Assembly (NCBI GenBank): GCA_963772815.1
Contig: CAVYYV010000005.1
Span: 318,626 to 382,625 of the forward strand
Reading direction: 5' to 3'
DNA length: 64,000 nt
Source of the DNA: an uncultured Acidimicrobiia bacterium
GTDB taxonomy: Bacteria > Actinomycetota > Acidimicrobiia > Spongiisociales > ZC4RG35
Shown here: positions 1 through 64,000 of the stretch, piece by piece
Numbering within the stretch: the first letter of the stretch is position 1
Layout of the letters: every line of letters starts with the position of its first letter
Notes under the pieces: model-generated
What the model saw: the letters and a program-made list of their open reading frames with translations, nothing else
Told to the model about the DNA's origin: nothing
Databases searched by the model: none
Program-made: the position numbers and the translations under genes

Positions 1-516
1 GTAGGCCTCGAGGAGCCTTCCCACCTCGGATTGCTCGGCCACGAACCGGTCTGCCTCCTCATCGGTGAGCCGTTCGGGCCCGAATTCCTGGTAGCAACGC
101 AAGAACGAGTCGGTCAGAGCGTTGTGAACCCAGGCCGAGAGGGCAGGGGCATCGGCCGAATACGGCAGGCCGCGATGAGAGAAACCGGCCACGACCCGAT
201 GCGCCCTTCGCACTTTGGCCACGGCTTCCTCCACCTCGGGGATGGCACCGAAAGTCGTGGCCGTGACGTAGGCGGACGTCCGAGCGAGCCGCCCGAGCGG
301 ATCCTCCCTGTAGCGGGAGTGCTGCTCGACTCCGGCCACCACCTCGGGGTGGGCGGATTGCACGAACAGGGCGCGAACCCCGCCGACGAAGGCGGCAACG
401 TCGCCGATCACTCGCCAACTGACCGAATCCGGCCCAAACAAGCCCGGATCTCCCTCGTAGCGCAGCGAATCGGCCAGCGGATAGGAGCCATGGGCGAAAG
501 GCCCGGTCGCTGCCAT
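1..516 (-). CDS. DUF2236 / MpaB-like oxygenase family protein, partial (C-terminus beyond window edge)
   Basis: Absent from ORF track because it runs off the edge. My minus-strand translation reads MAATGPFAHGSYPLADSLRYEGDPGLFGPDSVSWRVIGDVAAFVGGVRALFVQSAHPEVVAGVEQHSRYREDPLGRLARTSAYVTATTFG...AWVHNALTDSFLRCYQEFGPERLTDEEADRFVAEQSEVGRLLEAY. There is an in-frame stop just upstream of the ATG (~514-516); alternative GTG ~564. The GPDSVxWRV...GGxRALLxQxAHPxVAAGVxxHSxYRxDPxGRL pattern is what I recall for DUF2236/MpaB. Confidence 0.5.
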   Translation of the reverse strand, partial: MAATGPFAHGSYPLADSLRYEGDPGLFGPDSVSWRVIGDVAAFVGGVRALFVQSAHPEVVAGVEQHSRYREDPLGRLARTSAYVTATTFGAIPEVEEAVAKVRRAHRVVAGFSHRGLPYSADAPALSAWVHNALTDSFLRCYQEFGPERLTDEEADRFVAEQSEVGRLLEAY

Positions 517-603
517 GATCAGGCTCTCTCTGGCTTGCTCTACGGCTCGATCGACGATTCCCACTTCCCAAGTCTCTCACGGAATCAGTCGTTGTCGGAG
601 TTC

Positions 604-645
604 GGTCACGGCCGCGACCACACCTAAACTTTGAGTGACCGGTCA
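604..645. promoter_or_regulatory. Candidate operator palindromes upstream of thiolase: GGTCACGGCCGCGACC (near-palindrome) and the perfect 10-bp TGACCGGTCA
   Basis: Seen directly in sequence ~25-65 bp upstream of the ATG at 670, which has an AGGAG RBS. The track start at 631 is a TTG inside the palindrome and is probably not the real start. Confidence 0.3.
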
Positions 646-669
646 ACTTCGCAGTCAAGGAGCGCCGAC

Positions 670-1965
670 ATGGACGAAACAGGCAACGGGCGCCGAGTGG
701 CGATCGTGGACGGCCTCCGGACCCCTTTTGCCAAGTCCGGGACCGACCTGAAAGAGGTCAGCGCGCTGCGCCTGGCGTCCACGCTGGTGACCGAGCTGGT
801 GGTCCGCTCTGGCCTCGGCCCCCATCAGGTGGACCGTGTCATCTACGGTTCGGTGGTCCAGGACGTCGCCTCGCCCAACATCGCCCGCGAGATCGTGCTG
901 GCCACCCCCCTCCCGGATACAGTCGACGCCTATAGCGTCACGCGCGCCTGCGCCACCAGCACGCAGACCTTCGTCGACGGTGCCACGGCCATCCTGATGG
1001 GCGACGCCGAGATCGTGATCACCGGCGGCGCCGACTCGCTCTCCAAACCACCCGTGACCTTCTCGGACGAGTTCGTCGAGGTGATGATGGAGGCACAGTC
1101 GGCCCGAGACCTAACCGGCCGCCTGAAGGCATTCAGCAAGCTCCGCCCCCGAGACCTCGCACCAAATCCACCCGCGATCGCCGATCGCTCCACCGGGGAG
1201 ACGATGGGCGACAGCGCCGAGAAGATGGCCAAGGTGAACGGCATCAGCCGCCAAGCTCAGGATGCCTACGCCCTGGAATCGCATCGAAAGGCTGTCGAAG
1301 CCTGGGAGAAGGGCATCTACGACCAGGAAGTCATGCCTTTTCCGGTCCCACCTGCCTTCCGCCGTGTCGTCGAGCGCGACACCATCCCTCGCCCCGACAC
1401 CAGTCTGGAGAAGCTGTCGACCCTGCGGCCCGTGTTCGATCGCAAGTACGGCTCGGTCACGGCGGGCAACTCGTCCCCGCTCACCGACGGGGCATCGGCG
1501 TTGATCCTGATGGAAGAGGGCACCGCCCGCCGGCTCGGCTACGAGGCCAAGGCATTTCTCCGCTCCTACGCATTCGGGGCCGTCGACCCCAACTGGCAGC
1601 TACTGATCGGCCCTGCCCTAGTAACTCCTGTGGCGCTCGACCGGGCTGGAATGACGCTGGCCGACATCGATGTGGTGGACGTACACGAGGCGTTCGCCGC
1701 CCAGGTCCTCTCGGTTCGACAGGCCCTGGCCTCCCGCCAGTTCGCCCGGGACCATCTCGACCGTGACGAGGCGGTCGGCGAGATCCCCGACGACAAACTC
1801 AACCTGTACGGCGGGTCGATCAGCCTGGGCCACCCCTTTGCCGCCACCGGCGCCCGCCAGCTTCTCACCATGGCCAACGAGCTGGTTCGCCGGGATGCCG
1901 GGACCGCCCTGATCACCCAGTGCGCCGCCGGAGGGCTGGGCGCCGCCGTGATCCTGGAGAGGTGA
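670..1965 (+). CDS. fadA: acetyl-CoA C-acyltransferase (3-ketoacyl-CoA thiolase)
   Basis: ORF 631..1965. Protein RRVAIVDGLRTPFAKSG...SVTRACATS...GGADSLS...GNSSPLTDGASAL...CAAGGLGAAVILE is the thiolase fold with the catalytic Cys region. Start moved to ATG at 670 (M14 of the track ORF), preceded by AGGAG. Confidence 0.85.
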   Translation: MDETGNGRRVAIVDGLRTPFAKSGTDLKEVSALRLASTLVTELVVRSGLGPHQVDRVIYGSVVQDVASPNIAREIVLATPLPDTVDAYSVTRACATSTQTFVDGATAILMGDAEIVITGGADSLSKPPVTFSDEFVEVMMEAQSARDLTGRLKAFSKLRPRDLAPNPPAIADRSTGETMGDSAEKMAKVNGISRQAQDAYALESHRKAVEAWEKGIYDQEVMPFPVPPAFRRVVERDTIPRPDTSLEKLSTLRPVFDRKYGSVTAGNSSPLTDGASALILMEEGTARRLGYEAKAFLRSYAFGAVDPNWQLLIGPALVTPVALDRAGMTLADIDVVDVHEAFAAQVLSVRQALASRQFARDHLDRDEAVGEIPDDKLNLYGGSISLGHPFAATGARQLLTMANELVRRDAGTALITQCAAGGLGAAVILER

Positions 1966-1997
1966 GCACGGTGAGCATCCCCCAACCCGCCAACCCG

Positions 1998-2105
1998 CAA
2001 CCCAGGGTTCCAGGCGTCGCCCAGCGACGCTCAGGGCCCCAACTTCGCCAAGCACCGGCGACCCTGGCCCAACCCAGGGTTCCAGGCGTCGCCCAGCGAC
2101 GCTCA
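1998..2105. repeat. Two copies of a 36-bp direct repeat (CAACCCAGGGTTCCAGGCGTCGCCCAGCGACGCTCA) separated by a 36-bp spacer; each unit has an internal hairpin GCGTCGC-CCA-GCGACGC
   Basis: Read directly in the fadA-fadB intergenic region; copies at ~1998-2033 and ~2070-2105. Produces the repeated peptide QPRVPGVAQRRS in shadow ORF 1920..2177. Confidence 0.7.
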
Positions 2106-2173
2106 CAGCCCACGGTTCGGCCCACCAACCCGATGACAACTCCACGCCACCCGTTCCCACCCACCACCCGAGT

Positions 2174-4333
2174 ATGACTACCACCCACGACCTCCAGCTC
2201 ACCCACTTCCGACTCGACGTCGACGAGGGCCTGGCCACCGTCACCATCGACAAGCAGGGAGAGACGCTCAACACACTCGATCCATCCCTGATGGAGGACT
2301 TCACCACCCTCCTGGACCGTCTCGAGTCCGACCCCGACATTCGAGCGGTGGTTCTCGTCTCCGCAAAGGAGGACGGCTTCGTGGCCGGTGCCAACCTCCG
2401 CTGGATTGCCGAGCTGACCGATGCCGCCGCGGCCAGCGAGGCGATAGGTCAGGGACGGGTGATCTACGACCGCCTCGAGGCGCTCCACACTCAGCGAGCC
2501 AAGCCGGTGGTGGCTGCCATTCACGGTGCCTGTTTGGGCGGCGGAATGGAGCTGGCCCTGGCCTGCTCCCATCGCATCGTGACGGACCATCCCAAGACCC
2601 AGCTCGGTCAGCCTGAAGTACAGCTGGGCTTGATCCCGGCCGGGGGCGGGACCCAGCGACTCCCCGAGTTGATCGGAGTGGTCCCCGCTCTCGACCTGCT
2701 CCTGACCGGCAAGTCGGTACGGCCCAAGAAAGCTCTACGTCTGGGCCTGGCAGACGAGGTGGTGCCGGCGACCATTCTGGTCGGCATCGCCCGGGATCGG
2801 GCCCGGGCCGCGATTGGGGCGGCACCCGCCGACGACGGCGGTCTGCGCCAATGGTTGTCCGGCAGCGGCCTGCAGAAGCTGGCCCTGGAGACCAACCCGG
2901 TGGGTCTAGCCATCCTCTTCCGCCAGGCCCGCCAGAAGATGCTCTCCCAGACGCGCGGAAACTACCCGGCTCCACCCAAGATCCTCGAGGCGGTCCGGAT
3001 CGGAGTGCAGGAGGGTCGAGATGCCGGCCTGGAAGCCGAAGCCCGTTTCTTCGGTGAGCTGGTCACGTCCCCCGAGTCGCTGGCTCTCAGATCCGTATTC
3101 TTCGCCACCCGGTCCCAGCCCGACACGTCCGGCGCCCATGACGTCGTGCGAGTGGGGATCGTGGGCGGCGGTCTGATGGGAGCCGGCATCGCCACCGTGT
3201 CCAGCCAGAAGGCCGGGAGCCTGGTCCGAGTCAAGGAGGTCGACGAGGACGGGGTGGCCCGTGCCCTCGCCTACGTCTCCGAGGCCCTGCATTCGCGGGT
3301 GCAACGACATCGGATGAGCGAGTTCGAGGCCGAAAAGGCAATGCTGGCGGTGACCGGCACCACCAACTGGTCTGGCTTCCCGGCCGTCGACCTGGTCATC
3401 GAGGCCGTGTTCGAAGACCTGGAGCTGAAGAAGAACGTCCTCCGCGAGGTCGAGGGTGTGGTCGGCCCCGACACGGTGATCGCCTCCAACACCTCCTCGC
3501 TACCCATCACCTCCATCGCCGCCGCCTCTTCGCACCCGGAGAGAGTGGTGGGTATGCACTACTTCTCCCCGGTCGAGAAGATGCCTCTTCTGGAGGTCAT
3601 CGTCACCGACGACACGGCCGACTGGGTAGAAGCAACCGCCGTCGCCTACGGCTTACAGCAGGGCAAGACCGTCATCGTGGTGTCCGACGGCACCGGGTTC
3701 TACACCAGCCGCATCCTCGGTCCCTACTCGACGGAGGCATTTCGCTTGCTCTCCGAGGGAGCGACGGTCGAGGACATCGACGGCGCGGTTGAAGCCTGGG
3801 GATTCCCGGTCGGCCCGCTCCGGCTGGCCGACGAGGTGGGGATCGATGTGGGCGCCAAGATCGCCGTGATCCTCACCGATGCCTTCGGAGAGCGCATGAC
3901 GCCGCCGGCCGGAATGGGCGGCCTGACCGCATCCGGCCGCAAAGGCCGAAAGAACGGCAAGGGGTTCTACACCTACGAGAACGGCAAGCGCGGTGGCGTC
4001 GACGCGACCGTGTATGAGGATCTGGGGGTGGCGGCGACGGGAGGCATCGACCGCGCCGAGATCCAGGAGCGAGTCAGCCTGGCTCTCATCAACGAAGCTG
4101 CCCGCTGTCTGGAAGAGGGCATCCTGCACTCGGCCCGCGACGGCGACATCGGTGCGGTAATGGGCATCGGATTTCCCCCCTTCAGGGGTGGCCCGTTCTT
4201 CTGGATCGATCAGGTTGGAGCCGGCCAGGTCGTCGAGCGGCTGGAACGCCTGGCCGACCGGCACGGACCCCGCTTCGCCCCCGCCGAGATCCTGGTGGAG
4301 GCGGCCGCCTCGGGGCGGAAGTTCCGGGACTAG
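2174..4333 (+). CDS. fadB: fatty-acid oxidation multifunctional protein (enoyl-CoA hydratase/isomerase + 3-hydroxyacyl-CoA dehydrogenase)
   Basis: 719 aa. N-terminal crotonase-fold region (VVLVSAKEDGFVAGANL...AAIHGACLGGGMELALAC). Central NAD-binding region VGIVGGGLMGAGIA with 3-hydroxyacyl-CoA dehydrogenase-type C-terminus. Follows the thiolase as in actinobacterial fadA-fadB. Confidence 0.88.
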   Translation: MTTTHDLQLTHFRLDVDEGLATVTIDKQGETLNTLDPSLMEDFTTLLDRLESDPDIRAVVLVSAKEDGFVAGANLRWIAELTDAAAASEAIGQGRVIYDRLEALHTQRAKPVVAAIHGACLGGGMELALACSHRIVTDHPKTQLGQPEVQLGLIPAGGGTQRLPELIGVVPALDLLLTGKSVRPKKALRLGLADEVVPATILVGIARDRARAAIGAAPADDGGLRQWLSGSGLQKLALETNPVGLAILFRQARQKMLSQTRGNYPAPPKILEAVRIGVQEGRDAGLEAEARFFGELVTSPESLALRSVFFATRSQPDTSGAHDVVRVGIVGGGLMGAGIATVSSQKAGSLVRVKEVDEDGVARALAYVSEALHSRVQRHRMSEFEAEKAMLAVTGTTNWSGFPAVDLVIEAVFEDLELKKNVLREVEGVVGPDTVIASNTSSLPITSIAAASSHPERVVGMHYFSPVEKMPLLEVIVTDDTADWVEATAVAYGLQQGKTVIVVSDGTGFYTSRILGPYSTEAFRLLSEGATVEDIDGAVEAWGFPVGPLRLADEVGIDVGAKIAVILTDAFGERMTPPAGMGGLTASGRKGRKNGKGFYTYENGKRGGVDATVYEDLGVAATGGIDRAEIQERVSLALINEAARCLEEGILHSARDGDIGAVMGIGFPPFRGGPFFWIDQVGAGQVVERLERLADRHGPRFAPAEILVEAAASGRKFRD

Positions 4334-4412
4334 CGGGGCCGAAGCCTGACGCCTCGGCTTCACCCGACCCCTGCGGGGTCGCCCCCTACCCCGCAGCCTC
4401 CGGCTGCGGGGA

Positions 4413-4546
4413 CCCTTCCCCCTCTCGCTTTGCTCGTGGGGGACAAAGGTCCCTGCCGGCGGAGCGTAAGCCGGACCGTGCACTCACCGCTGGAATTCGC
4501 CCCCTTCCCCCTCTCGCTTTGCTCGTGGGGGACAAAGGTCCCTGCG
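4413..4546. repeat. Two direct copies (~4413-4457 and ~4502-4546) of the element CCCTTCCCCCTCTCGCTTTGCTCGTGGGGGACAAAGGTCCCTGC in the convergent fadB / ABC-exporter intergenic region; third related copy at 27827-27916
   Basis: Exact 44-bp duplication read in sequence, with an internal GGGAC-AAAG-GTCCC hairpin. Copy 1 continues GTCCCTGCCGGCGGAGCGTAAGCCGGA, which is also conserved in the 27.8-kb copy. Confidence 0.7.
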
Positions 4547-4569
4547 GGAGGTCGGGGGGAGTGCCTGGA

Positions 4570-6558
4570 CTAACCGGCTGCCACGGCCGGGCCCGGCTCC
4601 GGTCCGCCGCTGAACTGAGACTGGTAGAGCTCGGCGTAGGCCCCACCGGCCGTGAGGAGCCCGTCGTGAGTGCCTTGCTCGACGATCTGGCCGTCATCCA
4701 TCACCAGGATCAGGTCGGCGTCGCGGATGGTGGAGAGTCGGTGGGCGATGACGAAACTGGTGCGCTCACTGCGCAGGGCGGTCATCGCATGCTGCAACAG
4801 TGCCTCGGTCCGCGTGTCCACCGAGCTGGTGGCCTCGTCCAGGATCAGCAAAGCAGGGTTGGCCAGGAAAGCCCGAGCGATGGTGATGAGCTGTTTCTCG
4901 CCCGTGCTGACGTTGTCACCCTCGTCGTCGATCACGGTGTCGTAACCCTCGGGAAGGCTGTGCACGAACCGATCGACGAACGTGGCTCGGGCGGCCTCCA
5001 GGATCTCCTCGTCGGTGGCGTCGGGCCGACCGTAGGCGATGTTGTCACGAATGGATCCCTTGAAGAGCCAGGTGTCTTGGAGAACCATCCCCACCCGGGA
5101 CCGAAGATCGCTTCGCTTCACCCGGGAGATGTCGACCCCATCCAGCGTGATCTGCCCCCCGTCGAGGTCGTAGAAGCGCATGATCAGGTTGACCAGGGTG
5201 GTCTTGCCTGCGCCGGTGTGGCCCACGATGGCCACCATCTGGCCCGGCTCCACCGTCAGCGACACATCCTCGATCAAGGATTGCTCCAGGTCGTAGCTGA
5301 ACGAGACGTCCTCGAACGCAACCCTCCCCGCGCCACCATCGACCAGCGACCCGGCTTCCTCGTCGGACGGCTCCTCCTCGGCATCGAGCAGCTCGAACAC
5401 ACGCTCAGCTGAAGCCACGCCCGACTGGAGCAGGTTGAGCATCGAGGCCACCTGCGTAACCGGCTGGGAGAACTGGCGCGAGTACTGGATAAATGCCTGG
5501 ACATCGCCCAGGCTCATGGTGCCACTCGCCACCCTCAACCCTCCGATCACTGCTATCAGGACGTAGTTGAGATTCCCAATGAACATCATGATGGGCATGA
5601 TCAGCCCGGACAGGAACTGGGCCTTGAAGCTGGCCTGGTACAACTCCTCGTTGTCGACCTCGAAGGACTCCTGAACCTCGCGGTGGCGGCCGAACACCCT
5701 GACCAGCGCGTGACCGGTATAGGTCTCCTCGATCTTCGAGTTGAGAGTCCCGGTGCGCCGCCACTGGGTAATGAACTCGCTCTGGGAGCGGCGCATCACG
5801 AGGCCCGCTACGAATATCGTCACCGGGATGGTGATGAGGGCGATCAGGGCCAGGGTGGGTGAGATCCAGAACATCATCGCCACCACGAACAGCACGGTCA
5901 GCACCGACGACAGCATCTGGCTCATCGTCTGCTGGAGGCTCTGTGAGACGTTGTCGATGTCGTTGGTGACCCGGCTCAGCAGCTCGCCCCGCGGCTGGCG
6001 GTCGAAATAGCGCAGCGGCAGGCGGTTGAGCTTGTCCTCCACCTGGGCCCGCATGTCCAGGATCGTGGCCTGGACGACGTCATTGAGCACGTAGCCCTGG
6101 AGGTATCGCAGCAGCGAGGAGCCCAGGTACAGGGCGAGCACGATCAGCAACACGCGGCCCACGGCCCCGAAGTCGATGCCCCGGCCGGGCACCAGGTCGA
6201 TGCCCCTCAGCAGGTCGGCGATCTGGCTCTGGCCCCGGGCGATGGCGGCCTGAATGACCTGGTCCTTGGTCATTCCGGCCGGGAGGTTCTTGCCGATTGC
6301 CCCGGCGAAGATCAGATCGGTCGCCCGCCCCAGCACCTTGGGGCCGATGGCGGTGAGGGCCACACCGACGACGCCGGCCACCAGCACCACCGTCACTCTG
6401 ATTCGCTGTGGGCGCAAGTATCCCAGCAGCCGCCGCCCAGAAGTTCGGAAGTCGAGCGCCTTCTGGCCCACCATGCCTCCGCCGAAGGGGCCGTGCCGGC
6501 CCGGGCCGCCCTGGCCCTGGATTCGCTCCGTGGTCTTCATGGTGCGGGGAGCGGTCAT
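4570..6558 (-). CDS. ABC transporter, fused permease/ATP-binding exporter half-transporter
   Basis: ORF 4570..7065 is a read-through. Real start is the internal ATG (M170, MTAPRTMKTTERIQ...) at ~6558, overlapping the upstream gene's stop as ATGA. Six-TM exporter domain followed by Walker A GHTGAGKTT, signature LSGGQRQR-type region and Walker B ILDEATS. Confidence 0.8.
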   Translation of the reverse strand: MTAPRTMKTTERIQGQGGPGRHGPFGGGMVGQKALDFRTSGRRLLGYLRPQRIRVTVVLVAGVVGVALTAIGPKVLGRATDLIFAGAIGKNLPAGMTKDQVIQAAIARGQSQIADLLRGIDLVPGRGIDFGAVGRVLLIVLALYLGSSLLRYLQGYVLNDVVQATILDMRAQVEDKLNRLPLRYFDRQPRGELLSRVTNDIDNVSQSLQQTMSQMLSSVLTVLFVVAMMFWISPTLALIALITIPVTIFVAGLVMRRSQSEFITQWRRTGTLNSKIEETYTGHALVRVFGRHREVQESFEVDNEELYQASFKAQFLSGLIMPIMMFIGNLNYVLIAVIGGLRVASGTMSLGDVQAFIQYSRQFSQPVTQVASMLNLLQSGVASAERVFELLDAEEEPSDEEAGSLVDGGAGRVAFEDVSFSYDLEQSLIEDVSLTVEPGQMVAIVGHTGAGKTTLVNLIMRFYDLDGGQITLDGVDISRVKRSDLRSRVGMVLQDTWLFKGSIRDNIAYGRPDATDEEILEAARATFVDRFVHSLPEGYDTVIDDEGDNVSTGEKQLITIARAFLANPALLILDEATSSVDTRTEALLQHAMTALRSERTSFVIAHRLSTIRDADLILVMDDGQIVEQGTHDGLLTAGGAYAELYQSQFSGGPEPGPAVAAG

Positions 6559-8286
6559 GACGCCGCCACCCTGAGCTGGGACTCGACGATCTCGACGTAG
6601 GTGGGGCAGGTATCGAGCAGCTCGTGGTGAGTGCCCATTCCCACCACCAACCCGTCCTCCAGAACCACGATCCGGTCGGCATCCATGATGGTGGATACCC
6701 GCTGGGCCACCACGACCACGGTCGACTGAGCCGTCACCGGACGCAGGGCCCGCCGCAGTCGGGCATCGGTGGCCACGTCCAGGGCGGAGAACGAGTCGTC
6801 GAACAGGTACAGCTCGGGCCGGCGGATCAGGGCCCGGGCTATCGCCACCCGCTGGCGCTGGCCACCCGACAGCGTGGTCCCTTCCTGGGACACGGGGGCG
6901 TTGAGGCCCTCGGGCATGGCCTCCACGAAGTAGCGGGCCTGAGCGATCTCCAGCGCCTCCCACATCTCTTCTTCGGTGGCGTCGGGCTTGCCGTACGCGA
7001 GGTTGGAGGCGATGGTGCCCGAGAAGAGGAATGCCTTTTGAGGAACCAGTCCGATCTTGGCCCACAGCGCCTCGGGGTCGTACTCCCTCACGTCCACCCC
7101 GTCGACCAGCACGGCTCCTCCGGTGACATCGAACAAGCGCGGGATCAGGCTGACCAGCGTGGTCTTTCCGGCCCCGGTCGAGCCGATGATGGCGGTGGTC
7201 TCACCCGGGTCGGCGACAAAGCTGATGTCGCGTAGCACCGGGTAGCTGGCCCCCGGATACTTGAACTCCACCTGGCGCAGCTCCAACTCGACCGCGGGCT
7301 GCAGTCGTGGTGATGCCGGCGGTGGGAGGGACTACCGAAGACTCCGTGTCGAGCACCTCCCCGATGCGGTCGGCCGAGACCGAAGCGCGGGGAACCAGCA
7401 TGAACATGAAGGTGGACATCATCACTGCCATCAGGATCTGGATCAGATAGGACAAGTAGGCAACGACGGATCCGATCTGCATGGCCCCGGCCTCCACCCT
7501 GATCCCGCCGAACCACAAAACGGCGACGCTGGACAGGTTGAGGACCAGGAACACCGTTGGAAAGATCGCCGCCATCCAGCGGCCCACGGTGATGGCGACA
7601 TCGGTCAGCTCGCGATTGGCCAGACCGAACCGATCGGTCTCGAATGGCTCTCGGACGAAGGCCCGGATCACCCTGATCCCGGCGATCTGCTCGCGCAACA
7701 CCTGGTTGACCCGGTCTATGCGCCCCTGCATGAGGCGGAAAGCCGGCACCATGCGCGAGACGATCAGCCCTATGGCTCCTGCCAGCAGCGGGACCGCCAC
7801 TGCCACCAACCACGACAGCCCCACGTCCTCGCGCAGCGCCATGATCACGCCCCCAACCATCATCACGGGTGCCGGGATCAGCATGGTGAAGGTCATCAGG
7901 ACCAGCATCTGGACCTGCTGGGGATCGTTGGTGTTGCGGGTGATGAGCGACGGGGTTCCGAAGTGAGCCACCTCCCGGCCGGAGAAGTCCCCCACCGTCC
8001 GGAAGACGTCGAGCCGCAGGTCACGACCGAATGCCATGGCCGTGCGGGCCCCGAAGTAGACGGCAGTGATGGTGCAGGCCACCTGTAGAAGCGAGAAGGC
8101 CAGCATCCAGGCACCCACCCGGATGATGTAGTGGGTGTCGCCTGTGACGACACCGTTGTCGATGATGTCGGCATTGAGAGTGGGGAGATACAGGGCGGCC
8201 AGGGTGCCAATCAGCTGCAGCCCCACGATCAGCGAGATGACTCTCCGATAGGGTCGGAGATAACGCTTGAGGATCCGGACCAGCAT
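6555..8286 (-). pseudogene. ABC transporter permease/ATP-binding exporter, disrupted by a frameshift between the TMD (7201..8379 frame) and NBD (6555..7286 frame)
   Basis: The TMD ORF ends ...RIGEVLDTESSVVPP and then goes out of frame. The NBD ORF (ELRQVEFKYPGASYPVLRDISF..GSTGAGKTT...LSGGQRQR...LFDDSFSALD) is in another frame and opens only after a stop at ~7332. A 1-bp change in the CCCTCCC run at ~7322-7331 would fuse them as ...SSVVPPPPASPRLQPAVELELRQVEFKYPG. Start ATG ~8286 overlaps the tetR stop as ATGA. Confidence 0.7.
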
Positions 8287-8915
8287 CAGGCCCCACCCAC
8301 CCGAGTGGATTCGGCCACGCCAAACAGGAATATGTCGACCATCTCGGCGATCCCGAGATGCTGTTTGAGATCCGTCCACGAGATGCCCCGGGCAGAGACC
8401 AATCCGGCGAACACGGCCGCCGCCGTGGCCGGGGGAAGCCGGAGCCGATCGCTGTGGAGCTCGAAGAGGGTGGTGAGGGCGGCAGTTATGGAGGTGTTGG
8501 CGGCAGCCATGCGCGCCTGACCTTCGGCCATGTGCTCGGAGGAGATTGGGAGGGAACGAATCAGCGGAGCCAGGGAAAAGAAGACCTCGAGCCTCTCCAG
8601 CAGGATGCGAGCGGCTTCTGCCAGCTGAACCTCGATTGAGGCTCCGTCATGGATTTCCGACAATGCCCTGACCACCACGCCCGGGTCCATGGCCGTGGCC
8701 AACGCCGCCCGAATCAGGGCCGTCTTGTCTTCGAACACGCTGAAGATGGTTCCCTCGGCCACACCCGCGGCCTCGGCCATCTCCCGTGTGGTGACGGCCG
8801 ACCCGCGTCCGGCGAGCAGCGGGATCACCGCTTCGACGATGGCGCGGCGGCGCTCCTCGGGAGGAAGTGGATCTGCTCGGCTCACGGCGTGCACTCTAAC
8901 TGAGTGAGTACTCAC
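8286..8915 (-). CDS. TetR/AcrR family transcriptional regulator
   Basis: 209 aa. N-terminal HTH region (RRRAIVEAVIPLLAGRGSAVTTREMAEAAGVAEGTIFSVFEDKTAL) typical of TetR; stop overlaps the downstream ABC gene start. Called GTG start lies inside a palindrome; alternative GTGs at ~8894 and ~8885. Confidence 0.8.
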   Translation of the reverse strand: MSTHSVRVHAVSRADPLPPEERRRAIVEAVIPLLAGRGSAVTTREMAEAAGVAEGTIFSVFEDKTALIRAALATAMDPGVVVRALSEIHDGASIEVQLAEAARILLERLEVFFSLAPLIRSLPISSEHMAEGQARMAAANTSITAALTTLFELHSDRLRLPPATAAAVFAGLVSARGISWTDLKQHLGIAEMVDIFLFGVAESTRVGGA

Positions 8916-8917
8916 TC
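8902..8917. promoter_or_regulatory. Perfect 16-bp palindrome GAGTGAGTACTCACTC at the tetR start; candidate TetR operator
   Basis: Read directly. It overlaps the annotated tetR start codon region and is upstream of the tetR-ABC-ABC operon. Confidence 0.4.
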
Positions 8918-9006
8918 ACAAGTCCATTGGTCGAACCGGGATTCGGTCCTCTACCAATTGAATCATCTTTCGAGTGTTACGAACCTGTCTGTGCCCCCGC
9001 AGGTCG

Positions 9007-10830
9007 TCAGGACATCGCCACGGTGCCCCGTCTCCACGACTCGTACAGATGCCCGTATACACCGCCCTCCGTCAGGAGCTCCTCATGGGTGCCGTCCTGG
9101 ACCAGTCGGCCGTGGTCGAAGACGAGGACCCGGTCCGCCTTCTCGGCGGTGGACATGCGATGGGCGATGGTGACCACGGTCCTCCCGCTGGCCAGCTCGT
9201 CCATGGCCCGGGCGATCCGGACCTCGGTGGCCGGGTCCACGGCCGAGGTCGCCTCATCCAGAACCAGCAGATCCGGGTCGGCAATGGCGGCCCGCACCAG
9301 AGTGACCAGTTGCCTCTCTCCCACCGAGAGGGCGCTGCCCCGCTCGCCGACGGGGGTTCCCAGCCCGGCAGCCAGCTCATCCAGCCAACCCTCCAGGGCC
9401 AGTGCCTCGAAGGCGCCTCGCACGTGCTCGTCAGAGGCGTCCGGACGGCCCATCCTCACGTTGTCAGCGATCGTGCCGGAGAACAGCATCCCTTCCTGGG
9501 GCACCATCACCACCCGGTCCCGCAAGGAGTCGAAACGAACCGTTGACACGTCGACGTCCCCCACTCTGACCACTCCTTCGGTCGGATCCATCAGCCGGGT
9601 GAGTAGCTTGGCGAAGGTGGTCTTTCCGGACCCGGTCTCACCCACCACAGCCACCTTCTGGCGGGGCTCGATGCGGACATCGAGCCCCGTGAGCGCAGCA
9701 GAGCCGGTGGCGGCCTCGGCCGACTCGCCCGGCTTGGGATAGCGAAACGTGACTCCGGCGAAGGTCACTCCGAGCGGCCAGTCGGGTAGGGCCACTCCTT
9801 TCGCTCCCGGATCGGCCACGTCGGGGGGAATTCCCAGGATGTCGAGAACCCGCCGCCATCCGGCCACCGCGGTCTGAGCCTCGTTCACCGCCTCGCCCAG
9901 GACCTGGACCGGCTGGATGAACAACTGGACCAGGAACAAGAAGGCCACCACCCGGCCCACCGTGGTCAGGCCGTGAACCGCCAGCAGAGTCCCCACCACC
10001 ACCACCCAGGCCAGGACAAAGCCAGACAGGATCTCACCGGCCCCGGAGAACGCAGCCGAGAGGCTCCCGGCCTCTACTCCGGCTCGGCGATGCTCCTCGA
10101 TCGCCAGCCCCAGCCGCCGCTGGATCCTGCCCTCGATTCCGTAAGCGCGAATCACCGGGGCCCCGACGACGACCTCGGCCAGCACTGCCAGCATCCGGCC
10201 CACCTTCTCACGCACGATCAGGTAAGCCCTGTCGAGCCTGCTCTGAAACCAGCGCATGGTCAGCACGATGATCGGTAGGGACGCCACCACCACCCCGGCC
10301 AGCGGAGGCGAGTAGAACACCATCACGACCAGCGCCAGGAGGGCCTGGCCTCCGTTGGTGATCAGCATCAACCCGGCCCACTGCATGAAGCGGCTGATCT
10401 CGTCGACATCGGAGGTGACCCGGGAAACGAGGGACCCCCTCTGCTCCGAGGCCTGATGGAGCATGGAGAGGTCGTGGATGTGCCGAAAAGCACGGATACG
10501 CAGGCCTGAGAGGGCCGTCTCCGACACCTTGGCCAAACGCACGTTCATCCACCCAGTCGCCCCGGCCGTCACGATCACCGCCCCCAGCGCCAGGAGGCAC
10601 ATCCTGATGACGAACTTCATGTCGACCTGTCCCGCACTCAGACCGCCGTCCAGTATCTGTTGGATGGCGATGGGGACCACGACCCGGCCCGCTGTCGCCA
10701 CCAGAGCCAGAAGCAACGTTCCCGGCAGCCCACGACGCAACTCCGGGGAGAGGCGGAGACCCCGCTTGATCGTCTTCCAGGCACCGGAACGGGCCCGGCC
10801 GGAGTTCCTCGGGGCCGCCACAGCCGTCAC
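9007..10830 (-). CDS. ABC transporter, fused permease/ATP-binding exporter
   Basis: 607 aa. TM domain followed by GETGSGKTT Walker A, LSVGERQL signature-like and LVLDEATSAVD Walker B. Start overlaps the upstream ABC gene by 4 bp. Confidence 0.82.
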   Translation of the reverse strand: MTAVAAPRNSGRARSGAWKTIKRGLRLSPELRRGLPGTLLLALVATAGRVVVPIAIQQILDGGLSAGQVDMKFVIRMCLLALGAVIVTAGATGWMNVRLAKVSETALSGLRIRAFRHIHDLSMLHQASEQRGSLVSRVTSDVDEISRFMQWAGLMLITNGGQALLALVVMVFYSPPLAGVVVASLPIIVLTMRWFQSRLDRAYLIVREKVGRMLAVLAEVVVGAPVIRAYGIEGRIQRRLGLAIEEHRRAGVEAGSLSAAFSGAGEILSGFVLAWVVVVGTLLAVHGLTTVGRVVAFLFLVQLFIQPVQVLGEAVNEAQTAVAGWRRVLDILGIPPDVADPGAKGVALPDWPLGVTFAGVTFRYPKPGESAEAATGSAALTGLDVRIEPRQKVAVVGETGSGKTTFAKLLTRLMDPTEGVVRVGDVDVSTVRFDSLRDRVVMVPQEGMLFSGTIADNVRMGRPDASDEHVRGAFEALALEGWLDELAAGLGTPVGERGSALSVGERQLVTLVRAAIADPDLLVLDEATSAVDPATEVRIARAMDELASGRTVVTIAHRMSTAEKADRVLVFDHGRLVQDGTHEELLTEGGVYGHLYESWRRGTVAMS

Positions 10831-12659
10831 GAGACCGCTTCCGACTCGTAGGCGTCGATGAGGTCGGCGTAGGCAGCGAGGCTGGCATAGAGCTCCTCGT
10901 GAGATCCGCGACCGGTCACTCGTCCGTCCTCGACGAAGATGACTTCGTCGGCCAGGACGATCGAGGATCGCCGATAGGCAACGATGACCACCGTGGTCTC
11001 CAGGCCGGCAAGGCCGGCCAGGATGTCAGTCTCCACGGCCGGATCGACTGCCGAGGTGGCATCGTCGAGAACCAGCAGCCGGGGACGGCGGATCAGGGCC
11101 CGGGCCAGGGCGATCCTCTGGCGCTGACCTCCCGACAGAGTGGCCCCCCGTTCCCCGACATGAGATTCATAACCGTCGGGCAAATCGGTGATGAACTGGT
11201 GCGCCCGGGCGATCCTGGCCGCCCCGACCACATCGGCGTCGTCGAATTCGCCACCGAGGGTGATGTTGGCCCGAATCGTGTCGTCGAAGAGGAAGGCCTC
11301 CTGAAACACCAGCGCGGTGGAGTCGGCCAGCGCATCACGGCCCAGGTCGACCAGACCCCGACCGTCGAGGTCGATGCGACCTCGATCGGGATCGAACAAG
11401 CGGACCAGTAGTTGGGCGATGGTCGACTTCCCCGAGCCGGTGGGACCCACGAGCGCCACCGTCTTTCCTGGTGCGACCTCGAGCGTTACCGACTCGATCC
11501 CCCGCCGGTCGGCCTCGGCCCCCCGGTCGATCACCTCCTCGGCATCGGCCAGATCGGCCACCGACGTCTCTGGATACAGGTATCCGACATCGTCGGTGGC
11601 GGCCGAGGCGCCCCCCTGGCCCAGCAGGCTGTCTGGTCCGTACCCCACTTCCTGTCGGGTGTTGAGGACTCCTTCGACCCGGTTCCAACCCACGACAGCC
11701 CTGGGCAACTCGCCCAGCAGCCAGCCGAAGACGCGCATGGGAATGGCCACCAATCGGAACAGGAATGCAAACGTCACCAGGTCGCCGGCGGACAGGAACC
11801 CTTGGTCTACCCGCCACGAGCCGACTGCGAGGATGGCGAGGATGGCGATGTTGGGCAACGCTTCCACCACCGGGTCGAAGGCCGCCCGCAGCCTGCCCAC
11901 GTCCACCATCCGATCGCGCAGCAGGTCCGAGCGGGCTCCGAATCTGCCCACCTCGGCATCCTCTCTCCCCAGGGTCTTGACCACCAAAGCGGCATCGAAA
12001 GACTCGTGTGCGATCTCTGCGACCTCGGCCCGGAGGCGCTGGGCGGTGGCGGCCGCCGCTCTCATGCGACGCTGATAGAGAAAATTCACGACGCCTATGG
12101 CCGGCCCCGCGGCGAAGCCCACCAAAGCCAGGTAGGGGTCTGTCAGGACGAGCAGGATCGCCGTAGTGATCAGCATCACCAGAACCCCGAAGGCCATCGG
12201 GAGGGGATTGGCGATGAAGGCAGCGGACTCCACATCGGCGTTCGTGTTGGATAGGAGCTGGCCGGTCGGATGGCGTCTGTGCCACTCGATGGGAAGCCTC
12301 AGATACCGATCCGTCACCTCGACCCGGTCACGGGCCTGCAGTCGATAGTTGGCGGCGTAGGCACCTAGGCGGCGGCCGGTGATACCGATGCCCCGGGCGA
12401 CGGAGATCCCGAACACGGCCATTCCTGCTCCAACCAGCGTGGAGACGGCAACCTCGCCCGACTTGACCGCAGGTAGGAGAACGGAATCGGTGATCCAGCC
12501 CAGGACGAACGAAGACGCCACCGTGGCGGCGGCGAACAGCAGCGTTCCGATGCCTCCCACCACGAACTGGCGAGGGGCGCGTCGCAGCTGGCGACGGATG
12601 AGGGCCCACCCCCGGCCACGCAGGCCACTGGCGGCGGGATCTTCGAGGACACGGCTCAC
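10827..12659 (-). CDS. ABC transporter, fused permease/ATP-binding exporter (partner of 9007..10830)
   Basis: 610 aa. TM domain followed by GPTGSGKST, LSGGQRQRIALARAL, LLVLDDATSAVD. Confidence 0.82.
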   Translation of the reverse strand: MSRVLEDPAASGLRGRGWALIRRQLRRAPRQFVVGGIGTLLFAAATVASSFVLGWITDSVLLPAVKSGEVAVSTLVGAGMAVFGISVARGIGITGRRLGAYAANYRLQARDRVEVTDRYLRLPIEWHRRHPTGQLLSNTNADVESAAFIANPLPMAFGVLVMLITTAILLVLTDPYLALVGFAAGPAIGVVNFLYQRRMRAAAATAQRLRAEVAEIAHESFDAALVVKTLGREDAEVGRFGARSDLLRDRMVDVGRLRAAFDPVVEALPNIAILAILAVGSWRVDQGFLSAGDLVTFAFLFRLVAIPMRVFGWLLGELPRAVVGWNRVEGVLNTRQEVGYGPDSLLGQGGASAATDDVGYLYPETSVADLADAEEVIDRGAEADRRGIESVTLEVAPGKTVALVGPTGSGKSTIAQLLVRLFDPDRGRIDLDGRGLVDLGRDALADSTALVFQEAFLFDDTIRANITLGGEFDDADVVGAARIARAHQFITDLPDGYESHVGERGATLSGGQRQRIALARALIRRPRLLVLDDATSAVDPAVETDILAGLAGLETTVVIVAYRRSSIVLADEVIFVEDGRVTGRGSHEELYASLAAYADLIDAYESEAVS

Positions 12660-12707
12660 GCCGGGTGAGGGTATCCGCCCTTCTCAGGGGGCGGTAGTCG
12701 AGCCTTC

Positions 12708-13616
12708 TCAGGCCTCGATCATCATTCCCATGTCTACCGGGATGGTCGTGGCCTCCCAGTAGGAGCCGATCCGGGCCACGAACCGCCCCGGCTTCTCCGC
12801 ATAGACCCGGGTTCCCAAGATCTGAGCGGCTCGCTGCAGCTCAGCTCTCCGATGCTGGGCCAGGGCGGCGAAGAGGGCACGGTCGACATCATCGGGACTC
12901 AGACTGGGATCGACCGACAGGAGGGAGAGCAGCTCGGCAAGGTCGTGCTCCTCCCCGAGGATCGCGCCCAGGCGATCCAGGGCAGCGGCGTTGGCGTCCA
13001 TGACCTCGGGCCAGAGGGGGTTCAGGACCTCGATCTGGTGGCGCAGATACTTGACCCGCTTGCGCCACAGGTGGAAGTTGCGGGCCTTGGGACGGCTCAG
13101 GGCCTCGTTCATCTCCGCCCGCCCTCTGCCGTAGGTTTGCTCGAGGCCGGGAGCGATCGCCTTGAAGCTGTTGCGGATGGCCGATCCGTAGACCTTCCTC
13201 TCCCTCTCGCCCACCGGCCACCCGGCGAAGCGCGCCCGGGCCCGCTCCAGCACCGCCACAACCCGATCGACGGCATCGCTCTCGTAGATCACCCGATGAC
13301 GAATGTGGAGGGCTCTTTCGTCGAGCCGCTCGGCCAGATCGTCGAACACGTCGATGGGTAGGGAGCCTTCGAAACGGGCGGCCAGGTTGGTCACGGTCTC
13401 GACGGCCACGGCGCTGGCCCGAACACCGGAGATCAACCGGCCGGCGTCCCGAAGGGTGCGGTTCTCGTAGCGGTAGGCCTTGTCGCCGATCTCGGATCGG
13501 ACGAGGCGCAGGATGGCTCTGAGCCGCTTCAGTGACTTGCGAGCTTCGTGCAGGGCCTTGTCCACGTCGCCACCTCGATCCCTGAGCAAGCGTGTGGCCG
13601 ACGTCAGCTGGCTCAT
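12708..13616 (-). CDS. CHAD domain-containing protein
   Basis: ORF 12708..14357 has an implausible low-complexity N-terminus. The conserved part starts at M248 (MSQLTSATRLLRD...) and contains HEARKSLKRLRAILRL and FHLWRKRVKYLRHQIEVL, the basic/His helical motifs of CHAD domains. Confidence 0.65.
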   Translation of the reverse strand: MSQLTSATRLLRDRGGDVDKALHEARKSLKRLRAILRLVRSEIGDKAYRYENRTLRDAGRLISGVRASAVAVETVTNLAARFEGSLPIDVFDDLAERLDERALHIRHRVIYESDAVDRVVAVLERARARFAGWPVGERERKVYGSAIRNSFKAIAPGLEQTYGRGRAEMNEALSRPKARNFHLWRKRVKYLRHQIEVLNPLWPEVMDANAAALDRLGAILGEEHDLAELLSLLSVDPSLSPDDVDRALFAALAQHRRAELQRAAQILGTRVYAEKPGRFVARIGSYWEATTIPVDMGMMIEA

Positions 13617-13826
13617 GCTCAGCCGCTGCAACCCCTCACCAAGCGGCTCGCCTGCACGCAGGAGGAATGCTTCTGAAGACACTGCGGGAAGGTAGCGGCC
13701 CCGGTCGGGGTCGAGGTGGCGCTGCACCCCCCAGATGGTAATGAGGGCGGTTCGGCCCGCGCTTGACAACCCCTGGTCCCGTCCACATGATCGGCCTGAA
13801 GATCGGGGAGATCGCATGGGACGCGC

Positions 13827-14276
13827 ATGATGAAGTCGGCCGGAGTTCTGCCGTACCGCCAAAACTCTCGCTTGGAAGTCCTGGTGGCTCACCCGGGTGG
13901 CCCTTTCTGGGCAAACAAAGACGAGGGCGCCTGGTCTGTGGTCAAAGGCCTGATCGAGGAGGGGGAAGACCCCCGCGCCACGGCCCGACGGGAGTTCACC
14001 GAAGAGACGGGATGGCGGCCGCCTGGCCCACCCTGGGTCGAACTGGGCGAGGTGCGCCTGCGGTCCGGCAAACACGTCGTCGCCTGGGCGGCCGCCGCCG
14101 ACTACGACCCCGCCACCCTCCAGCCGGGTGAGTTCACCACCACCCTGCGCGGCCACCAGGTGAGCTTCCCCGAGATCGACCGGGTGGCCTGGTTCGACCT
14201 GACCGCGGCCAGACGCAAGCTGAACCCTGTTTACGGAGAGTTTCTCGACCGCCTGGAAGCCCATCTGGCCCGATAG
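13827..14276 (+). CDS. NUDIX hydrolase
   Basis: 149 aa with a Nudix box GxxxxxExxxxxxxREFTEETG (ARREFTEETGW). Confidence 0.75.
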   Translation: MMKSAGVLPYRQNSRLEVLVAHPGGPFWANKDEGAWSVVKGLIEEGEDPRATARREFTEETGWRPPGPPWVELGEVRLRSGKHVVAWAAAADYDPATLQPGEFTTTLRGHQVSFPEIDRVAWFDLTAARRKLNPVYGEFLDRLEAHLAR

Positions 14277-14316
14277 CGTTGAATCAACCGAGAACCGGAC
14301 CATTTGAAGGAGAGCC

Positions 14317-14721
14317 ATGATCCCCAAGACCGAGGCCGACTGGCGTGAGAAGCTCAACCCGGAGCAGTATCAGGTGTTGCGCAAGTCGGGCACCGAACGG
14401 GCCTTCACGGGCCGTTACTGGGATGAGCACGCCGATGGCGTTTACCGATGTGCCGGGTGTGGAGAGCCGCTCTTCTCGTCCCAGACCAAGTTCGAGTCCG
14501 GATCCGGCTGGCCCAGCTTCTACCAGCCGATGCCAGACGCCGGAATCGAGGAGTCGGAGGATCGTTCCTACGGGATGGTCCGCACCGAGGTCAAGTGTGC
14601 CAAGTGTGGAGGACACCTGGGTCACCTGTTCCCGGACGGACCCAAGCCCACCGGGCTCCGCTACTGCATCAACTCGGCAGCACTTGACCTAGAGCCAACT
14701 GAGGAAGAAGCCGAAACCTGA
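14317..14721 (+). CDS. msrB: peptide-methionine (R)-S-oxide reductase
   Basis: 134 aa. [13 protein letters not shown]...[13 protein letters not shown] contains the two CxxC zinc motifs and the catalytic region of MsrB/SelR. Confidence 0.9.
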
Positions 14722-14806
14722 TCTCAGTGGCCGGGCGGTGACACCCCGCCAGGGTGATAGATGATCCACTTGCCTCTGGCGGCCGCACAGCACCGATCCG
14801 TCGGAT

Positions 14807-15706
14807 TCAAGGCAGGGTGATGGGCGTTTCGGGCACCGCAACTCGGACCGTGGCGACTGTTCCCGAAACAGACACCGTCGTTCCCTGGTCGGAGGTGATG
14901 CTGGGGCAGTCGACCGTGACCGACCACACTCCCACCTCCTCCCGCTCGGCCACGAGTTCAGTTGTCACCGAGCAATTGGATTCCTCACCCGACCAGAACT
15001 CGTTTCCGGCGGCGAATTGGTCGAGATGGAACGGCTGCCCCGGGTCTGCGCGAAGGGTCATGGTGGCGAAGTCGAAGTCGCCGAACTTGCCGATGAAGTA
15101 GATCACGGAGCCCTGATCGGCGTCGGTCCATCTCGCCGTCTGAATTGGCGCCTCGAGACTCATGTCGCCTGCCACGACCAGGGTGCCACCCAGCTCGACG
15201 GGGGGTCGCCGGACAAAGTCCACCGGAAGGCGAATGGCTCCCTCCATGCTGATCGTGTGCTTCTGGTGGATGTCTGTCACGACGGGACAGGACACGTCGA
15301 CCACCACGGTCGCCTTCTCGACACCCTTGGCCGGCTGCATGTCACAATCGGAAGGATCCGGGAAGAAGTCCAGGCCCGGTAGGTGCACCTGGTCGACGTA
15401 GGCCCCATGGGCGGGGTCCACGGCCACATCGACCTCGCCGAGACTCAGAGAGTCGGTGCTCTTGAACGCCTGGTAAGCCCCTTCGCCCTCGAAGACGAGG
15501 GTCGTGGCGACATCGCCCGTGATGTCGATTTCTCCAATCGTCATCTCGGGTCCCTCGACCTCGGTCGTTGGCTCACCCTCAACTCCGATCCCGGTTCCGG
15601 CCGTTCCGAGCAGCCACCGACCCAGCCCGAACGCCGCCAGGAGTGTGAGCAATGCAACTCCTCCTAGAACCCCCACCGCGCTGGCGCTGCGCCGGTTACT
15701 TCCCAC
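14807..15706 (-). CDS. hypothetical membrane-anchored/secreted protein
   Basis: 299 aa. N-terminal hydrophobic segment (VLGGVALLTLLAAFGLG). Acidic, Thr/Val-rich beta-type composition. No domain recognised. Confidence 0.55.
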   Translation of the reverse strand: MGSNRRSASAVGVLGGVALLTLLAAFGLGRWLLGTAGTGIGVEGEPTTEVEGPEMTIGEIDITGDVATTLVFEGEGAYQAFKSTDSLSLGEVDVAVDPAHGAYVDQVHLPGLDFFPDPSDCDMQPAKGVEKATVVVDVSCPVVTDIHQKHTISMEGAIRLPVDFVRRPPVELGGTLVVAGDMSLEAPIQTARWTDADQGSVIYFIGKFGDFDFATMTLRADPGQPFHLDQFAAGNEFWSGEESNCSVTTELVAEREEVGVWSVTVDCPSITSDQGTTVSVSGTVATVRVAVPETPITLP

Positions 15707-15775
15707 CGGGCTTCTGCTCTTGGGTATAGGCGATGAAGTTCATGTACCTGAAAGGGTGAAAGTTTCGCAGTTCGC

Positions 15776-15991
15776 TCACTGGCAGCACTGCCTCATGGCA
15801 GGTCGTCGAGGTATTGGACGACGTTCGTATGTCCGTTGTCCAGAGCGGCTCCCACCCGGGGGCGTCTTGTACTCGCGGGGAGCGACCTCATCGATGTAGT
15901 CGTCGTACTCGTTGGAGCGTCTCCACAGCCAGTAAGAGCCCACGACCACCACGACCAGGAACCCGATAACGATCCACCAGGCAGCATCCAT
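15776..15991 (-). CDS. small hypothetical membrane protein
   Basis: 71 aa starting with one TM helix (MDAAWWIVIGFLVVVVVGSYWLWRR). GC3 is high in the first half, but rare codons in the second half make the real extent uncertain. Confidence 0.3.
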   Translation of the reverse strand: MDAAWWIVIGFLVVVVVGSYWLWRRSNEYDDYIDEVAPREYKTPPGGSRSGQRTYERRPIPRRPAMRQCCQ

Positions 15992-16189
15992 GATTCACAG
16001 TCTTACAGACAGTGAGGAACAACGCTCGAACTCGTGCGGAATGTGCAGGCAGCGACCTGCACCGGGGAGTGGTCCCCATTTCTGTCTGATCCAACAGAGT
16101 TGATCATGTCGGTCGGCCGTGACCCGAGAACCGCACGGAACGTCGGTGCGTAATGGCAGGCAAGTCGATCACGAGAGAAGGGAAGATCG

Positions 16190-16702
16190 ATGAAGAGACG
16201 CACGATGTTGACGGTGATGCTGGCGGCGATCCTCATCGCCGGGTCGATTTCGGCGGTTGGCGCCGACGAGTCGAAGCTGCTGGACACCAATGCCATGGTC
16301 GGCGTACCCCGTCCCTACACGGGTGCGACGAACGCTATCCGCGGTGTGCCCGGCGGCGGTCTCCCTTGGGTGATCGATTTCGGCAAGGCGAAGGTCAGCC
16401 CCGAGGGCAGCGTGGACGTGCAGGTCAAGGGATTGGTGTTCGATCCGGATGATGAGGCTGTGATCGGACTGGGCATTGGCGGCACCAACACCGTTCCCAA
16501 CTTCAAAGCGATCGTCAGCTGTCTCAGCAAGGACGCAGATGGGAATCCCGTCACAGTCAATGTCTCGACCGGCCTCTTCCCGGCCGACACCAACGGTAAC
16601 GCTCACATCGATGACGAGGTTTCCCTCCCGGAGCCCTGCATTGCCCCGGTCGTCTTCGTGACCAGCCCCGGTGGCGCCTGGTTCGCTTCGACCGGTTCAT
16701 AA
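16190..16702 (+). CDS. hypothetical secreted protein
   Basis: 170 aa with a signal peptide (MKRRTMLTVMLAAILIAGSISAVGA). No domain recognised. Confidence 0.55.
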   Translation: MKRRTMLTVMLAAILIAGSISAVGADESKLLDTNAMVGVPRPYTGATNAIRGVPGGGLPWVIDFGKAKVSPEGSVDVQVKGLVFDPDDEAVIGLGIGGTNTVPNFKAIVSCLSKDADGNPVTVNVSTGLFPADTNGNAHIDDEVSLPEPCIAPVVFVTSPGGAWFASTGS

Positions 16703-16731
16703 CCCGCCGGCGAGGTGACGGGACGACCCGG

Positions 16732-17316
16732 TCAGCGCACGGCCCGGGCTGCTCCCACCACGTCGAGAAGCAGGTCAGGGTCTACGGGCGGTGATGGGAC
16801 GTTGGCCACGGCAAGCCTTCCGTGGGCGATTCCGTCGGTCATCTCCACCTCGGCTCCCAGCTCGTCGAGAATGGACCGCATGGGTCCGTTGTCGGAGAGG
16901 ACCTCGAACTCGAGGGTCCCAAACCCGACATTGGCCGCCACCACTGCCAGCGCTAGCACCAGGAACCGGCCCAAACCACGGCCCTGGTAGTCATCCAGAA
17001 CCGTGACTGCCACTTCCGCCGCGGTCGGGTCGGTGGAGGTCTTGGCGTATCGACCCACGGCCGCCGCGTCTCCCTCGACCAGCAGGCCCCAGGCGAACCG
17101 ATCGAACATGTCGAGATCGGTGAGCTGGGTCAACTCGTGCTCGGAGAGCGAGGTGACGGGGGAGAAGAAGCGGTAATAACGCGACCGCTCCGACAGGCGG
17201 GTGAAGGCCTCGCTGAGCAGGGCGCGATGATTGGGACCGAGCGGGATCAACTCAACGGGCGCACCGTTGAGGTTGAAGGAAGCTGTCTTGGGGGGGCGCC
17301 AGATCTCAACCGACAT
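16732..17316 (-). CDS. GNAT family N-acetyltransferase
   Basis: ORF 16732..17583 is a read-through. Conserved part from M90 (MSVEIWRPP...) has an acetyl-CoA binding region (VTVLDDYQGRGLGRFLVLALAVVAANVGF) typical of GNAT. Confidence 0.7.
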   Translation of the reverse strand: MSVEIWRPPKTASFNLNGAPVELIPLGPNHRALLSEAFTRLSERSRYYRFFSPVTSLSEHELTQLTDLDMFDRFAWGLLVEGDAAAVGRYAKTSTDPTAAEVAVTVLDDYQGRGLGRFLVLALAVVAANVGFGTLEFEVLSDNGPMRSILDELGAEVEMTDGIAHGRLAVANVPSPPVDPDLLLDVVGAARAVR

Positions 17317-17567
17317 TTCGTCTCTCTGCTTGCAACTGCAAGCATACCGCACGCGGGTTTCAAAGCCAGGCTCAGTAGAGACGCCGGTTACGAAAGAGAT
17401 CCCCTCCCTGCCCCTGTCTCCTCCCCCGAAGGGGGAGGTGGCGAACGCAGTGAGCCGGAGGGGATCCGGAACACCCGGAGACACGCAGGAAGCTCCCCCG
17501 TCGGGGGGAAGAGAACGAGGGGTTCCGACTTCGCGGGACTGGGTGGGCTCGCTTAGCCTGCTGGCGC

Positions 17568-18756
17568 GTGTCACGGCGTCCACCTCTCGTCTTCATCTTC
17601 ACGATCACGCTGACCGGGATCCTCAACAACACCCTGGTCACTCCGGCCATACCCGACATCCTGGCCGAGTTCGGCGTCCCAGATCAGCGAGCCGGAGTGC
17701 TGGTTGCGGCAGGATCGGTGGCGGGAATCGTCGTCGCGCCGTTGATCGGAATCTTGGCGGACCGGTATGGCCGCCGCCTGGTGCTGACGACTTGCCTGGG
17801 CCTGTTCGGCGCCTTCGGGGGCGTGGCCGCCATCTCACCCTCCTTCACGATCCTGCTGTGGTCGACGCGTCCTCCAGGGGGTGGGATCGGCGGGTTTGAT
17901 CAACCTGGCGGTGGTCCTGATCGGCGATCACTGGGACGGAGCCATGCGCACCCGGCTGGTGGGGCGCAACTCAGCCATCCTCACAGTGGGCCTGGCCTCG
18001 CTGCCCCTTCTGTCGGGAACCGTGACCGAGGCTGCAGGCTGGAGGGTGACCTTCGCCATCTACACGATCGCCCTTCTGATGGCGGTCTTAACCCTGGTGG
18101 TGCTGGACGAGTCCCGACCTGAGAACCCTCCCCCCATTCGCCGGCAGCTGAGCGGAGCCGGCGAGGTCGTGCGCCAGCCTGAGGTGGTGGTCACCTTCGT
18201 GATCGGCTTCGTGGTGTTCATCATGATCTTCGGGTTGCTGCTGACCGTGTTCCCGCTCCATCTCGAGCAACGATTCGGGATGTCGGCCGCTACCCGCGGC
18301 CTGATGATCTCAGTGCCGGCCGTCACCTCGTCGCTGGCGGCGTTCAACCTGGGACGGATCCGGGCACATCTCTCGCCCCGCACCATCGTCATCGCCGGGT
18401 CGACGATCTTCATAGCCGCGTTCCTGATCCTGGGTGCCTCGACGGTGGTGCTGTTCACGGTCCTGGGAGCTCTCCTGTATGGATGCTCGGAGGGGATGTT
18501 CATCCCCACCATCCAGGATCTGGCCATGGCCACCTCGCCCAACGAGCACCGGGGAGCGGTCGTAGCGGTGTGGGTGGGTGCCGCCCGACTCGGACAGACC
18601 GTAGGTCCGCTTCTGGCCGGACTGGCCCTGGCAGCCTGGGCCCCGGGGACCACACTGATGATCGGGTCCGCCCTGGCGGGCCTGATACTCCTCATCGGGC
18701 TCTTCGGCCCTCTCTCTCGGTCCACAACCCCGGCCGCACCGAGGCAGCGGCACTAG
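17568..18756 (+). pseudogene. MFS transporter disrupted by a frameshift (ORFs 17568..18122 and 17881..18756)
   Basis: First ORF ends ...ADRYGRRLVLTTCLGLFGAFGGVAAISPSFTILLWSTRPPGG and then goes out of frame. The second frame reads RRVLQGVGSAGLINLAVVLIGDHWDG..., the expected continuation after MFS motif A. A 1-bp change near ~17856-17860 restores ...SFTILLGRRVLQGVGSAGL.... Confidence 0.7.
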
Positions 18757-18887
18757 CCTCTCGTTCAGCATGGCCCGCATTTCCACATCGACTCGAGCCT
18801 TCGGCTCGGGGAGGACGCGAGAATCACGACGCCTCCGGGTTCTACGGGCGATTCGCCCCTCCTCGCATCTCCGACGACGCCGAGGTG

Positions 18888-19706
18888 CGCTCCCCGGCCA
18901 CCACCGACCGGATCTTCTGTGGCGAGGCGGCCACGATGACTCAGACGCAGGTGGCGGACAAGTCGGTGGCCCTGGTGGTCACATCGCCGCCTTATTTCAC
19001 CGGCAAGGAGTACGAGCAGGATCTCGGCTCGGGCCACGTGCCGGCCAGCTACGTGGAGTACCTCGAGTCTCTGTACGAGACCCTGGCCGTGTGCGTCGAC
19101 AAGCTCGAACCGGGAGGCCGCATGGCGATCAACGTGGCCAATCTGGGCCGCAAGCCGTACCGGTCCCTGTCCGCCGACTTGATCGCGATCCTCCAGGATG
19201 ATCTGGGCCTACTCATGCGGGGTGAGATCGTGTGGCAAAAGGCCAAAGGAGCGGGCGGCTCGTGCGCCTGGGGATCGTTTCGCTCACCCGCCAACCCGGT
19301 CCTGCGGGACCTGACCGAGCGGGTTCTGATCGCCTCGAAGGGCCGATTCGATCGAGCTCTGAGCCGTCGGCGGCGCCAGGAACTGGGCCTGCCCCATGTG
19401 GCCACGATCGAGACCGAAGACTTCCTTCAGGCCACCCTCGACGTGTGGGAGATACCGGCTGAATCGGCCACCCGGATCGGCCACCCTGCTCCCTTCCCGG
19501 TCGACCTGCCCCGGCGCCTCATCGAGCTCTATACCTACCAAGGAGACCTGGTCCTCGACCCCTACATGGGATCGGGTTCGACTGCCGTCGCCGTCGTTGC
19601 CACGGAACGCCACTACGTCGGCTTCGACACCAACCCCGACTACGTGGCACTGGCGGAGGAGCGCCTCTCCCATTTTGGCGCGACATCCAGGCCATCGACG
19701 CCCTGA
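18888..19706 (+). CDS. DNA methyltransferase (beta-class amino-MTase, SPPY motif; N4-cytosine or N6-adenine)
   Basis: ORF 18483..19706. Conserved part ...TDRIFCGEAATMTQTQVADKSVALVVTSPPY (motif IV SPPY) and C-terminal DPYMGSGSTAVAA (motif I FxGxG-like), i.e. the circular-permuted beta-class order. Start assigned to the GTG at ~18888 upstream of RIFCGEAA; ATG at 18936 is an alternative. Confidence 0.7.
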   Translation, partial: RSPATTDRIFCGEAATMTQTQVADKSVALVVTSPPYFTGKEYEQDLGSGHVPASYVEYLESLYETLAVCVDKLEPGGRMAINVANLGRKPYRSLSADLIAILQDDLGLLMRGEIVWQKAKGAGGSCAWGSFRSPANPVLRDLTERVLIASKGRFDRALSRRRRQELGLPHVATIETEDFLQATLDVWEIPAESATRIGHPAPFPVDLPRRLIELYTYQGDLVLDPYMGSGSTAVAVVATERHYVGFDTNPDYVALAEERLSHFGATSRPSTP

Positions 19707-20186
19707 ATGTCGCGCGAAAAGCTCTTGCGGGTCCTGGTGGTGTGTCTGGGCAACATCTGTCGGTCGCCGGCCGGTGAGGCTGCGCTGATCGAGGCCGCCG
19801 CCGACGCGGGAATGGACCTGGAGGTGAGCTCGGCCGGGACCGGTGCATGGCACACGGGCGACGGCAGGCATCCCCAGATCATCGCCGCCGGGCGCCGGGT
19901 CGGCCTGGACATAGGGGGAAGGGCCCGTCAGATCGCCACGCCCGAGGAGCTGGCCCCCTTCGACCTGATCTTGGTGATGGACCACTCCAACCTGGTTGCG
20001 GTCGAATCCATGGCCCCCGAGCTGGCCGCTCGGGTGCACTATTTCCGCGCCTTCGACGGCACCGATCAAGATGAGGTCGAGGACCCCTACGGCCGCGCCG
20101 ACCACGCCTACGACGAGACCGTACGGGTGGTGCGCGCGGCCGCCAGGGGGATCGTCGCCGCCATCACCGACGGCCGACTTCCGTGA
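19707..20186 (+). CDS. low-molecular-weight protein-tyrosine phosphatase
   Basis: 159 aa. P-loop VCLGNICRSPAGEA (CX5R-S) and the DP motif (EDPYG) of LMW-PTPs. ATG immediately follows the methyltransferase stop. Confidence 0.88.
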   Translation: MSREKLLRVLVVCLGNICRSPAGEAALIEAAADAGMDLEVSSAGTGAWHTGDGRHPQIIAAGRRVGLDIGGRARQIATPEELAPFDLILVMDHSNLVAVESMAPELAARVHYFRAFDGTDQDEVEDPYGRADHAYDETVRVVRAAARGIVAAITDGRLP

Positions 20187-20908
20187 GCTGGGCCCGGATG
20201 AGCCGCTCCACTGTGGGCGGCCGCCCGGTGGTGGTCAAGGAGACCGACTACCAGGCCCACCTCGAAGCGGATGGCTTGCGGGCTCTCCGGGAGGCCGGTG
20301 CTCCCGTTCCCGACGTGATAGAGGTCTCAGCCACTCGCTTGGTCATCGCCGAGGTGGGGGGACCGCCCGACTGGGAGGGATTGGGCCGGGCTCTTGCCCG
20401 ATGCCACGGCGCCACGGCCGATGCCTATGGATATTCGGCCGACAACGTCATCGGCCCTCTCCCCCAGGTCAACACCTGGACCACGGATTGGGCAGATTTC
20501 TACGGCCACCATCGTCTCGGACCTCACCTGGAAGCCCTTCCATCAGACCTTCGCCACCGACTCGGCGCGGCGATCGAGGATGGGAGGCTGGCCGGCCTGC
20601 TCGAGCACGGGCAACCACCGTCCCTGATCCACGGGGACCTGTGGTCGGGCAACATCGTCTCCGGACGATGGCTGATCGACCCGGCGGTCTGTTTCGCCGA
20701 CCGGGAGATGGATCGGGCATTCGCCGACCTGTTCGGCGGCATCCCCCCTTCTATGTGGGACGCCTACGAACAGGTCTGGCCTCTCGACCCGGGCTGGGAG
20801 CTACGCAAGCCGGCCCTCCAGCTGTATCACCTCCTGATCCACGTGAGCCTGTTCGGCGGTGGATACGGGTCGATGGTCGCGCAGCGACTGGATCGGCTCG
20901 GTTGGTGA
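20183..20908 (+). CDS. fructosamine/ketosamine-3-kinase family protein
   Basis: 241 aa with IHGDLWSGN catalytic loop and DxxxxF(A)D region of the aminoglycoside-phosphotransferase-like fructosamine kinase family. Overlaps the PTP stop by 4 bp. Confidence 0.75.
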   Translation: MSWARMSRSTVGGRPVVVKETDYQAHLEADGLRALREAGAPVPDVIEVSATRLVIAEVGGPPDWEGLGRALARCHGATADAYGYSADNVIGPLPQVNTWTTDWADFYGHHRLGPHLEALPSDLRHRLGAAIEDGRLAGLLEHGQPPSLIHGDLWSGNIVSGRWLIDPAVCFADREMDRAFADLFGGIPPSMWDAYEQVWPLDPGWELRKPALQLYHLLIHVSLFGGGYGSMVAQRLDRLGW

Positions 20909-20914
20909 GTCTGC

Positions 20915-21334
20915 CTACTCCCGGTCGGCCAGGGGGATGGCAGTGAAGGGAAGTGCCGGTCCCATGGTGACCGCCACGGGAAGGGCCACACGGACCAGCA
21001 CCGTGATCAGTACCGCCACGATCCCCGCCGCGATCCAGCGGCGGCCCAGACTGTTGGGGTCGTCGCGCCTGACCGTCACGATCGCCCCCACGGCAAAGGC
21101 GCTGATCAGCCCGCTCAGGGGATCCAGGAGGATGGCCAGAGGCCATCCGATCAGTATGGCCAGCCCCATCGCCTTGACCACTGCCATCGGCCAGTCTGGG
21201 CGGCGACTACCGAAAGCGGCCACAGCGAAAGCCAGTGGTACCAGGGCGAGGCCCAGAGCCACCCCTCCAGCCCCCTGGCCCTCAACAGAGGAGGCTAAGG
21301 GGATGAGGGTGGCCCACACCGACACCACCACCAC
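20915..21334 (-). CDS. hypothetical integral membrane protein
   Basis: 139 aa, four predicted hydrophobic helices. No domain recognised. Confidence 0.45.
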   Translation of the reverse strand: MVVVSVWATLIPLASSVEGQGAGGVALGLALVPLAFAVAAFGSRRPDWPMAVVKAMGLAILIGWPLAILLDPLSGLISAFAVGAIVTVRRDDPNSLGRRWIAAGIVAVLITVLVRVALPVAVTMGPALPFTAIPLADRE

Positions 21335-21406
21335 TCCAGTGGCACCGGTGACGGTCAGCCAGATGCGTCTCCTCGCCGATTTGCTGGCAGGTCCAGCCAG
21401 GGGCGA

Positions 21407-22354
21407 TCAGCCCTTGACGGCGCCGGCCGTCAGACCACGGACGAAGAACCGCTGCAAGGAGAAGAAGACCACCATTGGCAGGATCATCGTGATGAAAGCG
21501 CCGGCCGTGAGCAGATACCAGGACTGACCGCGCGAACCGTTCAGGGCGTTGAGGAACACCGTCAGCACCTCGACCTGCGGTGCTCCCCCCAGGAACACGT
21601 ACGCCACCAGAAAGTCGTTGAACACCCAGAGGAACTGGAAAATGGCGAAGGCGGCCAGGGCCGGCACCGAGAGAGGAACGATGAGACGGGTGAAGATCGT
21701 GAAGTGATCCGCCCCGTCTATCTCCGCAGACTCGATGATCGACGACGGCAGCGATCCGATGTAGTTGCGTAACAGGTAGATCGCCAGCGGTAACCCGAAT
21801 CCGGTGTGGGCCAGCCACACCCCCAGGAACGTGTGGTTCAATCCCAGAGCCGGGAAGATCGGTACGCCGCCGATGTTCGCTCCCAGGTTGTAGAGACGCA
21901 GGATGGGAATCAGGGCCATCTGCAGGGGCACGACCAGCAGGGCCACGACCACCACGAACAGCCATTGCCGCCCCGGGAACTCCATCCAGGAGAAGGCGTA
22001 GGAAGCGAAGGCGGCGATGGTGATGGGGATCACCGTGGCCGGGACCGCTACCACCAGGGTGTTGACGAAGGCGTTGCCGGCTCCCTCGTCGATGACGGTT
22101 CGGTAGTTTTGCAGGGTCCATTGGGTCCTGTCACCCAGGCTGCCGAACACGGTCCACCAACCCGACGTGTTGATGGCATCGGGGGTGCGGAACGAGCTGA
22201 TCAGGAGGCCGACGGTGGGAACCAGCCACAGCAGCACGACCACCAGGATGATGAAGCGGACCACCCATACACCGGCGCCCTCGCCGACGTTTCCTCCCTT
22301 GACGTCCTTGGGCGCCTGCACCTCTTTGGTGACGGGAACATCGCGGGTGGTCAT
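21407..22354 (-). CDS. carbohydrate ABC transporter permease (MalG-type)
   Basis: 315 aa, six TM segments, EAA-loop region (IESAEIDGADHFTIFTRLIVPLSVPALA). Confidence 0.85.
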   Translation of the reverse strand: MTTRDVPVTKEVQAPKDVKGGNVGEGAGVWVVRFIILVVVLLWLVPTVGLLISSFRTPDAINTSGWWTVFGSLGDRTQWTLQNYRTVIDEGAGNAFVNTLVVAVPATVIPITIAAFASYAFSWMEFPGRQWLFVVVVALLVVPLQMALIPILRLYNLGANIGGVPIFPALGLNHTFLGVWLAHTGFGLPLAIYLLRNYIGSLPSSIIESAEIDGADHFTIFTRLIVPLSVPALAAFAIFQFLWVFNDFLVAYVFLGGAPQVEVLTVFLNALNGSRGQSWYLLTAGAFITMILPMVVFFSLQRFFVRGLTAGAVKG

Positions 22355-23496
22355 CGGACGGCCTCCTCTTCACGAAACCGTCGGACGTTGAGGATCATCA
22401 CCGGTATCACCGCTATGAACATGAATACGGCGATGGCGGCGCCGTGCCCCCATTGTCGAGAGGTGAAGAACTGTTTGATCATCTCCTGGGCGACGATCTC
22501 GGTCCCGAACTGGCCCCCGGTCATCACGAACACGATGTCGAAGATCTTGAGGACGTTGATCACCATCGTGGTCAAGACCACGACGATGGTCGACATGATG
22601 TTGGGGACGACAACCCTCCAGAACACCTGGACCTCGCCCGCTCCGTCGATCCTGGCCGCCTCGATGATGTCTGTGGGCACACCCTTGATGGCGGACGACA
22701 GGATGACCATGGCGAACCCGGTCTGCATCCAGATCATGATCACCATCAGCAGCAGGTTGTTCCACGGCTCCTGTTGCAACCAGGGAACCGGATTGGCACC
22801 GACGCTGACCATGAAGCCGTTCAGCAAGCCGATCTGCTTGCCGAAGCCCTCGGGCCGGAAGTTGTACATGAACCGCCACACGATGGCGGCTCCCACGAAG
22901 GAGACTGCCATGGGAAGGAAGATCATCGACTTGGAGAACGCCTCGGTCCGCTTGAGCTTGTCGGCCAGGACTGCGAATCCCAAGCCGATCGCCGTGGCCA
23001 CGACCGGCACCACGATCACCCATCCCAGCGTGTTGCGGATCGCCCGCAACATCTCCGCGCTGCTAAACACGAAGGCGTAGTTGTCCATCCCGACGAAGGT
23101 GTCGCCGTGCGGCCCCTGGAAGCTCAACCAGATGGTGTTGATGGCCGGATAGACCAGGAAAATGATCAGGATCACCAGGGCGGGTCCCACGAATGCAAAC
23201 GGCCTGATACGGGCACCGACGTGCTCGGGGAGCAGCTTGATCAGCAGATCCATGCCCCAGTAGAGAGCGAACACACCGAATACCCCCACCACCAGGGCCA
23301 CGACGACCACCAGCAGCTTGCTGGCGTTCTGGTCTCTGAGGAAGTTGAACGACCAGGCCAGTAGGGCGAACGCAACGATAGGCACCGCCAAGGAGACGAC
23401 GATCCGTAGCAGCCCTACTCCGACGCCCTTGCCGGCGCCTCCTCCTGGAGGTGGCTTCGGCGGGGCCGGTTCCACCTCGACCGCTGGTTCAGTCAT
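22351..23496 (-). CDS. carbohydrate ABC transporter permease (MalF-type)
   Basis: ORF 22351..23541. EAA loop IEAARIDGAGEVQVFWRVVVPNIMSTIV. Start probably M16 (MTEPAV...) at ~23496. Confidence 0.82.
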   Translation of the reverse strand: MTEPAVEVEPAPPKPPPGGGAGKGVGVGLLRIVVSLAVPIVAFALLAWSFNFLRDQNASKLLVVVVALVVGVFGVFALYWGMDLLIKLLPEHVGARIRPFAFVGPALVILIIFLVYPAINTIWLSFQGPHGDTFVGMDNYAFVFSSAEMLRAIRNTLGWVIVVPVVATAIGLGFAVLADKLKRTEAFSKSMIFLPMAVSFVGAAIVWRFMYNFRPEGFGKQIGLLNGFMVSVGANPVPWLQQEPWNNLLLMVIMIWMQTGFAMVILSSAIKGVPTDIIEAARIDGAGEVQVFWRVVVPNIMSTIVVVLTTMVINVLKIFDIVFVMTGGQFGTEIVAQEMIKQFFTSRQWGHGAAIAVFMFIAVIPVMILNVRRFREEEAVR

Positions 23497-23600
23497 GTTT
23501 GCGCTCGCTCCTTCCGCCTGGTCTGCGATCCTAACCAACACGGGGCGGCCGTGACGGCCGCCCCGTGTCAGTTCTCATCGGCTCATCGACTGAGTGGCAC

Positions 23601-24941
23601 TCAGCCTGAGAAGCCGGACTGTGCCTTTTCCATCGCCGCCTGCAGGCTGTCGGGTCCGCCGGTGGCGTAATCGATCATGGCCTGCCAGAAGGTTCCCTGC
23701 CCCACGGCGGGATCCATCAGGTCGGAAGCGTCAAAGCGAGCAACCCCCTCTGCCAACGCCTGGGTGATCGTGTCGGCCGCCTGGCCGATCAACTGATCCC
23801 TGTAGCAGTCGGAACCCACCTCGATGTTGGGCGAGATGCGGGCGATGCCCTCGATCGAGCCCTGGGCGCACTGGACGTCCTTGGAGACGAATCTCTGGAC
23901 GAAGTCCAGCACCTCGGGCCGGTTGTTGAGCACCCCGGCCAGCTCGCCACCGATCAACGCTCCACCATTCCCATCGATAGTCGGGAACGGGAAGAAGTTG
24001 TAGTCCTGCAACGCCGTCACGCCTTCGGGGAAGAAGTTGGTGATGAACGTCCACAGGCCGGTCATGTAGCACGAGGGTGGATCATTGAACATCGGATCCG
24101 GCGCGTCACGGAAGTCGATCGACGGCACCTGGGCGGCGCCACCGAGGACGAATTGGTCGTTGTCGCCGAACAGAAGGTCGCCGAACGTCTTGCCGGCATC
24201 CATGATCGGCTGATCCGTGAACTTGACGTCGTTAGTGACCCACTGGTCATAGACGTCGGGACCGGCCTGACGAAGAACGATGTTCTCCATCCAGTCGGTT
24301 CCCGGCCAGCCGGTGGCAGCATCAGAGCCGAAGCCGATGCACCACGGCGTATTGCCATCCTGGACCATCTGGTCACTCAGGGCGACCATGTCGGCCCAGG
24401 TCTCAGGCGGCGTGTAACCGGCTGACTCCCAGGCTGGAACGTTGTACCAGATGGCGCTCTTGAAGTTGACATTGGTCGGGATCCCGTAGTGCTTCCCGTT
24501 GTACTCGCCGAGTGAGACGAGGTAGTCACCAAAGATCGACGTCAGGTCGTCGATGTTGTACCCGAGATCTTCCAGGGCCACCAGATTGCCGTTCTTGGCC
24601 TGCTCCACGACGGCGCCGGGCTGTGGCCAGATGGCGATGTCGGGCGGCGAACCACCCTCGATCTGGATCTGGATCTGGGACTCGAACGAGTCCGAGCCCT
24701 CGTAGGTCGCCGTGTAGTCGACCTGGTTGTTGATCTGCTCCTCGATCACCTGCTGGATGGCATCACCCTCGGCACCGGTAGGAGCACCGAAGACCGAGAC
24801 TTCGCCGGTGTTGGCACCGCCGCCACCGGTAGTCGCAGAGCCACCACTTCCGGTGGTCGTATCTGTGGTGGTGCCACCACAAGCGGCGATGACCATGGCG
24901 AGAACCACGGCCACGGCCCATAATCTGGACCTCTTCCGCAT
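23601..24941 (-). CDS. sugar ABC transporter substrate-binding lipoprotein
   Basis: 446 aa. Lipoprotein signal MRKRSRLWAVAVVLAMVIAACGG followed by a Gly/Thr linker. Family 1 extracellular solute-binding protein-like composition. Confidence 0.8.
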   Translation of the reverse strand: MRKRSRLWAVAVVLAMVIAACGGTTTDTTTGSGGSATTGGGGANTGEVSVFGAPTGAEGDAIQQVIEEQINNQVDYTATYEGSDSFESQIQIQIEGGSPPDIAIWPQPGAVVEQAKNGNLVALEDLGYNIDDLTSIFGDYLVSLGEYNGKHYGIPTNVNFKSAIWYNVPAWESAGYTPPETWADMVALSDQMVQDGNTPWCIGFGSDAATGWPGTDWMENIVLRQAGPDVYDQWVTNDVKFTDQPIMDAGKTFGDLLFGDNDQFVLGGAAQVPSIDFRDAPDPMFNDPPSCYMTGLWTFITNFFPEGVTALQDYNFFPFPTIDGNGGALIGGELAGVLNNRPEVLDFVQRFVSKDVQCAQGSIEGIARISPNIEVGSDCYRDQLIGQAADTITQALAEGVARFDASDLMDPAVGQGTFWQAMIDYATGGPDSLQAAMEKAQSGFSG

Positions 24942-25024
24942 TCTTCCTCCTCGTTGTGTCTAGTTTCTCGGCTCGAAGAGCCGCGCTCAGAGATCGTAGA
25001 TCTCCCGCCCGTCGCGAAGACGCG

Positions 25025-25040
25025 CTGTAAGCGTTTTCGG
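25025..25040. promoter_or_regulatory. Candidate LacI-family operator half-palindrome CTGTAAGCGTTTTCGG upstream of the solute-binding protein gene
   Basis: TGTAAGCG resembles the left half of TGTAAGCGCTTACA-type LacI/CcpA operators. A second TGTAAGCC lies in the lacI-glucosidase divergent region (~26160). Confidence 0.25.
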
Positions 25041-25125
25041 ACACTATGTGGACCACCGCCCCGACGTCAAGTGGGACCGGACCCCCGGCGGCCTGGCGAT
25101 GCCCCACGAGAGGCCGGACTCCTGA

Positions 25126-26142
25126 TCAGCGACGAACGCGAGCCGGCCCGGTCGATCCCCGCACGGTCAACTCCGTCGCCAGCACTGCTCGGCGAGGGAT
25201 ATCTGACTGCTCTGCCACCCTTGCCAACACCATGTCGGCCGCCCGAGCCGCCATCCCCGAAACCGGCTGGTGGACCGTGGTCAGATCGACCGCTCCCGCC
25301 ACCGAATGATCATCGAAGCCGACCACCGAGATATCGTTGGGAACCTCTAACCCCGCCCGGCGAATCGCCATCAGCGCCCCGATGGCCATCTCGTCCGAGG
25401 CGCAGAACACGGCGGTGGGAAGGTCGGGACGGCTGAGAAGCTCGGCCATCGCTTCACATCCTCCCTCGACGCTGAAACCGCCGGCCAGTTCGGTCAATTC
25501 CCCACCTCCCACCGCCTCCAGGGCTTCCATGAGCCCCTGGCGGCGGAGGGCGGCCGACTCGAACTCGAGGGACTCGTCCACACCGCCGCCGATGAAGGCC
25601 AGGCGCCGATGCCCCAAGTCCAGGAGATGCTCGGCCGCCATTCGGGCCGAGGCGACATTATCGATCAGCACCGCGTCGAACAGCCCGGTGTCGACGCCAA
25701 CCGTGGCCACGGCCATCCCGCTGTCGGCCAGGGCCTCCCACATGTCGTCGTAGAGGAAGAGGTCTATCACGACCAGGCCGTCCACCTTCTTGGAGAGAGC
25801 GGGCAAATCGGACACGAACCGCCTCATCGCCTCGGGGCCGTCGACCGTGAGCAGATGCATGTCGAGCTGGTCTCCGGACACCGCCGCCTCGATGCCCGCC
25901 AGGATGTTGCCGTAGAACCACGAGTTGACGATCGGGAGCGCCACACCGATCGTCCCGCTGCGACGGGCGGCGAGCCGGGCGGCGTGCGGATTGGCCCGGT
26001 AGTCGAGCTGATCGGCAATCTGCTGCACCCGAGCCCTGGTGCTGGGGGAGACATGAGGTAGGCCACGCAAGGCCCGGCTGACCGTCGCAACCGAGACCCC
26101 AGCCTTCTTGGCTACATCCTCGATGGTGGCGACGTCGGTCAC
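25126..26142 (-). CDS. LacI family transcriptional regulator
   Basis: ORF 25126..26259. HTH VTDVATIEDVAKKAGVSVATVSRALRG, then a periplasmic-binding-fold effector domain. Start probably the GTG at V40 (~26142). Confidence 0.85.
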   Translation of the reverse strand: MTDVATIEDVAKKAGVSVATVSRALRGLPHVSPSTRARVQQIADQLDYRANPHAARLAARRSGTIGVALPIVNSWFYGNILAGIEAAVSGDQLDMHLLTVDGPEAMRRFVSDLPALSKKVDGLVVIDLFLYDDMWEALADSGMAVATVGVDTGLFDAVLIDNVASARMAAEHLLDLGHRRLAFIGGGVDESLEFESAALRRQGLMEALEAVGGGELTELAGGFSVEGGCEAMAELLSRPDLPTAVFCASDEMAIGALMAIRRAGLEVPNDISVVGFDDHSVAGAVDLTTVHQPVSGMAARAADMVLARVAEQSDIPRRAVLATELTVRGSTGPARVRR

Positions 26143-26242
26143 CGTTGAGCGCTCATTCAGGAGTCGGAATGTAAGCCCGGACCCAAAGGGGGTCAAGAGA
26201 ACAATCCAGGACGACAAGGCCCGACCGGTACTCTCACGGACC

Positions 26243-27800
26243 ATGAACTGGTGGGCCAACGCCGTCGGCTACGAGGTGTACATCCGGTCCTTCGCCGACG
26301 GAAACGGTGACGGAATCGGCGATTTCGCCGGCATGACCGAGCGGTTGGGCCATCTCGCCTGGCTGGGTGTGGACGTGATCTGGGTCACACCCTTCTACCC
26401 GTCCCCGCAAGCCGACTTCGGCTACGACGTGATGGACTACACCGACGTCGACCCCCAATTCGGCGACCTGGAGACGTTCGACCAGGTGGTGGGGCACGCC
26501 AAGGAGCTCGGCTTGCGAGTAATGGTCGACATCGTTCCCAACCACACCTCGGATCGACACCCCTGGTTCATCCAGGCCCTGGCCGATCCCAACAGCCCAT
26601 ACCGCGACTACTACATCTTCCGCCCCCCGGGTCCCGATCGGGGGGCCTCCCAATAACTGGATCTCCAACTTCGGCGGCCCCGCCTGGACCCTCGATCCGG
26701 CCAGTGGGGAGTACTACTGCCATCTGTTCTTGCCCCAACAGCCCGACCTCAACTGGGCCAGCGAGGCGGTGCGGGCCGAGTTCGACAGCATCCTCACCTT
26801 CTGGATGGACAGGGGCGTCGACGGCTTCCGGATCGACGTGGCGCATGCCCTGATGAAACATCCCAGCTTCGCCGACAACCCTCAGATCGAGCCGTTGTCC
26901 CCGAACCCCACTCCCCGGCAGGCCTACAAGGCGTTCGACCATCTCTATGACCAGGACCAGCCCACCAATCTCGACATCTATCGCCGCTGGAAGAACCTCC
27001 CCGGCGGTTCGGAGATCTGCCTGGTGGGTGAGGTCTACCTGACCAATGCCGAGCGCAGCGCGGCATACATGAACGTGGGAGGGCTCGATTGGGCCCTGTT
27101 CTTCGCGCTCAACCGCCGGCCCTGGGATCCCGCCGCCTTCGCCGACGAGATCCGCCACTGGGTCGAAGCTGCCCCAACCGGATTCGCCTGGTCGATCGCC
27201 AGCCACGACGAGCACCGGCCCGCCACGCGCTTCGGCGGAGGCGAGGAGGGCCGTGCCCGCGCCCTGGCCCTGTGGTCCGCGTTGTCCATGCTGCCCGGCA
27301 TGCCCTTCCTGTATCAGGGGGAGGAGCTCGGCCTGGAGAACGGCCAAGTAGATCCGGCCGATGTCCAGGATCCGGTCGGCATGGAGGCGTACCAGGAGGG
27401 ACGCGATCCGTGCCGGACCCCGATGCCGTGGGAGTCGGGTCCCGGTCAGGGCTTCACGACAGCCGAGCAGGCATGGTTGCGTTGTGCTGACCGACCACCT
27501 CAGGAGACAGTGGTCGCGCAGCGCCATGATCCCGGCTCCACGCTGCACCGCTACCGGGAGCTACTGGAGGTGCGCCGAAATCTCCGGGTGGGCAGTCGGG
27601 GCACCCCAACCTGGCTCGAGGCCGGCCCCGGGGTGATCGCGTTCGAACGCCAGGACCTGGCGGCCGTGGCCAACCTGACCGACTCTCCGGTCGAATCCAA
27701 CCTCGACCCGACCTACACGCTCATCTTCGACACCGGCGTCCAAGAAGCCGCCGACGAGACGGCGGTCCCTCCACGCACTACGCGGATCTACACCCGTTGA
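26243..27800 (+). pseudogene. GH13 alpha-glucosidase / oligo-1,6-glucosidase-like, disrupted by a frameshift (ORFs 26108..26656 and 26730..27800)
   Basis: N-terminal ORF has MNWWANAVGYEVYIRSFADGNGDGIGDF...GVDVIWVTPFYPSPQADFGYDV...DIVPNHTSDRHPWF...YRDYYIFRPPGPDRGASQ-stop. The next frame reads PPNNWISNFGGPAWTLDPASGEYYCHLFLPQQPDLNW...GVDGFRIDVAHAL.... A 1-bp change in the G6 run at ~26636-26645 joins them. Start moved to ATG at 26243 (MNWW...). Confidence 0.75.
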
Positions 27801-27826
27801 GGGTGAAACACCCCCCTACCTCCCGC

Positions 27827-27916
27827 CTCCGCTTCGCTCCGGCGGCAGGGACTTTCCCCCTGCAAGCAGGGGGGCAAAGCTTTGTCCCTCACGAGCGGAG
27901 CGAGAGGGGCAAGGGG
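27827..27916. repeat. Third, inverted and extended copy of the 4413/4502 repeat element, between the convergent glucosidase and lon genes
   Basis: Reverse complement reads CCCCTTGCCCCTCTCGCTCCGCTCGTGAGGGACAAAGCTTTGCCCCCCTGCTTGCAGGGGGAAAGTCCCTGCCGCCGGAGCGAAGCGGAGG. Compare CCCTTCCCCCTCTCGCTTTGCTCGTGGGGGACAAAGGTCCCTGCCGGCGGAGCGTAAGCCGGA at 4413. Extra hairpin CCCCCTGC-TTGCA-GGGGG inserted. Confidence 0.65.
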
Positions 27917-27924
27917 ACGTCAGC

Positions 27925-30222
<2,298 letters not shown>

Positions 30223-30364
30223 AGGTTCCTCTGTGGATCTGTTTCATGGATTTCGTGGTGCCCCCCAACTCGATTTCGGACGCATCTCACCGGAGAGCAC
30301 ACAGGCCAAACGTCTCGTGAGTGGGCGATATTCCTATCCGTCACCGTCCTAAGCAAGAATCCTA

Positions 30365-30403
30365 CCTGAGACATTTATGAAATATGACATGGGGGGACTC
30401 AGG
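30365..30403. promoter_or_regulatory. Inverted repeat CCTGAGA-N25-ACTCAGG in the lon/dnaK divergent promoter region; possible HspR (HAIR-like) or other repressor site
   Basis: Arms resemble HAIR half-sites (CTTGAGT / ACTCAAG), but the spacer is 25 bp rather than 7. RBS AAGGAAAGGAA precedes the dnaK ATG. Confidence 0.25.
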
Positions 30404-30462
30404 TTGTACTGTGTGTCACGTTCTCCAATCACTCTTAGGAACCAAGGAAAGGAATCGACATC

Positions 30463-32301
30463 ATGGCTCGAGCAGTAGGCATCGACCTCGGCACCACCAA
30501 CTCGGTCATCGCCACCCTCGAGGGAGGCGACCCGACCGTCATACCCAATGCAGAGGGAGCCCGCACCACCCCGTCGGTGGTGGCCTTCAAGGACGGTGAG
30601 ATCCTCGTGGGCGAGGTGGCCAAGCGCCAGGCCATAACCAATCCCGACAAGACCGTCCGCTCCATCAAGCGCCACATGGGCGAAGACTGGAAGATCGAAG
30701 CCGACGGCAAGACCTACACCCCCCAGGAGATCTCGGCCCGCATTCTCATGAAGCTGAAGCGGGACGCCGAGTCGTATCTGGGTGACACCGTCACCGATGC
30801 CGTCATCACCGTGCCGGCCTACTTCAACGACGCCCAGCGCCAGGCCACCAAGGAGGCCGGCCAGATCGCCGGGCTCAACGTGTCCCGGATCATCAACGAG
30901 CCCACCGCCGCCTCACTGGCCTATGGGCTGGACAAGGAGGGCGACCAAACCATCCTCGTCTTCGACCTCGGGGGCGGCACGTTCGACGTCTCCGTCCTGG
31001 AGATCGGCGAGGGCGTGTTCGAGGTCAAGTCGACCATGGGCGACACGAAGCTGGGAGGCGACGACTGGGACCAGGTCATCATCGACTGGCTGGTCAAGAC
31101 ATTCGACAACGACCACGGCGTCGACCTGAGCAAGGACCGGATGGCCGTCCAGCGGCTCAAGGAAGCGGCCGAGAAGGCCAAGATCGAGTTGTCCTCGGTT
31201 TCCGAGACCGAGATCAACCTGCCCTTCATCACCGCCACGGCCGAGGGACCGCTGCATCTCCAGCAGAAGCTGACTCGCTCGGAGTTCGAGAAGATGTCGA
31301 CCGACCTGCTCGACCGGACCAAGCCGCCCTTCCGGCAAGCAATCAAGGATGCCGGGATCGATGTCTCCAGCATCGACCACGTGGTCCTGGTGGGTGGCTC
31401 CACCCGCATGCCCGCCGTGCAGGAGGTAGTTCGCGAGCTGACCGGAAAGGAGCCGCACAAGGGCGTCAACCCCGACGAGGTGGTGGCAGCCGGTGCCGCC
31501 ATCCAGGCCGGTGTCCTCAAGGGGGACGTAAAGGACGTGCTCCTACTCGACGTCACGCCCCTCACTCTCGGCATCGAGACCAAGGGCGGGGTCATGACCA
31601 AGATGATCGAGCGCAACACCACCATCCCAACCCGCAAGTCCGAGATCTTTACAACGGCCGAGAACAACCAGCCCGAGGTCGAGATCCACGTCCTCCAGGG
31701 TGAGCGAGCCATGGCCCCCGACAACAAGAGCCTGGGCAAGTTCCGCCTCACGGGCCTGCCACCCGCACCGATGGGTGTTCCCCAGATCGAGGTCACCTTC
31801 GACATCGATGCCAACGGCATCGTGAACGTGAACGCCAAGGACAAGGCCACCGGCAAGGAGCAGGCCATGACCATCACCGGTGGATCGGCCCTCGCCGACC
31901 AGGACATCGACCGCATGGTCAAAGATGCGGAATCCTACGCCGAGGAGGACCGCAAGCGGCGCGAGGCGGTGGAGACACGCAATCAGGCCGAGCAGCTGGT
32001 CAACCAGACCGAGAAGGTGCTCTCCGAGCAGGGCGACAAGCTGACCGACGACGAGAAGTCTCCCATCGAGACTGCCATGTCCGACCTGAAGGAGGCGGTG
32101 GCCTCTGAAGACACCTCGACCGAGGATCTGCGCTCCAAGATGGAGCACCTCGCCCAGGTCTCCCAAGGTGCCTTTACCCGGATGTATCAGGAGGCCGCCG
32201 AGCAGGCACAGGCCTCCGGCGCCGGCCAGGCCACTGAGGGCGTCACGGACGACGAGGAGGTCGTGGACGCCGAGATCATCGACGAGGGTGACGAGTCGTG
32301 A
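30463..32301 (+). CDS. dnaK: molecular chaperone DnaK (Hsp70)
   Basis: 612 aa. [28 protein letters not shown] signatures. Confidence 0.97.
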
Positions 32302-32353
32302 TCGAGCTGGCAATCGGTTCCGCCCTCGGGCCGGGCGACGGCCCCTATCGGGT

Positions 32354-32962
32354 GTGGTGGTCGACGTGACCGAGCGCGAGCAAGAAGCCGCCGTGGAGGC
32401 GGAAGTGGTCTCCGAAGGCCACCCCGAGGTGGTCACCGCCGAACCGCCCACCGCCGACGACCTGGGACTCGACCTGCCCGAGGATTCCCAGGCAGCGCGG
32501 GAGCTGTTGTTGACCAAGCTGGCCGAGGCCCGCGAAGAGGCATCGTCTTATCTGGATGACCTCAAACGCGTGGCGGCCGACTTCGACAACTTCCGTCGCC
32601 GCGCCATCCGCGAGCAAGCCGAGACCACGCAGCGAGCCGCAGAGCGGGTGGTGGCAGACCTCTTGCCTGCCCTGGACAGCTTCGACGCCGCGGTTGCGGT
32701 GGAGGCCTCGACCGAAGCTGAGAGGAAGCTTCTGGCCGGCATGTTGCGCACCCACGACCAGCTGCTGGGGATCCTCGCCAACCAGGGCCTAGAAATCGTC
32801 CCGGCCGCAGGCGAGCCATTCGACCCCGAGATCCACGAGGCCGTGGTTTCTCCCTCGGAAGGAGAAGGCCGCCTCATGGTGAGCGAGGAGCTGAGGCGGG
32901 GTTACAAGCTCAAGGACCGGCTCGTCCGCCCCGCTCTGGTGGCGCTCGAGTACCAAGACTGA
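32354..32962 (+). CDS. grpE: nucleotide exchange factor GrpE
   Basis: ORF 32168..32962. Conserved part [18 protein letters not shown]...LLPALDSFD...[11 protein letters not shown] is GrpE. GTG start at ~32354 just after the dnaK stop. Confidence 0.88.
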
Positions 32963-32969
32963 GGAGCCC

Positions 32970-34112
32970 ATGAACCGCGAATGGGTCGAGAAGGACTTCT
33001 ACTCGGTTCTGGGCGTGGCTGAAGACGCCCCCCAGGACGAGATCAAGCGTGCCTATCGCAAGCTTGCCCGGAAGCTGCATCCCGACGCCAACCCCGGCGA
33101 CACCACCGCCGAGGAGCGGTTCAAGGAGGTTTCGGAGGCCTACGCAACTTTGTCGGACCCCGAGCAGCGCAAGGAGTATGACCAGGTGCGGAGGCTCGCC
33201 TCGTCCGGCGGGTTCGGGGCCGGAGGCTTCGGTGGAGGCGGCTTCGGCGGCCAGCAGGTGCGGGTCGAGGACGTCTCAGACCTGTTCGGAGGTCTCGGTG
33301 GCCTGGGCGATCTATTCGGCGGAGCCGGGGCCCGGGGAGGCCGGCGAGCCGGGGCTGCGCCCGTCCGCGGCACCAACACGTCCTCGGACCTGACCATCTC
33401 CTTCGACGAGGCCTTCTCCGGACTCACCACCTCCCTACAGCTGCGCGGCCAAGCCGCCTGCTCCCACTGCGGAGGGACGGGGGCCGAACCACCCGGTCGG
33501 CCCAAGAGCTGCCCGACCTGCGGGGGAACGGGTTCGGTGGCGCGCAACCAGGGTTTCTTCTCCTTCAGCGAGGCCTGCCCGCAATGCCGGGGCTCGGGCG
33601 CGATCATCGACGAGCCGTGCACGGTGTGCCGCGGATCGGGCTCCGAGGTGCGAACCCGCTCCATCAGGGTGCGCATCCCGGCCGGGGTCAAAGACGGCGC
33701 CACCATCCGCATCACGGGCAAGGGCGGGCCGGGCCGCAACGGAGGGCCTCCCGGGGACCTGCTTGTCAAGGTGCATGTGACACCTCATCCGATCTTCGGA
33801 AGGTCGGGAAACAACCTGACGGTGACGGTCCCCATCTCCTTTTCGGAGGCGGCTCTGGGCACCAAGCTGGCCGTACCCACGATGAACGGGCCGGTCAGGA
33901 TCAAGATCCCGGCCGGCACCCAATCCGGGAAGGTGTTCCGGGTTCGCGACAAGGGTGTGACGGGAGGACGAGGCCACTCCGGCGATCTGATGGCTCGGGT
34001 GGAGATCCAGGTCCCCGAGAAGCTGTCCAAGGACGAGAAGAAGCTGCTCGAGCAACTCGACACGTACGAGACCGCCGACATGCGCGGTCACTTCGAGCCG
34101 TACCTGGAATGA
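32970..34112 (+). CDS. dnaJ: molecular chaperone DnaJ
   Basis: 380 aa. J domain with HPD ([10 protein letters not shown]), G/F-rich region, four CxxCxGxG zinc-finger repeats ([32 protein letters not shown]). Confidence 0.95.
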
Positions 34113-34122
34113 TGGTGGCGTC

Positions 34123-34518
34123 ATGAGCGACAGGTCCCGCAGGCGAGCCCTCTTCGTGATCTCGGTGGCCGCCGAGTTGGCGGGCATGCATCCCCAAACG
34201 CTTCGCATATACGAGCGTCGCGGGCTGATCGAGCCTTACCGCACTCCCGGAGGCACTCGACGCTACTCGCAGGAGGACATCGAGCGTCTGCGCCTCATCG
34301 CCGAACTGACCGGCCAGGGCTTGAACCTGGAGGGGGTCAAGCAGGTGATGGAGCTGCAAGACGAGATCGACCGTCTCAAGGGCGAAGTCGAGAAGATGGA
34401 GGATAAGATCGACGAGCTCAGCGCCGAGGCGGACGAGAAAATACGCGAGATCCACCGTTCGTACCGTCACGAGATCGTGCTCCGCTCCAACCTGCTCCCC
34501 GACGTTCCCCGCAAGTAG
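34123..34518 (+). CDS. hspR: heat-shock repressor HspR (MerR family)
   Basis: 131 aa. MerR-type HTH (FVISVAAELAGMHPQTLRIYERRGLIEPYRTPGGTRRYSQEDIERLRLI) plus a coiled-coil C-terminus. Immediately downstream of dnaJ, as in actinobacterial dnaK operons. Confidence 0.85.
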   Translation: MSDRSRRRALFVISVAAELAGMHPQTLRIYERRGLIEPYRTPGGTRRYSQEDIERLRLIAELTGQGLNLEGVKQVMELQDEIDRLKGEVEKMEDKIDELSAEADEKIREIHRSYRHEIVLRSNLLPDVPRK

Positions 34519-34591
34519 AGAGCCGCTGGATCGCCCAAGTCCGATAAGGACATCTACGCTCATTCCGTTCACCGACCGAGGACTATCCACC

Positions 34592-35380
34592 TTGTATCTA
34601 CAGATTCACGGCGCCCGAGGCTCGATGCCGGTCGGCACATCCGAGTTTGCTCGCTACGGAGGCGACACAACCTGCTACTCGCTTCACCACGACGACGGTT
34701 CGGTGATAGCCATCGTGGACGCCGGTACCGGCTTGCGCAGCATCTTGCCCGATGTCCCCGGGGTCGGTGCTACCTACAACATCGTGCTGACTCACTACCA
34801 CTGGGATCACATCCAGGGCCTGTCCATGTGTGCCCCGATGTGGCGGCGTGACATCACCCTTCGTATCTTCGGTCCCGATCACCCGGCCCGCGCCATCGGC
34901 GACGCCATCACCCCTCCCTGGTTCCCGGTCTCGATCCGGGACGCGGACGTCGAGTTCGAAGCTTCTCCCGAGTCCTTCGAGATCGACGGTGTCTCCGTTA
35001 CGAGCTTTCCGCTCCATCATCCCCAGGGAGGACTGGGATATCGCTTCGACTTCGAGGGTCAGGCCATCGTTGTGGCGACCGATCACGAGGCCGGAACCGA
35101 CGCCGATCGGGTACTCGTGGAGATGTCCCACGACGCCGACATCCTGGTCCACGACGCGCAGTACCTCCCCGAGGAGATCGAGCAGAAGAAGGGGTGGGGA
35201 CACAGCACGTGGGAACAGGCCACCAAGATCTCGGCCGAAGCCGGCGTTGATCATCTGCTCTTCGGCAGTCACGACCCGAGACGCTCCGACGATGAGGTGG
35301 ACCGATTGGTGAAACAGGCCGGCGAGCGCTTCCCCAACGTCTCCGCCGCCTCCCCCAACCAGTCCTTCGTTCCCAACTGA
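34592..35380 (+). CDS. MBL-fold metallo-hydrolase
   Basis: 262 aa with HxHxDH motif (LTHYHWDHIQG) and downstream His/Asp ligands (VATDHE, HDAQY, GSHD). Confidence 0.75.
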   Translation: MYLQIHGARGSMPVGTSEFARYGGDTTCYSLHHDDGSVIAIVDAGTGLRSILPDVPGVGATYNIVLTHYHWDHIQGLSMCAPMWRRDITLRIFGPDHPARAIGDAITPPWFPVSIRDADVEFEASPESFEIDGVSVTSFPLHHPQGGLGYRFDFEGQAIVVATDHEAGTDADRVLVEMSHDADILVHDAQYLPEEIEQKKGWGHSTWEQATKISAEAGVDHLLFGSHDPRRSDDEVDRLVKQAGERFPNVSAASPNQSFVPN

Positions 35381-35487
35381 CTCCGACTACGGACATCGAC
35401 ACCCTGGGATCGCCGCCGGTCATCCTCGGTCTGTTTGTCGATGTAGCCTCAGATCACACCTAGGTCGAGCAGGCGGGACGCCACCGA

Positions 35488-38400
35488 GTGAACCCTTATC
35501 AGCGCTATCTGCCCCGACTGGTTCGCTATTGGGACGAGGACGCGCCGGGCAACCTGCACCAGGCCATCGACGGATCCATGGTGTTCGTCGACATCTCCGG
35601 ATTCACCAAGATGTCGGAGCGCCTGGCTCGCCATGGCAAGGTGGGAGCGGAAGAGGTGACGGGTGTCATAGACGACACCTTCGGGGAGCTCCTGCCGGAG
35701 GCCTACTCATTCGGGGCGAACCTCCTCAAATTCGGTGGTGACGCCCTGTTGCTGTTGTTCAACAAGGACGGTCACGCCTCCAGAGCCGCTGCGGCCGCCT
35801 ACGCCATGAGGGAAAAGCTGAAGGAGGTGGGCACCTTCCAGACCACGGCGGGACGGGTCTCGCTACGCATGTCCGTGGGTGTCCATTCCGGCAGCTTCGA
35901 CTTCTACCTCGTAGGCGCATCGCACCGTGAGCTGATCCTGGCGGGGCCGGCGGCCACCAGGGTCGTGGAGATGGAAGGTGCCGCATCCGCCGGACAGATC
36001 CTCCTCAGCCCGGAGACCGCCGCATCGCTTTCCCCCGCGTCTCTCGGCGCTGAGAGCGGGCCGGGCACCCTCCTGCGGTCGCCGCCTGAGGTGGAGCGGT
36101 TGGAGTTCCGGGCAGCCTCCAGCCCCCCGCTAGATCTGGCCCAGTTCGTCCCAACCGGCCTGCGTGGAATCCTGGCCGAATCCAGCATCGAGCCGGAGCA
36201 TCGTCCGGCTGCGGTTGCCTTTGTTCACTACACGGGGTTCGATCGCCTACGGACAGCCAATGACGGAGAGGCGACCGCTGCAGTCCTTCAGGGATTGGTC
36301 CGTTCGGTGCAGGAGGCGGCCGATCGCCACGGGGTGACGTTCCTGGCGACAGACGTGGCACCCGACGGGGGCAAGTTCATACTCACTGCCGGTGTTCCCG
36401 AGAGAAGTGGCAACGACGAGGAGCGAATGCTGCTCGCCATGAGAGAGATAACCGACAACGGGCCCCTGGAATTCGCTCTCCAGATCGGGGTCAACTGGGG
36501 CCCGGTCTTCTCGGGGGCGGTGGGACCGGCGTATCGCCGGACCTACACCGTCATGGGCGACGTGGTGAATCTCGCCGCCCGTCTCATGGCCCAGGCTCCG
36601 GCCGGGGAGATCTACGCCACCCGTGCTGTGCTGGACGGCTCACGAACCACTTTTCAGCTGGCCTCCCCAAAACCATTTCGGGTCAAGGGAAAGAAGTTGC
36701 CCATCCAGGCGCACTCGGTGGGTGACCCGGCGGGAAGTCGGGATACGACCCACCAAACCGATGTCGAGCTCATCGGCCGCCACGAGGAGCTGACGGCGCT
36801 CACTGCGATCTGGAAAGAGGTCGAGCGCGGAGCGGCCATGGTGGCCGAGGTCTCTGCCGAGGTGGGGATGGGCAAGAGCCGGCTGCTGGCGGAGTTCACC
36901 CACCGTGCCCGACCCGGTGCAATCGTTCGGGCGGAGTGCCGCCTGTATCAGAGGGCAACTCCCTACTTCCCGTTCCGGTCTCTCCTGTCAGGTCTGTGGG
37001 GTCTGAATGGCGAGGATCCGGCGGGGGACCTTGGGCGTCTGAGAAGCCTCATCAGGGCGAAGTCCCCCGAGCTCGAACCCTGGCTGGCACTCATCGGCGT
37101 GCCCGTGGGCCTGGATGTCGAAGAGTCGCCCGAGGTCATGGATCTGGAGAGTCAGTTTCGCCCCGGCCGCACCTTGTGGGCCGTTGCCAGCCTCATGCGA
37201 GCCACCATCGACGAGCCCACGCTGCTCGTGCTCGAGAACGCGCAATGGATGGACGATGTCTCCGCCGAGCTCCTCACCGGATTGGTTACGACGATGGAGA
37301 GTGAGCCGTGGATGATCCTGATCACCCGCCGACCCGGCAAGGAGGGCTTCACCGCACCGGACTCGCCCGACCTCACACGAATCGAGCTCTCACCACTCTC
37401 GTCCGAAGAAGCCACACTGTTGATTCTCGAGGCCACCGAAGACGCTCCGCTCCGCCCCAGGGATGTCGAGACCCTGGTCGAAAGGGCCGAAGGAAGGCCC
37501 TTCTTCCTCCTGGAGCTGCTCAAGGCGCTCCGCAGCGGCAGTGATGTGGAGGCTCTGCCCCACTCCGTGGAGGGTCTGATCGGTGCCCGCATCGACCAGC
37601 TCGCCCCCCAAGATCGCCACCTGCTGAGGCGACTGGCGGTACTCGGGCCCGGTTTCCAGATCGACCACACCGCCGCCGTTCTGACCGACGAGGAACGCCG
37701 ACCGGGGTGGCGAGCAAGAGCGCTCGACCGCCTGAGTGAGTTCGTTTACCCGGAGAACTCGGGCTGGACCCAGTTCCGCAACACCCTCATCAGGGACATC
37801 GCATACGAGGGCCTTCCGTTCAAGACCCGTCTGGATCTCCACGCCAGGATCGGAGACTCGATACGGCTCGAGGCCGAGCCCCATCCGGAGTCGGAGGCCG
37901 AGCTCCTGTCTCTGCACTACTTCGAGGCAAGGAGATGGAGGGAAGCCTGGCGCTACTCCTTGCTGGCTGGGAACTCGGCCAAGAACGTGTTCGCCAACCT
38001 GGCAGCAGCCACCTTTTACAGACGGGCTCTGGCTTCCGGTCGCCATGTGGATCTGGAAGCCGACCAGCGTGCCGAGGTTGCCCAGCTGCTGGGTGATGTC
38101 CTCGAGCAAGCCGGGCTCTACGACGAGGCCCTCGACGCATACCGGCGGGCAGGAACGTGGGTCGACAAAGGAGGACCGGAGCGAGCCGGCCTGTTGCTGA
38201 AACGAGCTCATGCGCGGATGAGGAAGGCCTCGTATGCCCAGGCTTTGCGTGATGCATCGGCCGGCCTTCGTCTTCTGGGCGACAAGCAATCCGTGGAGGC
38301 AGCCAGGCTCAGGGCCCAGCTGAGAGTGTTTCGCGCCACGGTTCGAATGGCACAACAACGGCCCAGAGAGTCCCTCGAGATAGCGGAGCGTGCTGCGGCC

Positions 38401-39282
38401 GACGCCCTGAAGGCGAGCGAGAAGGCCGCGCTCGCCCGGGCCTACGCCATCATGGACTGGGCCAACTTCGTCATGGGTAACCCCGAGCAGGCCACCCGCT
38501 CCCCCCAAGCCGTCGAGATCTACGAATCGCTGGGACTTCTCGACAAGGCGGCCGACGTGATCAACAACATGGGCGGCTTCTGCTTCTACCTGGGCGACTG
38601 GAAGGAAGCCACAGCCTGGGCCTCCAAGAGTCGGGACACCTATCTACGGGCGGGAAACGACGTCCAGGCGGCCATGGTCGGATCCAACCTGGGCGAGTTG
38701 CTGGTCAGTCAGCGAAGGCTGGAGGAGGCCGAACAGATCCTGATCGACTCGGTGAGGATGCTCCGTGCGGCAGGAAACCAGGACGACGCCGTGAACGCAG
38801 AGCTGCAGATGGCCCGGCTGATCGCCAAGCGGGGCGAGATCGACCAGGCCGAGGAGCGATTTCGTCGGGTTCGCCATGAAGCGCTCGAGTTGGGGCAGAC
38901 TCAGATCGCCTACGAGGCTGCCCTCCATCTAGCCGAGTGTCACGTCGAACAGGATGACAATACGAGAGCCCTCGACGAGATCACGGCAGCCCTCGAACGG
39001 GTCGACGAGGAAGCGGAATTCTTCGAGGCGAAGCGGGGGCGTATCGCCGCTGCGGCGATGCTGAACCTGGGTCGGGTAGACGAGGCGCGCGCCGAGCTGG
39101 ATTCCGCCCTCGAGGCCGCCCTGGAGCTAGGTCTCGTCTACGACGAGGCCCTGATCAGGATCGATCGTCTCCAGATGGCCAGGCGGTTGGGAGAGACGCC
39201 CGACCCCGAGGAGGCCGACGTTGCGATCCGCCTGCTCGACCGCTTGGGGATCGAGCAGGCGGTACCGGTTCCTCAGAGCTGA
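35488..39282 (+). CDS. signal-transduction protein with tandem class III adenylate/guanylate cyclase homology domains, a STAND/AAA ATPase and C-terminal TPR repeats
   Basis: 1264 aa. CHD1 ~res 30-200 (FVDISGFTKMSE...LKFGGDALLL...VGVHSG). CHD2 ~res 235-400 (VAFVHYTGFDRL...FLATDVAPDGGKFILTAG...IGVNWGPV). P-loop EVSAEVGMGKSRLLAEF, then a long helical TPR-like region. Resembles the mycobacterial cyclase-ATPase-TPR family but has no C-terminal LuxR HTH. Confidence 0.8.
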   Translation: MNPYQRYLPRLVRYWDEDAPGNLHQAIDGSMVFVDISGFTKMSERLARHGKVGAEEVTGVIDDTFGELLPEAYSFGANLLKFGGDALLLLFNKDGHASRAAAAAYAMREKLKEVGTFQTTAGRVSLRMSVGVHSGSFDFYLVGASHRELILAGPAATRVVEMEGAASAGQILLSPETAASLSPASLGAESGPGTLLRSPPEVERLEFRAASSPPLDLAQFVPTGLRGILAESSIEPEHRPAAVAFVHYTGFDRLRTANDGEATAAVLQGLVRSVQEAADRHGVTFLATDVAPDGGKFILTAGVPERSGNDEERMLLAMREITDNGPLEFALQIGVNWGPVFSGAVGPAYRRTYTVMGDVVNLAARLMAQAPAGEIYATRAVLDGSRTTFQLASPKPFRVKGKKLPIQAHSVGDPAGSRDTTHQTDVELIGRHEELTALTAIWKEVERGAAMVAEVSAEVGMGKSRLLAEFTHRARPGAIVRAECRLYQRATPYFPFRSLLSGLWGLNGEDPAGDLGRLRSLIRAKSPELEPWLALIGVPVGLDVEESPEVMDLESQFRPGRTLWAVASLMRATIDEPTLLVLENAQWMDDVSAELLTGLVTTMESEPWMILITRRPGKEGFTAPDSPDLTRIELSPLSSEEATLLILEATEDAPLRPRDVETLVERAEGRPFFLLELLKALRSGSDVEALPHSVEGLIGARIDQLAPQDRHLLRRLAVLGPGFQIDHTAAVLTDEERRPGWRARALDRLSEFVYPENSGWTQFRNTLIRDIAYEGLPFKTRLDLHARIGDSIRLEAEPHPESEAELLSLHYFEARRWREAWRYSLLAGNSAKNVFANLAAATFYRRALASGRHVDLEADQRAEVAQLLGDVLEQAGLYDEALDAYRRAGTWVDKGGPERAGLLLKRAHARMRKASYAQALRDASAGLRLLGDKQSVEAARLRAQLRVFRATVRMAQQRPRESLEIAERAAADALKASEKAALARAYAIMDWANFVMGNPEQATRSPQAVEIYESLGLLDKAADVINNMGGFCFYLGDWKEATAWASKSRDTYLRAGNDVQAAMVGSNLGELLVSQRRLEEAEQILIDSVRMLRAAGNQDDAVNAELQMARLIAKRGEIDQAEERFRRVRHEALELGQTQIAYEAALHLAECHVEQDDNTRALDEITAALERVDEEAEFFEAKRGRIAAAAMLNLGRVDEARAELDSALEAALELGLVYDEALIRIDRLQMARRLGETPDPEEADVAIRLLDRLGIEQAVPVPQS

Positions 39283-39289
39283 GCTCGGA

Positions 39290-40525
39290 TCACTTGAACC
39301 GCCAGTCGCCGAAGAACAAGACGTCCCAGGTGGTGATGCCGTCGTAATCCTGGACGACGGACACGATGCATCCCTGGTCGCCGGTGGGAATCACGGAAGC
39401 ATCCTGGCTGGCGGCTGTCTTTTCTCCAGGAGTGTCCGTACAGGGGGGCATCTCCTTGAATTGCGTATAGCCGTCGCTCCCATCCGGGTCGTAATTGAGC
39501 ACGGCATCGAACAACCCGGCCACGGGACGTTCGAAGGTGATGTCTGCCCGGTACAGAGCCACCTGGCTCGGGTCGCCCAGCTCGAAGGTCACCGTGTCCT
39601 CACCCGTCGCCGAATCGACCGCCTTCAGTGAGTAGGCCTTGGGAGTGCATGTCGGCCCATCGAGGTTCTGGTGCCGTGTGATGTTGGCGCTCGTATTCCC
39701 ATTCGTCTTGAGCCCGGTGCTTTCGCCACAATCCAGGAAGCCGTCGAAGTCCGACAGGTAGAAGATCGTGTCGTTAGCCGGGTTGTTACCGAAGTCACCA
39801 CTTCCCTCCAGAGACATCTCGCCGGCCAGAGGTTGAACCTTGATCCCGTCGAACGGACGCGCCGAATCGACCGTGACCCGGCAGTTGTCCCGGCTGCCCG
39901 CATCTGGGCCAGAATCCGAGGCAATCCTGCAGTTGGCGATCGACTCGTCGATGCTCGTGCCAGGATCGTCGGTTTTCGCCAGAGCCGTGTACGGATCGCC
40001 CGACGACCCATCCACTCCAACACCGGGTACCACCTGAGCCCCGGATCGAACCTGGAAGGTGCCGGCCACCACGCTGCCCTGGTAGGCGGTGATCAGGATC
40101 TTGGCGTCGCCCTTCAGTTCGAGGTCAAGGTCGGCCATCGACGCGAGCGGAACACCCACGAGAGTGACGGTCAGATTCTCGCTCGTGTCGATCCGACCAC
40201 ATGGCGTCCCCTGTGCCCCGCCCGACTTGACACCTATCCCGTCGTCCGACAGGCCCGGGCCCTTGGCATTACCCGTCACCTTCGCGTATGGCCCGGTGAT
40301 GGTCAGCTCGCAGCGATTGGGGCTCGCGATCGTCTGCGGAGTGTGAACGCTGCCGTCGCCATCCGTGTAGACGAACTGTCTTTGTCCGTCTGAGCCCAGA
40401 TGCAGATGCAAGGTGCCGGCGTCGTTGGGCAGATGATCCCCCAGGGCGGGAATCATCGCAATCAACATCGCCAAAGCTGCCACAACTGACAGCGCCAGGT
40501 AGACGGGACGAGATCCTCTACGCAT
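39290..40525 (-). CDS. hypothetical exported protein
   Basis: 411 aa. N-terminal membrane anchor/signal (VYLALSVVAALAMLIAMIPALG). Gly/Asp/Thr-rich with several Cys pairs. No domain recognised. Confidence 0.6.
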   Translation of the reverse strand: MRRGSRPVYLALSVVAALAMLIAMIPALGDHLPNDAGTLHLHLGSDGQRQFVYTDGDGSVHTPQTIASPNRCELTITGPYAKVTGNAKGPGLSDDGIGVKSGGAQGTPCGRIDTSENLTVTLVGVPLASMADLDLELKGDAKILITAYQGSVVAGTFQVRSGAQVVPGVGVDGSSGDPYTALAKTDDPGTSIDESIANCRIASDSGPDAGSRDNCRVTVDSARPFDGIKVQPLAGEMSLEGSGDFGNNPANDTIFYLSDFDGFLDCGESTGLKTNGNTSANITRHQNLDGPTCTPKAYSLKAVDSATGEDTVTFELGDPSQVALYRADITFERPVAGLFDAVLNYDPDGSDGYTQFKEMPPCTDTPGEKTAASQDASVIPTGDQGCIVSVVQDYDGITTWDVLFFGDWRFK

Positions 40526-40636
40526 TTGATGGCCTCCCAGACCCTCAGCCCACTGAAAGGGCAGACCGGGGGTCCGCCCTGTTACGAAGAGAACGGTACT
40601 CGCAGAACGAGGACTCTGCGCCGAATAGGGGCCCTC

Positions 40637-42283
40637 CTATCCCACCACTTCCAGATCCGCCCCGTACAACTCCAGGGTGCGAGCGGTTCGCCGCCACGAG
40701 GCGACGTTGTGGCCGGCGGCAGGGAGGATGCGGTAGGTCGCCCCTTCCACCCAGGTCGGGTAGGCGCGCACATTGCGCGCCACCCACCTGCCGTTCCGTG
40801 GGGCGAACTCGACGGTCATGATCACCCCGTCCTGGGTCTCGGGCAGGAAACGCTGCCCGGAGAGGACATTTCCCAGCCCGTAGAAGATGTACTCACCGTT
40901 CACCTCCTCGACCGGGGAGACGACGTGGGCGTGATGGCCCACCACCAGGTCGACGTCGGGCGAGGCGATCAGAGCCCGGGCCACCTCCTTCTGATAGGCG
41001 GTGGGCGCGGCCTGGTATTGCACACAGCAATGCATGCTCACCACCACCACGTCGGCCCCTTCCTCCCTGGCCCGGTGGGCCTCGGCCAGAATCTGGTCCA
41101 GGTCCAGCATCTGCACCAGCCACGGCTTGTCCTCCGGCAGCCGCAACCCGTTCAGCCACCAGGTGGCGGCGATATGGGCCACCGTCACGTCGCCCACCCG
41201 ATAGAGCGTGGCGTGACCCGCCTCGGACTCCGTGGTTGCCATCCCCGCCTGCAACAGGCCGGCGTCGTGTAATCCCTGCACCGTCGCCTCGATGCCACTT
41301 AGGCCCTGGTCCCAGGAGTGGTTCGATGCGGTCGAGCAGCCGTTGTAGCCGGCCTCGGCCAGGCCGTCGGCCACCTCGTGGGGGGTGTTGAAGCGGGGAT
41401 AGCTCGAAAGGTCCCGGTCGGTGGCGGACAGGGGCGTCTCCAGGTGGCAGATGGCGACATCGACCGAGCCGATGATGTGGGCTACTGGGGCGAACATGGG
41501 CCCGAAGTCATATGCCGCTCCGTAGGCGGCCGCCTTGCGCCATAGCTGGCTGTGGATCAACACGTCGCCCGTGAATGCCATCGTCACAGTGGGTCGTGGC
41601 GGGGGCGACGCGGGAGTCAGGCCCAGGGCGCGGGAAAGGAACGACGCCATCTGGTCCCGCAGCACTGGCCGGGTAGGGCAAAACCGGTCGTCGGCGGGAG
41701 GGTTGCAGCCCTTGGTGATACCGGCTGTGGCCAGAGCCGCGATGTCTGCAGAGAACGGTGACTCCCCGTCGTCGACGAACGGATCCTCTCCAGCCGGCGC
41801 CAGGTGGAGTGCCCGATTGAGGAAGGCGGCCATCTCTTGGCGCGTGACCACCCGATCTGGACAGAAGAGGTGTGGCCCGCAGCCACGGGTGATTCCGGCC
41901 ACGGCAATCGCCTCGATATCTGACTCGAATATCGAACCGTCGTCGTCGGTGAACGTGTCACCGTGGGCCGCCGGCAGATGCAGAGCACGAGCGAGGAAAG
42001 CCGCCATCTGGCCCCGGGTGACCGAATCCGCCGGACAGTAGAGGTCGGCCTCTCTACAGCCGCGGGTGATTCCGGCAACCACGATCGCTTCAATGGCGCC
42101 TTCATGGACGTCTCCGTCGTCATCGAAGAAGGTCCCTCCCGGGCTCGAGGGCGAGGGGAAAACGATCGCGCCGTCAGCAGCCGACGCCACTGCGGCTGCG
42201 TTGGGGCTGATCAGATCTATCCCCTCAGTTCCGCTCCCGGCGACGGCAACGAAGAGCGCGAGGACCATTGTTGCCGGGCCCAT
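40637..42283 (-). CDS. CapA-family (poly-gamma-glutamate synthesis/metallophosphatase-like) protein with three N-terminal S-layer-homology (SLH) repeats
   Basis: ORF 40637..42463. Three ~50-aa repeats (FxDDDGxxHExAIEAIxxAGITxGC...xCPxxxVTRxQMAAFLxRAL) fit the SLH pattern. They are followed by CapA-like regions (MAFTGDVLIHSQLW, VAICHLETPLS, VVVSMHCCVQYQ, VVGHHAHVVSPVE, IFYGLGNVLSGQ). Start likely M61/M66 (signal-like MVLALFVAVAGSG), since the upstream 180 bp has poor GC3 on this strand. Confidence 0.7.
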   Translation of the reverse strand: MGPATMVLALFVAVAGSGTEGIDLISPNAAAVASAADGAIVFPSPSSPGGTFFDDDGDVHEGAIEAIVVAGITRGCREADLYCPADSVTRGQMAAFLARALHLPAAHGDTFTDDDGSIFESDIEAIAVAGITRGCGPHLFCPDRVVTRQEMAAFLNRALHLAPAGEDPFVDDGESPFSADIAALATAGITKGCNPPADDRFCPTRPVLRDQMASFLSRALGLTPASPPPRPTVTMAFTGDVLIHSQLWRKAAAYGAAYDFGPMFAPVAHIIGSVDVAICHLETPLSATDRDLSSYPRFNTPHEVADGLAEAGYNGCSTASNHSWDQGLSGIEATVQGLHDAGLLQAGMATTESEAGHATLYRVGDVTVAHIAATWWLNGLRLPEDKPWLVQMLDLDQILAEAHRAREEGADVVVVSMHCCVQYQAAPTAYQKEVARALIASPDVDLVVGHHAHVVSPVEEVNGEYIFYGLGNVLSGQRFLPETQDGVIMTVEFAPRNGRWVARNVRAYPTWVEGATYRILPAAGHNVASWRRTARTLELYGADLEVVG

Positions 42284-42339
42284 TACAGGAGTGTGGCACG
42301 GGGCGAAGATCCGAGCGGGCATAATGGCGGCCAAATGGA

Positions 42340-42604
42340 CAGCTACTCGGGACCGGCTCGCATCCTCGACTCCAACGGGATACTGCTGACCGTGGGCAGC
42401 GTCGAACTCGAATCCAAGCCCGAGACCCGCTCCTGGGGCGGCCTCCTGAGGGTGATCGCCCACACGGGTGTGGCGGGCAAGGCGCTGAGCATCAAGCTCG
42501 ACCTCGGGCAGGGGAGAGTCGGTGATGCCGCCCTGGATCCCCTGTCACAGGAAGACGGGGTGGCCTTCTCCGAGGTAGCCGGGATCGGCCCCCAGCCATT
42601 CTGA
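42340..42604 (+). CDS. small hypothetical protein (88 aa)
   Basis: Part of track ORF 41963..42604. From ATG ~42340 (MDSYSGPARILDSNGILLTVGSVELESK...) GC3 is ~84% on this strand versus ~68% for the opposite-strand frame. Convergent with kynureninase. No homology recognised. Confidence 0.3.
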
Positions 42605-42627
42605 GCTTCGTCGCCCTCTGCTCTCCT

Positions 42628-43926
42628 CTAAGCCACCGGACCGGCAGGCGAGATCGCTTTCCGCCACTCCTCCCGGTTCATCACCTGCCTCAACTCCTGT
42701 ACCGCATCCCACACGTCCACGTGCCGCTGGAAAGAGGGACCTAGCCCGAAACGCAACAAATTGGGAGGCCGGACATCGCCGATGACCCCCCGAGCGATGA
42801 GGGCAGACATGATGGCGGAAGCCTCATCGTGAGCGAGACTGACGTGGCTGCCCCTCCCGGCCACCTCCCTGGGCGTGACGACCTCGAACTCGGGAAGCAA
42901 ATCGTCCACCATGTCGATGAAGTTGGCCGTCAACAGCTCGGACTTGGCGCGGAGCTGAGCTGTTTCCACATCGGCGAAAGTGTCCAGGGCTGAGTCGAGC
43001 GCCGCCATCGAAAGGATCGGCTGGGTGCCCACCAGGGCCCGTCTGCGCCCAACGGCAGGCTCGAAGTTCTGGCTCATGGCGAAGGGGTCGACGTGCCCCC
43101 ACCAGCCGGCCACTGGGTTGACAAATTGCTCCCAGAGATCAGGGCGGACATAGGTGAAGGCCGGCGCTCCCGGGCCCCCGTTCAGGTACTTGTAGCCACA
43201 GCCGACTGCCATATCGGCTTCACCAAGGTCCAGATCCATCGCTCCCACCGAGTGAGAAAGGTCCCACACCACGACTGCTCCGACTTCGTGTGCGGCATTC
43301 GTGATCGTATCGAGGTCGTGACGGCGACCGCTCCGGTAGTCGACGTGGGTGAGCGAGACCACCGCCACCGACTCGTCCAATCCGCCTACGACCTGATCGG
43401 GCTCCGCAACCCTCAGCCGCCGGTTGGTCTGAGAGGCGATGGCCCCCATCGTGTAGATGTCGGTGGGGAAGTTTCCCGAGTCCGTGACGATGGTCGGTCG
43501 GTCCGGCCGCATCCGGGCGGCGGCGGAGACGGCCTTATAGATGGCCACGGTGGTCGTGTCGGCGGCTATCACGGAGCCGGGCACTGCGCCGATCAGCGGG
43601 GCGATCTTGTCACCGACTCGCTCGGCCAGCCTCCACCAACCGTTCTTGCTCCAAGAGGTGATGAGGTCGTCACCCCATTGGCGCAGAACCAGGTCCTCGA
43701 CCACCTCGGGCACGTGTTTGGGGAGGGGGCCGAGGGAATTTCCGTCGAGGTAGACGACGCCTTCGGGGAGGTTGAACCGGGCCACCAGGAAAGCAAGCGG
43801 GTCGGCCTCGTCGAGTGCCTCGAAATGGGTGCGGTCGAGCATCGCCCGCCAAGCTAGTGGTCCGTCGCTCAACTGTGGTGCACGTAGCTCCGAGTCATCG
43901 GTGTCATCTGGCAAGGAGAAGGGCAC
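42628..43926 (-). CDS. kynU: kynureninase
   Basis: 432 aa. VYLDGNSLG N-terminal motif, PLP-fold core, ...DLSHSVGA...GCGYKYLNGGPG. Start may be the internal M28. Confidence 0.85.
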   Translation of the reverse strand: MPFSLPDDTDDSELRAPQLSDGPLAWRAMLDRTHFEALDEADPLAFLVARFNLPEGVVYLDGNSLGPLPKHVPEVVEDLVLRQWGDDLITSWSKNGWWRLAERVGDKIAPLIGAVPGSVIAADTTTVAIYKAVSAAARMRPDRPTIVTDSGNFPTDIYTMGAIASQTNRRLRVAEPDQVVGGLDESVAVVSLTHVDYRSGRRHDLDTITNAAHEVGAVVVWDLSHSVGAMDLDLGEADMAVGCGYKYLNGGPGAPAFTYVRPDLWEQFVNPVAGWWGHVDPFAMSQNFEPAVGRRRALVGTQPILSMAALDSALDTFADVETAQLRAKSELLTANFIDMVDDLLPEFEVVTPREVAGRGSHVSLAHDEASAIMSALIARGVIGDVRPPNLLRFGLGPSFQRHVDVWDAVQELRQVMNREEWRKAISPAGPVA

Positions 43927-44197
43927 AGTCGCAGCCGGGGAGCCGCAGCGAGCACCTCGACACAGCCAGGCGCGTCGAGGGCCGGAGACACCGCGCCATC
44001 ATTTGGGCGACGCACCACCAGCGGTCGGTGCCGGGCCGAACCATCCCGGCGATGGATCACTGAGGCTTTGCTCGGCTTCCGTGGGAGCGCTCCCGGGTGA
44101 GGATCGAATCAATTCCCGCTTCAACCGACCCGGCGCCAGGCAGCTGGTTAGTGTGCGATTGCCCCCCCGGCCACAGAGACGAGTAGGAGGAAGCTCA

Positions 44198-45385
44198 ATG
44201 GACCGGCGCGAATTTCTCAAGACGGCAGGATTTGGAGCTGCCGGAATCGCAGGTGCGGCTTTGCTGGCCGCCTGCCAGACCGAAGGCGGGACGGTGGCGA
44301 CTACCGGTGGTGCGACGGGCGGGACGGGCGCTCCTGCCACCACCGGCAACCCCGATCTCGACACCGCCCTCCAGGCAACAGATCTGCCAGAGGTCAGCTG
44401 GAACCTGGCCACGAGCTGGCCCACCAACCTGGACACCATCTTCGGCGGCGCCACCACCTTCGCCGATCGGGTGAGTGCCATGACCGGCGGCCGGTTCACC
44501 ATCGACGCCCGGGCAGGCGGGGAACTGGTGCCCCCTCTGGAGGTCCTCCAGTCCGTCCAACAGGGTGCCGTCGACGCCGGGCACACCGCCTCGTACTACT
44601 ACCTGGGCCTCGGCCAATGGCTGGCTTTCGGGACTGCGTTGCCGTTCGGCCTCACCGCCCGCCAGCAAAATGCGTGGCTGTATTACGGAGGCGGCCTGGA
44701 CATGCTCCAGCAGCTCTATGCCGAGAGGTTCAACGTCATCCAGTTCCCGGCCGGGAACACGGGCGTACAGATGGGCGGGTGGTTCAACAAGGAGATCAAG
44801 AGCCTGGCCGACATCCAGGGTCTCCGCTTCCGTATCCCAGGTCTGGGAGGGTCGGTGATGGACAAGCTCGGCGCAGCCGTGCAGGTGATCGCCGGCGGTG
44901 AGATATTCCAGTCGCTTCAGACCGGTGCCATCGACGCCGCCGAGTGGGTTGGCCCCTACGACGACACCAAGCTCGAGTTCCAGACCGTGGCCAAGTACTA
45001 CTACTACCCCGGATGGTGGGAGCCGGGTCCGACCCTGGAAGTCCAGATCGGGCTCGACAAGTGGAATGCCCTCCCCGAGGAGTACCAGGAAGTGGTCAAG
45101 TCGGCCGCCGCCCACGCCAATGTCGACATGATGGCGTCTTACGACGCCAAGAACCCGGTTGCCTTCAACGACCTCGTGAACGGATCGGACGTGCAGGTCC
45201 TGCCCTTCCCCGAGGACGTGATGCAGGCGGCCGAGCAAGCAGCCTTCGAGATCTACGACCAGAACGCTGCTGACGATGCCGACTTCAAGTCGATCTTCGA
45301 CTCCTGGAAGCCTTTCCGGGATTCAGCCAACGCCTGGTTCAAGATCGCCGAGGCGGGCTTCGTGAATTACGAGCCTCAGGTGTAA
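44198..45385 (+). CDS. dctP: TRAP transporter substrate-binding protein (DctP family) with Tat-type signal
   Basis: Track ORF 43772..45385. Real start ATG ~44198 (MDRREFLKTAGFGAAGIAGAALLAAC) after a GGAGGA RBS. Twin-Arg signal and DctP-like fold. Confidence 0.75.
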   Translation: MDRREFLKTAGFGAAGIAGAALLAACQTEGGTVATTGGATGGTGAPATTGNPDLDTALQATDLPEVSWNLATSWPTNLDTIFGGATTFADRVSAMTGGRFTIDARAGGELVPPLEVLQSVQQGAVDAGHTASYYYLGLGQWLAFGTALPFGLTARQQNAWLYYGGGLDMLQQLYAERFNVIQFPAGNTGVQMGGWFNKEIKSLADIQGLRFRIPGLGGSVMDKLGAAVQVIAGGEIFQSLQTGAIDAAEWVGPYDDTKLEFQTVAKYYYYPGWWEPGPTLEVQIGLDKWNALPEEYQEVVKSAAAHANVDMMASYDAKNPVAFNDLVNGSDVQVLPFPEDVMQAAEQAAFEIYDQNAADDADFKSIFDSWKPFRDSANAWFKIAEAGFVNYEPQV

Positions 45386-45462
45386 GGACAACATCTACCA
45401 AAGCCAGAGGGGCCCCCGGTTCGCCGGGGGCCCGTTTTGGCGTCTCGCCAGCGTTCGCTGAT

Positions 45463-46821
45463 CTAACCGGCGCCCAGCCCCCCGCCCAATCCGGCCAGAT
45501 GCACCATCCAGGTCACGCTGGCCGGGATCAGGGCCACCAGGATCAGCCCCACACCCTGCAAGGCCATGAAGGGGAAGGCTCCGAGGTGTATGTCCTTGGT
45601 CTTGATCTCGGGTGGAGCCACCGACTGGAGGTAGAAGAGCGAGAACCCGACCGGGGGCGAAATGAAGGCGATGTTGAGGTTGATCGCCATCATCACCGTG
45701 AACCAGACCAGGTCCACCCCCAGCGCCTGGGCGGCGGGCACGAACAGGGGCATGACGATGAAGGAGATCTCGAGGAACTCGAGGTTGATGCCGAGGAGGA
45801 AGACGATCACGTTGGCGGCGACGATGAATCCCCACTTACCTCCGGGAAGGTTGAGCAGCCAACCCGTGATCAGGTCCTGGCCGCCGAGACGATCGAAGAG
45901 GAGGGCGAAGAAAGTGGAGCAAAACAGGATCTGGAGCACCAGGGCAGTGATCTGGGTGGTGGCGACCGCGGCTTCCCTGATCATCTTCCAGGAGAAGTTG
46001 CGGTAGCCGATCGCAAGGAGGACCGCACCCAGGGCACCGACCGATCCCGCCTCGGAGGCGGTGGCCAGACCGAAGAAGATCGAGCCGAGGACCGCGAAGA
46101 TCAGCGCCAGTGATGGCACGATGGAGAGGAAGGCCTCCTTGGCCAGCGCCGCTCCCGCCAGGGTGCGCTCTTCCTTGGGGATGGGTGGGGCAGTACCGGG
46201 CCGCAGGTAGGCGATGATGACCGCATAGGCGGCGTAGAGGATCGCCAGCATGATCCCGGGAATGAGGGCACCGGCGAAGAGCTGACCCACCGAGACGGGC
46301 AAGAAGGTGGCCAGCACGATCAGCACCAGACTGGGAGGAATGAGCTGGGCCAGGGTGCCTGAGGCGATGATTACGCCGGTGGCCAACTTGTGGTCGTAGT
46401 TGTAGCGCACCATCACCGGCAAGGAGAGGATGCCCATGACGATGACAGTCGCTGCCACGACACCGGTCGCGGCGGCGAGCAGGGTGCCGACGAACACCAC
46501 CGCGATGGCCATGCCGCCCTTGATCGGGCCCATCAACATGCCAATCGAGGTGAGCAATCGCTCGGCCAGGCCCGATTTCTCGAATACCGCCCCCATGAAG
46601 ACGAAGAAGGGGATGGCGAGGAAAGTGAAGTTGGCCATCGAGCTGGCAAACCACTTGTTGAACAGGCCATTCAAGATCGCCGGGTCGAGAGCGCCTGTGA
46701 AATAGCCGAGGACGAAGAACACGAAGGCAGTTCCGGCGAACGAGAAGGCGACCGGGTAGCCCAGCATGATCACCACCATGAAGACGAGGAACATGATGAT
46801 CGCCAGCCACTCAGCACTCAC
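45463..46821 (-). CDS. dctM: TRAP transporter large permease (DctM)
   Basis: 452 aa, ~12 TM helices, typical DctM composition. Confidence 0.85.
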
Positions 46822-46840
46822 GCTCGGCTCCCTCTCCCGA

Positions 46841-47451
46841 TCATTCCACCCGCACCGGGGCCTTGGACACGTCGTAGCGCTCCTTGCCCCGCAGGACCCG
46901 GACGAGCTTGATCATCTCGGCCAGCGTCTGGAGGGAGAGGAGGGCGAAGGCCACCAGGATCACGCTCTTGATCGGATAGCACGCGGCAGCCCGCTTGGAT
47001 CGGGCGAGCCCTCCTTCACCTGCCAGGAGAAGAGGATCGGGCTGATGGAGACCCAGATGCCGATGACGCAGAAGGGAATCAGCCCGATCAGATGGCCCAC
47101 GAAATCGATCAAGGCCTTGGTCTTCTCGCTCCGATTGGCGAACCAGAAGTCCACCCGCACGTTGACCTGGTTCTTGAGAATGTAGGCGAAGGCAAACAGG
47201 AAGATCAGCGAGTAGAGGTACCACTGGCCTTCGATGAGAGCATTACTGGTGAGCTGCTGATGCACCGAGGCGCCCACCCGGCGTAGAACCACGTTGACAA
47301 AGCCCATCAAGATGGTGGGGACGACCAGCCACACCGAGACCTTGCCGAAGAACTCTGATATGGCTTCGATGCCGTTGATGAACCAACCGTGATCGAGCGG
47401 AGCTCCCGCCTTGTCTCTCCGCCGTCCGTCCTCGGGAATGTCGGTGGCCAT
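46841..47451 (-). pseudogene. dctQ: TRAP transporter small permease (DctQ), disrupted by a frameshift near its 3' end
   Basis: ORF 46960..47451 ends ...ILFSWQVKEGSPDPSGLPRAIRSRA-stop. The conserved DctQ C-terminus ...[37 protein letters not shown] is in another frame (tail of ORF 46841..47224). A 1-bp change at ~46975-46985 joins them. Confidence 0.65.
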
Positions 47452-47500
47452 CGCTCGGGGACCCTACCGCCCCGGATTGCCCCGAGGCGGCCAAACCGCC

Positions 47501-48067
47501 CTACTCGTTGACCGCCGCCCCTCCCCATCGTCTCACCAGGTCGACGGCGGCCGGGGACAGGTCAATGTCGCTTACGTGGATTATCCGCTCACCGCGAACC
47601 ACCTGCACCACGGTCTCGGCGAACTGTTCGGAGGGAGTATCGAACCACACGTCTCCCTGATGCCAATCCTGATCGGGCGGAAAGCCCTGGATAGCCATGA
47701 ACCTGGCCCCGATCTCATCCACGACCGGGCAGGAGGCTTCGAGATGATGGCCGAACTCGTGCATGAGCGATTCGGGGAAACGGCGGGGCGAGGTGGGTAC
47801 CAGGACACGGATGACGTGATCGGAGAAGCTGTAGGAGGCGTCGCCGTCGGGAAGCTCGCTCACCGCCACCAGGTCGACGTCACCCAGGCAGTCGCGCTGG
47901 TTGGGGAAGGCGGCCACGAAGTCGGCCCAGGAATCCTCGATGATCGTCATCGCCTGCGGAGGAAACTTCTGGCTGAGACGCAGCACCGGTCCTCCCCCAC
48001 TATTGGCCCACAGAACCCCCCCAATCACCCCCACCACCACTACCGCCAAGACCACCGACCTGCGCAC
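47501..48067 (-). CDS. putative secreted zinc metallopeptidase (HExxH)
   Basis: 188 aa. Signal/anchor MRRSVVLAVVVVGVIGGVLWA and the motif HEFGHH. Confidence 0.5.
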   Translation of the reverse strand: MRRSVVLAVVVVGVIGGVLWANSGGGPVLRLSQKFPPQAMTIIEDSWADFVAAFPNQRDCLGDVDLVAVSELPDGDASYSFSDHVIRVLVPTSPRRFPESLMHEFGHHLEASCPVVDEIGARFMAIQGFPPDQDWHQGDVWFDTPSEQFAETVVQVVRGERIIHVSDIDLSPAAVDLVRRWGGAAVNE

Positions 48068-48113
48068 CTATGTGTTTTTATCAGCAAAACGGGACCCAGG
48101 AGGGTCCGTTTTG
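48064..48113. repeat. Palindromic terminator-like repeat element, copy A (GTTTTTATCAGCAAAACGGGACCCAGGAGGGTCCGTTTTGCAGGGGAGAA)
   Basis: Perfect AAAACGGGACCC / GGGTCCCGTTTT inverted repeat with conserved flanks TTTATCAGC and CAGGGGAGAA. Same element at ~54.0, 59.7 and 60.3 kb. Confidence 0.75.
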
Positions 48114-48125
48114 CAGGGGAGAATC

Positions 48126-49568
48126 TCAGACGGGGCGATTCTCACGAGACTTGTGGATCTGATGGATCTGTCGGGCCTGGTGAGACCCGTCCGACGCTGG
48201 GCCGGTTGCGGGCGGGGCCGGAAGGGCCACCTCCACCACCAGCCCCCCCTCCTGAGCGTCTTGCAGGGTGACGGTACCGTCGTGGGCATCGGCGATCGCC
48301 TTGACGATCGAAAGCCCGAGGCCGCTACCGGCCGATGAGTTGTCGCCCCGCCAGAACCTATCCAGCGCCCGGCGCTTCTCCTCGTCCGAGAGGCCAGGGC
48401 CGGAGTCTGCAACAGACAGGATCAGGTTTTCCTCACGCCGGTCCAGCGAAACCGCGATGTTGCCCCCGGCGGGGGTGGCCGCGATGGCGTTGTCGATGAG
48501 GTTGTCGAGGATCTGGTCGATCGCGCCCGGTATGAGGAGTACCGGTGCGATCGGCTCGTGCTGAACGGATCGCAATGTCACCGAGGTCTCAGCCGCGACA
48601 GCGGACCAGATCTCCACTCGGTCCTCGACCACCTCCTCCACCGGCACGGCCTCCCGATCGGGCTGCAGGTCGGTCCGCGCCAGCCGCAGAAGCTGACCGA
48701 CGAGGGCGCCGAGCCGTTCGGTCTCTTCGATGGCTGCGTTGATCTCAGCCTCCTGTCCGGGCCGGACATCGGCCTCGGCCAGGTTCTCGAGGCGAAGGCG
48801 CAGCGCGGTCAGTGGTGTCCGAAGCTGGTGAGAGGCGTCGGCGACGAAGGCGCGCTGAGCTCGGAGCATCTCATCCAGGCGACGCGCCATCCCGTTCAGG
48901 GTCTCGGCCAGCTCTACCACCTCTGGCGGGGCGTCCCTCGGGGCCGGCTTGGCGCCGAGGTTTCCCGACGCAAACGAGTGCGCCGCATCCTCCAACTCGC
49001 GAAGCGGCCGCGAAACCGAGCGAGCCAGCGTGGATCCCACGGCCGCTACCGCCACCAGGATGACCCCGGCCACGGCCGCCAGGCCAAACCAGAATTGGTG
49101 AATCCGACTCTCCACCTGGGTGATGGGGAGGGTCAGCCGGAGTGCACCGTGGACCACGCCTCCCGAGGCCACCGGCACCGCCACGTAGAGGAAGTCGATC
49201 CCCAGCGTGTCGGAATGACGGGTGCCCTGGGACCTCACGCCCGTGAGGGCTGTGGCGATCTCGGGACGGGTGGAGAAGTCGCGGTCCACCGGTGCGTCCG
49301 TGTCGAGCAGCGCTATGCCGTTGGTGTCCACCAGGACGACCCTGGCTCCGGTGCGAGCCCGATACTCCTCGGCGGCGGTGGGGCGTAGAGGCGCTCCCGA
49401 GTCCAGAACGTCCTCGTAGGTAGTGGCCAGCACCGCTGCGTCCGATGCAACGGCATTTGTGAACCGGTCCCGTTCCCGGGTAGCGAAGAAGAAGGCGAGA
49501 GGTATCTCCAGCACCAGGATGATGAACAGTGCCAGGGTGAGATAACTGATCAGGATGCGGCGGTTCAC
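48126..49568 (-). CDS. sensor histidine kinase (HAMP-HisKA-HATPase)
   Basis: 480 aa. N-terminal TM, periplasmic segment, second TM. H-box ADASHQLRTPLTAL. N, G1, G2 boxes (DNLIDNAIAAT, ADSGPGL, GSGLGLSIV). Confidence 0.88.
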   Translation of the reverse strand: MNRRILISYLTLALFIILVLEIPLAFFFATRERDRFTNAVASDAAVLATTYEDVLDSGAPLRPTAAEEYRARTGARVVLVDTNGIALLDTDAPVDRDFSTRPEIATALTGVRSQGTRHSDTLGIDFLYVAVPVASGGVVHGALRLTLPITQVESRIHQFWFGLAAVAGVILVAVAAVGSTLARSVSRPLRELEDAAHSFASGNLGAKPAPRDAPPEVVELAETLNGMARRLDEMLRAQRAFVADASHQLRTPLTALRLRLENLAEADVRPGQEAEINAAIEETERLGALVGQLLRLARTDLQPDREAVPVEEVVEDRVEIWSAVAAETSVTLRSVQHEPIAPVLLIPGAIDQILDNLIDNAIAATPAGGNIAVSLDRREENLILSVADSGPGLSDEEKRRALDRFWRGDNSSAGSGLGLSIVKAIADAHDGTVTLQDAQEGGLVVEVALPAPPATGPASDGSHQARQIHQIHKSRENRPV

Positions 49569-50231
49569 TGCGCGGCGGGCTCCGCCGCCACCCTGAAGCC
49601 GACACCGCGGATCGTTTCGATGACTTCAGCGCCCAGCTTGCGCCGCAACGAGGCCACGTGAACGTCGAGGGTCTTAGTCGATCCCCACCAGTGCTCGTCC
49701 CAGACGGATTCGAGGATTCGCTCCCTGGAAAAGACCGCTCCCGGGTCGCTCGCCAGGAAGACGAGCAAGTCGTATTCCTTGGGAGTGAGCGAAACGGGCT
49801 CGCCATCCACGGTCACCTCCCGCGTGCGTCGGTCGACCGTCACGCGCCCCAGGACCTGGGTCGTGGTCGTGACGGGGGCTGCCGACGCGCGGCGCAGCAC
49901 CGCCCTTATCCGGGCGACAAGCTCGCGATACCCGAATGGCTTCACCACATAGTCATCCGCCCCGATCTCGAGCAGTGTGACACGGTCGATCTCGTCGCCC
50001 GCGCGCCGTGACCACGATGATCGGCACCTCGGACCTCTCCCGCAGCCGCCGGGCCACGGTTTGGCCGTCGAGATCGGGAAGACCTAGGTCCAGGAGTACC
50101 AGATCACCCGGGTCCGCCTCGAGGGCAGCCGCACCCGTTTCGGCCAGAGCAACCGTGAAACCCTCCCGCTCCAGGCCACGACACAGAGGGTCCGAGATCG
50201 TGTGATCGTCCTCGACCACCAGCAATCGCAT
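49565..50231 (-). pseudogene. OmpR-family response regulator split by a frameshift between receiver (49953..50231) and winged-helix (49565..49948) domains
   Basis: Receiver MRLLVVEDDHTISDPLCRGLEREGFTVALAETG...DLVLLDLGLPDLDG...VPIIVVTARG, then out of frame. The other frame reads ...DEIDRVTLLEIGADDYVVKPFGYRELVARIRAVLRR...EYDLLVFLASDPGAVFSRERILESVWD...TLDVHVASLRRKLG. One extra G in the GCGCGGGCG run (~50011-50021) explains it. Confidence 0.7.
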
Positions 50232-50358
50232 GCAGATAGCTTGGCATCCAGGGTCGGAGTAGTCGTATTTCTTAACCGATTCTTGGTTTTCGCTTGACTC
50301 CCTCTTTCCAACCCTTCTCGTAGGTTGTACACCGCCAAGCCACTTCGAAAGGGTTCCA

Positions 50359-50940
50359 ATGAAGCACCGGACAGGACTAATCACCGCCGCTTCGGTAGTG
50401 GGTGTGCTGGCGGCAGGCTCGGTCGCAATAGGTGCCAACCTAGGCATCCTCAACGCTTCCGGCAGCGATGCCGTGGGCTCTCTGAGCGTTGCCACAACCC
50501 AGCCGAGCGCCCAGGTGGAACAGGTGGTTGATGACGCTCAGGCCACCTCGACCAGCAGCACACAAACCACCCAGGCCCAGCCCAACCAGTCCGACTATCA
50601 GGTGGAAGACGCCGGGACGGTCAGCGTCAGCTGGGACCAGACCGGGATCATCGACGCCACTACCCAGCCCGCGGCGGGCTGGTCGTCCACGATCGACGCC
50701 CTTGCCCCCGACGGGGTGGCGATCAGCTTCACGGACGGCAGCACCACTTACACCTTCACCGCCCAACCCGATGAACAGGGCCAACTCACGGTCGACGTCG
50801 TCCAGCCCATTGTGGAGATCGTTACCCAGCCGGCGACCAATTCCTCGGGCAGCGTTTCGCCTCCCGCCAACACCAGCTCCAACCAGGGCGAGCACGAGGA
50901 CGACTATGGGGAGCACGAGGGTCGCAATGACGACGACTGA
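50359..50940 (+). CDS. hypothetical secreted protein
   Basis: 193 aa. Signal peptide MKHRTGLITAASVVGVLAAGSVA. Thr/Gln-rich. Acidic C-terminus. Confidence 0.55.
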   Translation: MKHRTGLITAASVVGVLAAGSVAIGANLGILNASGSDAVGSLSVATTQPSAQVEQVVDDAQATSTSSTQTTQAQPNQSDYQVEDAGTVSVSWDQTGIIDATTQPAAGWSSTIDALAPDGVAISFTDGSTTYTFTAQPDEQGQLTVDVVQPIVEIVTQPATNSSGSVSPPANTSSNQGEHEDDYGEHEGRNDDD

Positions 50941-51421
50941 GAGAAAACCCCTCACTCCCGAGGAGCGGGCGGCCCGACTGGAGGCGCTCCGTCAACGGCG
51001 TCAACCCCGGTCCCAGACCGAGTCCAAATCCACCTTGGTCGATGCCGCACCCTCTCCGGAGCGCAAGACCAGAAAGCGCAAAGCCCATCCCGCCCGCAAC
51101 TCCCGAGCCGCTGCCACGGGCCTGGCGGGAGGCCTGACTGTCGGATTGATCGCAGGCTTGGCCGCTACCGGCGCCGCCTCCTCTCCCGTTGCCCAGGTGG
51201 TTGAGGCGCCGGTAGCGGCCACGACGAACCAGCCTGCCGCAACACCACCTCCGACGACGCAGGCTCCCCAGACCACAGCCGCCCAGCCCTCGACGACGGC
51301 CCCCTCCACCACCCAGGGCCCGGTGGCTCTCACGGCCCGTCGTCAGGTCCAGACTCGAGTGGTCCAGGTGCAGCCCGCCACTCGTCCAGCGGCAGTGAGC
51401 CGGACAAATGGCAGTCGTTGA
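50927..51421 (+). CDS. hypothetical membrane-anchored Pro/Thr-rich protein
   Basis: In-frame part of ORF 50489..51421 starting MTTTERKPLTPEERAARLEAL.... One TM (GLAGGLTVGLIAGLAATGAA) followed by a Pro/Thr/Ala-rich region. Confidence 0.45.
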   Translation: MTTTERKPLTPEERAARLEALRQRRQPRSQTESKSTLVDAAPSPERKTRKRKAHPARNSRAAATGLAGGLTVGLIAGLAATGAASSPVAQVVEAPVAATTNQPAATPPPTTQAPQTTAAQPSTTAPSTTQGPVALTARRQVQTRVVQVQPATRPAAVSRTNGSR

Positions 51422-52310
51422 GGCACGCCACCGGGCCATGGCATCGGCGGTGCACGTAGCGGTGGTGGGCGGTTCGGCCGACCTGGCCGATCACGCCCTG
51501 ACCCGGCTCGACTATCTCGAGCAGAAATGGAGCAGGTTCCTCACGGGCAGCGACATCGACCGGCTCAACCATGCCGACGGCGCCTGGACGGAGGTCGACC
51601 CATCGACGGTCACTCTCCTCACCGCCATGCGCCGAAGCTGGTCCATGACTCAGGGTCTGGTTGACCCAACCATCCTGCCCTCCCTCGTGGCGGCCGGATA
51701 CGCGGCGAGCATCGACGATCCGACCCGGATTACCCACCTGCCCGAAGGGCGGTCTTCCGGTGCCGGCCTGGCCGATCTGGAGATCGACGAGGAGGGCCGG
51801 GCCCGCATCGGTGGCAGCGTCGGCCTGGATCCGGGTTGCATCGGAAAAGGCCTGGCTGCGGACATCGTCTCTGAGGAGCTGATCCTGGCCGGAGCCGATG
51901 CCGCCCTCGTCAACGTCGGCGGCGACCTGAGCATGTCGGGCATGGCCGACCCCGCTTGGCATGTGGAGGTCGAGCACCCGATCAACCCCGAGCTCACCTC
52001 TCTGACTCTGTCGCTTGTGGCGGGCGGCGTCGCCACCTCCAGCACCCGCACACGCACCTGGGAGCAGGACAGAGTGAGGCGTCACCACACCATCGATCCG
52101 AGGACCGGCCTGCCCGCCACAACCGATGTGGCGTCTGTGACCACCATCTCCGACATGGCTGCCGATGCCGAAGCATGGGCAACGGCGGCGCTGATTGTCG
52201 GCGCCGGTCCCGCCTATGAGATGCTCGTGGCTGCCGGCGTGGACGGGATCATCGGCACCGCATCCGGAGCGGTTCTCCAGACCCCCGGCCTGATCGCGAA
52301 GGCATCATGA
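51408..52310 (+). CDS. apbE: FAD:protein FMN transferase (ApbE family)
   Basis: 300 aa with the ApbE hallmark LDPGCIGKGLAADIV and C-terminal conserved region. Confidence 0.8.
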   Translation: MAVVEARHRAMASAVHVAVVGGSADLADHALTRLDYLEQKWSRFLTGSDIDRLNHADGAWTEVDPSTVTLLTAMRRSWSMTQGLVDPTILPSLVAAGYAASIDDPTRITHLPEGRSSGAGLADLEIDEEGRARIGGSVGLDPGCIGKGLAADIVSEELILAGADAALVNVGGDLSMSGMADPAWHVEVEHPINPELTSLTLSLVAGGVATSSTRTRTWEQDRVRRHHTIDPRTGLPATTDVASVTTISDMAADAEAWATAALIVGAGPAYEMLVAAGVDGIIGTASGAVLQTPGLIAKAS

Positions 52311-52891
52311 ACGGCCAGTTCTGGTGGTTCCTGGCCCGCTCGAGCGGCATAACGGCCCTGGTGATGGTGGCGGCCAGCGTGCTTTGGGGCCTTTTCCTCT
52401 CGTCACGACTTCTGCAGAGCAAACGTCGGCCTGCCTGGCTGCTCGACCTGCACCGCTGGCTGGGCGGGCTCTCTGTTCTGACGGTGGGCGCCCACATCCT
52501 GGCGATCGCCGCCGATTCGTATGTCCCGTTCTCACCCGCCGCCCTATTCGTACCAGGTGTTGCCAGCTGGCATCCGGTGGCCGTGGCTTGGGGAATCGTG
52601 GCCTTCTGGCTGTTGGCCGCAGTCCAGATCACATCGTTGATGATGCGTCGGCTGCCTCGCAAGTGGTGGCGCCGGATCCATTTCACGTCCTATGTTGTGT
52701 TCTGGGCAGCGGCGATCCACGGGGCGATGGCGGGCAGCGACTCGGGCCTGCCTGGTTATCGAATCGTCGCCGTGAGCCTGATCCTCATCGTCTCGTTCGC
52801 CACCGTGTATCGGGCAATCACCACGAAAAGTGCCAACCACTCACGAAAGCCCGCAACGGTGCGCAGCATCACGGAGGGTCGGGCAGCCTGA
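52307..52891 (+). CDS. ferric-reductase-like transmembrane domain protein (MsrQ/YedZ-like heme b membrane protein)
   Basis: 194 aa, 5-6 TM helices with conserved His residues (HRWLGGLSVLTVGAHIL, IHFTSYVVFWAAAIHGA). Translationally coupled to apbE. Confidence 0.65.
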   Translation: MNGQFWWFLARSSGITALVMVAASVLWGLFLSSRLLQSKRRPAWLLDLHRWLGGLSVLTVGAHILAIAADSYVPFSPAALFVPGVASWHPVAVAWGIVAFWLLAAVQITSLMMRRLPRKWWRRIHFTSYVVFWAAAIHGAMAGSDSGLPGYRIVAVSLILIVSFATVYRAITTKSANHSRKPATVRSITEGRAA

Positions 52892-53935
52892 TCAGGGCCG
52901 GCCGGCCAGATAGCGATCCTCGGCGAAGTAGTCGAGCATCGGTCCGAAGTACTCCTGGTCGAGACCATCGAGTGTGGAGAGGCCGGCTTCGACTCGCGCC
53001 CTGTTGGCCAGCCACTCCAAAGACTCGGCCACCGTGGAGGCGTAGTCGCCGACCGGCGCATATCCCAAGCGGGTCGCTGCGGTCGTGTCCAGGACGATCG
53101 GGAAGGCGGTCTCCCAGGGGTGGCGACCCAGGGCGGGGTGGGTGCCGTCATCGAGGAGGATCTCCTCCCGGTCGTGGCGGAGGAGGCGGGCGATGATGCG
53201 CGATATCTCGAGAGCGCTGGGCGCGTCGGGGTCGGCGCAGTTCAGCACCCGCCGGCCTGGCCGGCTCGCGACCACCTCGATGAGAGCAGCCAGGTTGGAG
53301 GCGGCCGTCGTGTGGTCAACGCCCGAGCCACGAGCGGCCAGGAACACAGCCTGGCGCTTGTCGAGCGCCCGTTTTACGAACACCCACTCCCGGGGCCTGG
53401 AACCACCAGATCCGTGCACCTTCGATGCCCGGATCACCGTTACAGGTCCGGCACTGTCCAACAAGACCTGCTCGGCGGCCACTTTGTTGGCTCCGTATCC
53501 GTCCGGAGTCGTGTAATCACCGTCGCCCGGGGCCAGGGTGGGCTGTGTCTCTCTGATCCGATCTGGGAAGTGCGGAGCGGCCGCCGAGTTGACGTGGTTC
53601 CCCGCCTCGTCCACATAGACAGCCTTGCTCGAGATCATCACACAGGAGCCGAACCCGGGCAGCAGGGGCAGCAGGGGCAGCAGTCTACGGGCGTCTTCGG
53701 CCGTGTAGCACACGCAGTCGACCAGCAGATCGCCTCCGTCGGCAGCTATCTCCCCGAGGCGGTCGGGCTGGCGGGCGTCGGCGGCCGCGAAGATCACCCC
53801 AGCCGCGGCCAGGTCGGACGGAAAGTGCGAGGGGTTCCGACCGACTACCCGGACGCTCCATTCCGACTGCACCAGGCGCGTGGCCGTGGCGCGACCGATC
53901 GTCCCGGTGCCACCCAGGATCAGGGCCGTGGGCAT
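52892..53935 (-). CDS. NAD-dependent epimerase/dehydratase family protein (SDR)
   Basis: 347 aa. N-terminal Rossmann motif LILGGTGTIGRA and a YxxxK-type region (YGANKVAAE). Contains a short LLPLLPLLP coding repeat (GCAGCAGGG x2.5 at ~53655-53680). Confidence 0.75.
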   Translation of the reverse strand: MPTALILGGTGTIGRATATRLVQSEWSVRVVGRNPSHFPSDLAAAGVIFAAADARQPDRLGEIAADGGDLLVDCVCYTAEDARRLLPLLPLLPGFGSCVMISSKAVYVDEAGNHVNSAAAPHFPDRIRETQPTLAPGDGDYTTPDGYGANKVAAEQVLLDSAGPVTVIRASKVHGSGGSRPREWVFVKRALDKRQAVFLAARGSGVDHTTAASNLAALIEVVASRPGRRVLNCADPDAPSALEISRIIARLLRHDREEILLDDGTHPALGRHPWETAFPIVLDTTAATRLGYAPVGDYASTVAESLEWLANRARVEAGLSTLDGLDQEYFGPMLDYFAEDRYLAGRP

Positions 53936-53992
53936 GGAGGGAGGCTACCTGGAGGCGTTGCGAACCCGGGCCTTTGGGGGTGGAGTCGCATT

Positions 53993-54044
53993 CTCCCCTG
54001 CAAAACGGACCCTCCAGGGTCCCGTTTTGCTGATAAAAACGCGA
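53993..54044. repeat. Palindromic terminator-like repeat element, copy B (inverted orientation)
   Basis: TTCTCCCCTGCAAAACGGACCCTCCAGGGTCCCGTTTTGCTGATAAAAACGCG, the reverse complement of the copy-A consensus. Lies between the epimerase and clpB genes. Confidence 0.75.
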
Positions 54045-54058
54045 GAGGGGGGGCCGGG

Positions 54059-56626
<2,568 letters not shown>

Positions 56627-56646
56627 TTGATCACTCCATTAGGAAA

Positions 56647-56667
56647 TCTGAGTCCAATCATATCAAG
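56647..56667. promoter_or_regulatory. Candidate HspR operator (HAIR-like) TCTGAGT-CCAATCA-TATCAAG upstream of clpB
   Basis: On the clpB strand it reads CTTGATA-TGATTGG-ACTCAGA versus the HAIR consensus CTTGAGT-N7-ACTCAAG (11/14 matches, correct 7-bp spacer). ~25 bp upstream of the clpB start. Confidence 0.45.
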
Positions 56668-56734
56668 GTCGTAGAGCGGGCGTGTATTCCGAGATTTCCC
56701 CGGATTCGCCCAGCGGGCTTCGGGCGTGGCCGGC

Positions 56735-57115
56735 TCAGAGGATCAGGGTGAGCCGGCGGTTGAGAGCATCGAGGACGGCCCGGGCCGTGGCCAGAACGGT
56801 GTCCCCTCGGCGGATGAGTGCCGAGCCGACGTACACGTCGGGACGCCCCGGCTCGGCCACCTGCACTAGGGCGATCGTTACACCGTCTATGGTGGAGGTG
56901 CCGACCGCGCTCAGTTCGAAACGGGCCGATCCCGTCACCGACTCCAGGGCCCGAAGGGTGGCCTCTCCCACCACCCGGGGACGAAGAGCACGATCGGCGG
57001 CGCCCTCCGCCCGGCCGTGATGCTCCTTGCCCTCCGCCTCGAGCACCACCGAAACGGCCACGTGATCTCCGAGCTCCACGTCGACGGAGCGCAACACCGG
57101 TCTGTCGAAGTCCAT
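56735..57115 (-). CDS. hypothetical protein
   Basis: C-terminal 126 aa of ORF 56735..57250 (from MDFDRPVLRSVDVELGD...) has high GC3 and protein-like composition (…ATLRALESVTGSARFELSAVGTSTIDGVTIALVQV…ARAVLDALNRRL). The upstream extension conflicts with the mscL remnant on the opposite strand. Confidence 0.45.
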   Translation of the reverse strand: MDFDRPVLRSVDVELGDHVAVSVVLEAEGKEHHGRAEGAADRALRPRVVGEATLRALESVTGSARFELSAVGTSTIDGVTIALVQVAEPGRPDVYVGSALIRRGDTVLATARAVLDALNRRLTLIL

Positions 57116-57187
57116 CGCCCTGACGATAGCCAGCAGATACCGGTGGTAGCCTCGCCAGCACTCGATCGACCCGAAAGGGAAAGAGCG

Positions 57188-57417
57188 ATGATCAAGGAAC
57201 TCAAGGAGTTCATCAGGCCACCGGCCTTCCCGCCGGATCAGTGGGAGCATTCATCGGCGCATTGATAGAGTTCATCGTCATCGCCTGGGTCCTGTTTCTG
57301 GTGGTCAGGGCCTACACCCGCACGCGCCCGGCACCCGAAGAAGCTCCTGAGCCCGGCCCCTCCGAAGAGGTGGTTCTCCTGACCGAGATCCGCGACAGCC
57401 TGTGCCAGGGCTGAAGA
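57188..57417 (+). pseudogene. mscL: mscL remnant: MscL N-terminus (MIKELKEFIR) joined out of frame to MscL TM2 plus C-terminal helix, with TM1 and the periplasmic loop missing
   Basis: Frame 2 from ATG ~57188 reads MIKELKEFIRPPAFPPDQWEHSSAH-stop. Frame 1 from ~57241 reads (V)GAFIGALIEFIVIAWVLFLVVRAYTRTRPAPEEAPEPGPSEEVVLLTEIRDSLCQG-stop, matching the MscL TM2 and C-terminus (compare EEVLLTEIRDLL in E. coli/M. tuberculosis MscL). No RGNVVDLAVGVIIG segment in any frame. Confidence 0.6.
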
Positions 57418-57551
57418 TCGGGCACCACGAAGACCTGGGTTCGGCACCGGAATCGGGCCGCGTCTCGACCTCGATCCAGCGGTTGACTACCTGTTGGCGC
57501 CTGCTACCGTTCTATGCATGATAGCTGGCAGCCTAAGGTAGGCGACAGCCG

Positions 57552-57905
57552 ATGGTGGACAGTGCCGTGCGACCAGACCGAGGTACACAGCTCCTCAAAG
57601 GCGTGCTCGACATGTGCTTGCTGTCCATCATCGGAGAGGAGCCGTCATATGGATACGAGATGGTGCGAAAACTCCAGGACCGGGGGCTCAGCCTGGTCAG
57701 CGAGGGGTCGATCTACCCCCTGTTGTCGCGTCTGCAGAAGGGCGGTCTCCTCGACGGGTTCCTGGTGCAGTCGTCAGAGGGCCCGGCCCGCAAGTACTAC
57801 CGGATCACCGATTCGGGCACGGGTGCTCTGGAAAAGTGGACCCAGGAGTGGAATCGGTTTCGCGACGGCGTCGAGGACGTGCTGAGGGGTGGGGACGATG
57901 ACTGA
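57552..57905 (+). CDS. PadR family transcriptional regulator
   Basis: 117 aa with the PadR winged-helix signature (LLKGVLDMCLLSIIGEEPSYGYEMVRKL...GSIYPLLSRLQKGGLL...KYYRITDSG). Confidence 0.88.
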   Translation: MVDSAVRPDRGTQLLKGVLDMCLLSIIGEEPSYGYEMVRKLQDRGLSLVSEGSIYPLLSRLQKGGLLDGFLVQSSEGPARKYYRITDSGTGALEKWTQEWNRFRDGVEDVLRGGDDD

Positions 57906-58686
57906 CATCGACGCCCTGGTCGAGGATTGTGCCCGCTACTGGGCCCAGACCGGTGTGCCCCGCGGGGCGGTGCAGGAAATGACCCTCGAACTGACCAACC
58001 ATTTATGCGACGCCGAGAATGAGGGCAGGCAGGCCACGGCCGTCATCGGGCCGGACGTGGCCGAGTTCGCCGAGGCGTGGGCGTTCGAACGTCGACGGGG
58101 CCGCCCCCGGGCCAGCTGGGAAGATGTCATGAGCGGTCGAACCGAGAGGGACAAGCGGAAGCGACGCGAGCTCGTCGCATACGGAGCCGGAGCCGCGGCC
58201 CTAGTCGCGGCCGTGGCGGTGATCGGGAAAGGAGCCAACGAAATGGACAACGAGATTTGGCGCTGGCTGTGGACTGGGCTGGCGGTGGTGATGGCGATCG
58301 GCGAGATGTTCACAGCCGGGTTCTTCCTCCTGCCGTTTTCCATTGGAGCTGCTTGCGCGGCCGTCCTCGCCTGGATCGGAGTGGGGGTCCTGGCCCAATG
58401 GCTGGTCTTCTTCGGCGTGTCGGGGCTCGCCCTGGCCTATCTGCGCCGCTACATCACCCGCCAGGACGAAGGCGAACAGCCCCGGGTGGGCGCCAACCGC
58501 TGGATCGGCTCCACGGGAGTGGTGCTGGAAGCGATCGACCCGGACACGGCCAGCGGCATGGTGCGGGTCGAGAACGAGGAGTGGAGAGCAGCGTCCGAGC
58601 ACGGGAGCATCATCCCCGCCGGATCGCGAATCCATGTCATCAGAGTGCGCGGAGCCCGACTGGTGGTCGAGCCGTATGAGAACTGA
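57889..58686 (+). CDS. NfeD-like membrane protein with an N-terminal soluble helical extension
   Basis: 265 aa. ~110-aa soluble N-terminus, two to three TM helices, then a C-terminal OB-fold-like segment (WIGSTGVVLEAIDPDTASGMVRVENEEWRAASEH...IHVIRVRGARLVVEP) typical of NfeD partners of SPFH proteins. Overlaps the padR stop. Confidence 0.6.
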   Translation: MGTMTDIDALVEDCARYWAQTGVPRGAVQEMTLELTNHLCDAENEGRQATAVIGPDVAEFAEAWAFERRRGRPRASWEDVMSGRTERDKRKRRELVAYGAGAAALVAAVAVIGKGANEMDNEIWRWLWTGLAVVMAIGEMFTAGFFLLPFSIGAACAAVLAWIGVGVLAQWLVFFGVSGLALAYLRRYITRQDEGEQPRVGANRWIGSTGVVLEAIDPDTASGMVRVENEEWRAASEHGSIIPAGSRIHVIRVRGARLVVEPYEN

Positions 58687-58737
58687 ATTCTTCCCACAAC
58701 TTCATACATTTACGTCGAGAGAGAAAGGTAGGAGGCA

Positions 58738-59709
58738 ATGCCAGCAGTAGTCATCCTGTTCGCGGTCCTGGCGCTGGCGATCATCCTGATCGCAGCCGCA
58801 GGCTTCAGGGTTGTGCGACCCTTCGAGAAGGGCCTGATCGAGTTCCTGGGCCGTTACGAGAAGACGGTCGATTCTGGGCTGCGATGGGTCATGCCCTTCG
58901 TCAAGAGGATCATCAAGGTCGACATGCGTGAGCAGGTGGTCGACGTTCCGCCCCAGGAGGTCATCACCAAGGACAACGTGGTCGTAACCGTGGACGCGGT
59001 CATCTACTACGAGGCCACAGACCCGGTGAAGCTGAAGTACAACGTGGGCCAGTTCATCCTGGCCGTCACGAAGCTGGCCCAGACCAACCTCCGTAACGTG
59101 GTGGGCGACCTCGACCTCGACGCGGCCCTCACTTCGCGGGAGGTCATCAACGCCAAGCTGCGCCAGATCCTCGACGATGCCACCGATAAGTGGGGCGTCC
59201 GTGTGGTTCGGGTCGAGATCCAACGCATCGAGCCGCCCGCCGACGTCACCGACGCCATGCACCGCCAGATGAAGGCGGAGCGGGATCGGCGGGCATTGGT
59301 CACCGAGGCCGAGGGCGCCAAGCGGGCCGCCATCCTGCGTGCCGAGGGCGTCAAGGAGTCCCAGGTGCTGGAGGCGGATGGTCAGGCCGAGGCCATCAAG
59401 CGAGTGGCCGATGCCGAGCGCTACCAGAAGGAAACAGTGGCCGAGGGCGAGGGCCGGGCCATCGAGCGGGTCTACTCCGCCATCCACACCGGGGATCCCA
59501 CCCCCGACCTGATCGCCATCCGTTACCTGGAGGCCCTCCAGGGCGTGGCCAACGGGAAGGCGACCAAGATCTTCCTGCCCCTCGACACCTCAGGAGTTCT
59601 TGGCTCGGTGGCCGCCATCAGCGAGCTCTTCAAGGAAGACGGCCAACCCCCCACCACCACCGACGGCGGCTCCGCGTCCAGCGGCTCGGGTCCCTCCTAC
59701 GGGGGCTGA
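58738..59709 (+). CDS. SPFH/band-7 (stomatin/prohibitin-like) family protein
   Basis: 323 aa. N-terminal TM anchor, SPFH core ([32 protein letters not shown]...[16 protein letters not shown]), coiled-coil Ala/Glu-rich tail. Confidence 0.88.
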
Positions 59710-59711
59710 TC

Positions 59712-59768
59712 CGCGTTTTTATCAGCAAAACGGCCCCTCAGAGGGGCCGTTTTGCAGGGGAGAACGCG
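59712..59768. repeat. Palindromic terminator-like repeat element, copy C
   Basis: CGCGTTTTTATCAGCAAAACGGCCCCTCAGAGGGGCCGTTTTGCAGGGGAGAACGCG. Stem AAAACGGCCCC/GGGGCCGTTTT (compensatory change relative to copy A). Terminal CGCG...CGCG. Directly after the SPFH stop. Confidence 0.75.
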
Positions 59769-59789
59769 TCCAGCTCCCCGCCGACCCGG

Positions 59790-60242
59790 TCAGCGCGAGC
59801 TCCCCTCGGTCAGCATCTCCACCGTCTGGCCAATTCGCCGCGCCCGCGTCTCGTCCCGCTTGGCGTCGGTGATCCACTCCACATACTCCCGCTGGTGGGT
59901 GTAGGAGAGCCCATCGAAGTGCTTCCCCGCCTCAGGGGCGGCAGCCAAGGCCTGGGCCAGGTCCTGGGGAACCTCTACTTCACGTGGGTCGAGATCCAGT
60001 TCAACCACGACATCGACCACCTCGCCGGCCTCGACCGCGGCCGCCTCTCGATTGGCGCGGGATAGGGGCAGGAAAAAGCCCCCGCGATAGGGAGCGATGG
60101 TGCTGCGATAGGTGTGGCCTCCCACGGTTACCTTGACTGGCGGACGCTTTCCCGACCCGAGTTGCTCCACCACTTCTTCGGGCACCCGGATGCCTGTGGC
60201 GGTCTTGCCGCTCAACTCGATCTCCGCCTCGAAACGCTCCAT
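59790..60242 (-). CDS. DUF1905 / YdeI-OmpD-associated family protein
   Basis: 150 aa. N-terminal beta-barrel-like DUF1905 region (IRVPEEVVEQLGSGKRPPVKVTVGGHTYRSTIAPYRGGFFLPL) and C-terminal YdeI-like region (HFDGLSYTHQREYVEWITDAKRDETRARRI). Confidence 0.65.
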   Translation of the reverse strand: MERFEAEIELSGKTATGIRVPEEVVEQLGSGKRPPVKVTVGGHTYRSTIAPYRGGFFLPLSRANREAAAVEAGEVVDVVVELDLDPREVEVPQDLAQALAAAPEAGKHFDGLSYTHQREYVEWITDAKRDETRARRIGQTVEMLTEGSSR

Positions 60243-60260
60243 GCTCGGATCAAGCCTATC

Positions 60261-60317
60261 CGCGTTCTCCCCTACAAGACGGTCCCTGCAGGGTCCCGTT
60301 TTGCTGATAAAGACGCG
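60261..60317. repeat. Palindromic terminator-like repeat element, copy D (inverted, slightly degenerate stem)
   Basis: CGCGTTCTCCCCTACAAGACGGTCCCTGCAGGGTCCCGTTTTGCTGATAAAGACGCG. Located between the ydeI-like gene and the lipoprotein gene. Confidence 0.7.
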
Positions 60318-60320
60318 GAA

Positions 60321-60870
60321 TCAACCCGCTACGCGGGTCATCCCGGCCAGGGTCTGTTGGACCTCTTGGGGGGAGACGGGGGGATAGAAGACCATGGTGT
60401 AGAGGTCGCAGCGGGCGCCGGGGTCGTTGTACCAGGTGACCACCCAGCGGCCGTCCGGGTAGGGGCCGGCCACTGCCCGAGTGCCGGCGACATCCACCTC
60501 TCCCTTCTCGCTTGGGTATTGACTGGGGGGCAGAGTGCCGCGGATCAGGGCAATGGCGGGGTCGCCACCGTGGCCGACCCAGAGCGTCGTGTTGGTCCCG
60601 CCGATTGACGTGAATTCGTCCGGTTCAGCCAGGACGTCCCCGTTGGCGGGGGCCACCTCCGTGGGAAGCGAGCCCAGCTGATAAGGAGCCGGCGGACAGG
60701 GAGGCGGAGGCTCGGTGGTGACGGCGGCAGACGTGGAGGCGGCGACGGTCGAGGGAGGGGTCGACGAAGGCGCCGCCGACGAGGTCGCGGTGGTCGAGGC
60801 TGAGCAAGCTCCAACCAACCCGGTGATGAGGAGCAGGCCGAGAAGGGCGAGAGAAACCCGGGACCGCACG
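60321..60870 (-). CDS. hypothetical lipoprotein
   Basis: ORF 60321..61073. Plausible start around VRSRVSLALLGLLLITGLVGAC (lipobox LVGAC). Ser/Thr/Pro-rich linker, then a globular C-terminus. Confidence 0.5.
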
Positions 60871-60978
60871 AGGCGCGATGGTACCCCCGGCCGCGATTTT
60901 GTCGGCGGAGCCCGGGAAAGGCGCCCACCCCGGGGCAGAAGTCGGGGCCGCCGGTTACCGTGACTGAGAGCCTGAGGA

Positions 60979-62133
60979 GTGATCGAACTGCCCGATAAGA
61001 AAGAGATGGCTCGCAGGAGGGTCGCCGAAGCCGCCGCGGACCTGCGCCGGATAAGCCATTGGATGTATGACAACCCTGAGCTCGCCTACCAGGAGTTCAA
61101 GAGCTCGGCTCGCCTGGTCGAATTCCTCCGCGAAGCGAGCTTCGAGATCGAGTACCCGGCTTACGGCCTGGACACCGCCTTCGCCGCCCGCCTCGGCACC
61201 AGCGGCCCCCACGTGGTGGTGTGTGCCGAGTACGACGCCCTGCCTACGATCGGCCAAGCCTGCGGGCACAACATCATCGCCACCGCCGCCCTCGGCGCCG
61301 GCTACGCCCTCGCCCCGCTGGTGGACGAGTTGGGAATCCGTCTCACGGTCCTGGGGACTCCGGCGGAAGAGAACTTCGGAGGCAAGGTGGACCTCATCGA
61401 GGCGGGCGCCTTCGACGACGTGCAAGCAGCAATGATGATCCATCCGTCTACGGCTGACGTGGTCGACCCCAACGTCATCGCCGTCGCCCATCTCGACGTT
61501 CACTACCGGGGCAAGGCGGCCCACGCCTCTGCCTATCCCCAGCAGGGAATCAACGCACTGGATGCCGCGGTCCAGGCCTATGTCAGCGTGTCCACACTCC
61601 GCCAGCACATCTACCCCACCGACAAGGTCCACGGCATCATCGCCCAGGGCGGCGATGCTCCCAACGTGATTCCCGACTACACACGCTCCTCCTGGTACGT
61701 ACGCGCTCAAGATCGGGACAGGCTCGACGTGCTACTCCCCAAGGTCACCGCCTGCTTCGAGGGTGCAGCCACCGCCACAGGCTGTGCACTCGAGGTCGAG
61801 AGTGTCGGCCATGTCTACGACGAGCTGACCTCCAACCCAACCATGGTGGAGCTGTTCGCCGCCAACTCTGCCCGGCTCAACCGACCGATGCTGCGCGGCG
61901 ACGAGCTGCCTCCCTCCCAGACCGGTTCGACCGACATGGGCAACGTCTCCAAGGTCACGCCGACCATCCATCCCATGTTGGGCATCAACTCCGCTCCGGC
62001 CGTCAACCACCAGAAGGAGTTCGCCGCCCACACCATCACGCCCGACGGGGACCGGGCCATCACAGATGGGGCATTGGCCATGGCCTGGACCGTCATCGAC
62101 CTGGCTGATCAGGATCGCTGGAACGAGCTCTGA
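60979..62133 (+). CDS. M20 family amidohydrolase / peptidase (aminoacylase-like)
   Basis: 384 aa with metal-binding motifs of the M20D family (VVVCAEYDALPTIGQACGHN, GTPAEE, HPSTAD...). Confidence 0.8.
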   Translation: MIELPDKKEMARRRVAEAAADLRRISHWMYDNPELAYQEFKSSARLVEFLREASFEIEYPAYGLDTAFAARLGTSGPHVVVCAEYDALPTIGQACGHNIIATAALGAGYALAPLVDELGIRLTVLGTPAEENFGGKVDLIEAGAFDDVQAAMMIHPSTADVVDPNVIAVAHLDVHYRGKAAHASAYPQQGINALDAAVQAYVSVSTLRQHIYPTDKVHGIIAQGGDAPNVIPDYTRSSWYVRAQDRDRLDVLLPKVTACFEGAATATGCALEVESVGHVYDELTSNPTMVELFAANSARLNRPMLRGDELPPSQTGSTDMGNVSKVTPTIHPMLGINSAPAVNHQKEFAAHTITPDGDRAITDGALAMAWTVIDLADQDRWNEL

Positions 62134-62183
62134 CCCGGAGTCTCGAACAGATGACTGCCTGAAAATCGCGTTCTCGGCCACAA

Positions 62184-63329
62184 TTGGGGTCTGTGCACAT
62201 AGGGTCGAAGCTGAGAATGGCAGTCGTGACGGCCGGAGGCGTCCTCCTCGGGCTGTCCATCTTCGTTCTCACTGGCCCCGCCAGCGGGTCCTTGGCCGAT
62301 GCCACGGCCACGACCCTTGCCACCACCCCGACATCCCCCACCACCGCGACATCCCCCACCACCGCGACATCCCCCACCACCGCGACATCCCCCACCACCA
62401 CCGCGACATCACCCACCACCACCGCGACTTCCCCGACCGCCACGACTACAACCCGGCCCCCGCGGGGGACGCTTGTGATCGACGCCGTTGGCGACGTCAC
62501 CACCAGCACCAGCTACATCCCCGCTCTGACCGAGAAGGGCCTCGGCTACGCCTGGACCGGGGTCAAGGGCCTTTTCACACGCGACGACCTCACCCTGGTC
62601 AACCTGGAGTGCACTCCGTCCCGCCTGGGCGAGCCCCTGGACAAGGAATTCGTGTTCCGTTGTGACCTCGACTCGCTCCCGGTGATGAAGGCTGCCGGCG
62701 TCGACGTCGCCAACATGGCCAACAATCACAGCCAGGACTATGGCAAGAAGGCTCTCCGCGATGGTTGGAGCAACGTGGCCGAGGCCGGACTGTCTCCGGT
62801 TGGCGTGGGCGCCGACGCCGCCCAGGCTGCCACCCCGGCCCTGTTCGACATCGATGGATGGAGAGTGGCGGTATTGGGCTTCGGGGGGGTAGTTCCCAGC
62901 CCCAGCTGGATCGCCACCGCCGACCGGGCCGGTATGGCCGACGGTGACGACGGTGATTCCATGGCGGCGGCGGTCCGCGCCGCCGCCGACCAGGCGGATC
63001 TGGTCGTAGTGATGATCCACTGGGGAGTGGAGCTGCAGACCGAGCCCACCGAGGGTGACCGAATACTCGCTAAGAAGATGATCGACGCCGGCGCCGACAT
63101 GATCTTCGGTCATCACTCGCATCGGCTGCAGCCCCTCCAGGAAGTGGAAGGGGTCCCGGTGGCCTGGAGCCTCGGCAACTTCGTTTGGCCCAACTTCTCC
63201 GTGGCGGGGTCCACTACTGCCGTCGCCCGGGTCATCGTTTCCCCCGACGGGACCACTCAGTCCTGCCTCTTGCCGGTGTTCATCTCCGCCCCCGGCCACC
63301 CCGAACTGACAGGAGATGCCGACTGTTGA
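62184..63329 (+). CDS. CapA-family protein with signal anchor and (TSPTTA)n linker
   Basis: 381 aa. N-terminal TM (VVTAGGVLLGLSIFVLTG), Thr/Pro repeat linker, CapA-like core (LVIDAVGDVTTSTSY, LTLVNLECTPS, VVVMIHWGVELQTEPTEGDR, IFGHHSHRLQPLQE, WSLGNFVWP). Confidence 0.75.
   Translation: MGSVHIGSKLRMAVVTAGGVLLGLSIFVLTGPASGSLADATATTLATTPTSPTTATSPTTATSPTTATSPTTTATSPTTTATSPTATTTTRPPRGTLVIDAVGDVTTSTSYIPALTEKGLGYAWTGVKGLFTRDDLTLVNLECTPSRLGEPLDKEFVFRCDLDSLPVMKAAGVDVANMANNHSQDYGKKALRDGWSNVAEAGLSPVGVGADAAQAATPALFDIDGWRVAVLGFGGVVPSPSWIATADRAGMADGDDGDSMAAAVRAAADQADLVVVMIHWGVELQTEPTEGDRILAKKMIDAGADMIFGHHSHRLQPLQEVEGVPVAWSLGNFVWPNFSVAGSTTAVARVIVSPDGTTQSCLLPVFISAPGHPELTGDADC
62331..62444 (+). repeat. Tandem 18/21-bp coding repeat ACATCCCCCACCACCGCG x ~6 encoding (TSPTTA)n
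   Basis: Read directly: four near-identical 18-bp units followed by two 21-bp and one degenerate unit, inside the CapA paralog. Confidence 0.8.
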
Positions 63330-63357
63330 GGCCGGTGGACGCCATCATTGGTTCGCC

Positions 63358-64000
63358 ATGACCCATCGCGCCCCCAATCCCCGAGCACCGAACCGGACCT
63401 CCCGGTTCCGGGTCGTGGTGCTGGTTCTGGGGCTGGGTGTGGTGCTTGTGGGCGCCGCCCGCCTGCTCTCGCCCCCACCCGATGGCAACGGCCCATCAGG
63501 AGTCCAGGCTGCCGCGGCGGATACCACCCGGCCTGCGGGGACATCGCTCACCACCACGCCATCGTCGACCCTGGCCGCACCCGTCACCACAACGACCATC
63601 GCCGCCACCACCACGACCACCCTCCCGTCACGACCCGCCAATGTGGTGCCGGCCTGGACGGTGGGCCGACCCTGGGGACAGGTGATCGGGTTGACCATGT
63701 TCAGGGGCAACCCGACCCGGACCTGGTACGGGGAAGGACCGGTTCCCTCGGATCCCACCAACCTGTGGCACTTCCCCGACTCCGGAGGCATGTGCGGCGA
63801 CTCGAGCGTGGGCGGCGTGTCCAAGCTGTGGTGCGGCTCGGGATGGACCGGACAGCCCGTGGTTTGGGAGAGGCCGGACGGGACGACCGAGGTCATCTTC
63901 GGCGCCTACGACAAGGCGGTTCACTTCCTCAACGCGGCCACGGGCCTCCCCACCCGCCCCTCGTTTCCCACCGGCGACATCATCAAGGGCTCGGTGACGC
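63358..64000 (+). CDS. hypothetical membrane-anchored protein, possibly beta-propeller (PQQ-like repeat), partial (continues beyond window end)
   Basis: Not in ORF track (no stop before the window end). My translation from ATG ~63358 reads MTHRAPNPRAPNRTSRFRVVVLVLGLGVVLVGAARLL...Thr-rich linker...TWYGEGPVPSDPTNLWHFPDSGG...GSGWTGQPVVWERPDGTTEVIFGAYDKAVHFLNAATG. The last segment resembles PQQ/WD-like beta-propeller repeats. Confidence 0.4.
   Translation, partial: MTHRAPNPRAPNRTSRFRVVVLVLGLGVVLVGAARLLSPPPDGNGPSGVQAAAADTTRPAGTSLTTTPSSTLAAPVTTTTIAATTTTTLPSRPANVVPAWTVGRPWGQVIGLTMFRGNPTRTWYGEGPVPSDPTNLWHFPDSGGMCGDSSVGGVSKLWCGSGWTGQPVVWERPDGTTEVIFGAYDKAVHFLNAATGLPTRPSFPTGDIIKGSVT

What the first reader, a model, noticed from the sequence alone, without database searches (positions are those of the whole stretch)
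4413..27916. Second intergenic repeat family at convergent gene ends (fadB/ABC gap x2, glucosidase/lon gap x1)
CCCTTCCCCCTCTCGCTTTGCTCGTGGGGGACAAAGGTCCCTGC occurs twice in direct orientation 88 bp apart at 4413-4546. A third copy, inverted and ~80% identical, lies at 27827-27916.

The third copy shares the downstream extension GTCCCTGCCG-CGGAGCG-AAGC-GGA but has an extra CCCCCTGC/GCAGGGGG hairpin inserted. Every copy sits where a plus-strand gene and a minus-strand gene converge. The module contains small hairpins (GGGAC-AAAG-GTCCC; CAAAGCTTTG).

This looks like a ~90-bp structured repeat or small RNA module with insertion/deletion variants. I do not recognise it as a named element.
Basis: seen in the sequence. 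Interest (0 to 1): 0.5.

Follow-up and report, generated by a model that had tools for sequence, protein, structure and literature searches.

The report
REP/BIME-like palindromic repeats in Acidimicrobiia
The repeated 44-base sequence is one hairpin of a larger, modular, hairpin-forming intergenic repeat that is scattered through the genomes of a few related uncultured Acidimicrobiia, much like the REP/BIME elements of E. coli, so it is a new lineage-specific example of a familiar kind of bacterial "junk-or-terminator" repeat.

Summary
An exact 44-nt direct repeat lies at 4413-4456 and 4502-4545, and an inverted copy at 27880-27919 is 88-89% identical.

The 44-mer is the conserved second hairpin of a unit of about 65-75 nt. 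Its parts, in order, are a head (CCCCCCTACC), hairpin 1, a link (CCTTCCCC), hairpin 2 and a tail (GGGGACAAAG). There are two unit types. Type 1 has a variable hairpin 1 and a conserved hairpin 2. Type 2 has the reverse.

The two types pair in inverted orientation, tail-to-tail or head-to-head, and form tandem arrays. Both window gaps are filled by such mosaics.

The family recurs in at least five other Acidimicrobiia genomes or metagenome contigs. All copies are intergenic, and most lie 0-56 nt after a stop codon. Of 19 clusters, about 8 are convergent, 7 unidirectional and 2 divergent.

Hairpin stems covary, and hairpin-1 stems form genome-specific subfamilies. Orthologous gaps differ in unit content.

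There is no match in Rfam, plasmids, phages or viral contigs. No target-site duplications or canonical terminators were seen.

Best reading: a lineage-specific REP/BIME-like palindromic repeat family. How it spreads is untested, because no RAYT-like transposase could be looked for genome-wide. This is a new member of a known kind, of modest interest.

The parts
4334..4381 (+). Pre-head module: two GC hairpins (GGCCGAAGCC..GCCTCGGCTTC and GACCCCTGCGGGGTC) that precede the head. It is itself repeated at other loci.
   Evidence: Folds with z=-4.4 together with hairpin 1. Near-identical CCTCGGCTTCRCCCGACCCCTNNGGGGTC precedes heads in L018 12171-12209 and L011 4652-4684.
4382..4448 (+). Complete Type 1 unit. 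Head CCCCCTACC 4382-4390; hairpin 1 CCCCGCAGCC-TCC-GGCTGCGGGG 4389-4411; link CCCTTCCCCC 4413-4422; hairpin 2 CCCCC-TCTCGCTTTGCTCGT-GGGGG 4418-4442; tail ACAAAG 4443-4448.
   Evidence: Covariance model R1 87.7 bits, E=7e-25. nhmmer E=9e-19. Sequence.
4449..4501 (-). Degenerate Type 2 unit in reverse orientation. It begins GTCCCTGCCGGCGGAGCGTAAGCCGGA, and similarity is lost after about 25 nt.
   Evidence: Weak nhmmer Type 2 hit 4468-4437 on the minus strand, E=0.009. Alignment to the 27827-27852 extension.
4502..4538 (+). Headless Type 1 unit (link + hairpin 2 + tail only). It is identical to 4413-4449 and shares the TT loop variant seen in no other copy, which suggests local duplication or gene conversion.
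   Evidence: Exact match. R1 44.8 bits, E=1e-11. Loop variants listed.
4539..4559 (-). Remnant of a reversed Type 2 unit with its conserved hairpin deleted (TCCCTGC-GGGAGG) and a mutated reversed head GGTCGGGGGG (A>C).
   Evidence: Compare GTCCCTGCCGCCGGAGCGAAGCGGAGGCGGGAGGTAGGGGGG in the copy at 27811-27852. Weak R1 hit 4504-4557 on the minus strand, E=0.019.
27811..27879 (+). Complete Type 2 unit. Head CCCCCCTACC 27811-27820; conserved hairpin 1 TCCCGCCTCCGCTTCGCTCCGGCGGCAGGGAC; link TTTCCCCC; variable hairpin 2 CCCCCTGC-AAGC-AGGGGGG; tail CAAAG.
   Evidence: nhmmer Type 2 E=1.7e-16. R1 31.1 bits, E=2e-7. Sequence.
27880..27918 (-). Headless Type 1 unit in reverse orientation, joined tail-to-tail to the Type 2 unit.
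   Evidence: Inverted repeats I5/I7 at 88-89%. nhmmer E=5e-9. R1 E=3e-7. The whole dimer folds at -65 kcal/mol on either strand, z=-3.4 and -2.5.

Best explanation
The three copies belong to a lineage-specific family of repetitive extragenic palindromic elements in Acidimicrobiia. The family is organised like the REP/BIME (REPIN-like) elements of Proteobacteria.

Anatomy. The basic unit is a double hairpin of about 65-75 nt. It is bounded by a head (CCCCCCTACC, which reads GGTAGGGGGG on the other strand) and a tail (GGGGACAAAG). There are two unit types. One has a variable hairpin followed by a conserved hairpin that carries the CTCGCT-NN-GCTCG apical motif. The other has the same two hairpins in the opposite order. 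The two types combine in inverted orientation, tail-to-tail or head-to-head, sometimes as tandem arrays.

What is shown:
- modular anatomy;
- dispersal at unrelated intergenic sites in several genomes;
- base-pair covariation in the stems;
- genome-specific subfamilies of hairpin 1;
- turnover of unit content at orthologous gaps;
- position immediately after stop codons.

What is inferred:
- The units multiply within genomes as non-autonomous elements, probably as single-stranded hairpins handled by an enzyme supplied in trans, such as a RAYT-like HUH tyrosine transposase.
- They then expand or contract locally by duplication, deletion and gene conversion.
- Because they lie in 3' untranslated regions, their very stable GC hairpins probably act incidentally as U-tract-less terminators, as barriers to 3'-exonucleases, or as insulators between converging genes.
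For: - Extra copies: 14 exact matches of the conserved hairpin lie in 12 loci of two Acidimicrobiia MAGs. Three loci from a JGI metagenome were found with the Type 2 pattern. A diverged unit lies in a genome whose FadB is about 71% identical (L019 6013-6068).
- Shared architecture: the same parts and HH/TT heterodimers appear in all of these loci. Tandem arrays occur in L006 (about 175 nt x4) and L008 (56 nt x5). A covariance model built from Type 1 units also finds Type 2 units at E=1e-7 to 1e-12, with 46 hits in 165 kb.
- Covariation: 94.5% of cells are paired, against 44-60% when the partners are slid. Six pairs show changes on both sides, in 19 cells, and 0 of 500 shuffles reach this. Type 2 hairpin 1 shows the compensatory change G-C to A-T between genomes (alignment).
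- Genome-specific subfamilies: hairpin-1 identity is 0.75 within genomes and 0.56 between them, permutation p=0.001.
- Location: none of the 19 clusters lies inside a gene. About 8 are convergent, about 7 unidirectional, and most are 0-56 nt from a stop codon. This matches the REP distribution described in PMC3733652.
- Turnover at the fadB/ABC gap: it is 236 nt here, 56 nt (pre-head + head only) in the closest relative, 110 nt with an unrelated palindrome in a more distant one, and 0 nt in another.
- Turnover at the lon/amylase gap: it holds 2 units here but 3 units plus a partial reversed unit in the orthologue L011, while the flanking genes are 83-87% identical.
- Folding: the gaps fold at -124 and -128 kcal/mol (z=-2.0 and -2.5) and at -65 kcal/mol (z=-3.4 and -2.5).
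- Fit to the literature: HH/TT heterodimers, conserved HH spacers, tandemly reiterated dimers and stop codons supplied by the tag are all described for tagged REPs (PMC3733652). In L018 the ABC gene stops on the CTA of the head.
Against: - No transposase has been linked to the family. A tblastn search with E. coli RayT found nothing in the 196 kb held. That amount of sequence is far too little to decide.
- The GTAG-containing tag lies 3' of the palindrome (5'-CTAC on the other strand). This is the opposite polarity to canonical 5'-GTAG REPs (PMC2817692).
- Units are double hairpins of 65-75 nt, longer than typical REPs of 20-40 nt.
- Copy number per genome is unknown. There are only 2 loci in this 64-kb window, and 9 and 5 exact matches in the two MAGs.
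- No clean filled-versus-empty site pair was found, so transposition, as opposed to recombination or slippage, is not demonstrated.
- Conservation of hairpin 2 among L001-L012 is partly forced by the search pattern. Independently retrieved copies (L014-L016, L019) have more diverged hairpin 2.
- The excess folding stability of the individual units in gap 1 is weak (z=-1.4 and -0.2).
- No expression data are available.
Confidence: 0.7

Rival explanations
1. A conventional MITE family: deletion derivatives of a DDE-transposase insertion sequence. The inverted heads or tails would be the terminal inverted repeats, and the parent element's transposase would mobilise the copies by cut-and-paste or copy-and-paste.
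For: Tail-to-tail dimers are bounded by inverted heads CCCCCCTACC...GGTAGGGGGG. Head-to-head dimers are bounded by inverted tails CTTTGTCCCC...GGGGACAAAG. Sizes are 110-250 nt. Copies are dispersed and intergenic.
Against: No direct target-site duplications flank either dimer type (flanks read). Either the heads or the tails can be the outer ends. Single units, headless units and tandem arrays of alternating units are common, which is BIME-like rather than MITE-like. No transposase gene was seen next to any copy in about 200 kb.
Confidence: 0.1
2. Not mobile. On this view these are U-tract-less transcription terminators or 3'-UTR stabiliser hairpins of a high-GC lineage. They look alike because selection, possibly by a common binding protein, maintains a shared motif at many gene ends.
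For: Most clusters lie 0-56 nt after stop codons. Structures are strong and the stems covary. These gaps contain no canonical hairpin + U-tract terminator. The apical motif CTCGCT-NN-GCTCG, with its 2x2 mismatch, is conserved in sequence, which would fit a protein-binding site.
Against: Identical 44-50-nt sequences occur at unrelated loci. Hairpin-1 stems form genome-specific subfamilies. Tandem arrays and alternating-orientation mosaics occur. Two clusters lie in divergent promoter regions (L001, L008). Orthologous gaps lack the element or carry a different palindrome. Together these point to amplification and turnover rather than site-by-site selection. The two views are not exclusive, because a mobile repeat can also terminate transcription.
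Confidence: 0.12
3. A family of small-RNA genes: each copy would be an independently transcribed structured sRNA.
For: The structure is conserved with covariation, and the copies are intergenic.
Against: No sigma-70-like promoters were found. Units occur in both orientations and as inverted pairs, so there is no consistent transcribed strand. They abut stop codons on one or both sides, leaving no room for a promoter. There is no Rfam match. Unit content at orthologous sites is not conserved.
Confidence: 0.04

Closest known systems
GTAG-tagged REP sequences and BIMEs (E. coli, Pseudomonas, Stenotrophomonas; Nunvar 2010 PMC2817692; Di Nocera 2013 PMC3733652)
   Same: - Extragenic GC-rich palindromic units with a short unpaired tag containing GTAG/CTAC at one end.
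- Stems that vary by compensatory changes.
- An apical mini-hairpin set off from the main stem by non-complementary bases.
- Heterodimers of two unit types in head-head or tail-tail orientation, with conserved head-head spacers.
- Tandem reiteration of dimers in alternating orientation.
- Location between convergent and unidirectional genes, close to stop codons.
- The tag sometimes supplies the stop codon.
   Different: - The host is Actinomycetota (Acidimicrobiia). The 2013 survey lists no actinobacterial tagged REPs.
- Each unit has two hairpins and is 65-75 nt long, not 20-40 nt.
- The tag has the opposite polarity: CTAC is 5' of the palindrome, so GTAG is 3'.
- No RAYT association has been shown.
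- Copy number is unknown and possibly lower.
REPINs (REP doublets forming hairpins; Bertels & Rainey 2011, PMC3116915)
   Same: Two inverted units with a short spacer can fold as one long hairpin. For the window dimer at 27811-27918 this fold is -65 kcal/mol. Sequence subfamilies are genome-specific, which suggests within-genome replication.
   Different: The partners are two different unit types, so these are heterodimers. Both head-head and tail-tail arrangements occur, as do long tandem arrays. The defining single-copy RAYT flanked by the repeat has not been found or excluded.
BOX elements of Streptococcus pneumoniae, and other modular intergenic repeats such as ERIC and Correia/MITEs (named from general knowledge, not tested here)
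   Same: A modular build from a few box types with variable number and order, stable stem-loops, intergenic location and unknown mobilising enzyme.
   Different: There is no sequence relationship. These elements are AT-richer, come from Firmicutes and Proteobacteria, and Correia and ERIC elements have defined terminal inverted repeats and target duplications.
U-tract-less ('I-shaped') hairpin terminators proposed for high-GC Actinobacteria (named from general knowledge)
   Same: GC-rich hairpins without a U-tract lying immediately downstream of stop codons, including between convergent genes.
   Different: Those terminators are not a repeated sequence family. Here the same sequence recurs at many loci and also in divergent promoter regions.

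Membership tests
REP (GTAG-tagged repetitive extragenic palindromes) | Short palindromic unit that forms a stem-loop, with compensatory variation in the stem | tested here: met
   Folds. Covariation: 94.5% of cells paired against 44-60% when slid, and 6 pairs with two-sided changes.
REP (GTAG-tagged repetitive extragenic palindromes) | Unpaired GTAG tetranucleotide at the 5' end, immediately before the stem | tested here: not met
   A conserved tag containing GTAG exists (GGTAGGGGGG), but on that strand it lies 3' of the palindrome. The 5' tag reads CCCCCCTACC. Canonical REPs read 5'-GTAG-stem (PMC2817692).
REP (GTAG-tagged repetitive extragenic palindromes) | Many dispersed copies per genome (usually >100), confined to extragenic space | tested here: inconclusive
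   All 19 clusters are extragenic. Copy number was not measurable: 9 and 5 exact matches in two MAGs, 2 loci per 64 kb here, and 46 model hits in 165 kb of loci chosen for having a hit.
REP (GTAG-tagged repetitive extragenic palindromes) | Preferential location between convergent and unidirectional genes, close to 3' ends | tested here: met
   About 8 clusters are convergent, about 7 unidirectional, 2 divergent and 2-3 ambiguous. The nearest stop codon is 0-56 nt away in most.
BIME (bacterial interspersed mosaic element) | Clusters of two REP types in alternating orientation with characteristic linkers, variably reiterated | tested here: met
   Type 1/Type 2 heterodimers occur tail-to-tail (window, L005, L006) and head-to-head with a conserved 40-65-nt spacer (L001, L010, L012, L014-L016). 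L006 has 4 tandem dimers.
REPIN/RAYT system | A single-copy RAYT (HUH Y1 transposase) gene flanked by the repeat in inverted orientation | not testable with these tools
   tblastn with E. coli RayT against the 196 kb held found nothing below E=0.8.
MITE | Terminal inverted repeats plus flanking target-site duplication | tested here: not met
   Inverted ends exist, but no direct duplications flank the dimers (flanks). The outer ends can be either heads or tails.
Any Rfam RNA family | Match at or above the family's gathering score | tested here: not met
   There were 0 matches in the whole window at gathering thresholds. Sensitive mode gave only sub-threshold generic hairpin (miRNA-like) hits.
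Canonical intrinsic terminator | GC hairpin followed by a U-tract | tested here: not met
   There were 0 terminator-like sites in 4200-4700 and 27650-28050.

The most novel reading that the evidence does not exclude
This may be the first REP/BIME-type system in Actinomycetota, with an unusual build. Its units are double hairpins in which the conserved and the variable hairpin swap places between two partner types, and its end-tag has the opposite polarity to GTAG REPs. That would imply a dedicated mobilising or binding enzyme, a divergent RAYT or a different HUH or other protein, with a recognition geometry not yet described. The strictly conserved apical motif (CTCGCT-NN-GCTCG, with a 2x2 C/U mismatch) would be its recognition site. 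The elements would also serve as the main bidirectional terminators at convergent genes in these genomes.
Probability: 0.25. Interest if true: 0.55.

Novelty: new member of a known kind. Interest (0 to 1): 0.3.

Why it matters
Repeats of the REP/BIME and REPIN kind are well studied in Proteobacteria, but the literature searched here describes essentially none in Actinomycetota. A defined family in uncultured soil Acidimicrobiia would have three uses.

- It extends the known range of such elements.
- It provides a covariance model that annotators can use to mask or label these intergenic mosaics. They can otherwise distort gene ends, and in one relative the head supplies a stop codon.
- It provides a handle for finding the enzyme that maintains them.

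If the hairpins terminate transcription, they would also help explain how convergent genes are insulated in a high-GC lineage that has few canonical terminators. None of this overturns current understanding.

Tried and rejected
- Rfam: the whole window at gathering thresholds and both gaps in sensitive mode gave nothing meaningful.
- Promoter and terminator consensus scans of both gaps found none.
- The metagenome scan with the Type 2 pattern returned only 3 contigs from one JGI sample. The family is therefore rare in that collection, and the scan was too small to find a transposase.
- tblastn with E. coli RayT (fetched from NC_000913) against all held DNA gave no hit. This is uninformative because only 196 kb was searched.
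- Plasmid, phage and IMG/VR searches gave no matches, so the family is not a known mobile-replicon sequence.
- Target-site duplications were looked for at dimer flanks and none was seen.
- The idea that the head is an insertion target left at an empty site was considered for L018, where the fadB/ABC gap holds only pre-head + head. I rejected it as unproven, because the pre-head + head is itself repeated at other loci (L011, window) and so may be a partial element.
- Simple tandem duplication of an 89-nt unit in gap 1 was considered. The two copies are identical for only about 50 nt and their flanks do not align, so gene conversion or duplication followed by decay is more likely. The shared, unique TT loop still points to a local origin.
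- A further protein-database search for RAYTs was not run. Results cannot be filtered by taxon, and the top hits to an E. coli query would be enterobacterial.


Full report
**1. Checking the observation**

The 44-mer CCCTTCCCCCTCTCGCTTTGCTCGTGGGGGACAAAGGTCCCTGC occurs exactly twice, at 4413-4456 and 4502-4545. None is expected in shuffled sequence. The similarity extends to 50 nt at 96% (D15).

The inverted copy is real. Arms 4413-4448 and 27880-27915 are 89% complementary, and 4498-4537 and 27880-27919 are 88%. It contains an extra CCCCCTGC-AAGC-AGGGGGG hairpin and the shared GTCCCTGCCGCCGGAGCGAAGCGGA stretch.

Both sites are gaps between converging genes:
- a FadB-like gene (ECH + 3HCDH domains, stop at 4333) against an ABC transporter (stop at 4570);
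- an alpha-amylase-family gene (stop at 27800) against Lon (stop at 27925).

The window corresponds to ENA metagenome contig ERZ25039549:contig_24653, which is 468 kb long. It differs from that record at 12 positions in 22.3 kb, none of them inside the repeats.

**2. What the element really is**

A scan of one genome per species with the core pattern found 14 exact matches in 12 loci. All came from two uncultured Acidimicrobiia MAGs, CAVUUV01 (MFD05684.bin.1.262) and DATFFO01.

The general design, in order, is:
- a head, CCCCCCTACC;
- hairpin 1;
- a link, CCTTCCCC;
- hairpin 2;
- a tail, GGGGACAAAG.

There are two unit types:
- **Type 1.** Hairpin 1 is short and variable. Examples are CCCCGCAGCC-TCC-GGCTGCGGGG, GCTGC-TCC-GCAGC and CAC-TTC-GTG. 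Hairpin 2 is conserved: CCCC-CTCTCGCT-NN-GCTCGTG-GGGG.
- **Type 2.** The order is reversed. Hairpin 1 is conserved (TCCCRCC-TCCGCTNCGCTCCGG-YGGCAGGGA) and hairpin 2 is short and variable.

A few units carry the conserved motif in both positions (L004, L012) or in neither (L002 1249).

The two types pair in inverted orientation:
- tail-to-tail in the window (27811-27918) and in CAVUUV01 (L005, L006);
- head-to-head with a 40-65-nt spacer in DATFFO01 (L001, L007, L010, L012). Its ends are partly conserved: a GTTCCCA(A/C)C-like motif (absent from L007) and GGGTTCG(G/C)C.

Tandem arrays occur. L006 has four dimers of about 175 nt, and L008 has five 56-nt units.

A second, independent scan of JGI metagenomes used the Type 2 pattern. 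It returned three contigs from one sample with the same architecture. A diverged single unit lies in a MAG whose FadB is only about 71% identical (L019 6013-6068).

**3. Parsing the two window gaps**

In this framework, gap 1 (4334-4559) reads as follows:
- a pre-head module that is itself repeated at other loci;
- a complete Type 1 unit, 4382-4448;
- a decayed reversed Type 2 fragment;
- a headless Type 1 unit, 4502-4538;
- a reversed Type 2 remnant ending in a mutated head, GGTCGGGGGG, 4550-4559.

Gap 2 is a Type 2 unit (27811-27879) joined tail-to-tail to a headless reversed Type 1 unit (27880-27918).

HMM and covariance-model searches of the whole window, the latter with filters off, find only these units. 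Nothing else reaches E<0.1 apart from overlapping minus-strand hits inside the same gap-1 cluster.

The two gap-1 copies share a TT loop variant seen in no other copy. This points to a local duplication or gene-conversion event. It was not a clean 89-nt tandem duplication, because the flanks do not align.

**4. Structure**

On an alignment of 17 Type 1-like units, the two proposed helices are 94.5% paired. When the partners are slid by 1-3 columns the figure is 44-60%. Six pairs show changes on both sides, in 19 cells, and 0 of 500 shuffles reach the observed covariation.

Type 2 hairpin 1 shows the compensatory switch G-C to A-T between genomes.

The conserved apical motif forms a 2-bp tip with a triloop whose last two bases vary. 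It is separated from the outer stem by a conserved 2x2 C/U mismatch.

Folding energies are large. Gap 1 folds at -124 and -128 kcal/mol on the two strands, and the gap-2 dimer at -65 kcal/mol. The excess over composition-matched shuffles is only moderate: z is about -2 to -3.4 overall, and -0.2 to -1.4 for the single units in gap 1.

**5. Distribution and dynamics**

None of the 19 clusters examined lies inside a gene. About 8 are between convergent genes and about 7 between unidirectional genes, next to the upstream stop. Two are between divergent genes (L001, L008), and the rest are ambiguous. The nearest stop codon is usually 0-56 nt away.

Hairpin-1 stems cluster by genome. Identity is 0.75 within genomes and 0.56 between them, p=0.001. 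Hairpin 2 does not cluster (0.84 against 0.80), but its conservation among L001-L012 is partly imposed by the search pattern.

Orthologous gaps turn over.
- The lon/amylase gap has 2 units here. The orthologue L011 has 3 units plus a partial reversed unit, although the flanking genes are 83-87% identical.
- The fadB/ABC gap is 236 nt here.
- In the closest relative that gap is 56 nt. It holds only the pre-head and head, and the CTA of the head serves as the ABC stop codon.
- In L019 it is 110 nt and is occupied by an unrelated perfect palindrome.
- In L021 it is 0 nt.

No target-site duplications flank the dimers.

**6. Comparison with what is known**

Rfam has no matching family. Plasmid, phage and viral-contig collections have no match.

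The anatomy and distribution match published descriptions of tagged REPs and BIMEs on these points:
- a tag at one end;
- compensatory stem variants;
- an apical mini-hairpin set off by unpaired bases;
- HH and TT heterodimers, with conserved HH spacers;
- tandemly reiterated dimers;
- a preference for convergent and unidirectional gaps close to 3' ends;
- tags that supply stop codons (PMC3733652; PMC2817692).

The differences are these:
- Actinomycetota are not among the phyla reported to have tagged REPs, and no paper linking them was found.
- Units are double hairpins of 65-75 nt.
- The GTAG-containing tag is on the 3' side of the palindrome rather than the 5' side.

The defining REP-RAYT association could not be tested.

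**7. Verdict**

The finding is real, but it is best explained as a lineage-specific REP/BIME-like palindromic repeat family (confidence about 0.7).

The mobilising mechanism is inferred, not shown. The likely cellular effect, hairpins in 3' UTRs acting as U-tract-less terminators or exonuclease blocks, is also inferred.

The rivals are less well supported. They are a conventional MITE, a non-mobile terminator motif, and an sRNA gene family.

It is a new member of a known kind, useful for annotation and as a lead to an actinobacterial REP system, but not surprising in principle.

Noticed in passing
window 48074-48124, 53966-54043, 59710-59789, 60261-60319: A different palindromic intergenic repeat family: GTTTTTATCAGCAAAACGG-loop-CCGTTTTGCAGGGGAGAA. 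It is present in both orientations at 83-98% complementarity. It has an A-tract, a GC stem and a T-tract, so it looks like a repeated bidirectional intrinsic terminator (D5/D7/I1-I4).
   Followed up: no
window 1998-2039 and 2070-2111; L018 9797-9910: A 42-nt direct repeat with a 72-nt period (CAACCCAGGGTTCCAGGCGTCGCCCAGCGACGCTCAGGGCCC) lies in the thiolase-fadB spacer. It is conserved at the orthologous site of the closest relative. The spacer is 61 nt in L019 and only 1 nt in L021, the two more distant relatives.
   Followed up: partly
window 62284-62454 (also 63569-63640): Repeats with an 18-21-nt period, CCACCACCGCGACATCCCCCA. They probably encode a short peptide repeat inside an ORF (D1/D2).
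   Followed up: no
L019 12198-12250: In a relative whose FadB is about 71% identical, the orthologous fadB/ABC gap holds an unrelated, AT-richer perfect palindrome, GATTTTCGCGACAGAATTGCGCGC / GCGCGCAATTCTGTCGCGAAAAC. The same convergent gap has therefore been occupied by different hairpin elements in different lineages.
   Followed up: partly
L018 12210-12220: In the closest relative, the called ABC-transporter gene ends on the CTA (TAG on its own strand) inside the repeat head CCCCCTACCCC. The C-terminal tails of the ABC protein differ between the two genomes, so the repeat reshapes a gene end.
   Followed up: partly
L008 3730-3960: Five tandem copies of a 56-nt unit (hairpin 2 plus a reversed head) lie in a divergent promoter region. 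This is a VNTR-like array of the same family in an atypical context.
   Followed up: partly
window 17923-40222 vs L013: The window differs from the ENA contig record at 12 positions (10 substitutions and 2 single-base indels) in 22.3 kb. None is in the repeats. This is probably a different polishing or version of the same assembly.
   Followed up: yes

Follow-up and report, generated by a model that had tools for sequence, protein, structure and literature searches.

The broken genes of this locus raise the question of whether the breaks belong to the organism or to its deposited sequence. A preliminary description of the window, by which we mean the whole 64-kb stretch of DNA analysed here, had reported that at least five conserved genes carry single-base frameshifts, mostly in short G/C homopolymers, and had offered two readings: systematic sequencing or assembly error, or ongoing pseudogenisation of transport and regulation genes. 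We conclude with high confidence that the window frameshifts are artefacts, that is, errors in the deposited sequence rather than features of the organism. We further consider it likely, though with distinctly less assurance, that Nanopore basecalling errors linked to the motif CGCG, with methylation as their probable cause, form the whole explanation.

Source of the sequence and genomes compared

The window is contained in a 647,908-bp NCBI/ENA contig of an uncultured Acidimicrobiia bacterium, and five protein fragments from that contig (P0242, P0250, P0262, P0264 and P0268) match the window's coding sequence exactly, out-of-frame tails and all. The contig most probably stems from the Microflora Danica (MFD) long-read project (MFD-LR), whose assemblies were built from Nanopore-only reads with Flye and one round of Medaka polishing (PMC12313526); we infer that the reads behind the window's own contig were likewise Nanopore reads. 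Homopolymer indel errors in the MFD-LR MAGs are acknowledged by the project, and the MFD paper describes assembly as hampered by microdiversity. Illumina data of the project are deposited at NCBI (PRJNA1071982) and Nanopore data at ENA (PRJEB58634).

Two contigs of the MFD long-read assembly ERZ25039549 were compared with the window. The first, contig_24653, is 99.9% identical to it and represents almost the same strain in a separate assembly (hereafter, the public contig). The second, contig_56556, belongs to a sister species (MAG MFD05684.bin.1.262) and served as the outgroup.

Six genes are interrupted by insertions of one or two bases

Split genes were recognized by three-frame translation and GC3 frame plots, their fragments were confirmed with Pfam, and each lesion was placed to the base by alignment with the public contig and the sister species. 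All five genes named in the preliminary description are indeed split in the window, and the same methods revealed a sixth, a DNA methyltransferase gene broken at 18813 (Table 1). Each gene carries exactly one lesion. Deletion of the extra bases yields ORFs with zero internal stops, whose lengths equal those of the public contig's genes or, for the response regulator, that of the sister species' gene. Domains scoring above the Pfam gathering threshold in the fragments or repaired proteins were ABC_membrane, ABC_tran, MFS_1, Alpha-amylase (in both halves), DctQ, Response_reg with Trans_reg_C, and N6_N4_Mtase.

Table 1. Split genes, their lesions and two features of the public contig (positions counted within the window; inserted bases in square brackets where the coding strand is given)
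Feature	Position	Strand	Details
ABC exporter half-transporter (ABC_membrane + ABC_tran)	6555..8286	-	repaired 576 aa
ABC exporter, extra base	7290	-	coding CGCGG-T-[C]-GAG; TC-G-AC on + strand; <=3 nt from CGCG
MFS transporter	17568..18756	+	repaired 395 aa
MFS transporter, extra base	17864	+	window TCGA, public contig TCA, outgroup TCG; opposite strand CGCG-T-C
N6_N4 DNA methyltransferase (PF01555)	18770..19706	+	repaired 311 aa; sixth split gene
Methyltransferase, extra base in codon 15	18813	+	window AGGA, public contig AGA, outgroup CGG; opposite strand CGCG-T-C-C
GH13 alpha-amylase-family glucosidase	26243..27800	+	repaired 518 aa
GH13, extra C between GAT and G6 run	26639	+	window GATC, public contig GAT, three outgroups GAC; away from CGCG
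TRAP transporter small subunit DctQ	46841..47451	-	repaired 202 aa
DctQ, two-base insertion	46980..46981	-	coding CCGCG-[TG]-CTAT, directly after CGCG
OmpR-type response regulator (Response_reg + Trans_reg_C)	49565..50231	-	repaired 221 aa
Response regulator, run-length change	49998..50000	-	coding GCGCGC-GG[G]-CGAC; CCC on + strand; extra base 49998
Response regulator, extra G in public contig	49885..49886	-	window and outgroup agree here
ClpB, intact in window	54059..56626	-	855 aa; public contig split 351 + 514 aa

The pieces differ from gene to gene. The ABC exporter is divided into a TMD fragment of 361 aa (7201-8286) and an NBD ORF (6555-7286/7331), its homologues (more than 100, plus that of the public contig) being 575-577 aa long, and the glucosidase into 137 aa (26243-26656) and 356 aa (26730-27800). 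On the source contig, the MFS gene call is a C-terminal fragment of 286 aa (17896-18756) and the DctQ call a fragment of 163 aa (46960-47451). Once repaired, the response regulator is 92% identical to its intact outgroup orthologue.

Placement to the base altered much of what had been said about the sites themselves. The ABC exporter is split, but its extra base is at 7290, and the CCCTCCC tract at 7322-7331 to which the break had been assigned simply indicates the opening of the ORF in the NBD frame. The MFS break had been put at 17856-17860, close to the true position of 17864, where there is no homopolymer. The glucosidase lesion does lie near the G6 run (26640-45), yet consists of an extra C immediately 5' of it, with the run itself unchanged. 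The site in dctQ was correct, although the lesion there is neither of a single base, as it is in the other four listed genes, nor in a homopolymer. In the response regulator, where a GGG run at 50011-50021 had been named, the length of a run has indeed changed, with the extra base lying 11-20 nt from that interval.

These placements bear directly on the proposal that all of the lesions share one mechanism, the ordinary miscalling of homopolymer length in short G/C runs by long-read sequencing. Only the lesion at 49998 (GG to GGG) alters the length of a run of two or more bases, so that homopolymer length accounts for one of the six lesions, whereas five of the six have a CGCG no more than 3 nt away (background 4%). 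The inserted bases are unlike both neighbours at 7290, 17864 and 46980-81; the extra base at 26639 is a C beside a G run that has six bases in both assemblies; and at 18813 the change from G to GG starts from a run of one. For the window, alignment at the level of single bases thus largely refutes the homopolymer mechanism, and we regard it as highly improbable there, even though 26639 adjoins the G6 run, G/C runs of at least five bases come second among the contexts in which differences between the assemblies are enriched, and the ClpB, PGA_cap and NfeD breaks of the public contig are run-length changes.

Each assembly has its own lesions

Alignment of the window with the public contig over the 64 kb shows 36 substitutions and 16 indel events. 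None of the six window insertions occurs in the public contig or in the outgroup in these alignments, and the orthologue comparison that had been proposed as a check therefore favours the error alternative of the preliminary description, as does the finding that the sister contigs are MFD Nanopore-only assemblies and that the public contig is itself differently frameshifted. Its own breaks affect ClpB, NfeD, PGA_cap, a 126-aa gene and, at another site, the response regulator, and this set is disjoint from that of the window. The window agrees with the outgroup at all of these breaks but the one in PGA_cap, which is outside the outgroup loci. Run length changes at three of them, namely ClpB (C7 vs C8 at 55607), PGA_cap (G6 vs G7) and NfeD. 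Because ClpB is whole in the window and broken in the public contig, frameshifts must be private to each assembly. The outgroup contig has a break of its own, in the hyp184 orthologue.

That neither the sister species nor the 99.9%-identical strain has the shifts in these genes also disposes of programmed ribosomal frameshifting or transcriptional slippage, by which the split genes would be expressed normally. Beyond the existence of +1/+2 shifts nothing speaks for this explanation; the six genes are unrelated and have no common slippery motif, their orthologues are in a single frame, and the shift is not conserved. We consider it refuted, with a negligible residual probability.

Among the coding substitutions between the two assemblies, 19 of 32 (59%) are synonymous, giving a ratio of 19:13 that indicates purifying selection. 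The same proportion implies that part of the difference between the assemblies is genuine strain variation, and hence that some of the indels could be genuine. In the sister species, a Nanopore contig compared with an NCBI MAG as a control showed 32 substitutions and 0 indels over 15.8 kb, with only 3 of the 32 substitutions near CGCG.

Could the lesions then be real, very recent, strain-specific frameshifts that inactivate transport, regulation and methylase genes, possibly at a mutational hot spot linked to CGCG? Methylated cytosines are established mutation hot spots, most of the insertions are unlike classical homopolymer error, the glucosidase frameshift recurs in an independent k-mer assembly (see below), and a genuine pseudogene, the mscL remnant, lies nearby. 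Several observations nevertheless make real mutation improbable. No lesion is common to the window and the 99.9%-identical assembly, whose disjoint set includes ClpB; the frame-breaking indels number at least about 10, compared with 13 non-synonymous substitutions, amid purifying selection; and there is one lesion per gene, in ORFs that contain no stops once repaired. There is, moreover, no known mutational mechanism by which non-duplicative one-base insertions would match the outgroup allele four times out of four, and the response-regulator site differs in state among all three data sets. Nor is the relaxed selection on partner genes that pseudogenisation had been suggested to entail apparent: ABC662, DctP, DctM and the histidine kinase are all intact, with no difference between the two assemblies. 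With lesions private to one assembly, single in each gene and flanked by intact partners, the idea that transport and regulation genes are decaying is not borne out. The mscL remnant carries a deletion of about 160 bp that is common to both assemblies.

Concentration near CGCG and doubling of an ambiguous base

The window and the public contig differ at 52 places, 22 of which fall within 3 nt of CGCG, compared with 4.0% of positions. At this distance the association holds for 15 of 36 substitutions, 7 of 16 indels and five of the six window frameshifts. In an unbiased scan of all 3-6-mers, CCGCG ranked first (P ~3e-15), followed by CGCG (P ~1e-13). Transitions make up 11 of the 15 CGCG-associated substitutions, and three C/G transversions near CGCG have the common context CGCG[C/G]A.

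At 7290, 17864, 18813 and 26639 the inserted base is the outgroup allele at an adjacent, diverged third codon position; in the ABC exporter, for example, the window reads GGTC, the public contig GGT and the outgroup GGC. Such a match has a chance of 0.09 per site, and of 6e-5 for four out of four. Each of the four insertions has the appearance of a base, ambiguous between T and C, that was entered twice ("doubling").

Doubling of this kind could also be an artefact of two co-existing strains set apart by synonymous T/C or A/G SNPs, at a few of which the consensus step (the Flye polisher or Medaka) wrote the two alleles one after the other, with no part played by methylation. The form of the four insertions, public allele plus outgroup allele at third codon positions, fits such a process, and strain heterogeneity is real, as seen from the synonymous substitutions and from Logan contigs with single-site differences from both assemblies; the microdiversity described by the MFD authors points the same way. 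Two co-existing strains would, however, leave unexplained both the concentration of sites at CGCG and the three lengths at the response-regulator site. They also fail to account for the recurrence of the GATC insertion in a de Bruijn k-mer assembly, since a SNP bubble cannot give tandem alleles. We therefore judge this origin unlikely.

The independent k-mer (Logan) contigs bear on several of these sites. One of them (L126, run ERR11523667) also carries the GATC insertion at 26639, which implies that at least two reads of that run carry it. The run is probably a Nanopore run, a reading based on the separate deposition of the MFD Illumina and Nanopore data; if it were an Illumina run instead, the glucosidase frameshift would be real. 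Between the window and another contig of the same run (L128) there are two differences, each of them within a CGCG, and the Logan contig L005 breaks off 3 nt short of the insertion in DctQ. For the response regulator the data sets disagree: the window has GGG, the public contig GG and a contig of run ERR11594398 (L129) TGGG.

It could also be supposed that the inserted bases are real and that CGCG sites, perhaps methylated, are hot spots of indels and substitutions, causing motif-targeted inactivation of genes strain by strain, or a phase variation that needs no homopolymers. CGCG hot spots would then switch off transporters, a response regulator, a glucosidase and a methyltransferase in single soil Acidimicrobiia strains; we hold this to be very unlikely.

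A probable origin in Nanopore basecalling

The explanation that we prefer, motif-linked basecalling error, starts from the observation that the lesions occur in a single assembly, concentrate at CGCG and are marked by T/C doubling, while the second assembly errs differently at the same kind of site. The MFD-LR data behind the window would be native-DNA Nanopore reads, assembled with metaFlye and polished once with Medaka, without short-read polishing. In this organism, basecalls near CGCG, often within CCGCG/CGCGG, would be unreliable. Most likely, CGCG is methylated, and the altered current makes T hard to tell from C, and A from G, for the basecaller. A given site may then receive, according to the data set and polishing run, the right base, the wrong transition or both; where both bases are written in a row ("TC"), or a spurious "TG" appears, one or two bases are added and the frame is broken. 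Five of the six frameshifts would be of this CGCG kind, and in the glucosidase a C would have been added beside the G6 run, likewise where a third codon position is ambiguous between T and C.

Indirect hints that this organism may methylate CGCG come from the N6_N4 methyltransferase gene in the window and from the moderate under-representation of CGCG (observed/expected 0.65 under a Markov model and 0.36 from composition). The sister species has an orthologue of this methyltransferase, yet shows little CGCG effect. We infer that methylation is the cause and that insertions are one form that the resulting error can take, published cases being mainly substitutions; the two-base "TG" insertions are left without a detailed account by methylation.

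Native-DNA R10.4.1 reads are known to contain strain-specific, motif-linked R/Y "ambiguous positions" that result from methylation (PMC11610573), with strand-specific mismatches also described (PMC11610603), and these lead to assembly errors inconsistently between runs (PMC11610573, PMC11610603). The present case resembles them in that a short strain- or species-specific motif is involved, confusion is mostly between purines or between pyrimidines, only some motif sites err, different runs err differently, and the assemblies were made with Flye and Medaka. It differs in that the published errors are substitutions, whereas here insertions of one or two bases ("TC" doubling, "TG") are found, and in that the motif is CGCG/CCGCG in an uncultured Acidimicrobiia bacterium, the comparison here having been made on assembled sequence. 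Long-read homopolymer indels similarly produce private single-base frameshifts that fragment genes, as is clear in the sister assembly (ClpB and PGA_cap), but five of the six window lesions leave existing runs of two or more bases unchanged in length. Decaying genomes, such as those of host-restricted bacteria, also have many conserved genes frameshifted within a short stretch; in contrast, the window lesions are missing from near-identical relatives and single in each gene, neighbours and partners are intact, and purifying selection is evident.

Consequences for annotation

The frameshifts are almost certainly sequencing errors, and as such matter for annotation, not biology. Six of about 56 genes, or approximately 1 in 10, are falsely fragmented in this 64-kb stretch, and a similar number of different genes are fragmented in the sister assembly. 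Public protein collections already hold the five truncated proteins listed above, with their out-of-frame tails. As the window errors are linked to a motif rather than to homopolymers, homopolymer-based checks and coding-density screens of Nanopore-only MAG catalogues will miss them. The pattern predicts methylation of CGCG or CCGCG in this Acidimicrobiia lineage. Apparent strain "SNPs" at CGCG, which here make up 15 of the 36 substitutions, are suspect as well.

Comparison sequences

The window has a G+C content of 66% and contains zero N. Its DnaK is encoded identically on a public contig of 468,606 bp (ERZ25039549:contig_24653), which we compared with the window over its whole length through overlapping pieces. 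The public contig is a record separate from the window's own contig; alignment over 64 kb shows 36 substitutions and 16 indel events between the two (99.89% identity). By comparison, five truncated proteins (361, 286, 137, 356 and 163 aa) listed for the window's 647,908-bp source contig match the window exactly, including their out-of-frame tails, and the intact 855-aa ClpB of the window is also present on that source contig. We considered whether the window had been derived from the public contig by deliberate mutation and ruled this out, as independent Logan contigs side with the window at SNPs and at a 9-bp duplication.

The nearest GTDB species representative is the uncultured Acidimicrobiia MAG MFD05684.bin.1.262, which is syntenic with the window at a nucleotide identity of ~85%. 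Its contig_56556 (pieces L006, L123 and L124), which resides within the same assembly (ERZ25039549) as the public contig, was used as the outgroup. Both contigs belong to the long-read assemblies of Microflora Danica (MFD), which are Nanopore-only and were produced with Flye and one round of Medaka (PMC12313526). A scan of JGI metagenomes with the histidine kinase returned identities that were all ≤43% and no outgroup of use. In a plasmid collection the matches were limited to distant dnaK sequences, which pointed to Actinomycetota.

Six genes lose their reading frame in the window

A preliminary description of the window reported five genes split by single-base indels. GC3 frame plots and three-frame translations establish that the reading frame indeed changes mid-gene in all five, and Pfam domains are recovered on the resulting pieces and on the repaired response regulator (see table). 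Lesions were defined as extra window bases relative to the public contig and the outgroup alike, and by this definition the earlier count needs amendment: six genes are affected, the dctQ lesion consists of two bases, and two of the coordinates had been misplaced. A tblastn search with all outgroup ORFs, covering 59 kb, located window-specific frame breaks at these six positions only. Removal of the extra bases yields ORFs of 576, 395, 311, 518, 202 and 221 aa that have no internal stops and whose lengths equal the gene calls of the public contig or the outgroup; for the ABC protein, more than 100 homologs fall within 575-577 aa.

Coordinates of domain pieces, frame breaks and a gene remnant (window numbering)
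Feature	Position	Strand	Detail
ABC_tran	6555-7286		Pfam, ABC exporter piece
ABC_membrane	7201-8286		Pfam, ABC exporter piece
MFS_1			Pfam, MFS fragment
Alpha-amylase, two halves	26243-26656 and 26730-27800		Pfam, GH13
DctQ			Pfam, DctQ fragment
Response_reg + Trans_reg_C			Pfam, repaired response regulator
ABC exporter lesion, window	7290		+1
MFS lesion, window	17864		+1
N6_N4 methyltransferase lesion, window	18813		+1; gene absent from the preliminary description
GH13 lesion, window	26639		+1
dctQ lesion, window	46980-81		+2
Response regulator lesion, window	49998		+1
ClpB break, public contig	55607		C7 vs C8; split 351 + 514 aa
126-aa gene break, public contig	56820		
NfeD, public contig	58104-05 and 58148		two compensating run contractions
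PGA_cap break, public contig	62883		G6 vs G7
mscL remnant	57186-57411	+	between the 126-aa gene (56741-57115, -) and padR (57552)

Frame breaks are private to each assembly

In the public contig all six genes are intact except the response regulator gene, which is broken at another base (an extra G, window 49885), and this contig also carries breaks of its own (see table). Comparison with orthologs, which the preliminary description had proposed, favors the intact version, with which the outgroup agrees at every site within its coverage. The outgroup has a private frameshift as well, at L123 ~11975, because of which the ortholog of a 184-aa hypothetical gene (window 47501-48055) is uncalled in the sister species. 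With the window, the public contig and the outgroup each bearing their own breaks, three contigs, that of the window most probably Nanopore-derived like the other two, thus display three disjoint frameshift sets.

Two of the differences involving the public contig have further features. In nfeD (58104-58148), contractions from C5 to C3 and from GGG to GG cancel out, leaving ~14 codons of the public contig out of frame inside a seemingly intact gene; the window sequence here equals that of the sister species. Compensating errors of this kind escape ORF-based checks. The PGA_cap-family gene (ORF 62163-63329), which lies outside the outgroup, forms one long ORF in the window (G7) vs 138 + 156 aa in the public contig (G6), and near its 5' end a short tandem repeat (GACATCCCCCACCACC...) at 62358-62371 differs in length by 8 nt.

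The preliminary description had also entertained ongoing pseudogenisation, and real mutation of the six genes is improbable on several grounds. Approximately 10 indels that break a frame, distributed over two genomes of 99.9% identity and none of them common to both, are not credible as biology; every break is a single clean lesion, and one hits ClpB. The response regulator site exists in three states, namely GG in the public contig, GGG in the window, and TGGG in L129, a Logan k-mer contig that spans the site and is out of frame too. Finally, the partner genes that the preliminary description had suggested checking (ABC662, DctP, DctM and the histidine kinase) are intact and identical in both assemblies. 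The frameshifts are very probably artefacts, whatever their cause. Their biological interest is low, and their practical value lies in annotation and in the quality control of Nanopore-only MAG catalogs.

Insertions follow a motif rather than homopolymer length

The attribution to a long-read sequencing or assembly artefact was thus sound, but the homopolymer-length error invoked as its shared mechanism does not fit the lesions. An existing run is lengthened only at 49998 (GG to GGG). At 26639 a C has been added ahead of the G6 run, whose length is unaltered, and at 7290, 17864 and 46980-81 the inserted bases are unlike either neighbor. Four of the insertions (7290, 17864, 18813 and 26639) reproduce the outgroup allele at the adjoining third codon position, from which the allele of the public contig differs by a transition (public/outgroup GGT/GGC, TCA/TCG, AGA/xGG and GAT/GAC), and all four read 'TC' on one strand. 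A random non-homopolymer insertion equals the outgroup allele 9% of the time, and a match in 4/4 has P = 6e-5.

What the lesions share instead is proximity to CGCG, which lies within 3 nt of five of the six insertions. The association extends to 22 of the 52 differences between the window and the public contig (15/36 substitutions and 7/16 indel events), compared with 4.0% of positions, a roughly ten-fold enrichment. In an unbiased scan of 3-6-mers, the top k-mers were CCGCG (18 events at ≤2 nt, background 2.2%, P ~3e-15) and CGCG (19 events at ≤2 nt, P ~1e-13). Most of the CGCG-linked substitutions are transitions (11/15), and three C/G transversions among them have the common context CGCG[C/G]A. 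When the 30 differences not linked to CGCG were screened for a further motif, only G/C runs of at least 5 proved enriched. As a control, the Nanopore contig_56556 of the sister species was compared with the NCBI MAG contig GCA_049579045.1, revealing 32 substitutions, 3 of them near CGCG, and 0 indels over 15.8 kb. Ordinary strain variation therefore shows neither indels nor motif bias, and the CGCG effect is particular to the window's lineage, as strain-specific methylation would be.

K-mer contigs from two sequencing runs

Further evidence comes from Logan k-mer contigs of two ENA runs. L003 and L126, both from run ERR11523667, match the window at 100% identity. The extra C at 26639 is part of L126, and the insertion is therefore present in reads, beyond the consensus alone. 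A third contig of this run, L128, departs from the window sequence twice, each time within CGCG. It begins 52 nt away from the response regulator insertion (window 50050), and L005 of the same run ends 3 nt short of the dctQ insertion (window 46977); contig ends near both insertions would be expected if reads disagree at those sites. L129 derives from the other run, ERR11594398, and a spurious 'TG' after CGCG(C) is found again at the dctQ site of the window. Logan k-mer assemblies took in all sequencing platforms (Logan paper). Both runs are nonetheless likely to be Nanopore runs, because the MFD Illumina data are deposited in NCBI PRJNA1071982, and the Nanopore reads and assemblies in ENA PRJEB58634.

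A proposed methylation-linked mechanism

Native-DNA sequencing with R10.4.1 yields methylation-dependent, strain-specific and motif-linked 'ambiguous' R/Y positions, which turn into assembly errors inconsistently between runs (PMC11610573; PMC11610603). The pattern in the window matches these published cases, with the difference that here an ambiguous position is in some cases rendered as two bases, frameshifting genes. An ambiguous base near CGCG would be written twice, and the reading frame would be lost. We infer that CGCG is methylated in this organism, although neither the rarity of CGCG nor the methyltransferase encoded in the window proves methylation. CGCG is under-represented in the window, with 262 sites and O/E ratios of 0.65 (Markov) and 0.36 (composition). 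An ortholog of the methyltransferase is present in the sister species, yet the CGCG effect there is small. Alternatively, the consensus might double bases at true SNPs of a strain mixture; such doubling accounts for the doubled bases but leaves both the motif bias and the k-mer evidence unexplained. On balance, we favor the CGCG/methylation mechanism as the more plausible source of the frameshifts.

The N6_N4 DNA methyltransferase gene (18770-19706) is orphan-looking, flanked by the MFS and LMW phosphatase genes and lacking a neighboring nuclease, and is itself frameshifted at a CGCG site.

Strain variation and other features

A share of the substitutions is probably real. In coding sequence, the window and the public contig differ by 19 synonymous and 13 non-synonymous changes, with 19/32 at third positions; with the outgroup as reference, 20 derived alleles fall in the public contig and 10 in the window. 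That all substitutions are errors was ruled out, as the non-CGCG ones look like normal variation among strains, and the control in the sister species is comparably variable without indels.

In contrast to the six assembly-private frameshifts, an mscL remnant is probably a genuine pseudogene, because the public contig carries exactly the same sequence. It retains the start 'MIKELKEFI' followed by the C-terminal 68 residues in a different frame, and a ~160-bp internal deletion relative to the sister species removes roughly residues 10-60. A NAD-dependent epimerase-like gene carries an in-frame 9-bp tandem duplication at 53657-53665 (CTGCTGCCC x2, giving LLP-LLP), so that the protein has 347 aa in the window vs 344 aa in the public contig; since the duplication is also in L128, it is probably real strain variation. 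Identity to the sister species, ~85% in the flanking 20 kb, rises to 97% over the segment 16273-17356, which takes in the last part of a 170-aa hypothetical gene and the greater part of a GNAT acetyltransferase gene; recent exchange or unusually strong conservation may be responsible. Lastly, gene calling is inconsistent at 50940-51438, where a 164-aa ORF overlaps the end of a 193-aa hypothetical gene: the Logan/JGI contigs L128 and L130 have the call, as does the sister species (165 aa), whereas the public contig lacks it despite equal DNA length, and no frameshift is involved.

What the first reader, a model, noticed from the sequence alone, without database searches (positions are those of the whole stretch)
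18888..20908. Orphan SPPY-type DNA methyltransferase translationally coupled to a LMW tyrosine phosphatase and a fructosamine kinase
A beta-class amino-methyltransferase (motif IV SPPY near the N-terminus, motif I at the C-terminus) ends 1 bp before the ATG of a low-molecular-weight PTP. The PTP in turn overlaps the start of a fructosamine-3-kinase-like gene.

No restriction endonuclease, specificity or Vsr-like gene is adjacent. The upstream neighbour is a disrupted MFS gene. A methyltransferase co-transcribed with a phosphatase/kinase pair is unusual. It suggests either a regulatory (epigenetic) orphan MTase or a remnant of an R-M system.
Basis: partly seen in the sequence, partly recalled or inferred. 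Interest (0 to 1): 0.5.

Follow-up and report, generated by a model that had tools for sequence, protein, structure and literature searches.

The report
Conserved solitary DNA methyltransferase of Acidimicrobiia
The methyltransferase is real, but it is not a stray restriction-system gene: it is a chromosomal enzyme kept in hundreds of Acidimicrobiia species, almost as conserved as the chaperone DnaK, has no restriction partner here, and sits in an operon ahead of a known protein-repair phosphatase/kinase pair.

Summary
All three genes exist: a PF01555 beta-class amino-methyltransferase (SPPY), an LMW-PTP that starts right after its stop codon, and a fructosamine-kinase-like gene that overlaps the PTP stop.

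Two corrections:
- The MTase starts at ATG 18770, not 18888.
- In this assembly one extra base near 18813-18815 breaks its frame. A 99.9%-identical sister assembly carries the intact 311-aa gene, so the break is most likely a consensus error.

The MTase is a core gene, not a mobile one:
- At least 593 species genomes, all Acidimicrobiia among the 80 listed, encode it at 64-81% identity.
- Between two genomes it is 73% identical, against 79% for DnaK and 48% for the PTP.
- Plasmid and phage relatives are at most 34% identical.
- No REase lies nearby.

In about 43 species the order msrB-(GNAT)-MTase-PTP is kept, usually with a 4-nt stop/start overlap. FN3K follows only in the closest relatives. 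A sister lineage has a longer MTase followed by a conserved 344-aa protein with faint REase similarity.

The motifs SPPY and HPAPFP predict N4-cytosine methylation. The target may be CGCG. Published work reports CGCG methylation in all Acidimicrobiia genomes examined, and differences between the two assemblies cluster at CGCG (p about 1e-9).

Verdict: a new member of the conserved orphan-MTase kind, of moderate interest.

The parts
17568..18756 (+). MFS transporter gene, first gene of the co-directional block. It is split by a 1-nt insertion at about 17864.
   Evidence: PF07690 matches both halves. The gene is intact at 395-399 aa in L007, L051, L089 and L090. The sister assembly lacks the extra G before ACGCGT.
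18770..19706 (+). Beta-class amino-methyltransferase gene, 311 aa once one surplus base at 18813-18815 is removed. Frame A runs 18770-18814 and frame B runs 18816-19706.
   Evidence: PF01555 E=1e-36. PADLOC MTase_II PDLC03350 matches homologue P0002 over its full length, E=1e-80. The corrected protein is found verbatim as P0245 in sister assembly contig_24653.
18800..18854 (+). Family-specific invariant N-terminal motif FGSGRRENHDASGFYGRF, interrupted by the surplus base.
   Evidence: F11 G12 S13 G14 R16 E17 H19 D20 F24 Y25 R27 F28 are invariant in 12 sequences. No solved structure covers this motif: the PDB alignments start at query residue 45-53.
18984..18995 (+). Motif IV, SPPY (catalytic).
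   Evidence: Translation. The same VVTSPPY occurs in the proven N4C enzyme N4CMT (8s9m) and in TTHA0409.
19482..19499 (+). HPAPFP motif.
   Evidence: Identical in N4CMT and TTHA0409. The DPPY-type methyltransferase 8urk has HPTQKP instead.
19557..19583 (+). Motif I, DPYMGSGST (AdoMet binding).
19704..19709 (+). TGA-ATG junction between the MTase and the PTP, with no spacer.
   Evidence: In relatives the junction is usually a 4-nt ATGA, GTGA or TTGA overlap, found in 26 of 34 scorable loci.
19707..20186 (+). Low-molecular-weight phosphatase (LMW-PTP family). The P-loop CLGNICRS lies at 19743-19766 and DPY at 20082-20090.
   Evidence: PF01451 E=2e-30; motifs. An independent JGI contig, L088, is 100% identical over 19704-21502.
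20183..20908 (+). Fructosamine/ketosamine-3-kinase-like gene, short form of 241 aa. HGDLWSGN lies at 20630-20653.
   Evidence: PF03881 E=5e-51, covering profile positions 58-284 of 288; motif. The same 241-aa form occurs in L002, L007 and L051.

Best explanation
18770-19706 encodes a solitary, vertically inherited beta-class DNA amino-methyltransferase that belongs to the core genome of Acidimicrobiia.

Shown:
- It has the full catalytic apparatus of the PF01555 family.
- It has no restriction partner in this lineage.
- It is kept under purifying selection close to that on DnaK.
- It lies in a fixed chromosomal position: NUDIX, msrB, GNAT on the opposite strand, then MTase and LMW-PTP.
- In this sub-lineage it is flanked by an MFS gene upstream and an FN3K-like gene downstream.

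Inferred:
- It transfers a methyl group from AdoMet to the exocyclic N4 of a flipped-out cytosine, because of its SPPY and HPAPFP motifs. It probably acts as a dimer, like other beta-class enzymes.
- It marks a short fixed sequence across the whole chromosome. The mark would serve housekeeping or epigenetic purposes, as Dam and CcrM do, rather than defence.
- The most likely target is CGCG (about 0.4-0.5).
- The four co-directional genes MFS-MTase-PTP-FN3K are co-transcribed, and the stop/start junctions allow termination-reinitiation.
- PTP plus FN3K form a separate protein-deglycation module, so the link to the MTase reflects operon packing in small genomes and not a shared pathway.
- The frameshift in the window is most likely a consensus error, so the organism probably makes the intact 311-aa enzyme.
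For: Family and chemistry:
- PF01555 scores 127 bits.
- PADLOC MTase_II matches the full length, E=1e-80.
- The best solved relative is TTHA0409, E=4e-31, described as a putative beta-class N4C MTase (PMC5173035).
- SPPY and HPAPFP are identical to the biochemically proven N4CMT (PMC10406627).

Core-gene behaviour:
All 80 listed are Acidimicrobiia-type MAGs at 64-81% identity.
- Thousands of metagenomic homologues at 72-90% identity.
- Window against the L001 genome: DnaK 79%, MTase 73%, MsrB 69%, DnaJ 59%, GrpE 53%, NUDIX 53%, PTP 48%.
- The best plasmid or phage relatives are at most 34% identical, and none reaches the first 36 residues, which hold the N-terminal motif.

No REase:
- Gene tables of L001-L005 show none.
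- tblastn of the clade-B partner found nothing in the window or in any clade-A locus.
- PADLOC was negative on the flanking hypothetical ORFs.

Synteny and coupling.

Intact gene in a sister assembly.

CGCG lead:
[quoted passage not shown] The BAAAA enzymes are m6A MTases only 32% identical to each other, so at least one of them lies outside this 64-81% family.
- 10 of 23 window-versus-sister differences lie within 3 nt of CGCG, which covers 3.6% of positions (p=2.7e-9). CGCG ranks first of 136 4-mers.
- CGCG is the most depleted GC-rich palindrome, with O/E 0.65.

PTP/FN3K pair: PMC5617981 cites Gemayel 2007 for a ptpA-linked repair system for ribose-5-phosphate Amadori adducts.
Against: - No methylation data exist for this organism, and no enzyme of this family has been assayed.
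- The closest solved relative, TTHA0409, is only a 'putative' methylase of unknown specificity.
- The CGCG assignment is circumstantial. Other MTases in the genome were not surveyed, and the clustering of differences could reflect real hypermutability or an error mode unrelated to this enzyme. The sequencing platform of the two assemblies is not known to me.
- The 4-nt MTase/PTP overlap is kept across lineages whose PTPs are only 44-59% identical. That is stronger conservation than mere packing requires, so a functional tie is not excluded.
- The sister-lineage orthologue has a possible REase neighbour.
- As assembled, the window's gene is broken.
- The AF2 model of the MTase was unusable (pLDDT 43).
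Confidence: 0.6

Rival explanations
1. It is a domesticated remnant of an ancient Type II R-M system. The ancestor paired a long MTase with a restriction enzyme, as still seen in Acidimicrobiales. The window's lineage lost the REase and the MTase C-terminal domain and kept the methylase. This is compatible with the best explanation as an account of origin.
For: - In 31 of 32 clade-B loci the orthologue carries an extra C-terminal domain of about 150 aa.
- In 22 of 32 clade-B loci it is followed by a conserved 335-346-aa protein.
- 12 of 19 of those proteins hit one and the same PADLOC model, REase_II PDLC03456, best E=2.6e-4.
- Most 50%-identity representatives of the family are long forms, while the short form is a single cluster. 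This suggests the short form is derived.
- The best PADLOC model for the MTase is a Type II MTase.
Against: - The partner has no Pfam or NCBIfam hit.
- The pair is itself vertically conserved in a fixed place beside recR and is annotated only as hypothetical, which is unlike selfish R-M.
- CGCG depletion is stronger in the REase-less clade (0.71) than in clade B (0.80).
Confidence: 0.2
2. The MTase and the LMW-PTP form a functional unit. Either the phosphatase controls the methylase through tyrosine dephosphorylation, or both act in one damage-repair pathway together with MsrB, NUDIX and FN3K.
For: - MTase-PTP adjacency occurs in about 43 species-level genomes, mostly with a 4-nt stop/start overlap. 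It persists where FN3K is absent.
- The neighbours are repair or house-cleaning genes: msrB, NUDIX, and the FN3K/PTP deglycation pair.
Against: - In clade B the same MTase sits next to entirely different genes and has no PTP nearby.
- The PTP evolves much faster than the MTase: 48% against 73% identity.
- Overlapping starts are common in compact high-GC genomes (my own knowledge).
- There is no precedent known to me for PTP control of a DNA MTase.
Confidence: 0.1
3. The enzyme methylates something other than DNA, such as RNA, a protein amide or a small molecule. This would explain its near-DnaK level of conservation.
For: - Conservation is exceptional for a DNA MTase: 40% of columns are invariant and identity is 73% against 79% for DnaK.
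- The (D/N/S)PPY pocket also serves glutamine methylation in HemK-type enzymes (my own knowledge).
- The nearest solved relative has never been shown to act on DNA (PMC10073500 lists its specificity as unknown).
Against: - Every significant family and PDB match is a DNA MTase.
- The match to TTHA0409 runs through the target-recognition region.
- Class-wide DNA methylation motifs are reported for Acidimicrobiia and need enzymes to write them (PMC8919816).
Confidence: 0.07
4. In this particular organism the gene is a pseudogene, and the frameshift is real.
For: The window's sequence has one surplus base that splits the ORF. NCBI's gene call is only the 256-aa tail starting at ATG 18936 (P0001).
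Against: - Apart from that base the protein is identical to the intact P0245.
- The window has four such 1-nt insertions in 42 kb, each breaking a gene that is intact in the sister assembly. Three share the context of an extra G before AC(C)GCG, which looks systematic rather than mutational.
Confidence: 0.07

Closest known systems
CcrM (Alphaproteobacteria) and Dam (Gammaproteobacteria): conserved orphan DNA MTases
   Same: It is solitary, chromosomal, vertically inherited and conserved across a whole class. CcrM is also beta-class (PF01555). In the sister lineage the orthologue, like CcrM, carries an extra C-terminal domain.
   Different: - It is not a CcrM family member: the NCBIfam CcrM model scores 44.5 bits against a cutoff of 830.
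- It has SPPY/HPAPFP where the DPPY-type beta-class enzyme 8urk has DPPY/HPTQKP. CcrM is also a DPPY enzyme (PMC10406627).
- The predicted product is m4C rather than m6A.
- It has its own invariant N-terminal motif.
- No cell-cycle or repair role has been shown.
TTHA0409 of Thermus thermophilus HB8 (PDB 2zie/2zif/2zig)
   Same: It is the best solved relative, E=4e-31, aligned over residues 45-303. It shares TSPPY and HPAPFP and is described as a putative beta-class N4C MTase (PMC5173035).
   Different: Identity is low, and it lacks the roughly 45-residue N-terminal extension. Its specificity and activity are unknown (PMC10073500).
N4CMT of the rotifer Adineta vaga (8s9m) and M.PvuII (1boo): proven N4-cytosine MTases
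   Same: N4CMT has the same catalytic motifs, VVTSPPY and HPAPFP, and the C-terminal AdoMet-binding half aligns at E=2e-17. M.PvuII matches only over that C-terminal half (E=3e-13), and its motifs were not shown.
   Different: Only the conserved core aligns, and the target-recognition regions are unrelated. M.PvuII belongs to an R-M pair.
LMW-PTP + FN3K-homologue gene pair of bacteria (Gemayel et al. 2007, FEBS J 274:4360)
   Same: The gene order is the same, with the LMW-PTP immediately upstream of the FN3K homologue. The catalytic motifs are intact (CX5RS, DPY, HGDLWxGN).
   Different: An MTase precedes the pair here, and the kinase is a short form of 241 aa. Most relatives with the MTase-PTP pair have no FN3K next to it. 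I could not read the 2007 paper. Its content comes from my memory and from the citation in PMC5617981.

Membership tests
PF01555 / beta-class amino-methyltransferases | Profile match above the curated cutoff | tested here: met
   127.3 bits against 26.7, covering profile positions 1-221 of 221.
PF01555 / beta-class amino-methyltransferases | Circular permutation: motif IV (D/S)PP(Y/F), then the target-recognition region, then motif I FxGxG | tested here: met
   SPPY at residues 72-75 and DPYMGSGST at residues 263-271 of 311.
PF01555 / beta-class amino-methyltransferases | Sequence-specific methylation of DNA | not testable with these tools
   Needs methylome data or an enzyme assay.
N4-cytosine-specific subgroup | Serine in motif IV (SPPY/F) | tested here: met
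   TSPPYF is invariant in the family. The same motif occurs in the proven N4CMT.
N4-cytosine-specific subgroup | m4C present in genomic DNA at a defined motif | not testable with these tools
   Only indirect evidence is available. Assembly differences cluster at CGCG, and CGCG methylation is reported class-wide (PMC8919816).
Type II restriction-modification system | Cognate restriction endonuclease encoded beside the MTase | tested here: not met
   None in the window or in about 50 clade-A loci. A candidate exists only in clade B, and its identity is unproven.
Type II restriction-modification system | Patchy, horizontally mobile distribution | tested here: not met
   At least 593 species of one class, stable synteny, and no close plasmid or phage copies.
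Conserved orphan (solitary) MTases | No REase partner, conserved across a taxon, fixed genomic context | tested here: met
Conserved orphan (solitary) MTases | Demonstrated regulatory, replication or repair role | not testable with these tools
   No genetics are available for these uncultured lineages.
CcrM family (NF050803) | Score above the equivalog cutoff | tested here: not met
   44.5 bits against 830, and only the motif I region matches.
LMW-PTP (PF01451) | Profile match plus the CX5R(S/T) P-loop and the DPY general-acid loop | tested here: met
   106.5 bits. CLGNICRS at 19743-19766 and DPY at 20082-20090.
Fructosamine/ketosamine-3-kinase (PF03881) | Profile match and the catalytic loop HGDLWxGN | tested here: met
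   174 bits. HGDLWSGN at 20630-20653.
Fructosamine/ketosamine-3-kinase (PF03881) | Full-length N-lobe (profile positions 1-57) | tested here: not met
   Only profile positions 58-284 are matched, and 26 residues precede the match. The short form is conserved in relatives.

The most novel reading that the evidence does not exclude
Acidimicrobiia would have their own class-wide, near-essential m4C epigenetic system, writing CGCG. It would be the actinobacterial counterpart of CcrM or Dam and would be run by this uncharacterised MTase family with its private N-terminal motif. In one lineage the enzyme would be translationally coupled to, and perhaps controlled by, a tyrosine-type phosphatase. In the sister lineage it would work with a conserved REase-like reader or nuclease placed beside recR, for example for strand discrimination or repair in a phylum that lacks MutHLS.
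Probability: 0.15. Interest if true: 0.7.

Novelty: new member of a known kind. Interest (0 to 1): 0.4.

Why it matters
Conserved orphan methyltransferases such as Dam and CcrM control replication, repair and the cell cycle. Nearly all well-studied examples write m6A or m5C and come from Proteobacteria.

Acidimicrobiia are abundant in soil, freshwater, oceans and wastewater. If a conserved m4C enzyme marks their genomes, three things follow:
- It would name the gene behind a methylation motif already reported across the class.
- It would offer a testable case of housekeeping m4C.
- It would flag a practical problem: consensus errors in long-read MAGs of this class may concentrate at the methylated motif and create false pseudogenes, as in this very gene.

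For the finding as written, the main value is corrective. The operon link to the phosphatase/kinase pair is conserved gene order, not evidence of a new pathway.

Tried and rejected
- AF2 model of the MTase from 20 homologues: pLDDT 43, unusable, so no fold search was run on it.
- Is the PTP derived from the clade-B C-terminal domain? No: hhalign probability 0.1%.
- Promoter and terminator scan of 16600-21500: no better than shuffles.
- Composition: there is no GC or skew anomaly around the MTase that would suggest recent acquisition.
- Supplements of PMC8919816 are not held, so I could not see which gene those authors linked to CGCG.
- Gemayel 2007 is not held.
- Further literature searches for an Acidimicrobiia m4C/CGCG enzyme found nothing beyond PMC8919816.
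- Exact-protein look-ups for window genes at 52.9-56.6 kb failed, so the comparison with the sister assembly stops at 42.3 kb. The look-up of P0001 also failed.
- CGCG is not enriched between genes: O/E is 0.49 intergenic against 0.63 genic, on small numbers.
- My first reading of the frameshifts as an 'extra A before CGCG', from alignments to 89%-identical L089, was refined by the 99.9% sister assembly to an extra G before AC(C)GCG.
Full report
**1. What is in the sequence**

The region is about 65% G+C, with no compositional break around the locus. Four co-directional genes sit almost without spacers.

- MFS transporter, 17568-18756 (PF07690, split into two frames).
- PF01555 N6_N4 DNA methylase, in the frame that ends at 19706.
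- LMW-PTP, 19707-20186 (PF01451).
- Fructosamine-kinase-like gene, 20183-20908 (PF03881).

A GNAT acetyltransferase gene diverges upstream, and a small membrane-protein gene converges downstream.

TGA 19704-19706 is followed directly by ATG 19707, and the PTP stop overlaps GTG 20183 as GTGA.

The catalytic motifs are intact:
- MTase: SPPY at 18984-18995, HPAPFP at 19482-19499, DPYMGSGST at 19557-19583.
- PTP: CLGNICRS and DPY.
- Kinase: HGDLWSGN.

**2. Correction of the gene model**

Homologues are 304-324 aa long and begin with an invariant block, FGSG(K/R)RE(N/S)HDxxxFYxRF.

In the window the block is split between two frames.
- ATG 18770 through 18814 gives MARISTSTRAFGSGR.
- One surplus base follows.
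- The frame from 18816 continues RENHDASGFYGRF.

NCBI's own gene call for this contig is only the 256-aa tail (P0001).

I removed the surplus base and looked the 311-aa product up by exact sequence. It exists verbatim as P0245, on ENA ERZ25039549 contig_24653 (468,606 bp).

That contig is 99.93-99.97% identical to window 1-42301. It carries an intact MFS (395 aa), MTase (311 aa), an ABC transporter (576 aa) and an alpha-amylase (518 aa).

Against it, the window has four 1-nt insertions, and each one breaks one of those genes.
- 7290: extra G before ACCGCGG.
- 17864: extra G before ACGCGT.
- 18813: GA[G]GACGCG.
- 26639: GAT[C]GGGGGG.

The shared context of three of them, together with the otherwise identical protein, makes a consensus artefact the likeliest reading. 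Only the reads can settle it.

An independent JGI contig (L088) is 100% identical to 19704-21502, but it stops short of the frameshift site.

**3. Distribution and conservation**

The 80 best loci are 64-81% identical. Nearly all are labelled Acidimicrobiia or a subgroup of it. A few carry other bin labels, such as Acidobacteriota or Gammaproteobacteria.

The metagenomic protein search was saturated with hits at 72-90% identity.

Between the window and the 2.3-Mb genome of L001, identities are as follows:

| Protein | Identity |
|---|---|
| DnaK | 79% |
| MTase | 73% |
| MsrB | 69% |
| HspR | 63% |
| DnaJ | 59% |
| GrpE | 53% |
| NUDIX | 53% |
| PTP | 48% |

In a 12-sequence alignment, 40% of the columns are invariant.

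Nothing closer than 34% identity is found on plasmids or phages, and none of the listed matches reaches the first 36 residues, which hold the N-terminal block.

This is the signature of a vertically inherited core gene under strong constraint. It is not the signature of a mobile R-M component.

**4. Context**

tblastn of the window's proteins against 85 loci separates two groups.

*Clade A* (MTase at least 69% identical; includes the window):
- The order NUDIX, msrB, GNAT on the opposite strand, MTase, LMW-PTP recurs in about 43 species.
- The MTase stop and the PTP start overlap by 4 nt (ATGA, GTGA or TTGA) in 26 of 34 scorable loci. By eye, several loci that my start-picker missed show the same overlap.
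- The window, L002 and L051 have the no-spacer form.
- FN3K follows the PTP only in the closest relatives (L002-L007, L030, L051, L089, L090).
- The MFS gene precedes the MTase only in L007, L051, L089 and L090.

*Clade B* (64-68% identical; Acidimicrobiales, Microthrixaceae, Ca. Poriferisocius):
- None of these neighbours is present.
- The MTase ORF is 447-513 aa because of an added C-terminal domain of about 150 aa, seen in 31 of 32 loci.
- In 22 of 32 loci a conserved 335-346-aa protein follows it.
- The pair lies beside recR or downstream of folD and MTHFR.
- Neither the extra domain nor the partner occurs anywhere in the window or in clade A.
- In a library clustered at 50% identity, most representatives of the family are long forms and the short form collapses into one cluster. 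The short form is therefore probably derived.

**5. Is there, or was there, a restriction enzyme?**

In the window and in clade A: no.

The clade-B partner remains uncertain.
- It has no Pfam or NCBIfam match.
- It has 2859 homologues, and those that carry a name are almost all called 'hypothetical'.
- 12 of its 19 aligned members weakly hit one single PADLOC model, REase_II PDLC03456, with a best E-value of 2.6e-4.
- It has invariant D99/D103...(S/Q)xK111 and E315-x-K317 residues.

I therefore regard an ancient R-M origin as possible but unproven. A recent R-M remnant is excluded.

**6. What the enzyme probably does**

Every significant match is to DNA amino-MTases.

The pair SPPY plus HPAPFP is shared with the biochemically proven N4-cytosine enzyme N4CMT and with TTHA0409. 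The DPPY-type relative 8urk has HPTQKP instead (PMC10406627; PMC5173035). N4-cytosine methylation is thus the favoured chemistry. This is an inference.

For the target there is a lead.
- They assign BAAAA to m6A enzymes that are only 32% identical to each other, so at least one of them lies outside this 64-81% family.
- They leave an m4C motif in one Acidimicrobiales MAG without an assigned enzyme (PMC8919816).

Independently, the 23 differences between the window and its sister assembly are concentrated at CGCG.
- 8 lie within 2 nt of CGCG, where 2.9% of positions do (p=1.6e-7).
- 10 lie within 3 nt, where 3.6% of positions do (p=2.7e-9).
- CGCG ranks first of 136 4-mers at both distances.

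Such clustering is what modification-dependent base-calling errors, or hypermutable methylated sites, would produce. That is an inference, and I do not know the sequencing platform.

CGCG is also the most depleted G+C-rich palindrome: O/E is 0.65 in the window, 0.71 in clade-A loci and 0.80 in clade-B loci. It is not enriched between genes.

None of this ties CGCG to this particular gene. I put the assignment at roughly 0.4-0.5.

**7. The phosphatase and the kinase**

An LMW-PTP placed directly before a bacterial FN3K homologue is a described arrangement. It is proposed to dephosphorylate ribulosamine 5-phosphates so that the kinase can remove the adduct. This rests on Gemayel et al. 2007, which I know from memory, and PMC5617981 cites it for a ptpA-linked repair system for ribose-5-phosphate Amadori adducts.

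The kinase here is a short form (241 aa, Pfam profile positions 58-284 of 288), conserved as such in relatives.

The unusual element is the conserved MTase-PTP coupling. Four points bear on it.
- The same MTase lives in unrelated contexts in clade B.
- The PTP evolves much faster than the MTase.
- The flanking genes (msrB, NUDIX) are unrelated housekeeping functions.
- The C-terminal domain of clade B is unrelated to the PTP.

I therefore read the coupling as inherited operon structure in small genomes. A regulatory tie remains a minority possibility of about 0.1.

**8. Comparison and verdict**

The closest functional analogues are the conserved orphan MTases CcrM and Dam. The gene is not a member of the CcrM family (44.5 bits against a cutoff of 830).

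The closest solved relative is the uncharacterised TTHA0409. The closest proven chemistry is that of N4CMT and M.PvuII.

The finding is a real and correctly recognised gene trio. Its interest lies less in the 'odd operon' than in the MTase being an uncharacterised, class-wide, strongly constrained solitary enzyme with a private N-terminal motif. It is a plausible writer of the CGCG mark reported for Acidimicrobiia.

It is a new member of a known kind, with interest 0.4.

Noticed in passing
window 1-42301, compared with L090/L091/L092 (ENA ERZ25039549 contig_24653): Two 99.9%-identical assemblies differ at 23 positions. Ten of these lie within 3 nt of a CGCG (p=2.7e-9, first of 136 4-mers). This suggests CGCG is a modified or error-prone motif in this organism.
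   Followed up: partly
window 7290, 17864, 18813, 26639: Four 1-nt insertions relative to the sister assembly each split a gene: an ABC transporter, the MFS, the MTase and an alpha-amylase. Three are an extra G just 5' of AC(C)GCG. The fourth is an extra C next to a G6 run.
   Followed up: yes
window 46847-46975 and 47002-47385 (- strand): A DctQ-like TRAP-transporter gene also appears to be split. The gap of 26 nt implies a missing base rather than an extra one, and a CGCG lies in the interval. The sister loci do not cover this region.
   Followed up: partly
L054-L087 (clade B loci), e.g. L064:5983-7431 and L059:7439-8473: Acidimicrobiales orthologues of the MTase carry an extra C-terminal domain of about 150 aa with no Pfam match. 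A conserved 335-346-aa hypothetical protein follows them (2859 homologues), with weak PADLOC REase_II similarity and no recognisable fold match. The pair often lies beside recR.
   Followed up: partly
window 20183-20908: The FN3K-like kinase lacks most of the canonical N-lobe (241 aa, Pfam profile positions 58-284 of 288). This short form is conserved in relatives.
   Followed up: partly
window 14807-16702: About 2 kb holding three hypothetical ORFs with signal or transmembrane-like N-termini lies between msrB and the GNAT gene. It is present in the sister assembly, but msrB and GNAT are adjacent in L051 and L001. There are no Pfam or PADLOC hits.
   Followed up: partly
P0244 (Logan contig, 399 aa), in the same 90% cluster as the window's PTP: Its length equals PTP plus FN3K, so in some assemblies the two genes are called as one fused ORF across the GTGA overlap.
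   Followed up: no
whole window; clade A and B loci: CGCG is the most under-represented G+C-rich 4-mer palindrome. O/E is 0.65, 0.71 and 0.80 for the window, clade A and clade B, and only CTAG and TTAA are lower. It is not enriched in intergenic DNA.
   Followed up: partly
window 16732-17583 (- strand): The divergent GNAT gene gives a sub-threshold match to the mycobacterial protein acetyltransferase Pat model (NF058543, 97 bits against a cutoff of 460). Its longest ORF overlaps the MFS start by 16 nt.
   Followed up: no

Follow-up and report, generated by a model that had tools for sequence, protein, structure and literature searches.

In the 64-kb stretch of DNA analyzed here (the window), a gene for an MBL-fold protein and a gene for a 1264-aa protein with two class III cyclase homology domains (CHDs) lie one after the other behind a heat-shock operon (Table 1). 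This arrangement raises the question of whether the two products constitute a signaling pair, in which one makes a cyclic nucleotide and the other hydrolyzes it, or whether the MBL-fold protein is an RNA enzyme that shares the locus for other reasons. The answer depends on whether the tandem cyclase is likely to be catalytic, on the branch of the MBL superfamily to which its neighbor belongs, and on how faithfully the two genes travel together.

Both ORFs have full-length homologs in the thousands and are thus real genes rather than chance ORFs, and identical gene calls are found on ENA ERZ25039549 contig_24653, the public contig matching the window. The public annotation starts the MBL protein at Met12 (251 aa). 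Because the 11 residues before Met12 (xYLxIHGARGS) are kept at the protein level in 262-aa homologs, the TTG at 34592 is probably the correct start. An exact-sequence look-up of the cyclase protein returned no match, for which its GTG start is the probable cause. A promoter and terminator scan found no promoter and a number of hairpins at chance level, the MBL–cyclase spacer included, and the HspR operator consensus CTTGAGT-N7-ACTCAAG was absent when searched with up to three mismatches. The gene convergent with the cyclase, which encodes a 411-aa protein, is the most widely conserved cyclase neighbor, lying directly downstream of the cyclase in approximately 33 of 80 loci, Agromyces among them (tblastn); its product matched neither a family nor a structure in Pfam, NCBIfam or the PDB.

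Table 1. Coordinates of the genes, spacer and encoded domains in the window.
Feature	Position	Strand	Evidence and remarks
dnaK-grpE-dnaJ-hspR heat-shock operon	30463..34518	+	Pfam; ends 73 bp before the MBL gene
dnaK	30463-32301	+	Pfam
grpE	ends 32962	+	Pfam
dnaJ	32970-34112	+	Pfam
hspR, MerR-type	34123-34518	+	Pfam
MBL-fold gene	34592..35380	+	262 aa; TTG start
Spacer, MBL gene to cyclase gene	35381..35487	+	107 bp; weak terminator-like hairpin at 35415-35430
Predicted sAC-type nucleotidyl cyclase gene	35488..39282	+	1264 aa; GTG start; CHD1-CHD2-STAND NTPase-TPR
CHD1 (aa 24-196), C1-like	35557..36075	+	Best PDB sequence match sAC C1; AF2 strand map
CHD2 (aa 237-417), C2-like	36196..36738	+	Residue alignments; AF2 strand map
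AAA_16/STAND P-loop NTPase core	36766..37311	+	Pfam AAA_16 at aa 427-608, E 1.2e-17
TPR array, sensor/scaffold (aa ~862-1225)	38071..39162	+	Pfam TPR_12, TPR_MalT, TPR_8, others
411-aa protein gene, convergent with cyclase	39290..40525	-	Secreted or membrane-anchored; family-less; signal/TM-like N-terminus

A preliminary description of this DNA had read the 1264-aa protein as two class III CHDs followed by a P-loop NTPase and TPRs, without a LuxR HTH. Pfam bears this out, with two stretches of Guanylate_cyc (PF00211; E 1.5e-25), AAA_16 and TPR models, and no match to HTH or LuxR models. The Guanylate_cyc score of 90.3 bits lies above the curated cutoff of 21.9, which places the protein, by sequence, in the class III nucleotidyl cyclases. 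Its STAND domain has a Walker A motif (G460-M-G-K-S464) and a Walker B region (L-L-V-L-E583-N584), and the P-loop GxGKS/T is invariant among orthologs; the TPR region also matches TPR proteins in the PDB in a profile search. A species-representative genome set contains confirmed relatives at 563 places, most of them in Actinomycetota, and 80 of these 563 matches were fetched as loci for the neighborhood counts.

The closest relative of known structure is soluble adenylyl cyclase (sAC, ADCY10), which is the best PDB sequence match whether the N-terminal 441 aa (E 3e-20) or the family profile (E 2e-30) is the query. An AF2 model of aa 1-431 (pLDDT 90.5, pTM 0.89), built with trimmed database homologs, has the human sAC core as its top 24 Foldseek matches (E 3.5e-29, TM 0.80, ~466 aligned columns). 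Residues correspond as D35=D47, K81=K95, D85=D99, T354=T405, N361=N412 and R365=R416. A threonine in place of the substrate-binding aspartate is a hallmark of class IIIb (PMC2613629), and all 117 sequences have it at T354, the counterpart of sAC T405. On alignment and model together, the protein is predicted to be a bacterial sAC-type (class IIIb-like) nucleotidyl cyclase. The tandem arrangement, previously called unusual, is that of sAC and recurs at the 563 places noted above, so that this description was overstated.

The two CHDs are degenerate in complementary ways. CHD1 keeps the metal-binding aspartates D35 and D85 as well as K81, and has T157 and E161 at the Asn/Arg positions, whereas CHD2 has H247 and G295 at the metal positions and keeps T354, N361, R365 and K400/K402; across 117 orthologs these catalytic residues vary little or not at all. 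One domain thus has the Asp pair without Asn/Arg and the other the reverse, which predicts an intramolecular pseudo-heterodimer with a single composite catalytic site. The pseudo-heterodimer proposed earlier is therefore upheld, and the loss of catalytic residues from both CHDs, which had been named as its possible undoing, is not what the alignments contain. In such a site, CHD1 would give the two metal-binding aspartates, and CHD2 would give T354, the transition-state residues N361 and R365, and the phosphate-binding K400.

The symmetry-related second pocket would be catalytically dead and lined by K81 of CHD1 and by H247, D289 and K296 of CHD2, the last two being invariant residues of an extended β2-β3 hairpin. 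The bicarbonate site of sAC offers an analogy, on which this degenerate pocket would likely be regulatory. The bicarbonate-site Lys95 of sAC corresponds to K81, which is conserved in the orthologs. Arg176 aligns with V160 (valine in 103 of 117), two residues after R158 (arginine in 88 of 117), so the Lys95/Arg176 pair is not complete in CHD1 and bicarbonate control cannot be assumed.

The residue that selects the purine is a further point of departure. The position of sAC K334 falls on A287 by hairpin register (Ala/Gly in the family) or on A291 by HMMER (Ala/Ser). MAFFT, whose alignment of CHD2 with sAC C2 is unreliable near the β2-β3 hairpin, puts R280 there, but only via large gaps, and the position was judged from several alignments together with the strand register of the model. 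No Lys or Glu occurs at the canonical purine-selecting position in the family, within a segment whose alignment is uncertain, which leaves the identity of the product, and even whether activity is robust, in doubt. The absence of the substrate-recognizing lysine from the whole family is what a non-catalytic pseudo-cyclase would share, that is, tandem CHDs that only bind nucleotide as a sensor while signaling proceeds solely through STAND oligomerization; an ATP-binding, class III cyclase-like protein without cyclase activity (6yii) is indeed a structural neighbor, at rank 34. We consider such a sensor improbable. The metal Asp pair, Asn, Arg, class IIIb Thr and phosphate Lys are invariant in 117 orthologs down to 48% identity, a pattern expected under selection for catalysis, and genes for cNMP-binding proteins are recurrent neighbors of the cyclase. 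Moreover, in the mycobacterial cyclases Rv0386 and Rv1900c, Gln/Asn replace Lys/Asp and the enzymes are nevertheless active.

The MBL gene lies upstream of the cyclase and after the hspR operon, as first described, and its product, with the reported HYHWDH motif, matches Lactamase_B_2 (PF12706) in Pfam (E 8.5e-17). The full motif, T67-H-Y-H-W-D-H73, is invariant in the ortholog clade except at Y69. The metal ligands H68, H70, D72, H73, H143, D164 and H227 are invariant in 28 orthologs, as is H204 of the GHST motif. An AF2 model (pLDDT 91) has RNase Z, ZipD and YhfI as its top Foldseek matches, and NCBIfam models for RNase Z, PhnP and cyc_nuc_deg_phdiest match below threshold. The highest-scoring RNase Z model reaches 74.5 bits where 252 are required, and the protein falls short of every RNase Z equivalog cutoff. 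It scores lower still, at 41 bits where 400 are required, with the curated model for cyclic-nucleotide phosphodiesterases, NF041851, although that alignment covers nearly the full length. Residues 154-175 of the MBL protein span residues 153-220 of ZipD (21 versus 67 residues), with ~46 residues deleted exactly at the arm. By sequence, the MBL protein is thus placed on the RNase Z/ElaC-like branch, although it lacks the arm that binds tRNA. Membership in tRNase Z/RNase BN itself is rejected, since the arm is gone and equivalog-level similarity is missed; of the RNase alternative raised in the preliminary description, the affinity in sequence and fold stands, but the RNase Z arm is lacking. Identity with the classical class II phosphodiesterases is also rejected: PDEase_II (PF02112) did not match the window protein at any E value up to 10, and one homolog matched it at E 0.023 over only 21 residues of the HxHxDH motif.

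The signature [T/S]HxHxDH defines the "atypical class-II" cNMP phosphodiesterases Rv1339, CpdA and YhfI (PMC9293780), and the motif of the MBL protein conforms to it. The proposed cyclase/phosphodiesterase pair is supported, though only indirectly, by this motif and by the synteny described below, and without its classical class II attribution.

MBL orthologs were defined by at least 60% identity. All 12 examined loci with such an ortholog contain a CHD-AAA_16-TPR gene, as the co-occurrence predicted for a pair would have it; the cyclase adjoins the MBL gene in 11 of the 12 and lies two genes away in the remaining one (L163). The cultivable species Salsipaludibacter albus also carries the two genes. 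The spacer measures 4-120 bp in the orthologous loci. At four of them (L165, L167, L169, L171) the stop-to-start distance is 4-7 bp, which suggests translational coupling. In the other direction the association is looser: the MBL gene occurs in only 5 of ~62 evaluable cyclase loci of the genome set, and the cyclase thus does not need it. The metagenome matches listed are all remoter relatives of the MBL protein, 80 of them at 31-43% identity with no such cyclase nearby, and so do not amount to a reverse synteny test.

These data bear on the possibility that the cyclase is correctly identified and the MBL protein is not its phosphodiesterase, being instead an RNA or 2',3'-cyclic-phosphate enzyme (RNase Z/BN/PhnP-like) that ends the heat-shock operon in an inherited gene order. 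RNase Z and ZipD are its best matches in sequence and fold, JGI names of homologs include 'ribonuclease BN' and 'phosphoribosyl 1,2-cyclic phosphodiesterase', and Rv1339-type enzymes also cleave 2',3'-cNMPs (PMC9293780). The order of hspR operon then MBL gene recurs in seven further loci (L001, L005, L163, L165, L167, L169, L170), so that hspR directly precedes MBL in 8 loci, the window counted, and the cyclase stands beside hspR without an MBL gene in four others (L002, L003, L014, L040). Against this, besides the lost arm and the missed equivalog cutoffs, the MBL–cyclase pair is kept in three of the 12 loci without the hspR operon (L004, L012, L025) and in four where the cyclase is only 33-36% identical to that of the window, the 4-7 bp spacing suggests coupling to the cyclase, and cNMP-binding genes adjoin other clades of the same MBL family. 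On balance, an RNA enzyme appears rather unlikely, and the MBL and cyclase genes likely form a cyclase/phosphodiesterase pair. Two observations about the window itself point against a pair, namely the 107-bp gap with its weak hairpin and the lack of a cNMP-binding protein.

Candidate effectors are found beside related modules. CNB-domain ORFs flank the cyclase in 19 of 84 cyclase loci, and the effectors beside the module in related genomes include NTE-like patatin lipases, small CNB proteins and CNB-tagged transporters. The next MBL clade (~46% identity) lies divergently beside a CNB-HATPase gene, and at L083 a 43%-identical MBL gene lies 29 bp behind a CNB gene. Within the 64-kb window, neither single-sequence searches nor an HMM built for the purpose found a cNMP-binding or patatin ORF, and the effector of its cyclase would be encoded elsewhere.

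The explanation we favor, and regard as reasonably probable, joins a sAC-type cyclase, a STAND-TPR switch and an MBL phosphodiesterase that hydrolyzes the cyclic nucleotide of the cyclase. The STAND P-loop NTPase and the TPR array would gate the output of the cyclase, serving as its nucleotide-dependent switch and sensor. The MBL gene, which runs in the same direction as the cyclase gene and probably shares its transcript, would encode a binuclear-metal phosphodiesterase of an RNase Z-derived, arm-less type, and this enzyme would most likely hydrolyze the cyclic nucleotide, ending or shaping the signal.

The effector-STAND-TPR layout and the CNB-patatin neighbors in several loci also recall an Avs/Pycsar-like anti-phage module, in which the TPR-STAND part would sense a phage protein and turn on the cyclase, whose cNMP would act on a CNB-patatin lipase while an Apyc1-like MBL protein keeps the system off. 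PADLOC PycC matches are weak, generic and partial (E 1.5e-8 to 7e-5), the Apyc1 (PF23023) signal on the MBL family is faint, and an Apyc1 fold match appears at rank 45. The neighborhood is a stable, housekeeping one (lon, the dnaK operon, kynureninase) that recurs in several Acidimicrobiia loci; the cyclase orthologs are full-length and 48-81% identical over many lineages, unlike patchy defense islands; neither the MBL gene nor the neighboring gene has a significant defense-system model; and the effector is missing from the window. Of the readings weighed here, this one is the most improbable. Membership in the Pycsar or anti-Pycsar (PycC, Apyc1) families was rejected on the partial PycC match, the faint Apyc1 signal and the housekeeping context. 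A STAND-triggered 'alarm' cyclase, also highly improbable, would have a TPR sensor of a stress- or phage-derived protein elicit a possibly non-canonical cyclic nucleotide and so a membrane-degrading lipase, with the MBL protein as safety catch. It is suggested by the missing purine-selecting lysine, the D289/K296 hairpin, the Apyc1-like MBL protein and the CNB-patatin lipases in sister loci; if it were true, the recurrent position beside lon and dnaK-hspR could reflect coupling to proteotoxic stress.

Under the favored cyclase/phosphodiesterase reading, the locus is a well-supported but fairly ordinary signaling module, of an expected kind. It adds a new cyclase-linked clade, of putative function, to the recently recognized MBL-fold cNMP phosphodiesterases of Actinobacteria.

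Among known MBL-fold enzymes, tRNase Z/RNase BN (ElaC) is closest to the MBL protein in sequence and fold and has the metal-binding and HST motifs in common with it. It possesses a flexible arm (exosite), whereas the MBL protein is arm-less and ~45 residues shorter. The atypical class-II phosphodiesterases (M. tuberculosis Rv1339, C. glutamicum CpdA, B. subtilis YhfI; PMC9293780) share its PF12706 fold at ~250-270 aa, its relation to RNase Z without the tRNA arm and its actinobacterial distribution. YhfI is among its best structural matches (TMt 0.80), although the two are only marginally similar in sequence (E 0.002). The variable motif positions are aromatic (Y, W) in the MBL protein and small in Rv1339, CpdA and YhfI, and unlike these enzymes it forms a clade of its own, tied to a cyclase locus.

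Regulators of the mycobacterial Rv0386/Rv1358/Rv2488c type resemble the cyclase in the fusion of a class III CHD to an AAA_16/STAND NTPase and TPRs, and in their actinobacterial host. They contain a single CHD, which is obliged to homodimerize, and a C-terminal LuxR-type HTH. With two complementary CHDs and no HTH model match, the 1264-aa protein was rejected as an Rv0386-type regulator.

The closest counterpart is sAC, of which bacterial relatives have reportedly been on record since 2004. The two proteins differ in size (1264 versus 1610 aa), with catalytic cores ~21% identical. The adenine-binding K334 and bicarbonate-binding R176 of sAC are without aligned counterparts in the bacterial cyclase, the CHD2 β2-β3 hairpin is longer than that of sAC by a two-stranded extension carrying the D289/K296 pair, and no heme domain is evident. 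On the other hand, both carry C1 and C2 in tandem on a single chain and have one composite site, CHD1 with its N-terminal helix resembles sAC C1 most, and the bacterial protein, like sAC, is soluble and lacks a membrane anchor. In sAC, a predicted P-loop/STAND region and TPR-like motifs follow C2 (PMC3475452; PMC12802110), with the P-loop at residues 516-523 (PMC3475452). In both proteins the P-loop lies ~55-60 residues after C2 and precedes a TPR-like region; the bacterial AAA_16 and TPR regions, as placed by Pfam, have a spacing comparable to this published layout, a likeness in domain order. Animal sAC has a STAND/TPR tail of ~1100 residues, and in a 2025 study the full-length and truncated enzymes did not differ biochemically (PMC12802110). 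A large, well-conserved bacterial family shares the overall plan of sAC. Since this family comes with recognizable partners, namely a putative MBL phosphodiesterase of its own and cNMP-binding effectors of several kinds, its members could provide genetically tractable models for what the sAC tail senses.

The 1264-aa cyclase, with two class III cyclase homology domains (CHD1 and CHD2), very probably belongs to the soluble adenylyl cyclase (sAC, ADCY10) type. A PDB search with its N-terminal 441 aa returned human sAC as the best match (E 3e-20), with CHD1, including the N-terminal helix, aligned to the first sAC cyclase domain (C1) and the Asn/Arg motif of CHD2 to the second (C2); with a profile of 40 orthologues the match rose to E 2e-30. 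When an AlphaFold model of aa 1-431 (pLDDT 90.5, pTM 0.89) was submitted to Foldseek, the top 24 matches were all human sAC structures (E 3.5e-29, TM 0.80, ~466 aligned columns), followed by the soluble domains of membrane AC9.

Residue numbers for sAC were recovered from the PDB alignments, and conservation was scored over 117 full-length orthologues. CHD1 retains both metal aspartates (D35 and D85; sAC D47 and D99) and the bicarbonate-site lysine (K81; sAC K95), all invariant or nearly so, while its Asn/Arg positions are occupied by T157 and E161. CHD2 carries the class IIIb threonine (T354; sAC T405) and the transition-state Asn and Arg (N361 and R365; sAC N412 and R416), each present in 117/117, as well as a conserved phosphate lysine in a VKGK motif (K400); its two metal-Asp positions hold H247 and G295. 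Since CHD1 keeps the metal aspartates and CHD2 the Asn/Arg pair, each domain has lost what the other retains, and together they should build a single composite active site, as sAC and membrane cyclases do. The pseudo-heterodimer of the preliminary description was therefore a correct structural insight. A pseudo-cyclase sensor is improbable, and the case named in the preliminary description as refuting, that neither CHD has catalytic residues, does not apply.

The core departs from sAC at two ligand positions. Bicarbonate-binding R176 of sAC aligns with V160, with an arginine two residues earlier (R158) in 88/117 orthologues. Adenine-binding K334 has no counterpart: the position is Ala/Ser according to HMMER (A291) and Ala/Gly according to the strand register of the AlphaFold model (A287), the MAFFT placement being unreliable. 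In this model, the beta2-beta3 hairpin of CHD2 exceeds that of CHD1 by two residues on each strand, and D289 and K296 of the extension are invariant in the orthologue alignment. Judged by T354, the cyclase is class IIIb-like, and every prokaryotic class IIIb cyclase tested responds to inorganic carbon (PMC2613629). Even so, the sequence of the cyclase does not reveal its base specificity or whether bicarbonate controls it.

The tandem plan had been called unusual for bacteria, which was overstated, because a protein database search with an E limit of 1e-10 returned >5,800 relatives (nearly all of the best 120 being ~1230-1300 aa long and 48-81% identical), the species-representative genome set has 563 confirmed places (Acidimicrobiia, Thermoleophilia/Gaiellaceae, Nitriliruptorales, Agromyces, Ornithinicoccus, and others), and sAC-like cyclases that share the domain structure were already described from bacteria by Kobayashi et al. 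(2004), as cited in PMC11006738 and PMC3085406. The stop-to-stop frame of one orthologue (L053) runs further upstream and matches a cNMP-binding HMM (E 2e-13); it may encode a fusion of a cNMP-binding domain (CNB) with the cyclase.

The two co-oriented ORFs were confirmed at the positions given in the preliminary description, downstream of dnaK, grpE, dnaJ, and the MerR-type hspR, and Pfam searches bore out the domain order CHD-CHD, P-loop NTPase (AAA_16, aa 427-608), and TPR array (several models, aa 862-1225); no HTH model matched the 1264-aa protein, in keeping with the proposed absence of a LuxR HTH. Gene order is identical in a public 468-kb contig (ENA ERZ25039549 contig_24653), and Acidimicrobiia MAGs are the closest named relatives.

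Homologues of the upstream MBL-fold hydrolase (MBL protein) fall into an orthologue clade (57-87% identity by protein search) and all others (50% or less). With membership set at >=60% identity by tblastn, the clade occurs at 12 loci: the window, L001, L004, L005, L012, L025, L163, L165, L167, L169, L170, and L171. A CHD-AAA_16-TPR gene is present in 12/12 and immediately downstream in 11/12; in L163 it is inverted and two genes away. In L165, L167, L169, and L171, only 4-7 bp separate the two genes. Counted from the cyclase, the MBL gene is directly upstream in only 5 of ~62 evaluable genome loci (L001, L004, L005, L012, and L025). Three of the 12 loci (L004, Ornithinicoccus; L012 and L025, Nitriliruptoraceae) keep the pair without the hspR operon, so the conserved unit is MBL-cyclase rather than hspR-MBL. 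The MBL protein remains 60-72% identical in L165, L167, L169, and L170, where identity between the partner cyclase and that of the window drops to 33-36%; this argues for an old partnership. The two genes are a real, well-conserved signalling pair. An Avs/Pycsar-like defence module is very improbable, as the housekeeping gene context is stable and PADLOC matches are generic at most. The cyclase of L163 is called as two ORFs, suggesting a frameshift or natural split, and the gene following the MBL orthologue in L171 is probably a rearrangement or assembly chimera.

Coordinates of the gene pair, its neighbours, and features at related loci
Locus	Position	Strand	Feature
Window	27925-34518		lon + dnaK-grpE-dnaJ-hspR
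Window	34592-35380	+	MBL protein, 262 aa, TTG start; Pfam Lactamase_B_2
Window	35488-39282	+	Cyclase, 1264 aa, GTG start; Pfam Guanylate_cyc x2, AAA_16, TPR
Window	37234-37239		E583-N584 of cyclase, Walker B region
Window	39290-40525	-	Convergent gene; 411-aa secreted or membrane-anchored protein
Window	40637-42463	-	SLH domain + PGA_cap (capsule synthesis/CapA-like) protein, two genes downstream
L027	5670-7922		SulP + STAS + C-terminal CNB transporter
L041	6314-7993		MFS + C-terminal CNB transporter
L053	7770-11795		Stop-to-stop frame of cyclase orthologue
L163	8164-12012	-	Cyclase as two ORFs: 894 aa (CHD + AAA_16), 351 aa (TPR)
L165	10475-12529	-	684 aa, two cNMP-binding domains + NTE P-loop-like + patatin lipase (neuropathy-target-esterase plan)
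L171	916-3234		772-aa product, cyclase domain + Helicase_C + RecQ_Zn_bind + HRDC
L172	2887-5891		Second-clade MBL gene and divergent genes

The arrangement of the dnaK operon beside the cyclase recurs in Acidimicrobiia, both with lon (L001, L005, L163, L165, and L169) and without the MBL gene (L002, L003, L014, and L040); a small cNMP-binding gene separates hspR from the cyclase in L003 and L040. No match to the canonical HspR operator (HAIR) was detected at any position in the window. The 411-aa protein had no Pfam, NCBIfam, or PDB match. Its gene is the most widely conserved cyclase neighbour (~33/80 loci, from Acidimicrobiia to Agromyces) and is directly downstream in L002, L004-L006, L009-L012, L015-L017, and others; that the two genes stay neighbours in different classes points to a link through function or co-transfer. 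Elsewhere the same position is taken by shorter relatives of 301-403 aa, one of them with a weak SdrD_B domain. The SLH-PGA_cap gene is also found in L001, L005, L165, and L167.

The binuclear-site ligands of the MBL protein (H68, H70, D72, H73, H143, D164, and H227) are all present and, like H204 of its GHST motif, invariant in 28 orthologues. The protein fell under the NCBIfam cutoffs for RNase Z (74 bits; cutoff 252) and PhnP. A PDB sequence search ranked ZipD, RNase Z, PhnP, BA1088, and YhfI, and Foldseek with its AF2 model (pLDDT 91) returned RNase Z (1y44, TM 0.78), ZipD, YhfI (TMt 0.80), ELAC1, and PhnP, with Apyc1 lower. Where RNase Z carries its flexible arm, the alignment leaves 21 residues in the MBL protein against 67 in ZipD, and because the shortening falls at this arm a tRNA-processing role is unlikely. 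It is also doubtful, if less so than the sensor or defence readings, that the protein belongs to the heat-shock operon as an enzyme acting on RNA or 2',3'-cyclic phosphates.

The reading of the MBL protein as the phosphodiesterase partner of the cyclase is the one we favour, with some reserve. The MBL protein is not a classical class II enzyme (no PF02112 match), nor an orthologue under the curated cyclic nucleotide-degrading phosphodiesterase model (41 bits; cutoff 400). The proposed cyclase/phosphodiesterase pair stands as plausible, with genomic evidence in its support. The "atypical class-II phosphodiesterases" (Rv1339, CpdA, and YhfI) are RNase Z-derived PF12706 proteins with the signature [T/S]HxHxDH, and Rv1339 acts on 3',5'-cAMP/cGMP and 2',3'-cNMPs (PMC9293780). 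The corresponding motif in the MBL protein is THYHWDH.

A purpose-built HMM run on the flanks of 84 cyclase loci detected cNMP-binding ORFs in 19. Pfam confirmed several kinds: proteins that combine two CNB domains with an NTE P-loop-like and a patatin domain, a CNB protein of 140 aa, and MFS and SulP-STAS transporters with a CNB domain. The CNB-NTE-patatin gene of L165 has counterparts near the cyclase in L005, L012, L025, L046, L163, and L169; no CNB or patatin gene was detected within the 64-kb window. In L027 and L041 the transporter gene directly precedes the cyclase orthologue. Some members of the SulP family transport bicarbonate, and the L027 arrangement would fit a bicarbonate-regulated sAC-type enzyme. 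The next MBL clade (~46% identity) is divergent, on three contigs (L172, L173, and L174), from genes for a response regulator/pyridine-nucleotide-disulfide oxidoreductase fusion and a cNMP-binding HATPase_c protein, an arrangement suggestive of a signalling unit linked to cNMP and so far uncharacterised. In L083, an MBL gene (43% identity) begins 29 bp after a CNB gene.

We propose that the tandem CHDs would make a cyclic purine nucleotide at a single site, the dead second site being regulatory, and that the STAND-TPR module would gate this activity in response to a putative ligand. The MBL protein would then hydrolyse the product, and CNB proteins encoded elsewhere would read the cNMP signal. 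The P-loop (G460-x-G-K-S/T) is invariant among orthologues. The Walker B region reads hhhhE-D in most (E-D in 89/117) and E583-N584 in the window cyclase, whose STAND NTPase may bind nucleotide and hydrolyse it poorly. In full-length sAC, a P-loop/STAND segment is predicted ~50 residues downstream of C2, and TPR-like motifs come after it (PMC3475452; PMC12802110, citing Leipe 2004 and Danot 2009). Like sAC, to judge from domain order, the cyclase has a P-loop/STAND region after its second cyclase domain and then TPRs, and what it chiefly offers is a tractable system in bacteria for studying the unexplained STAND/TPR tail of sAC.
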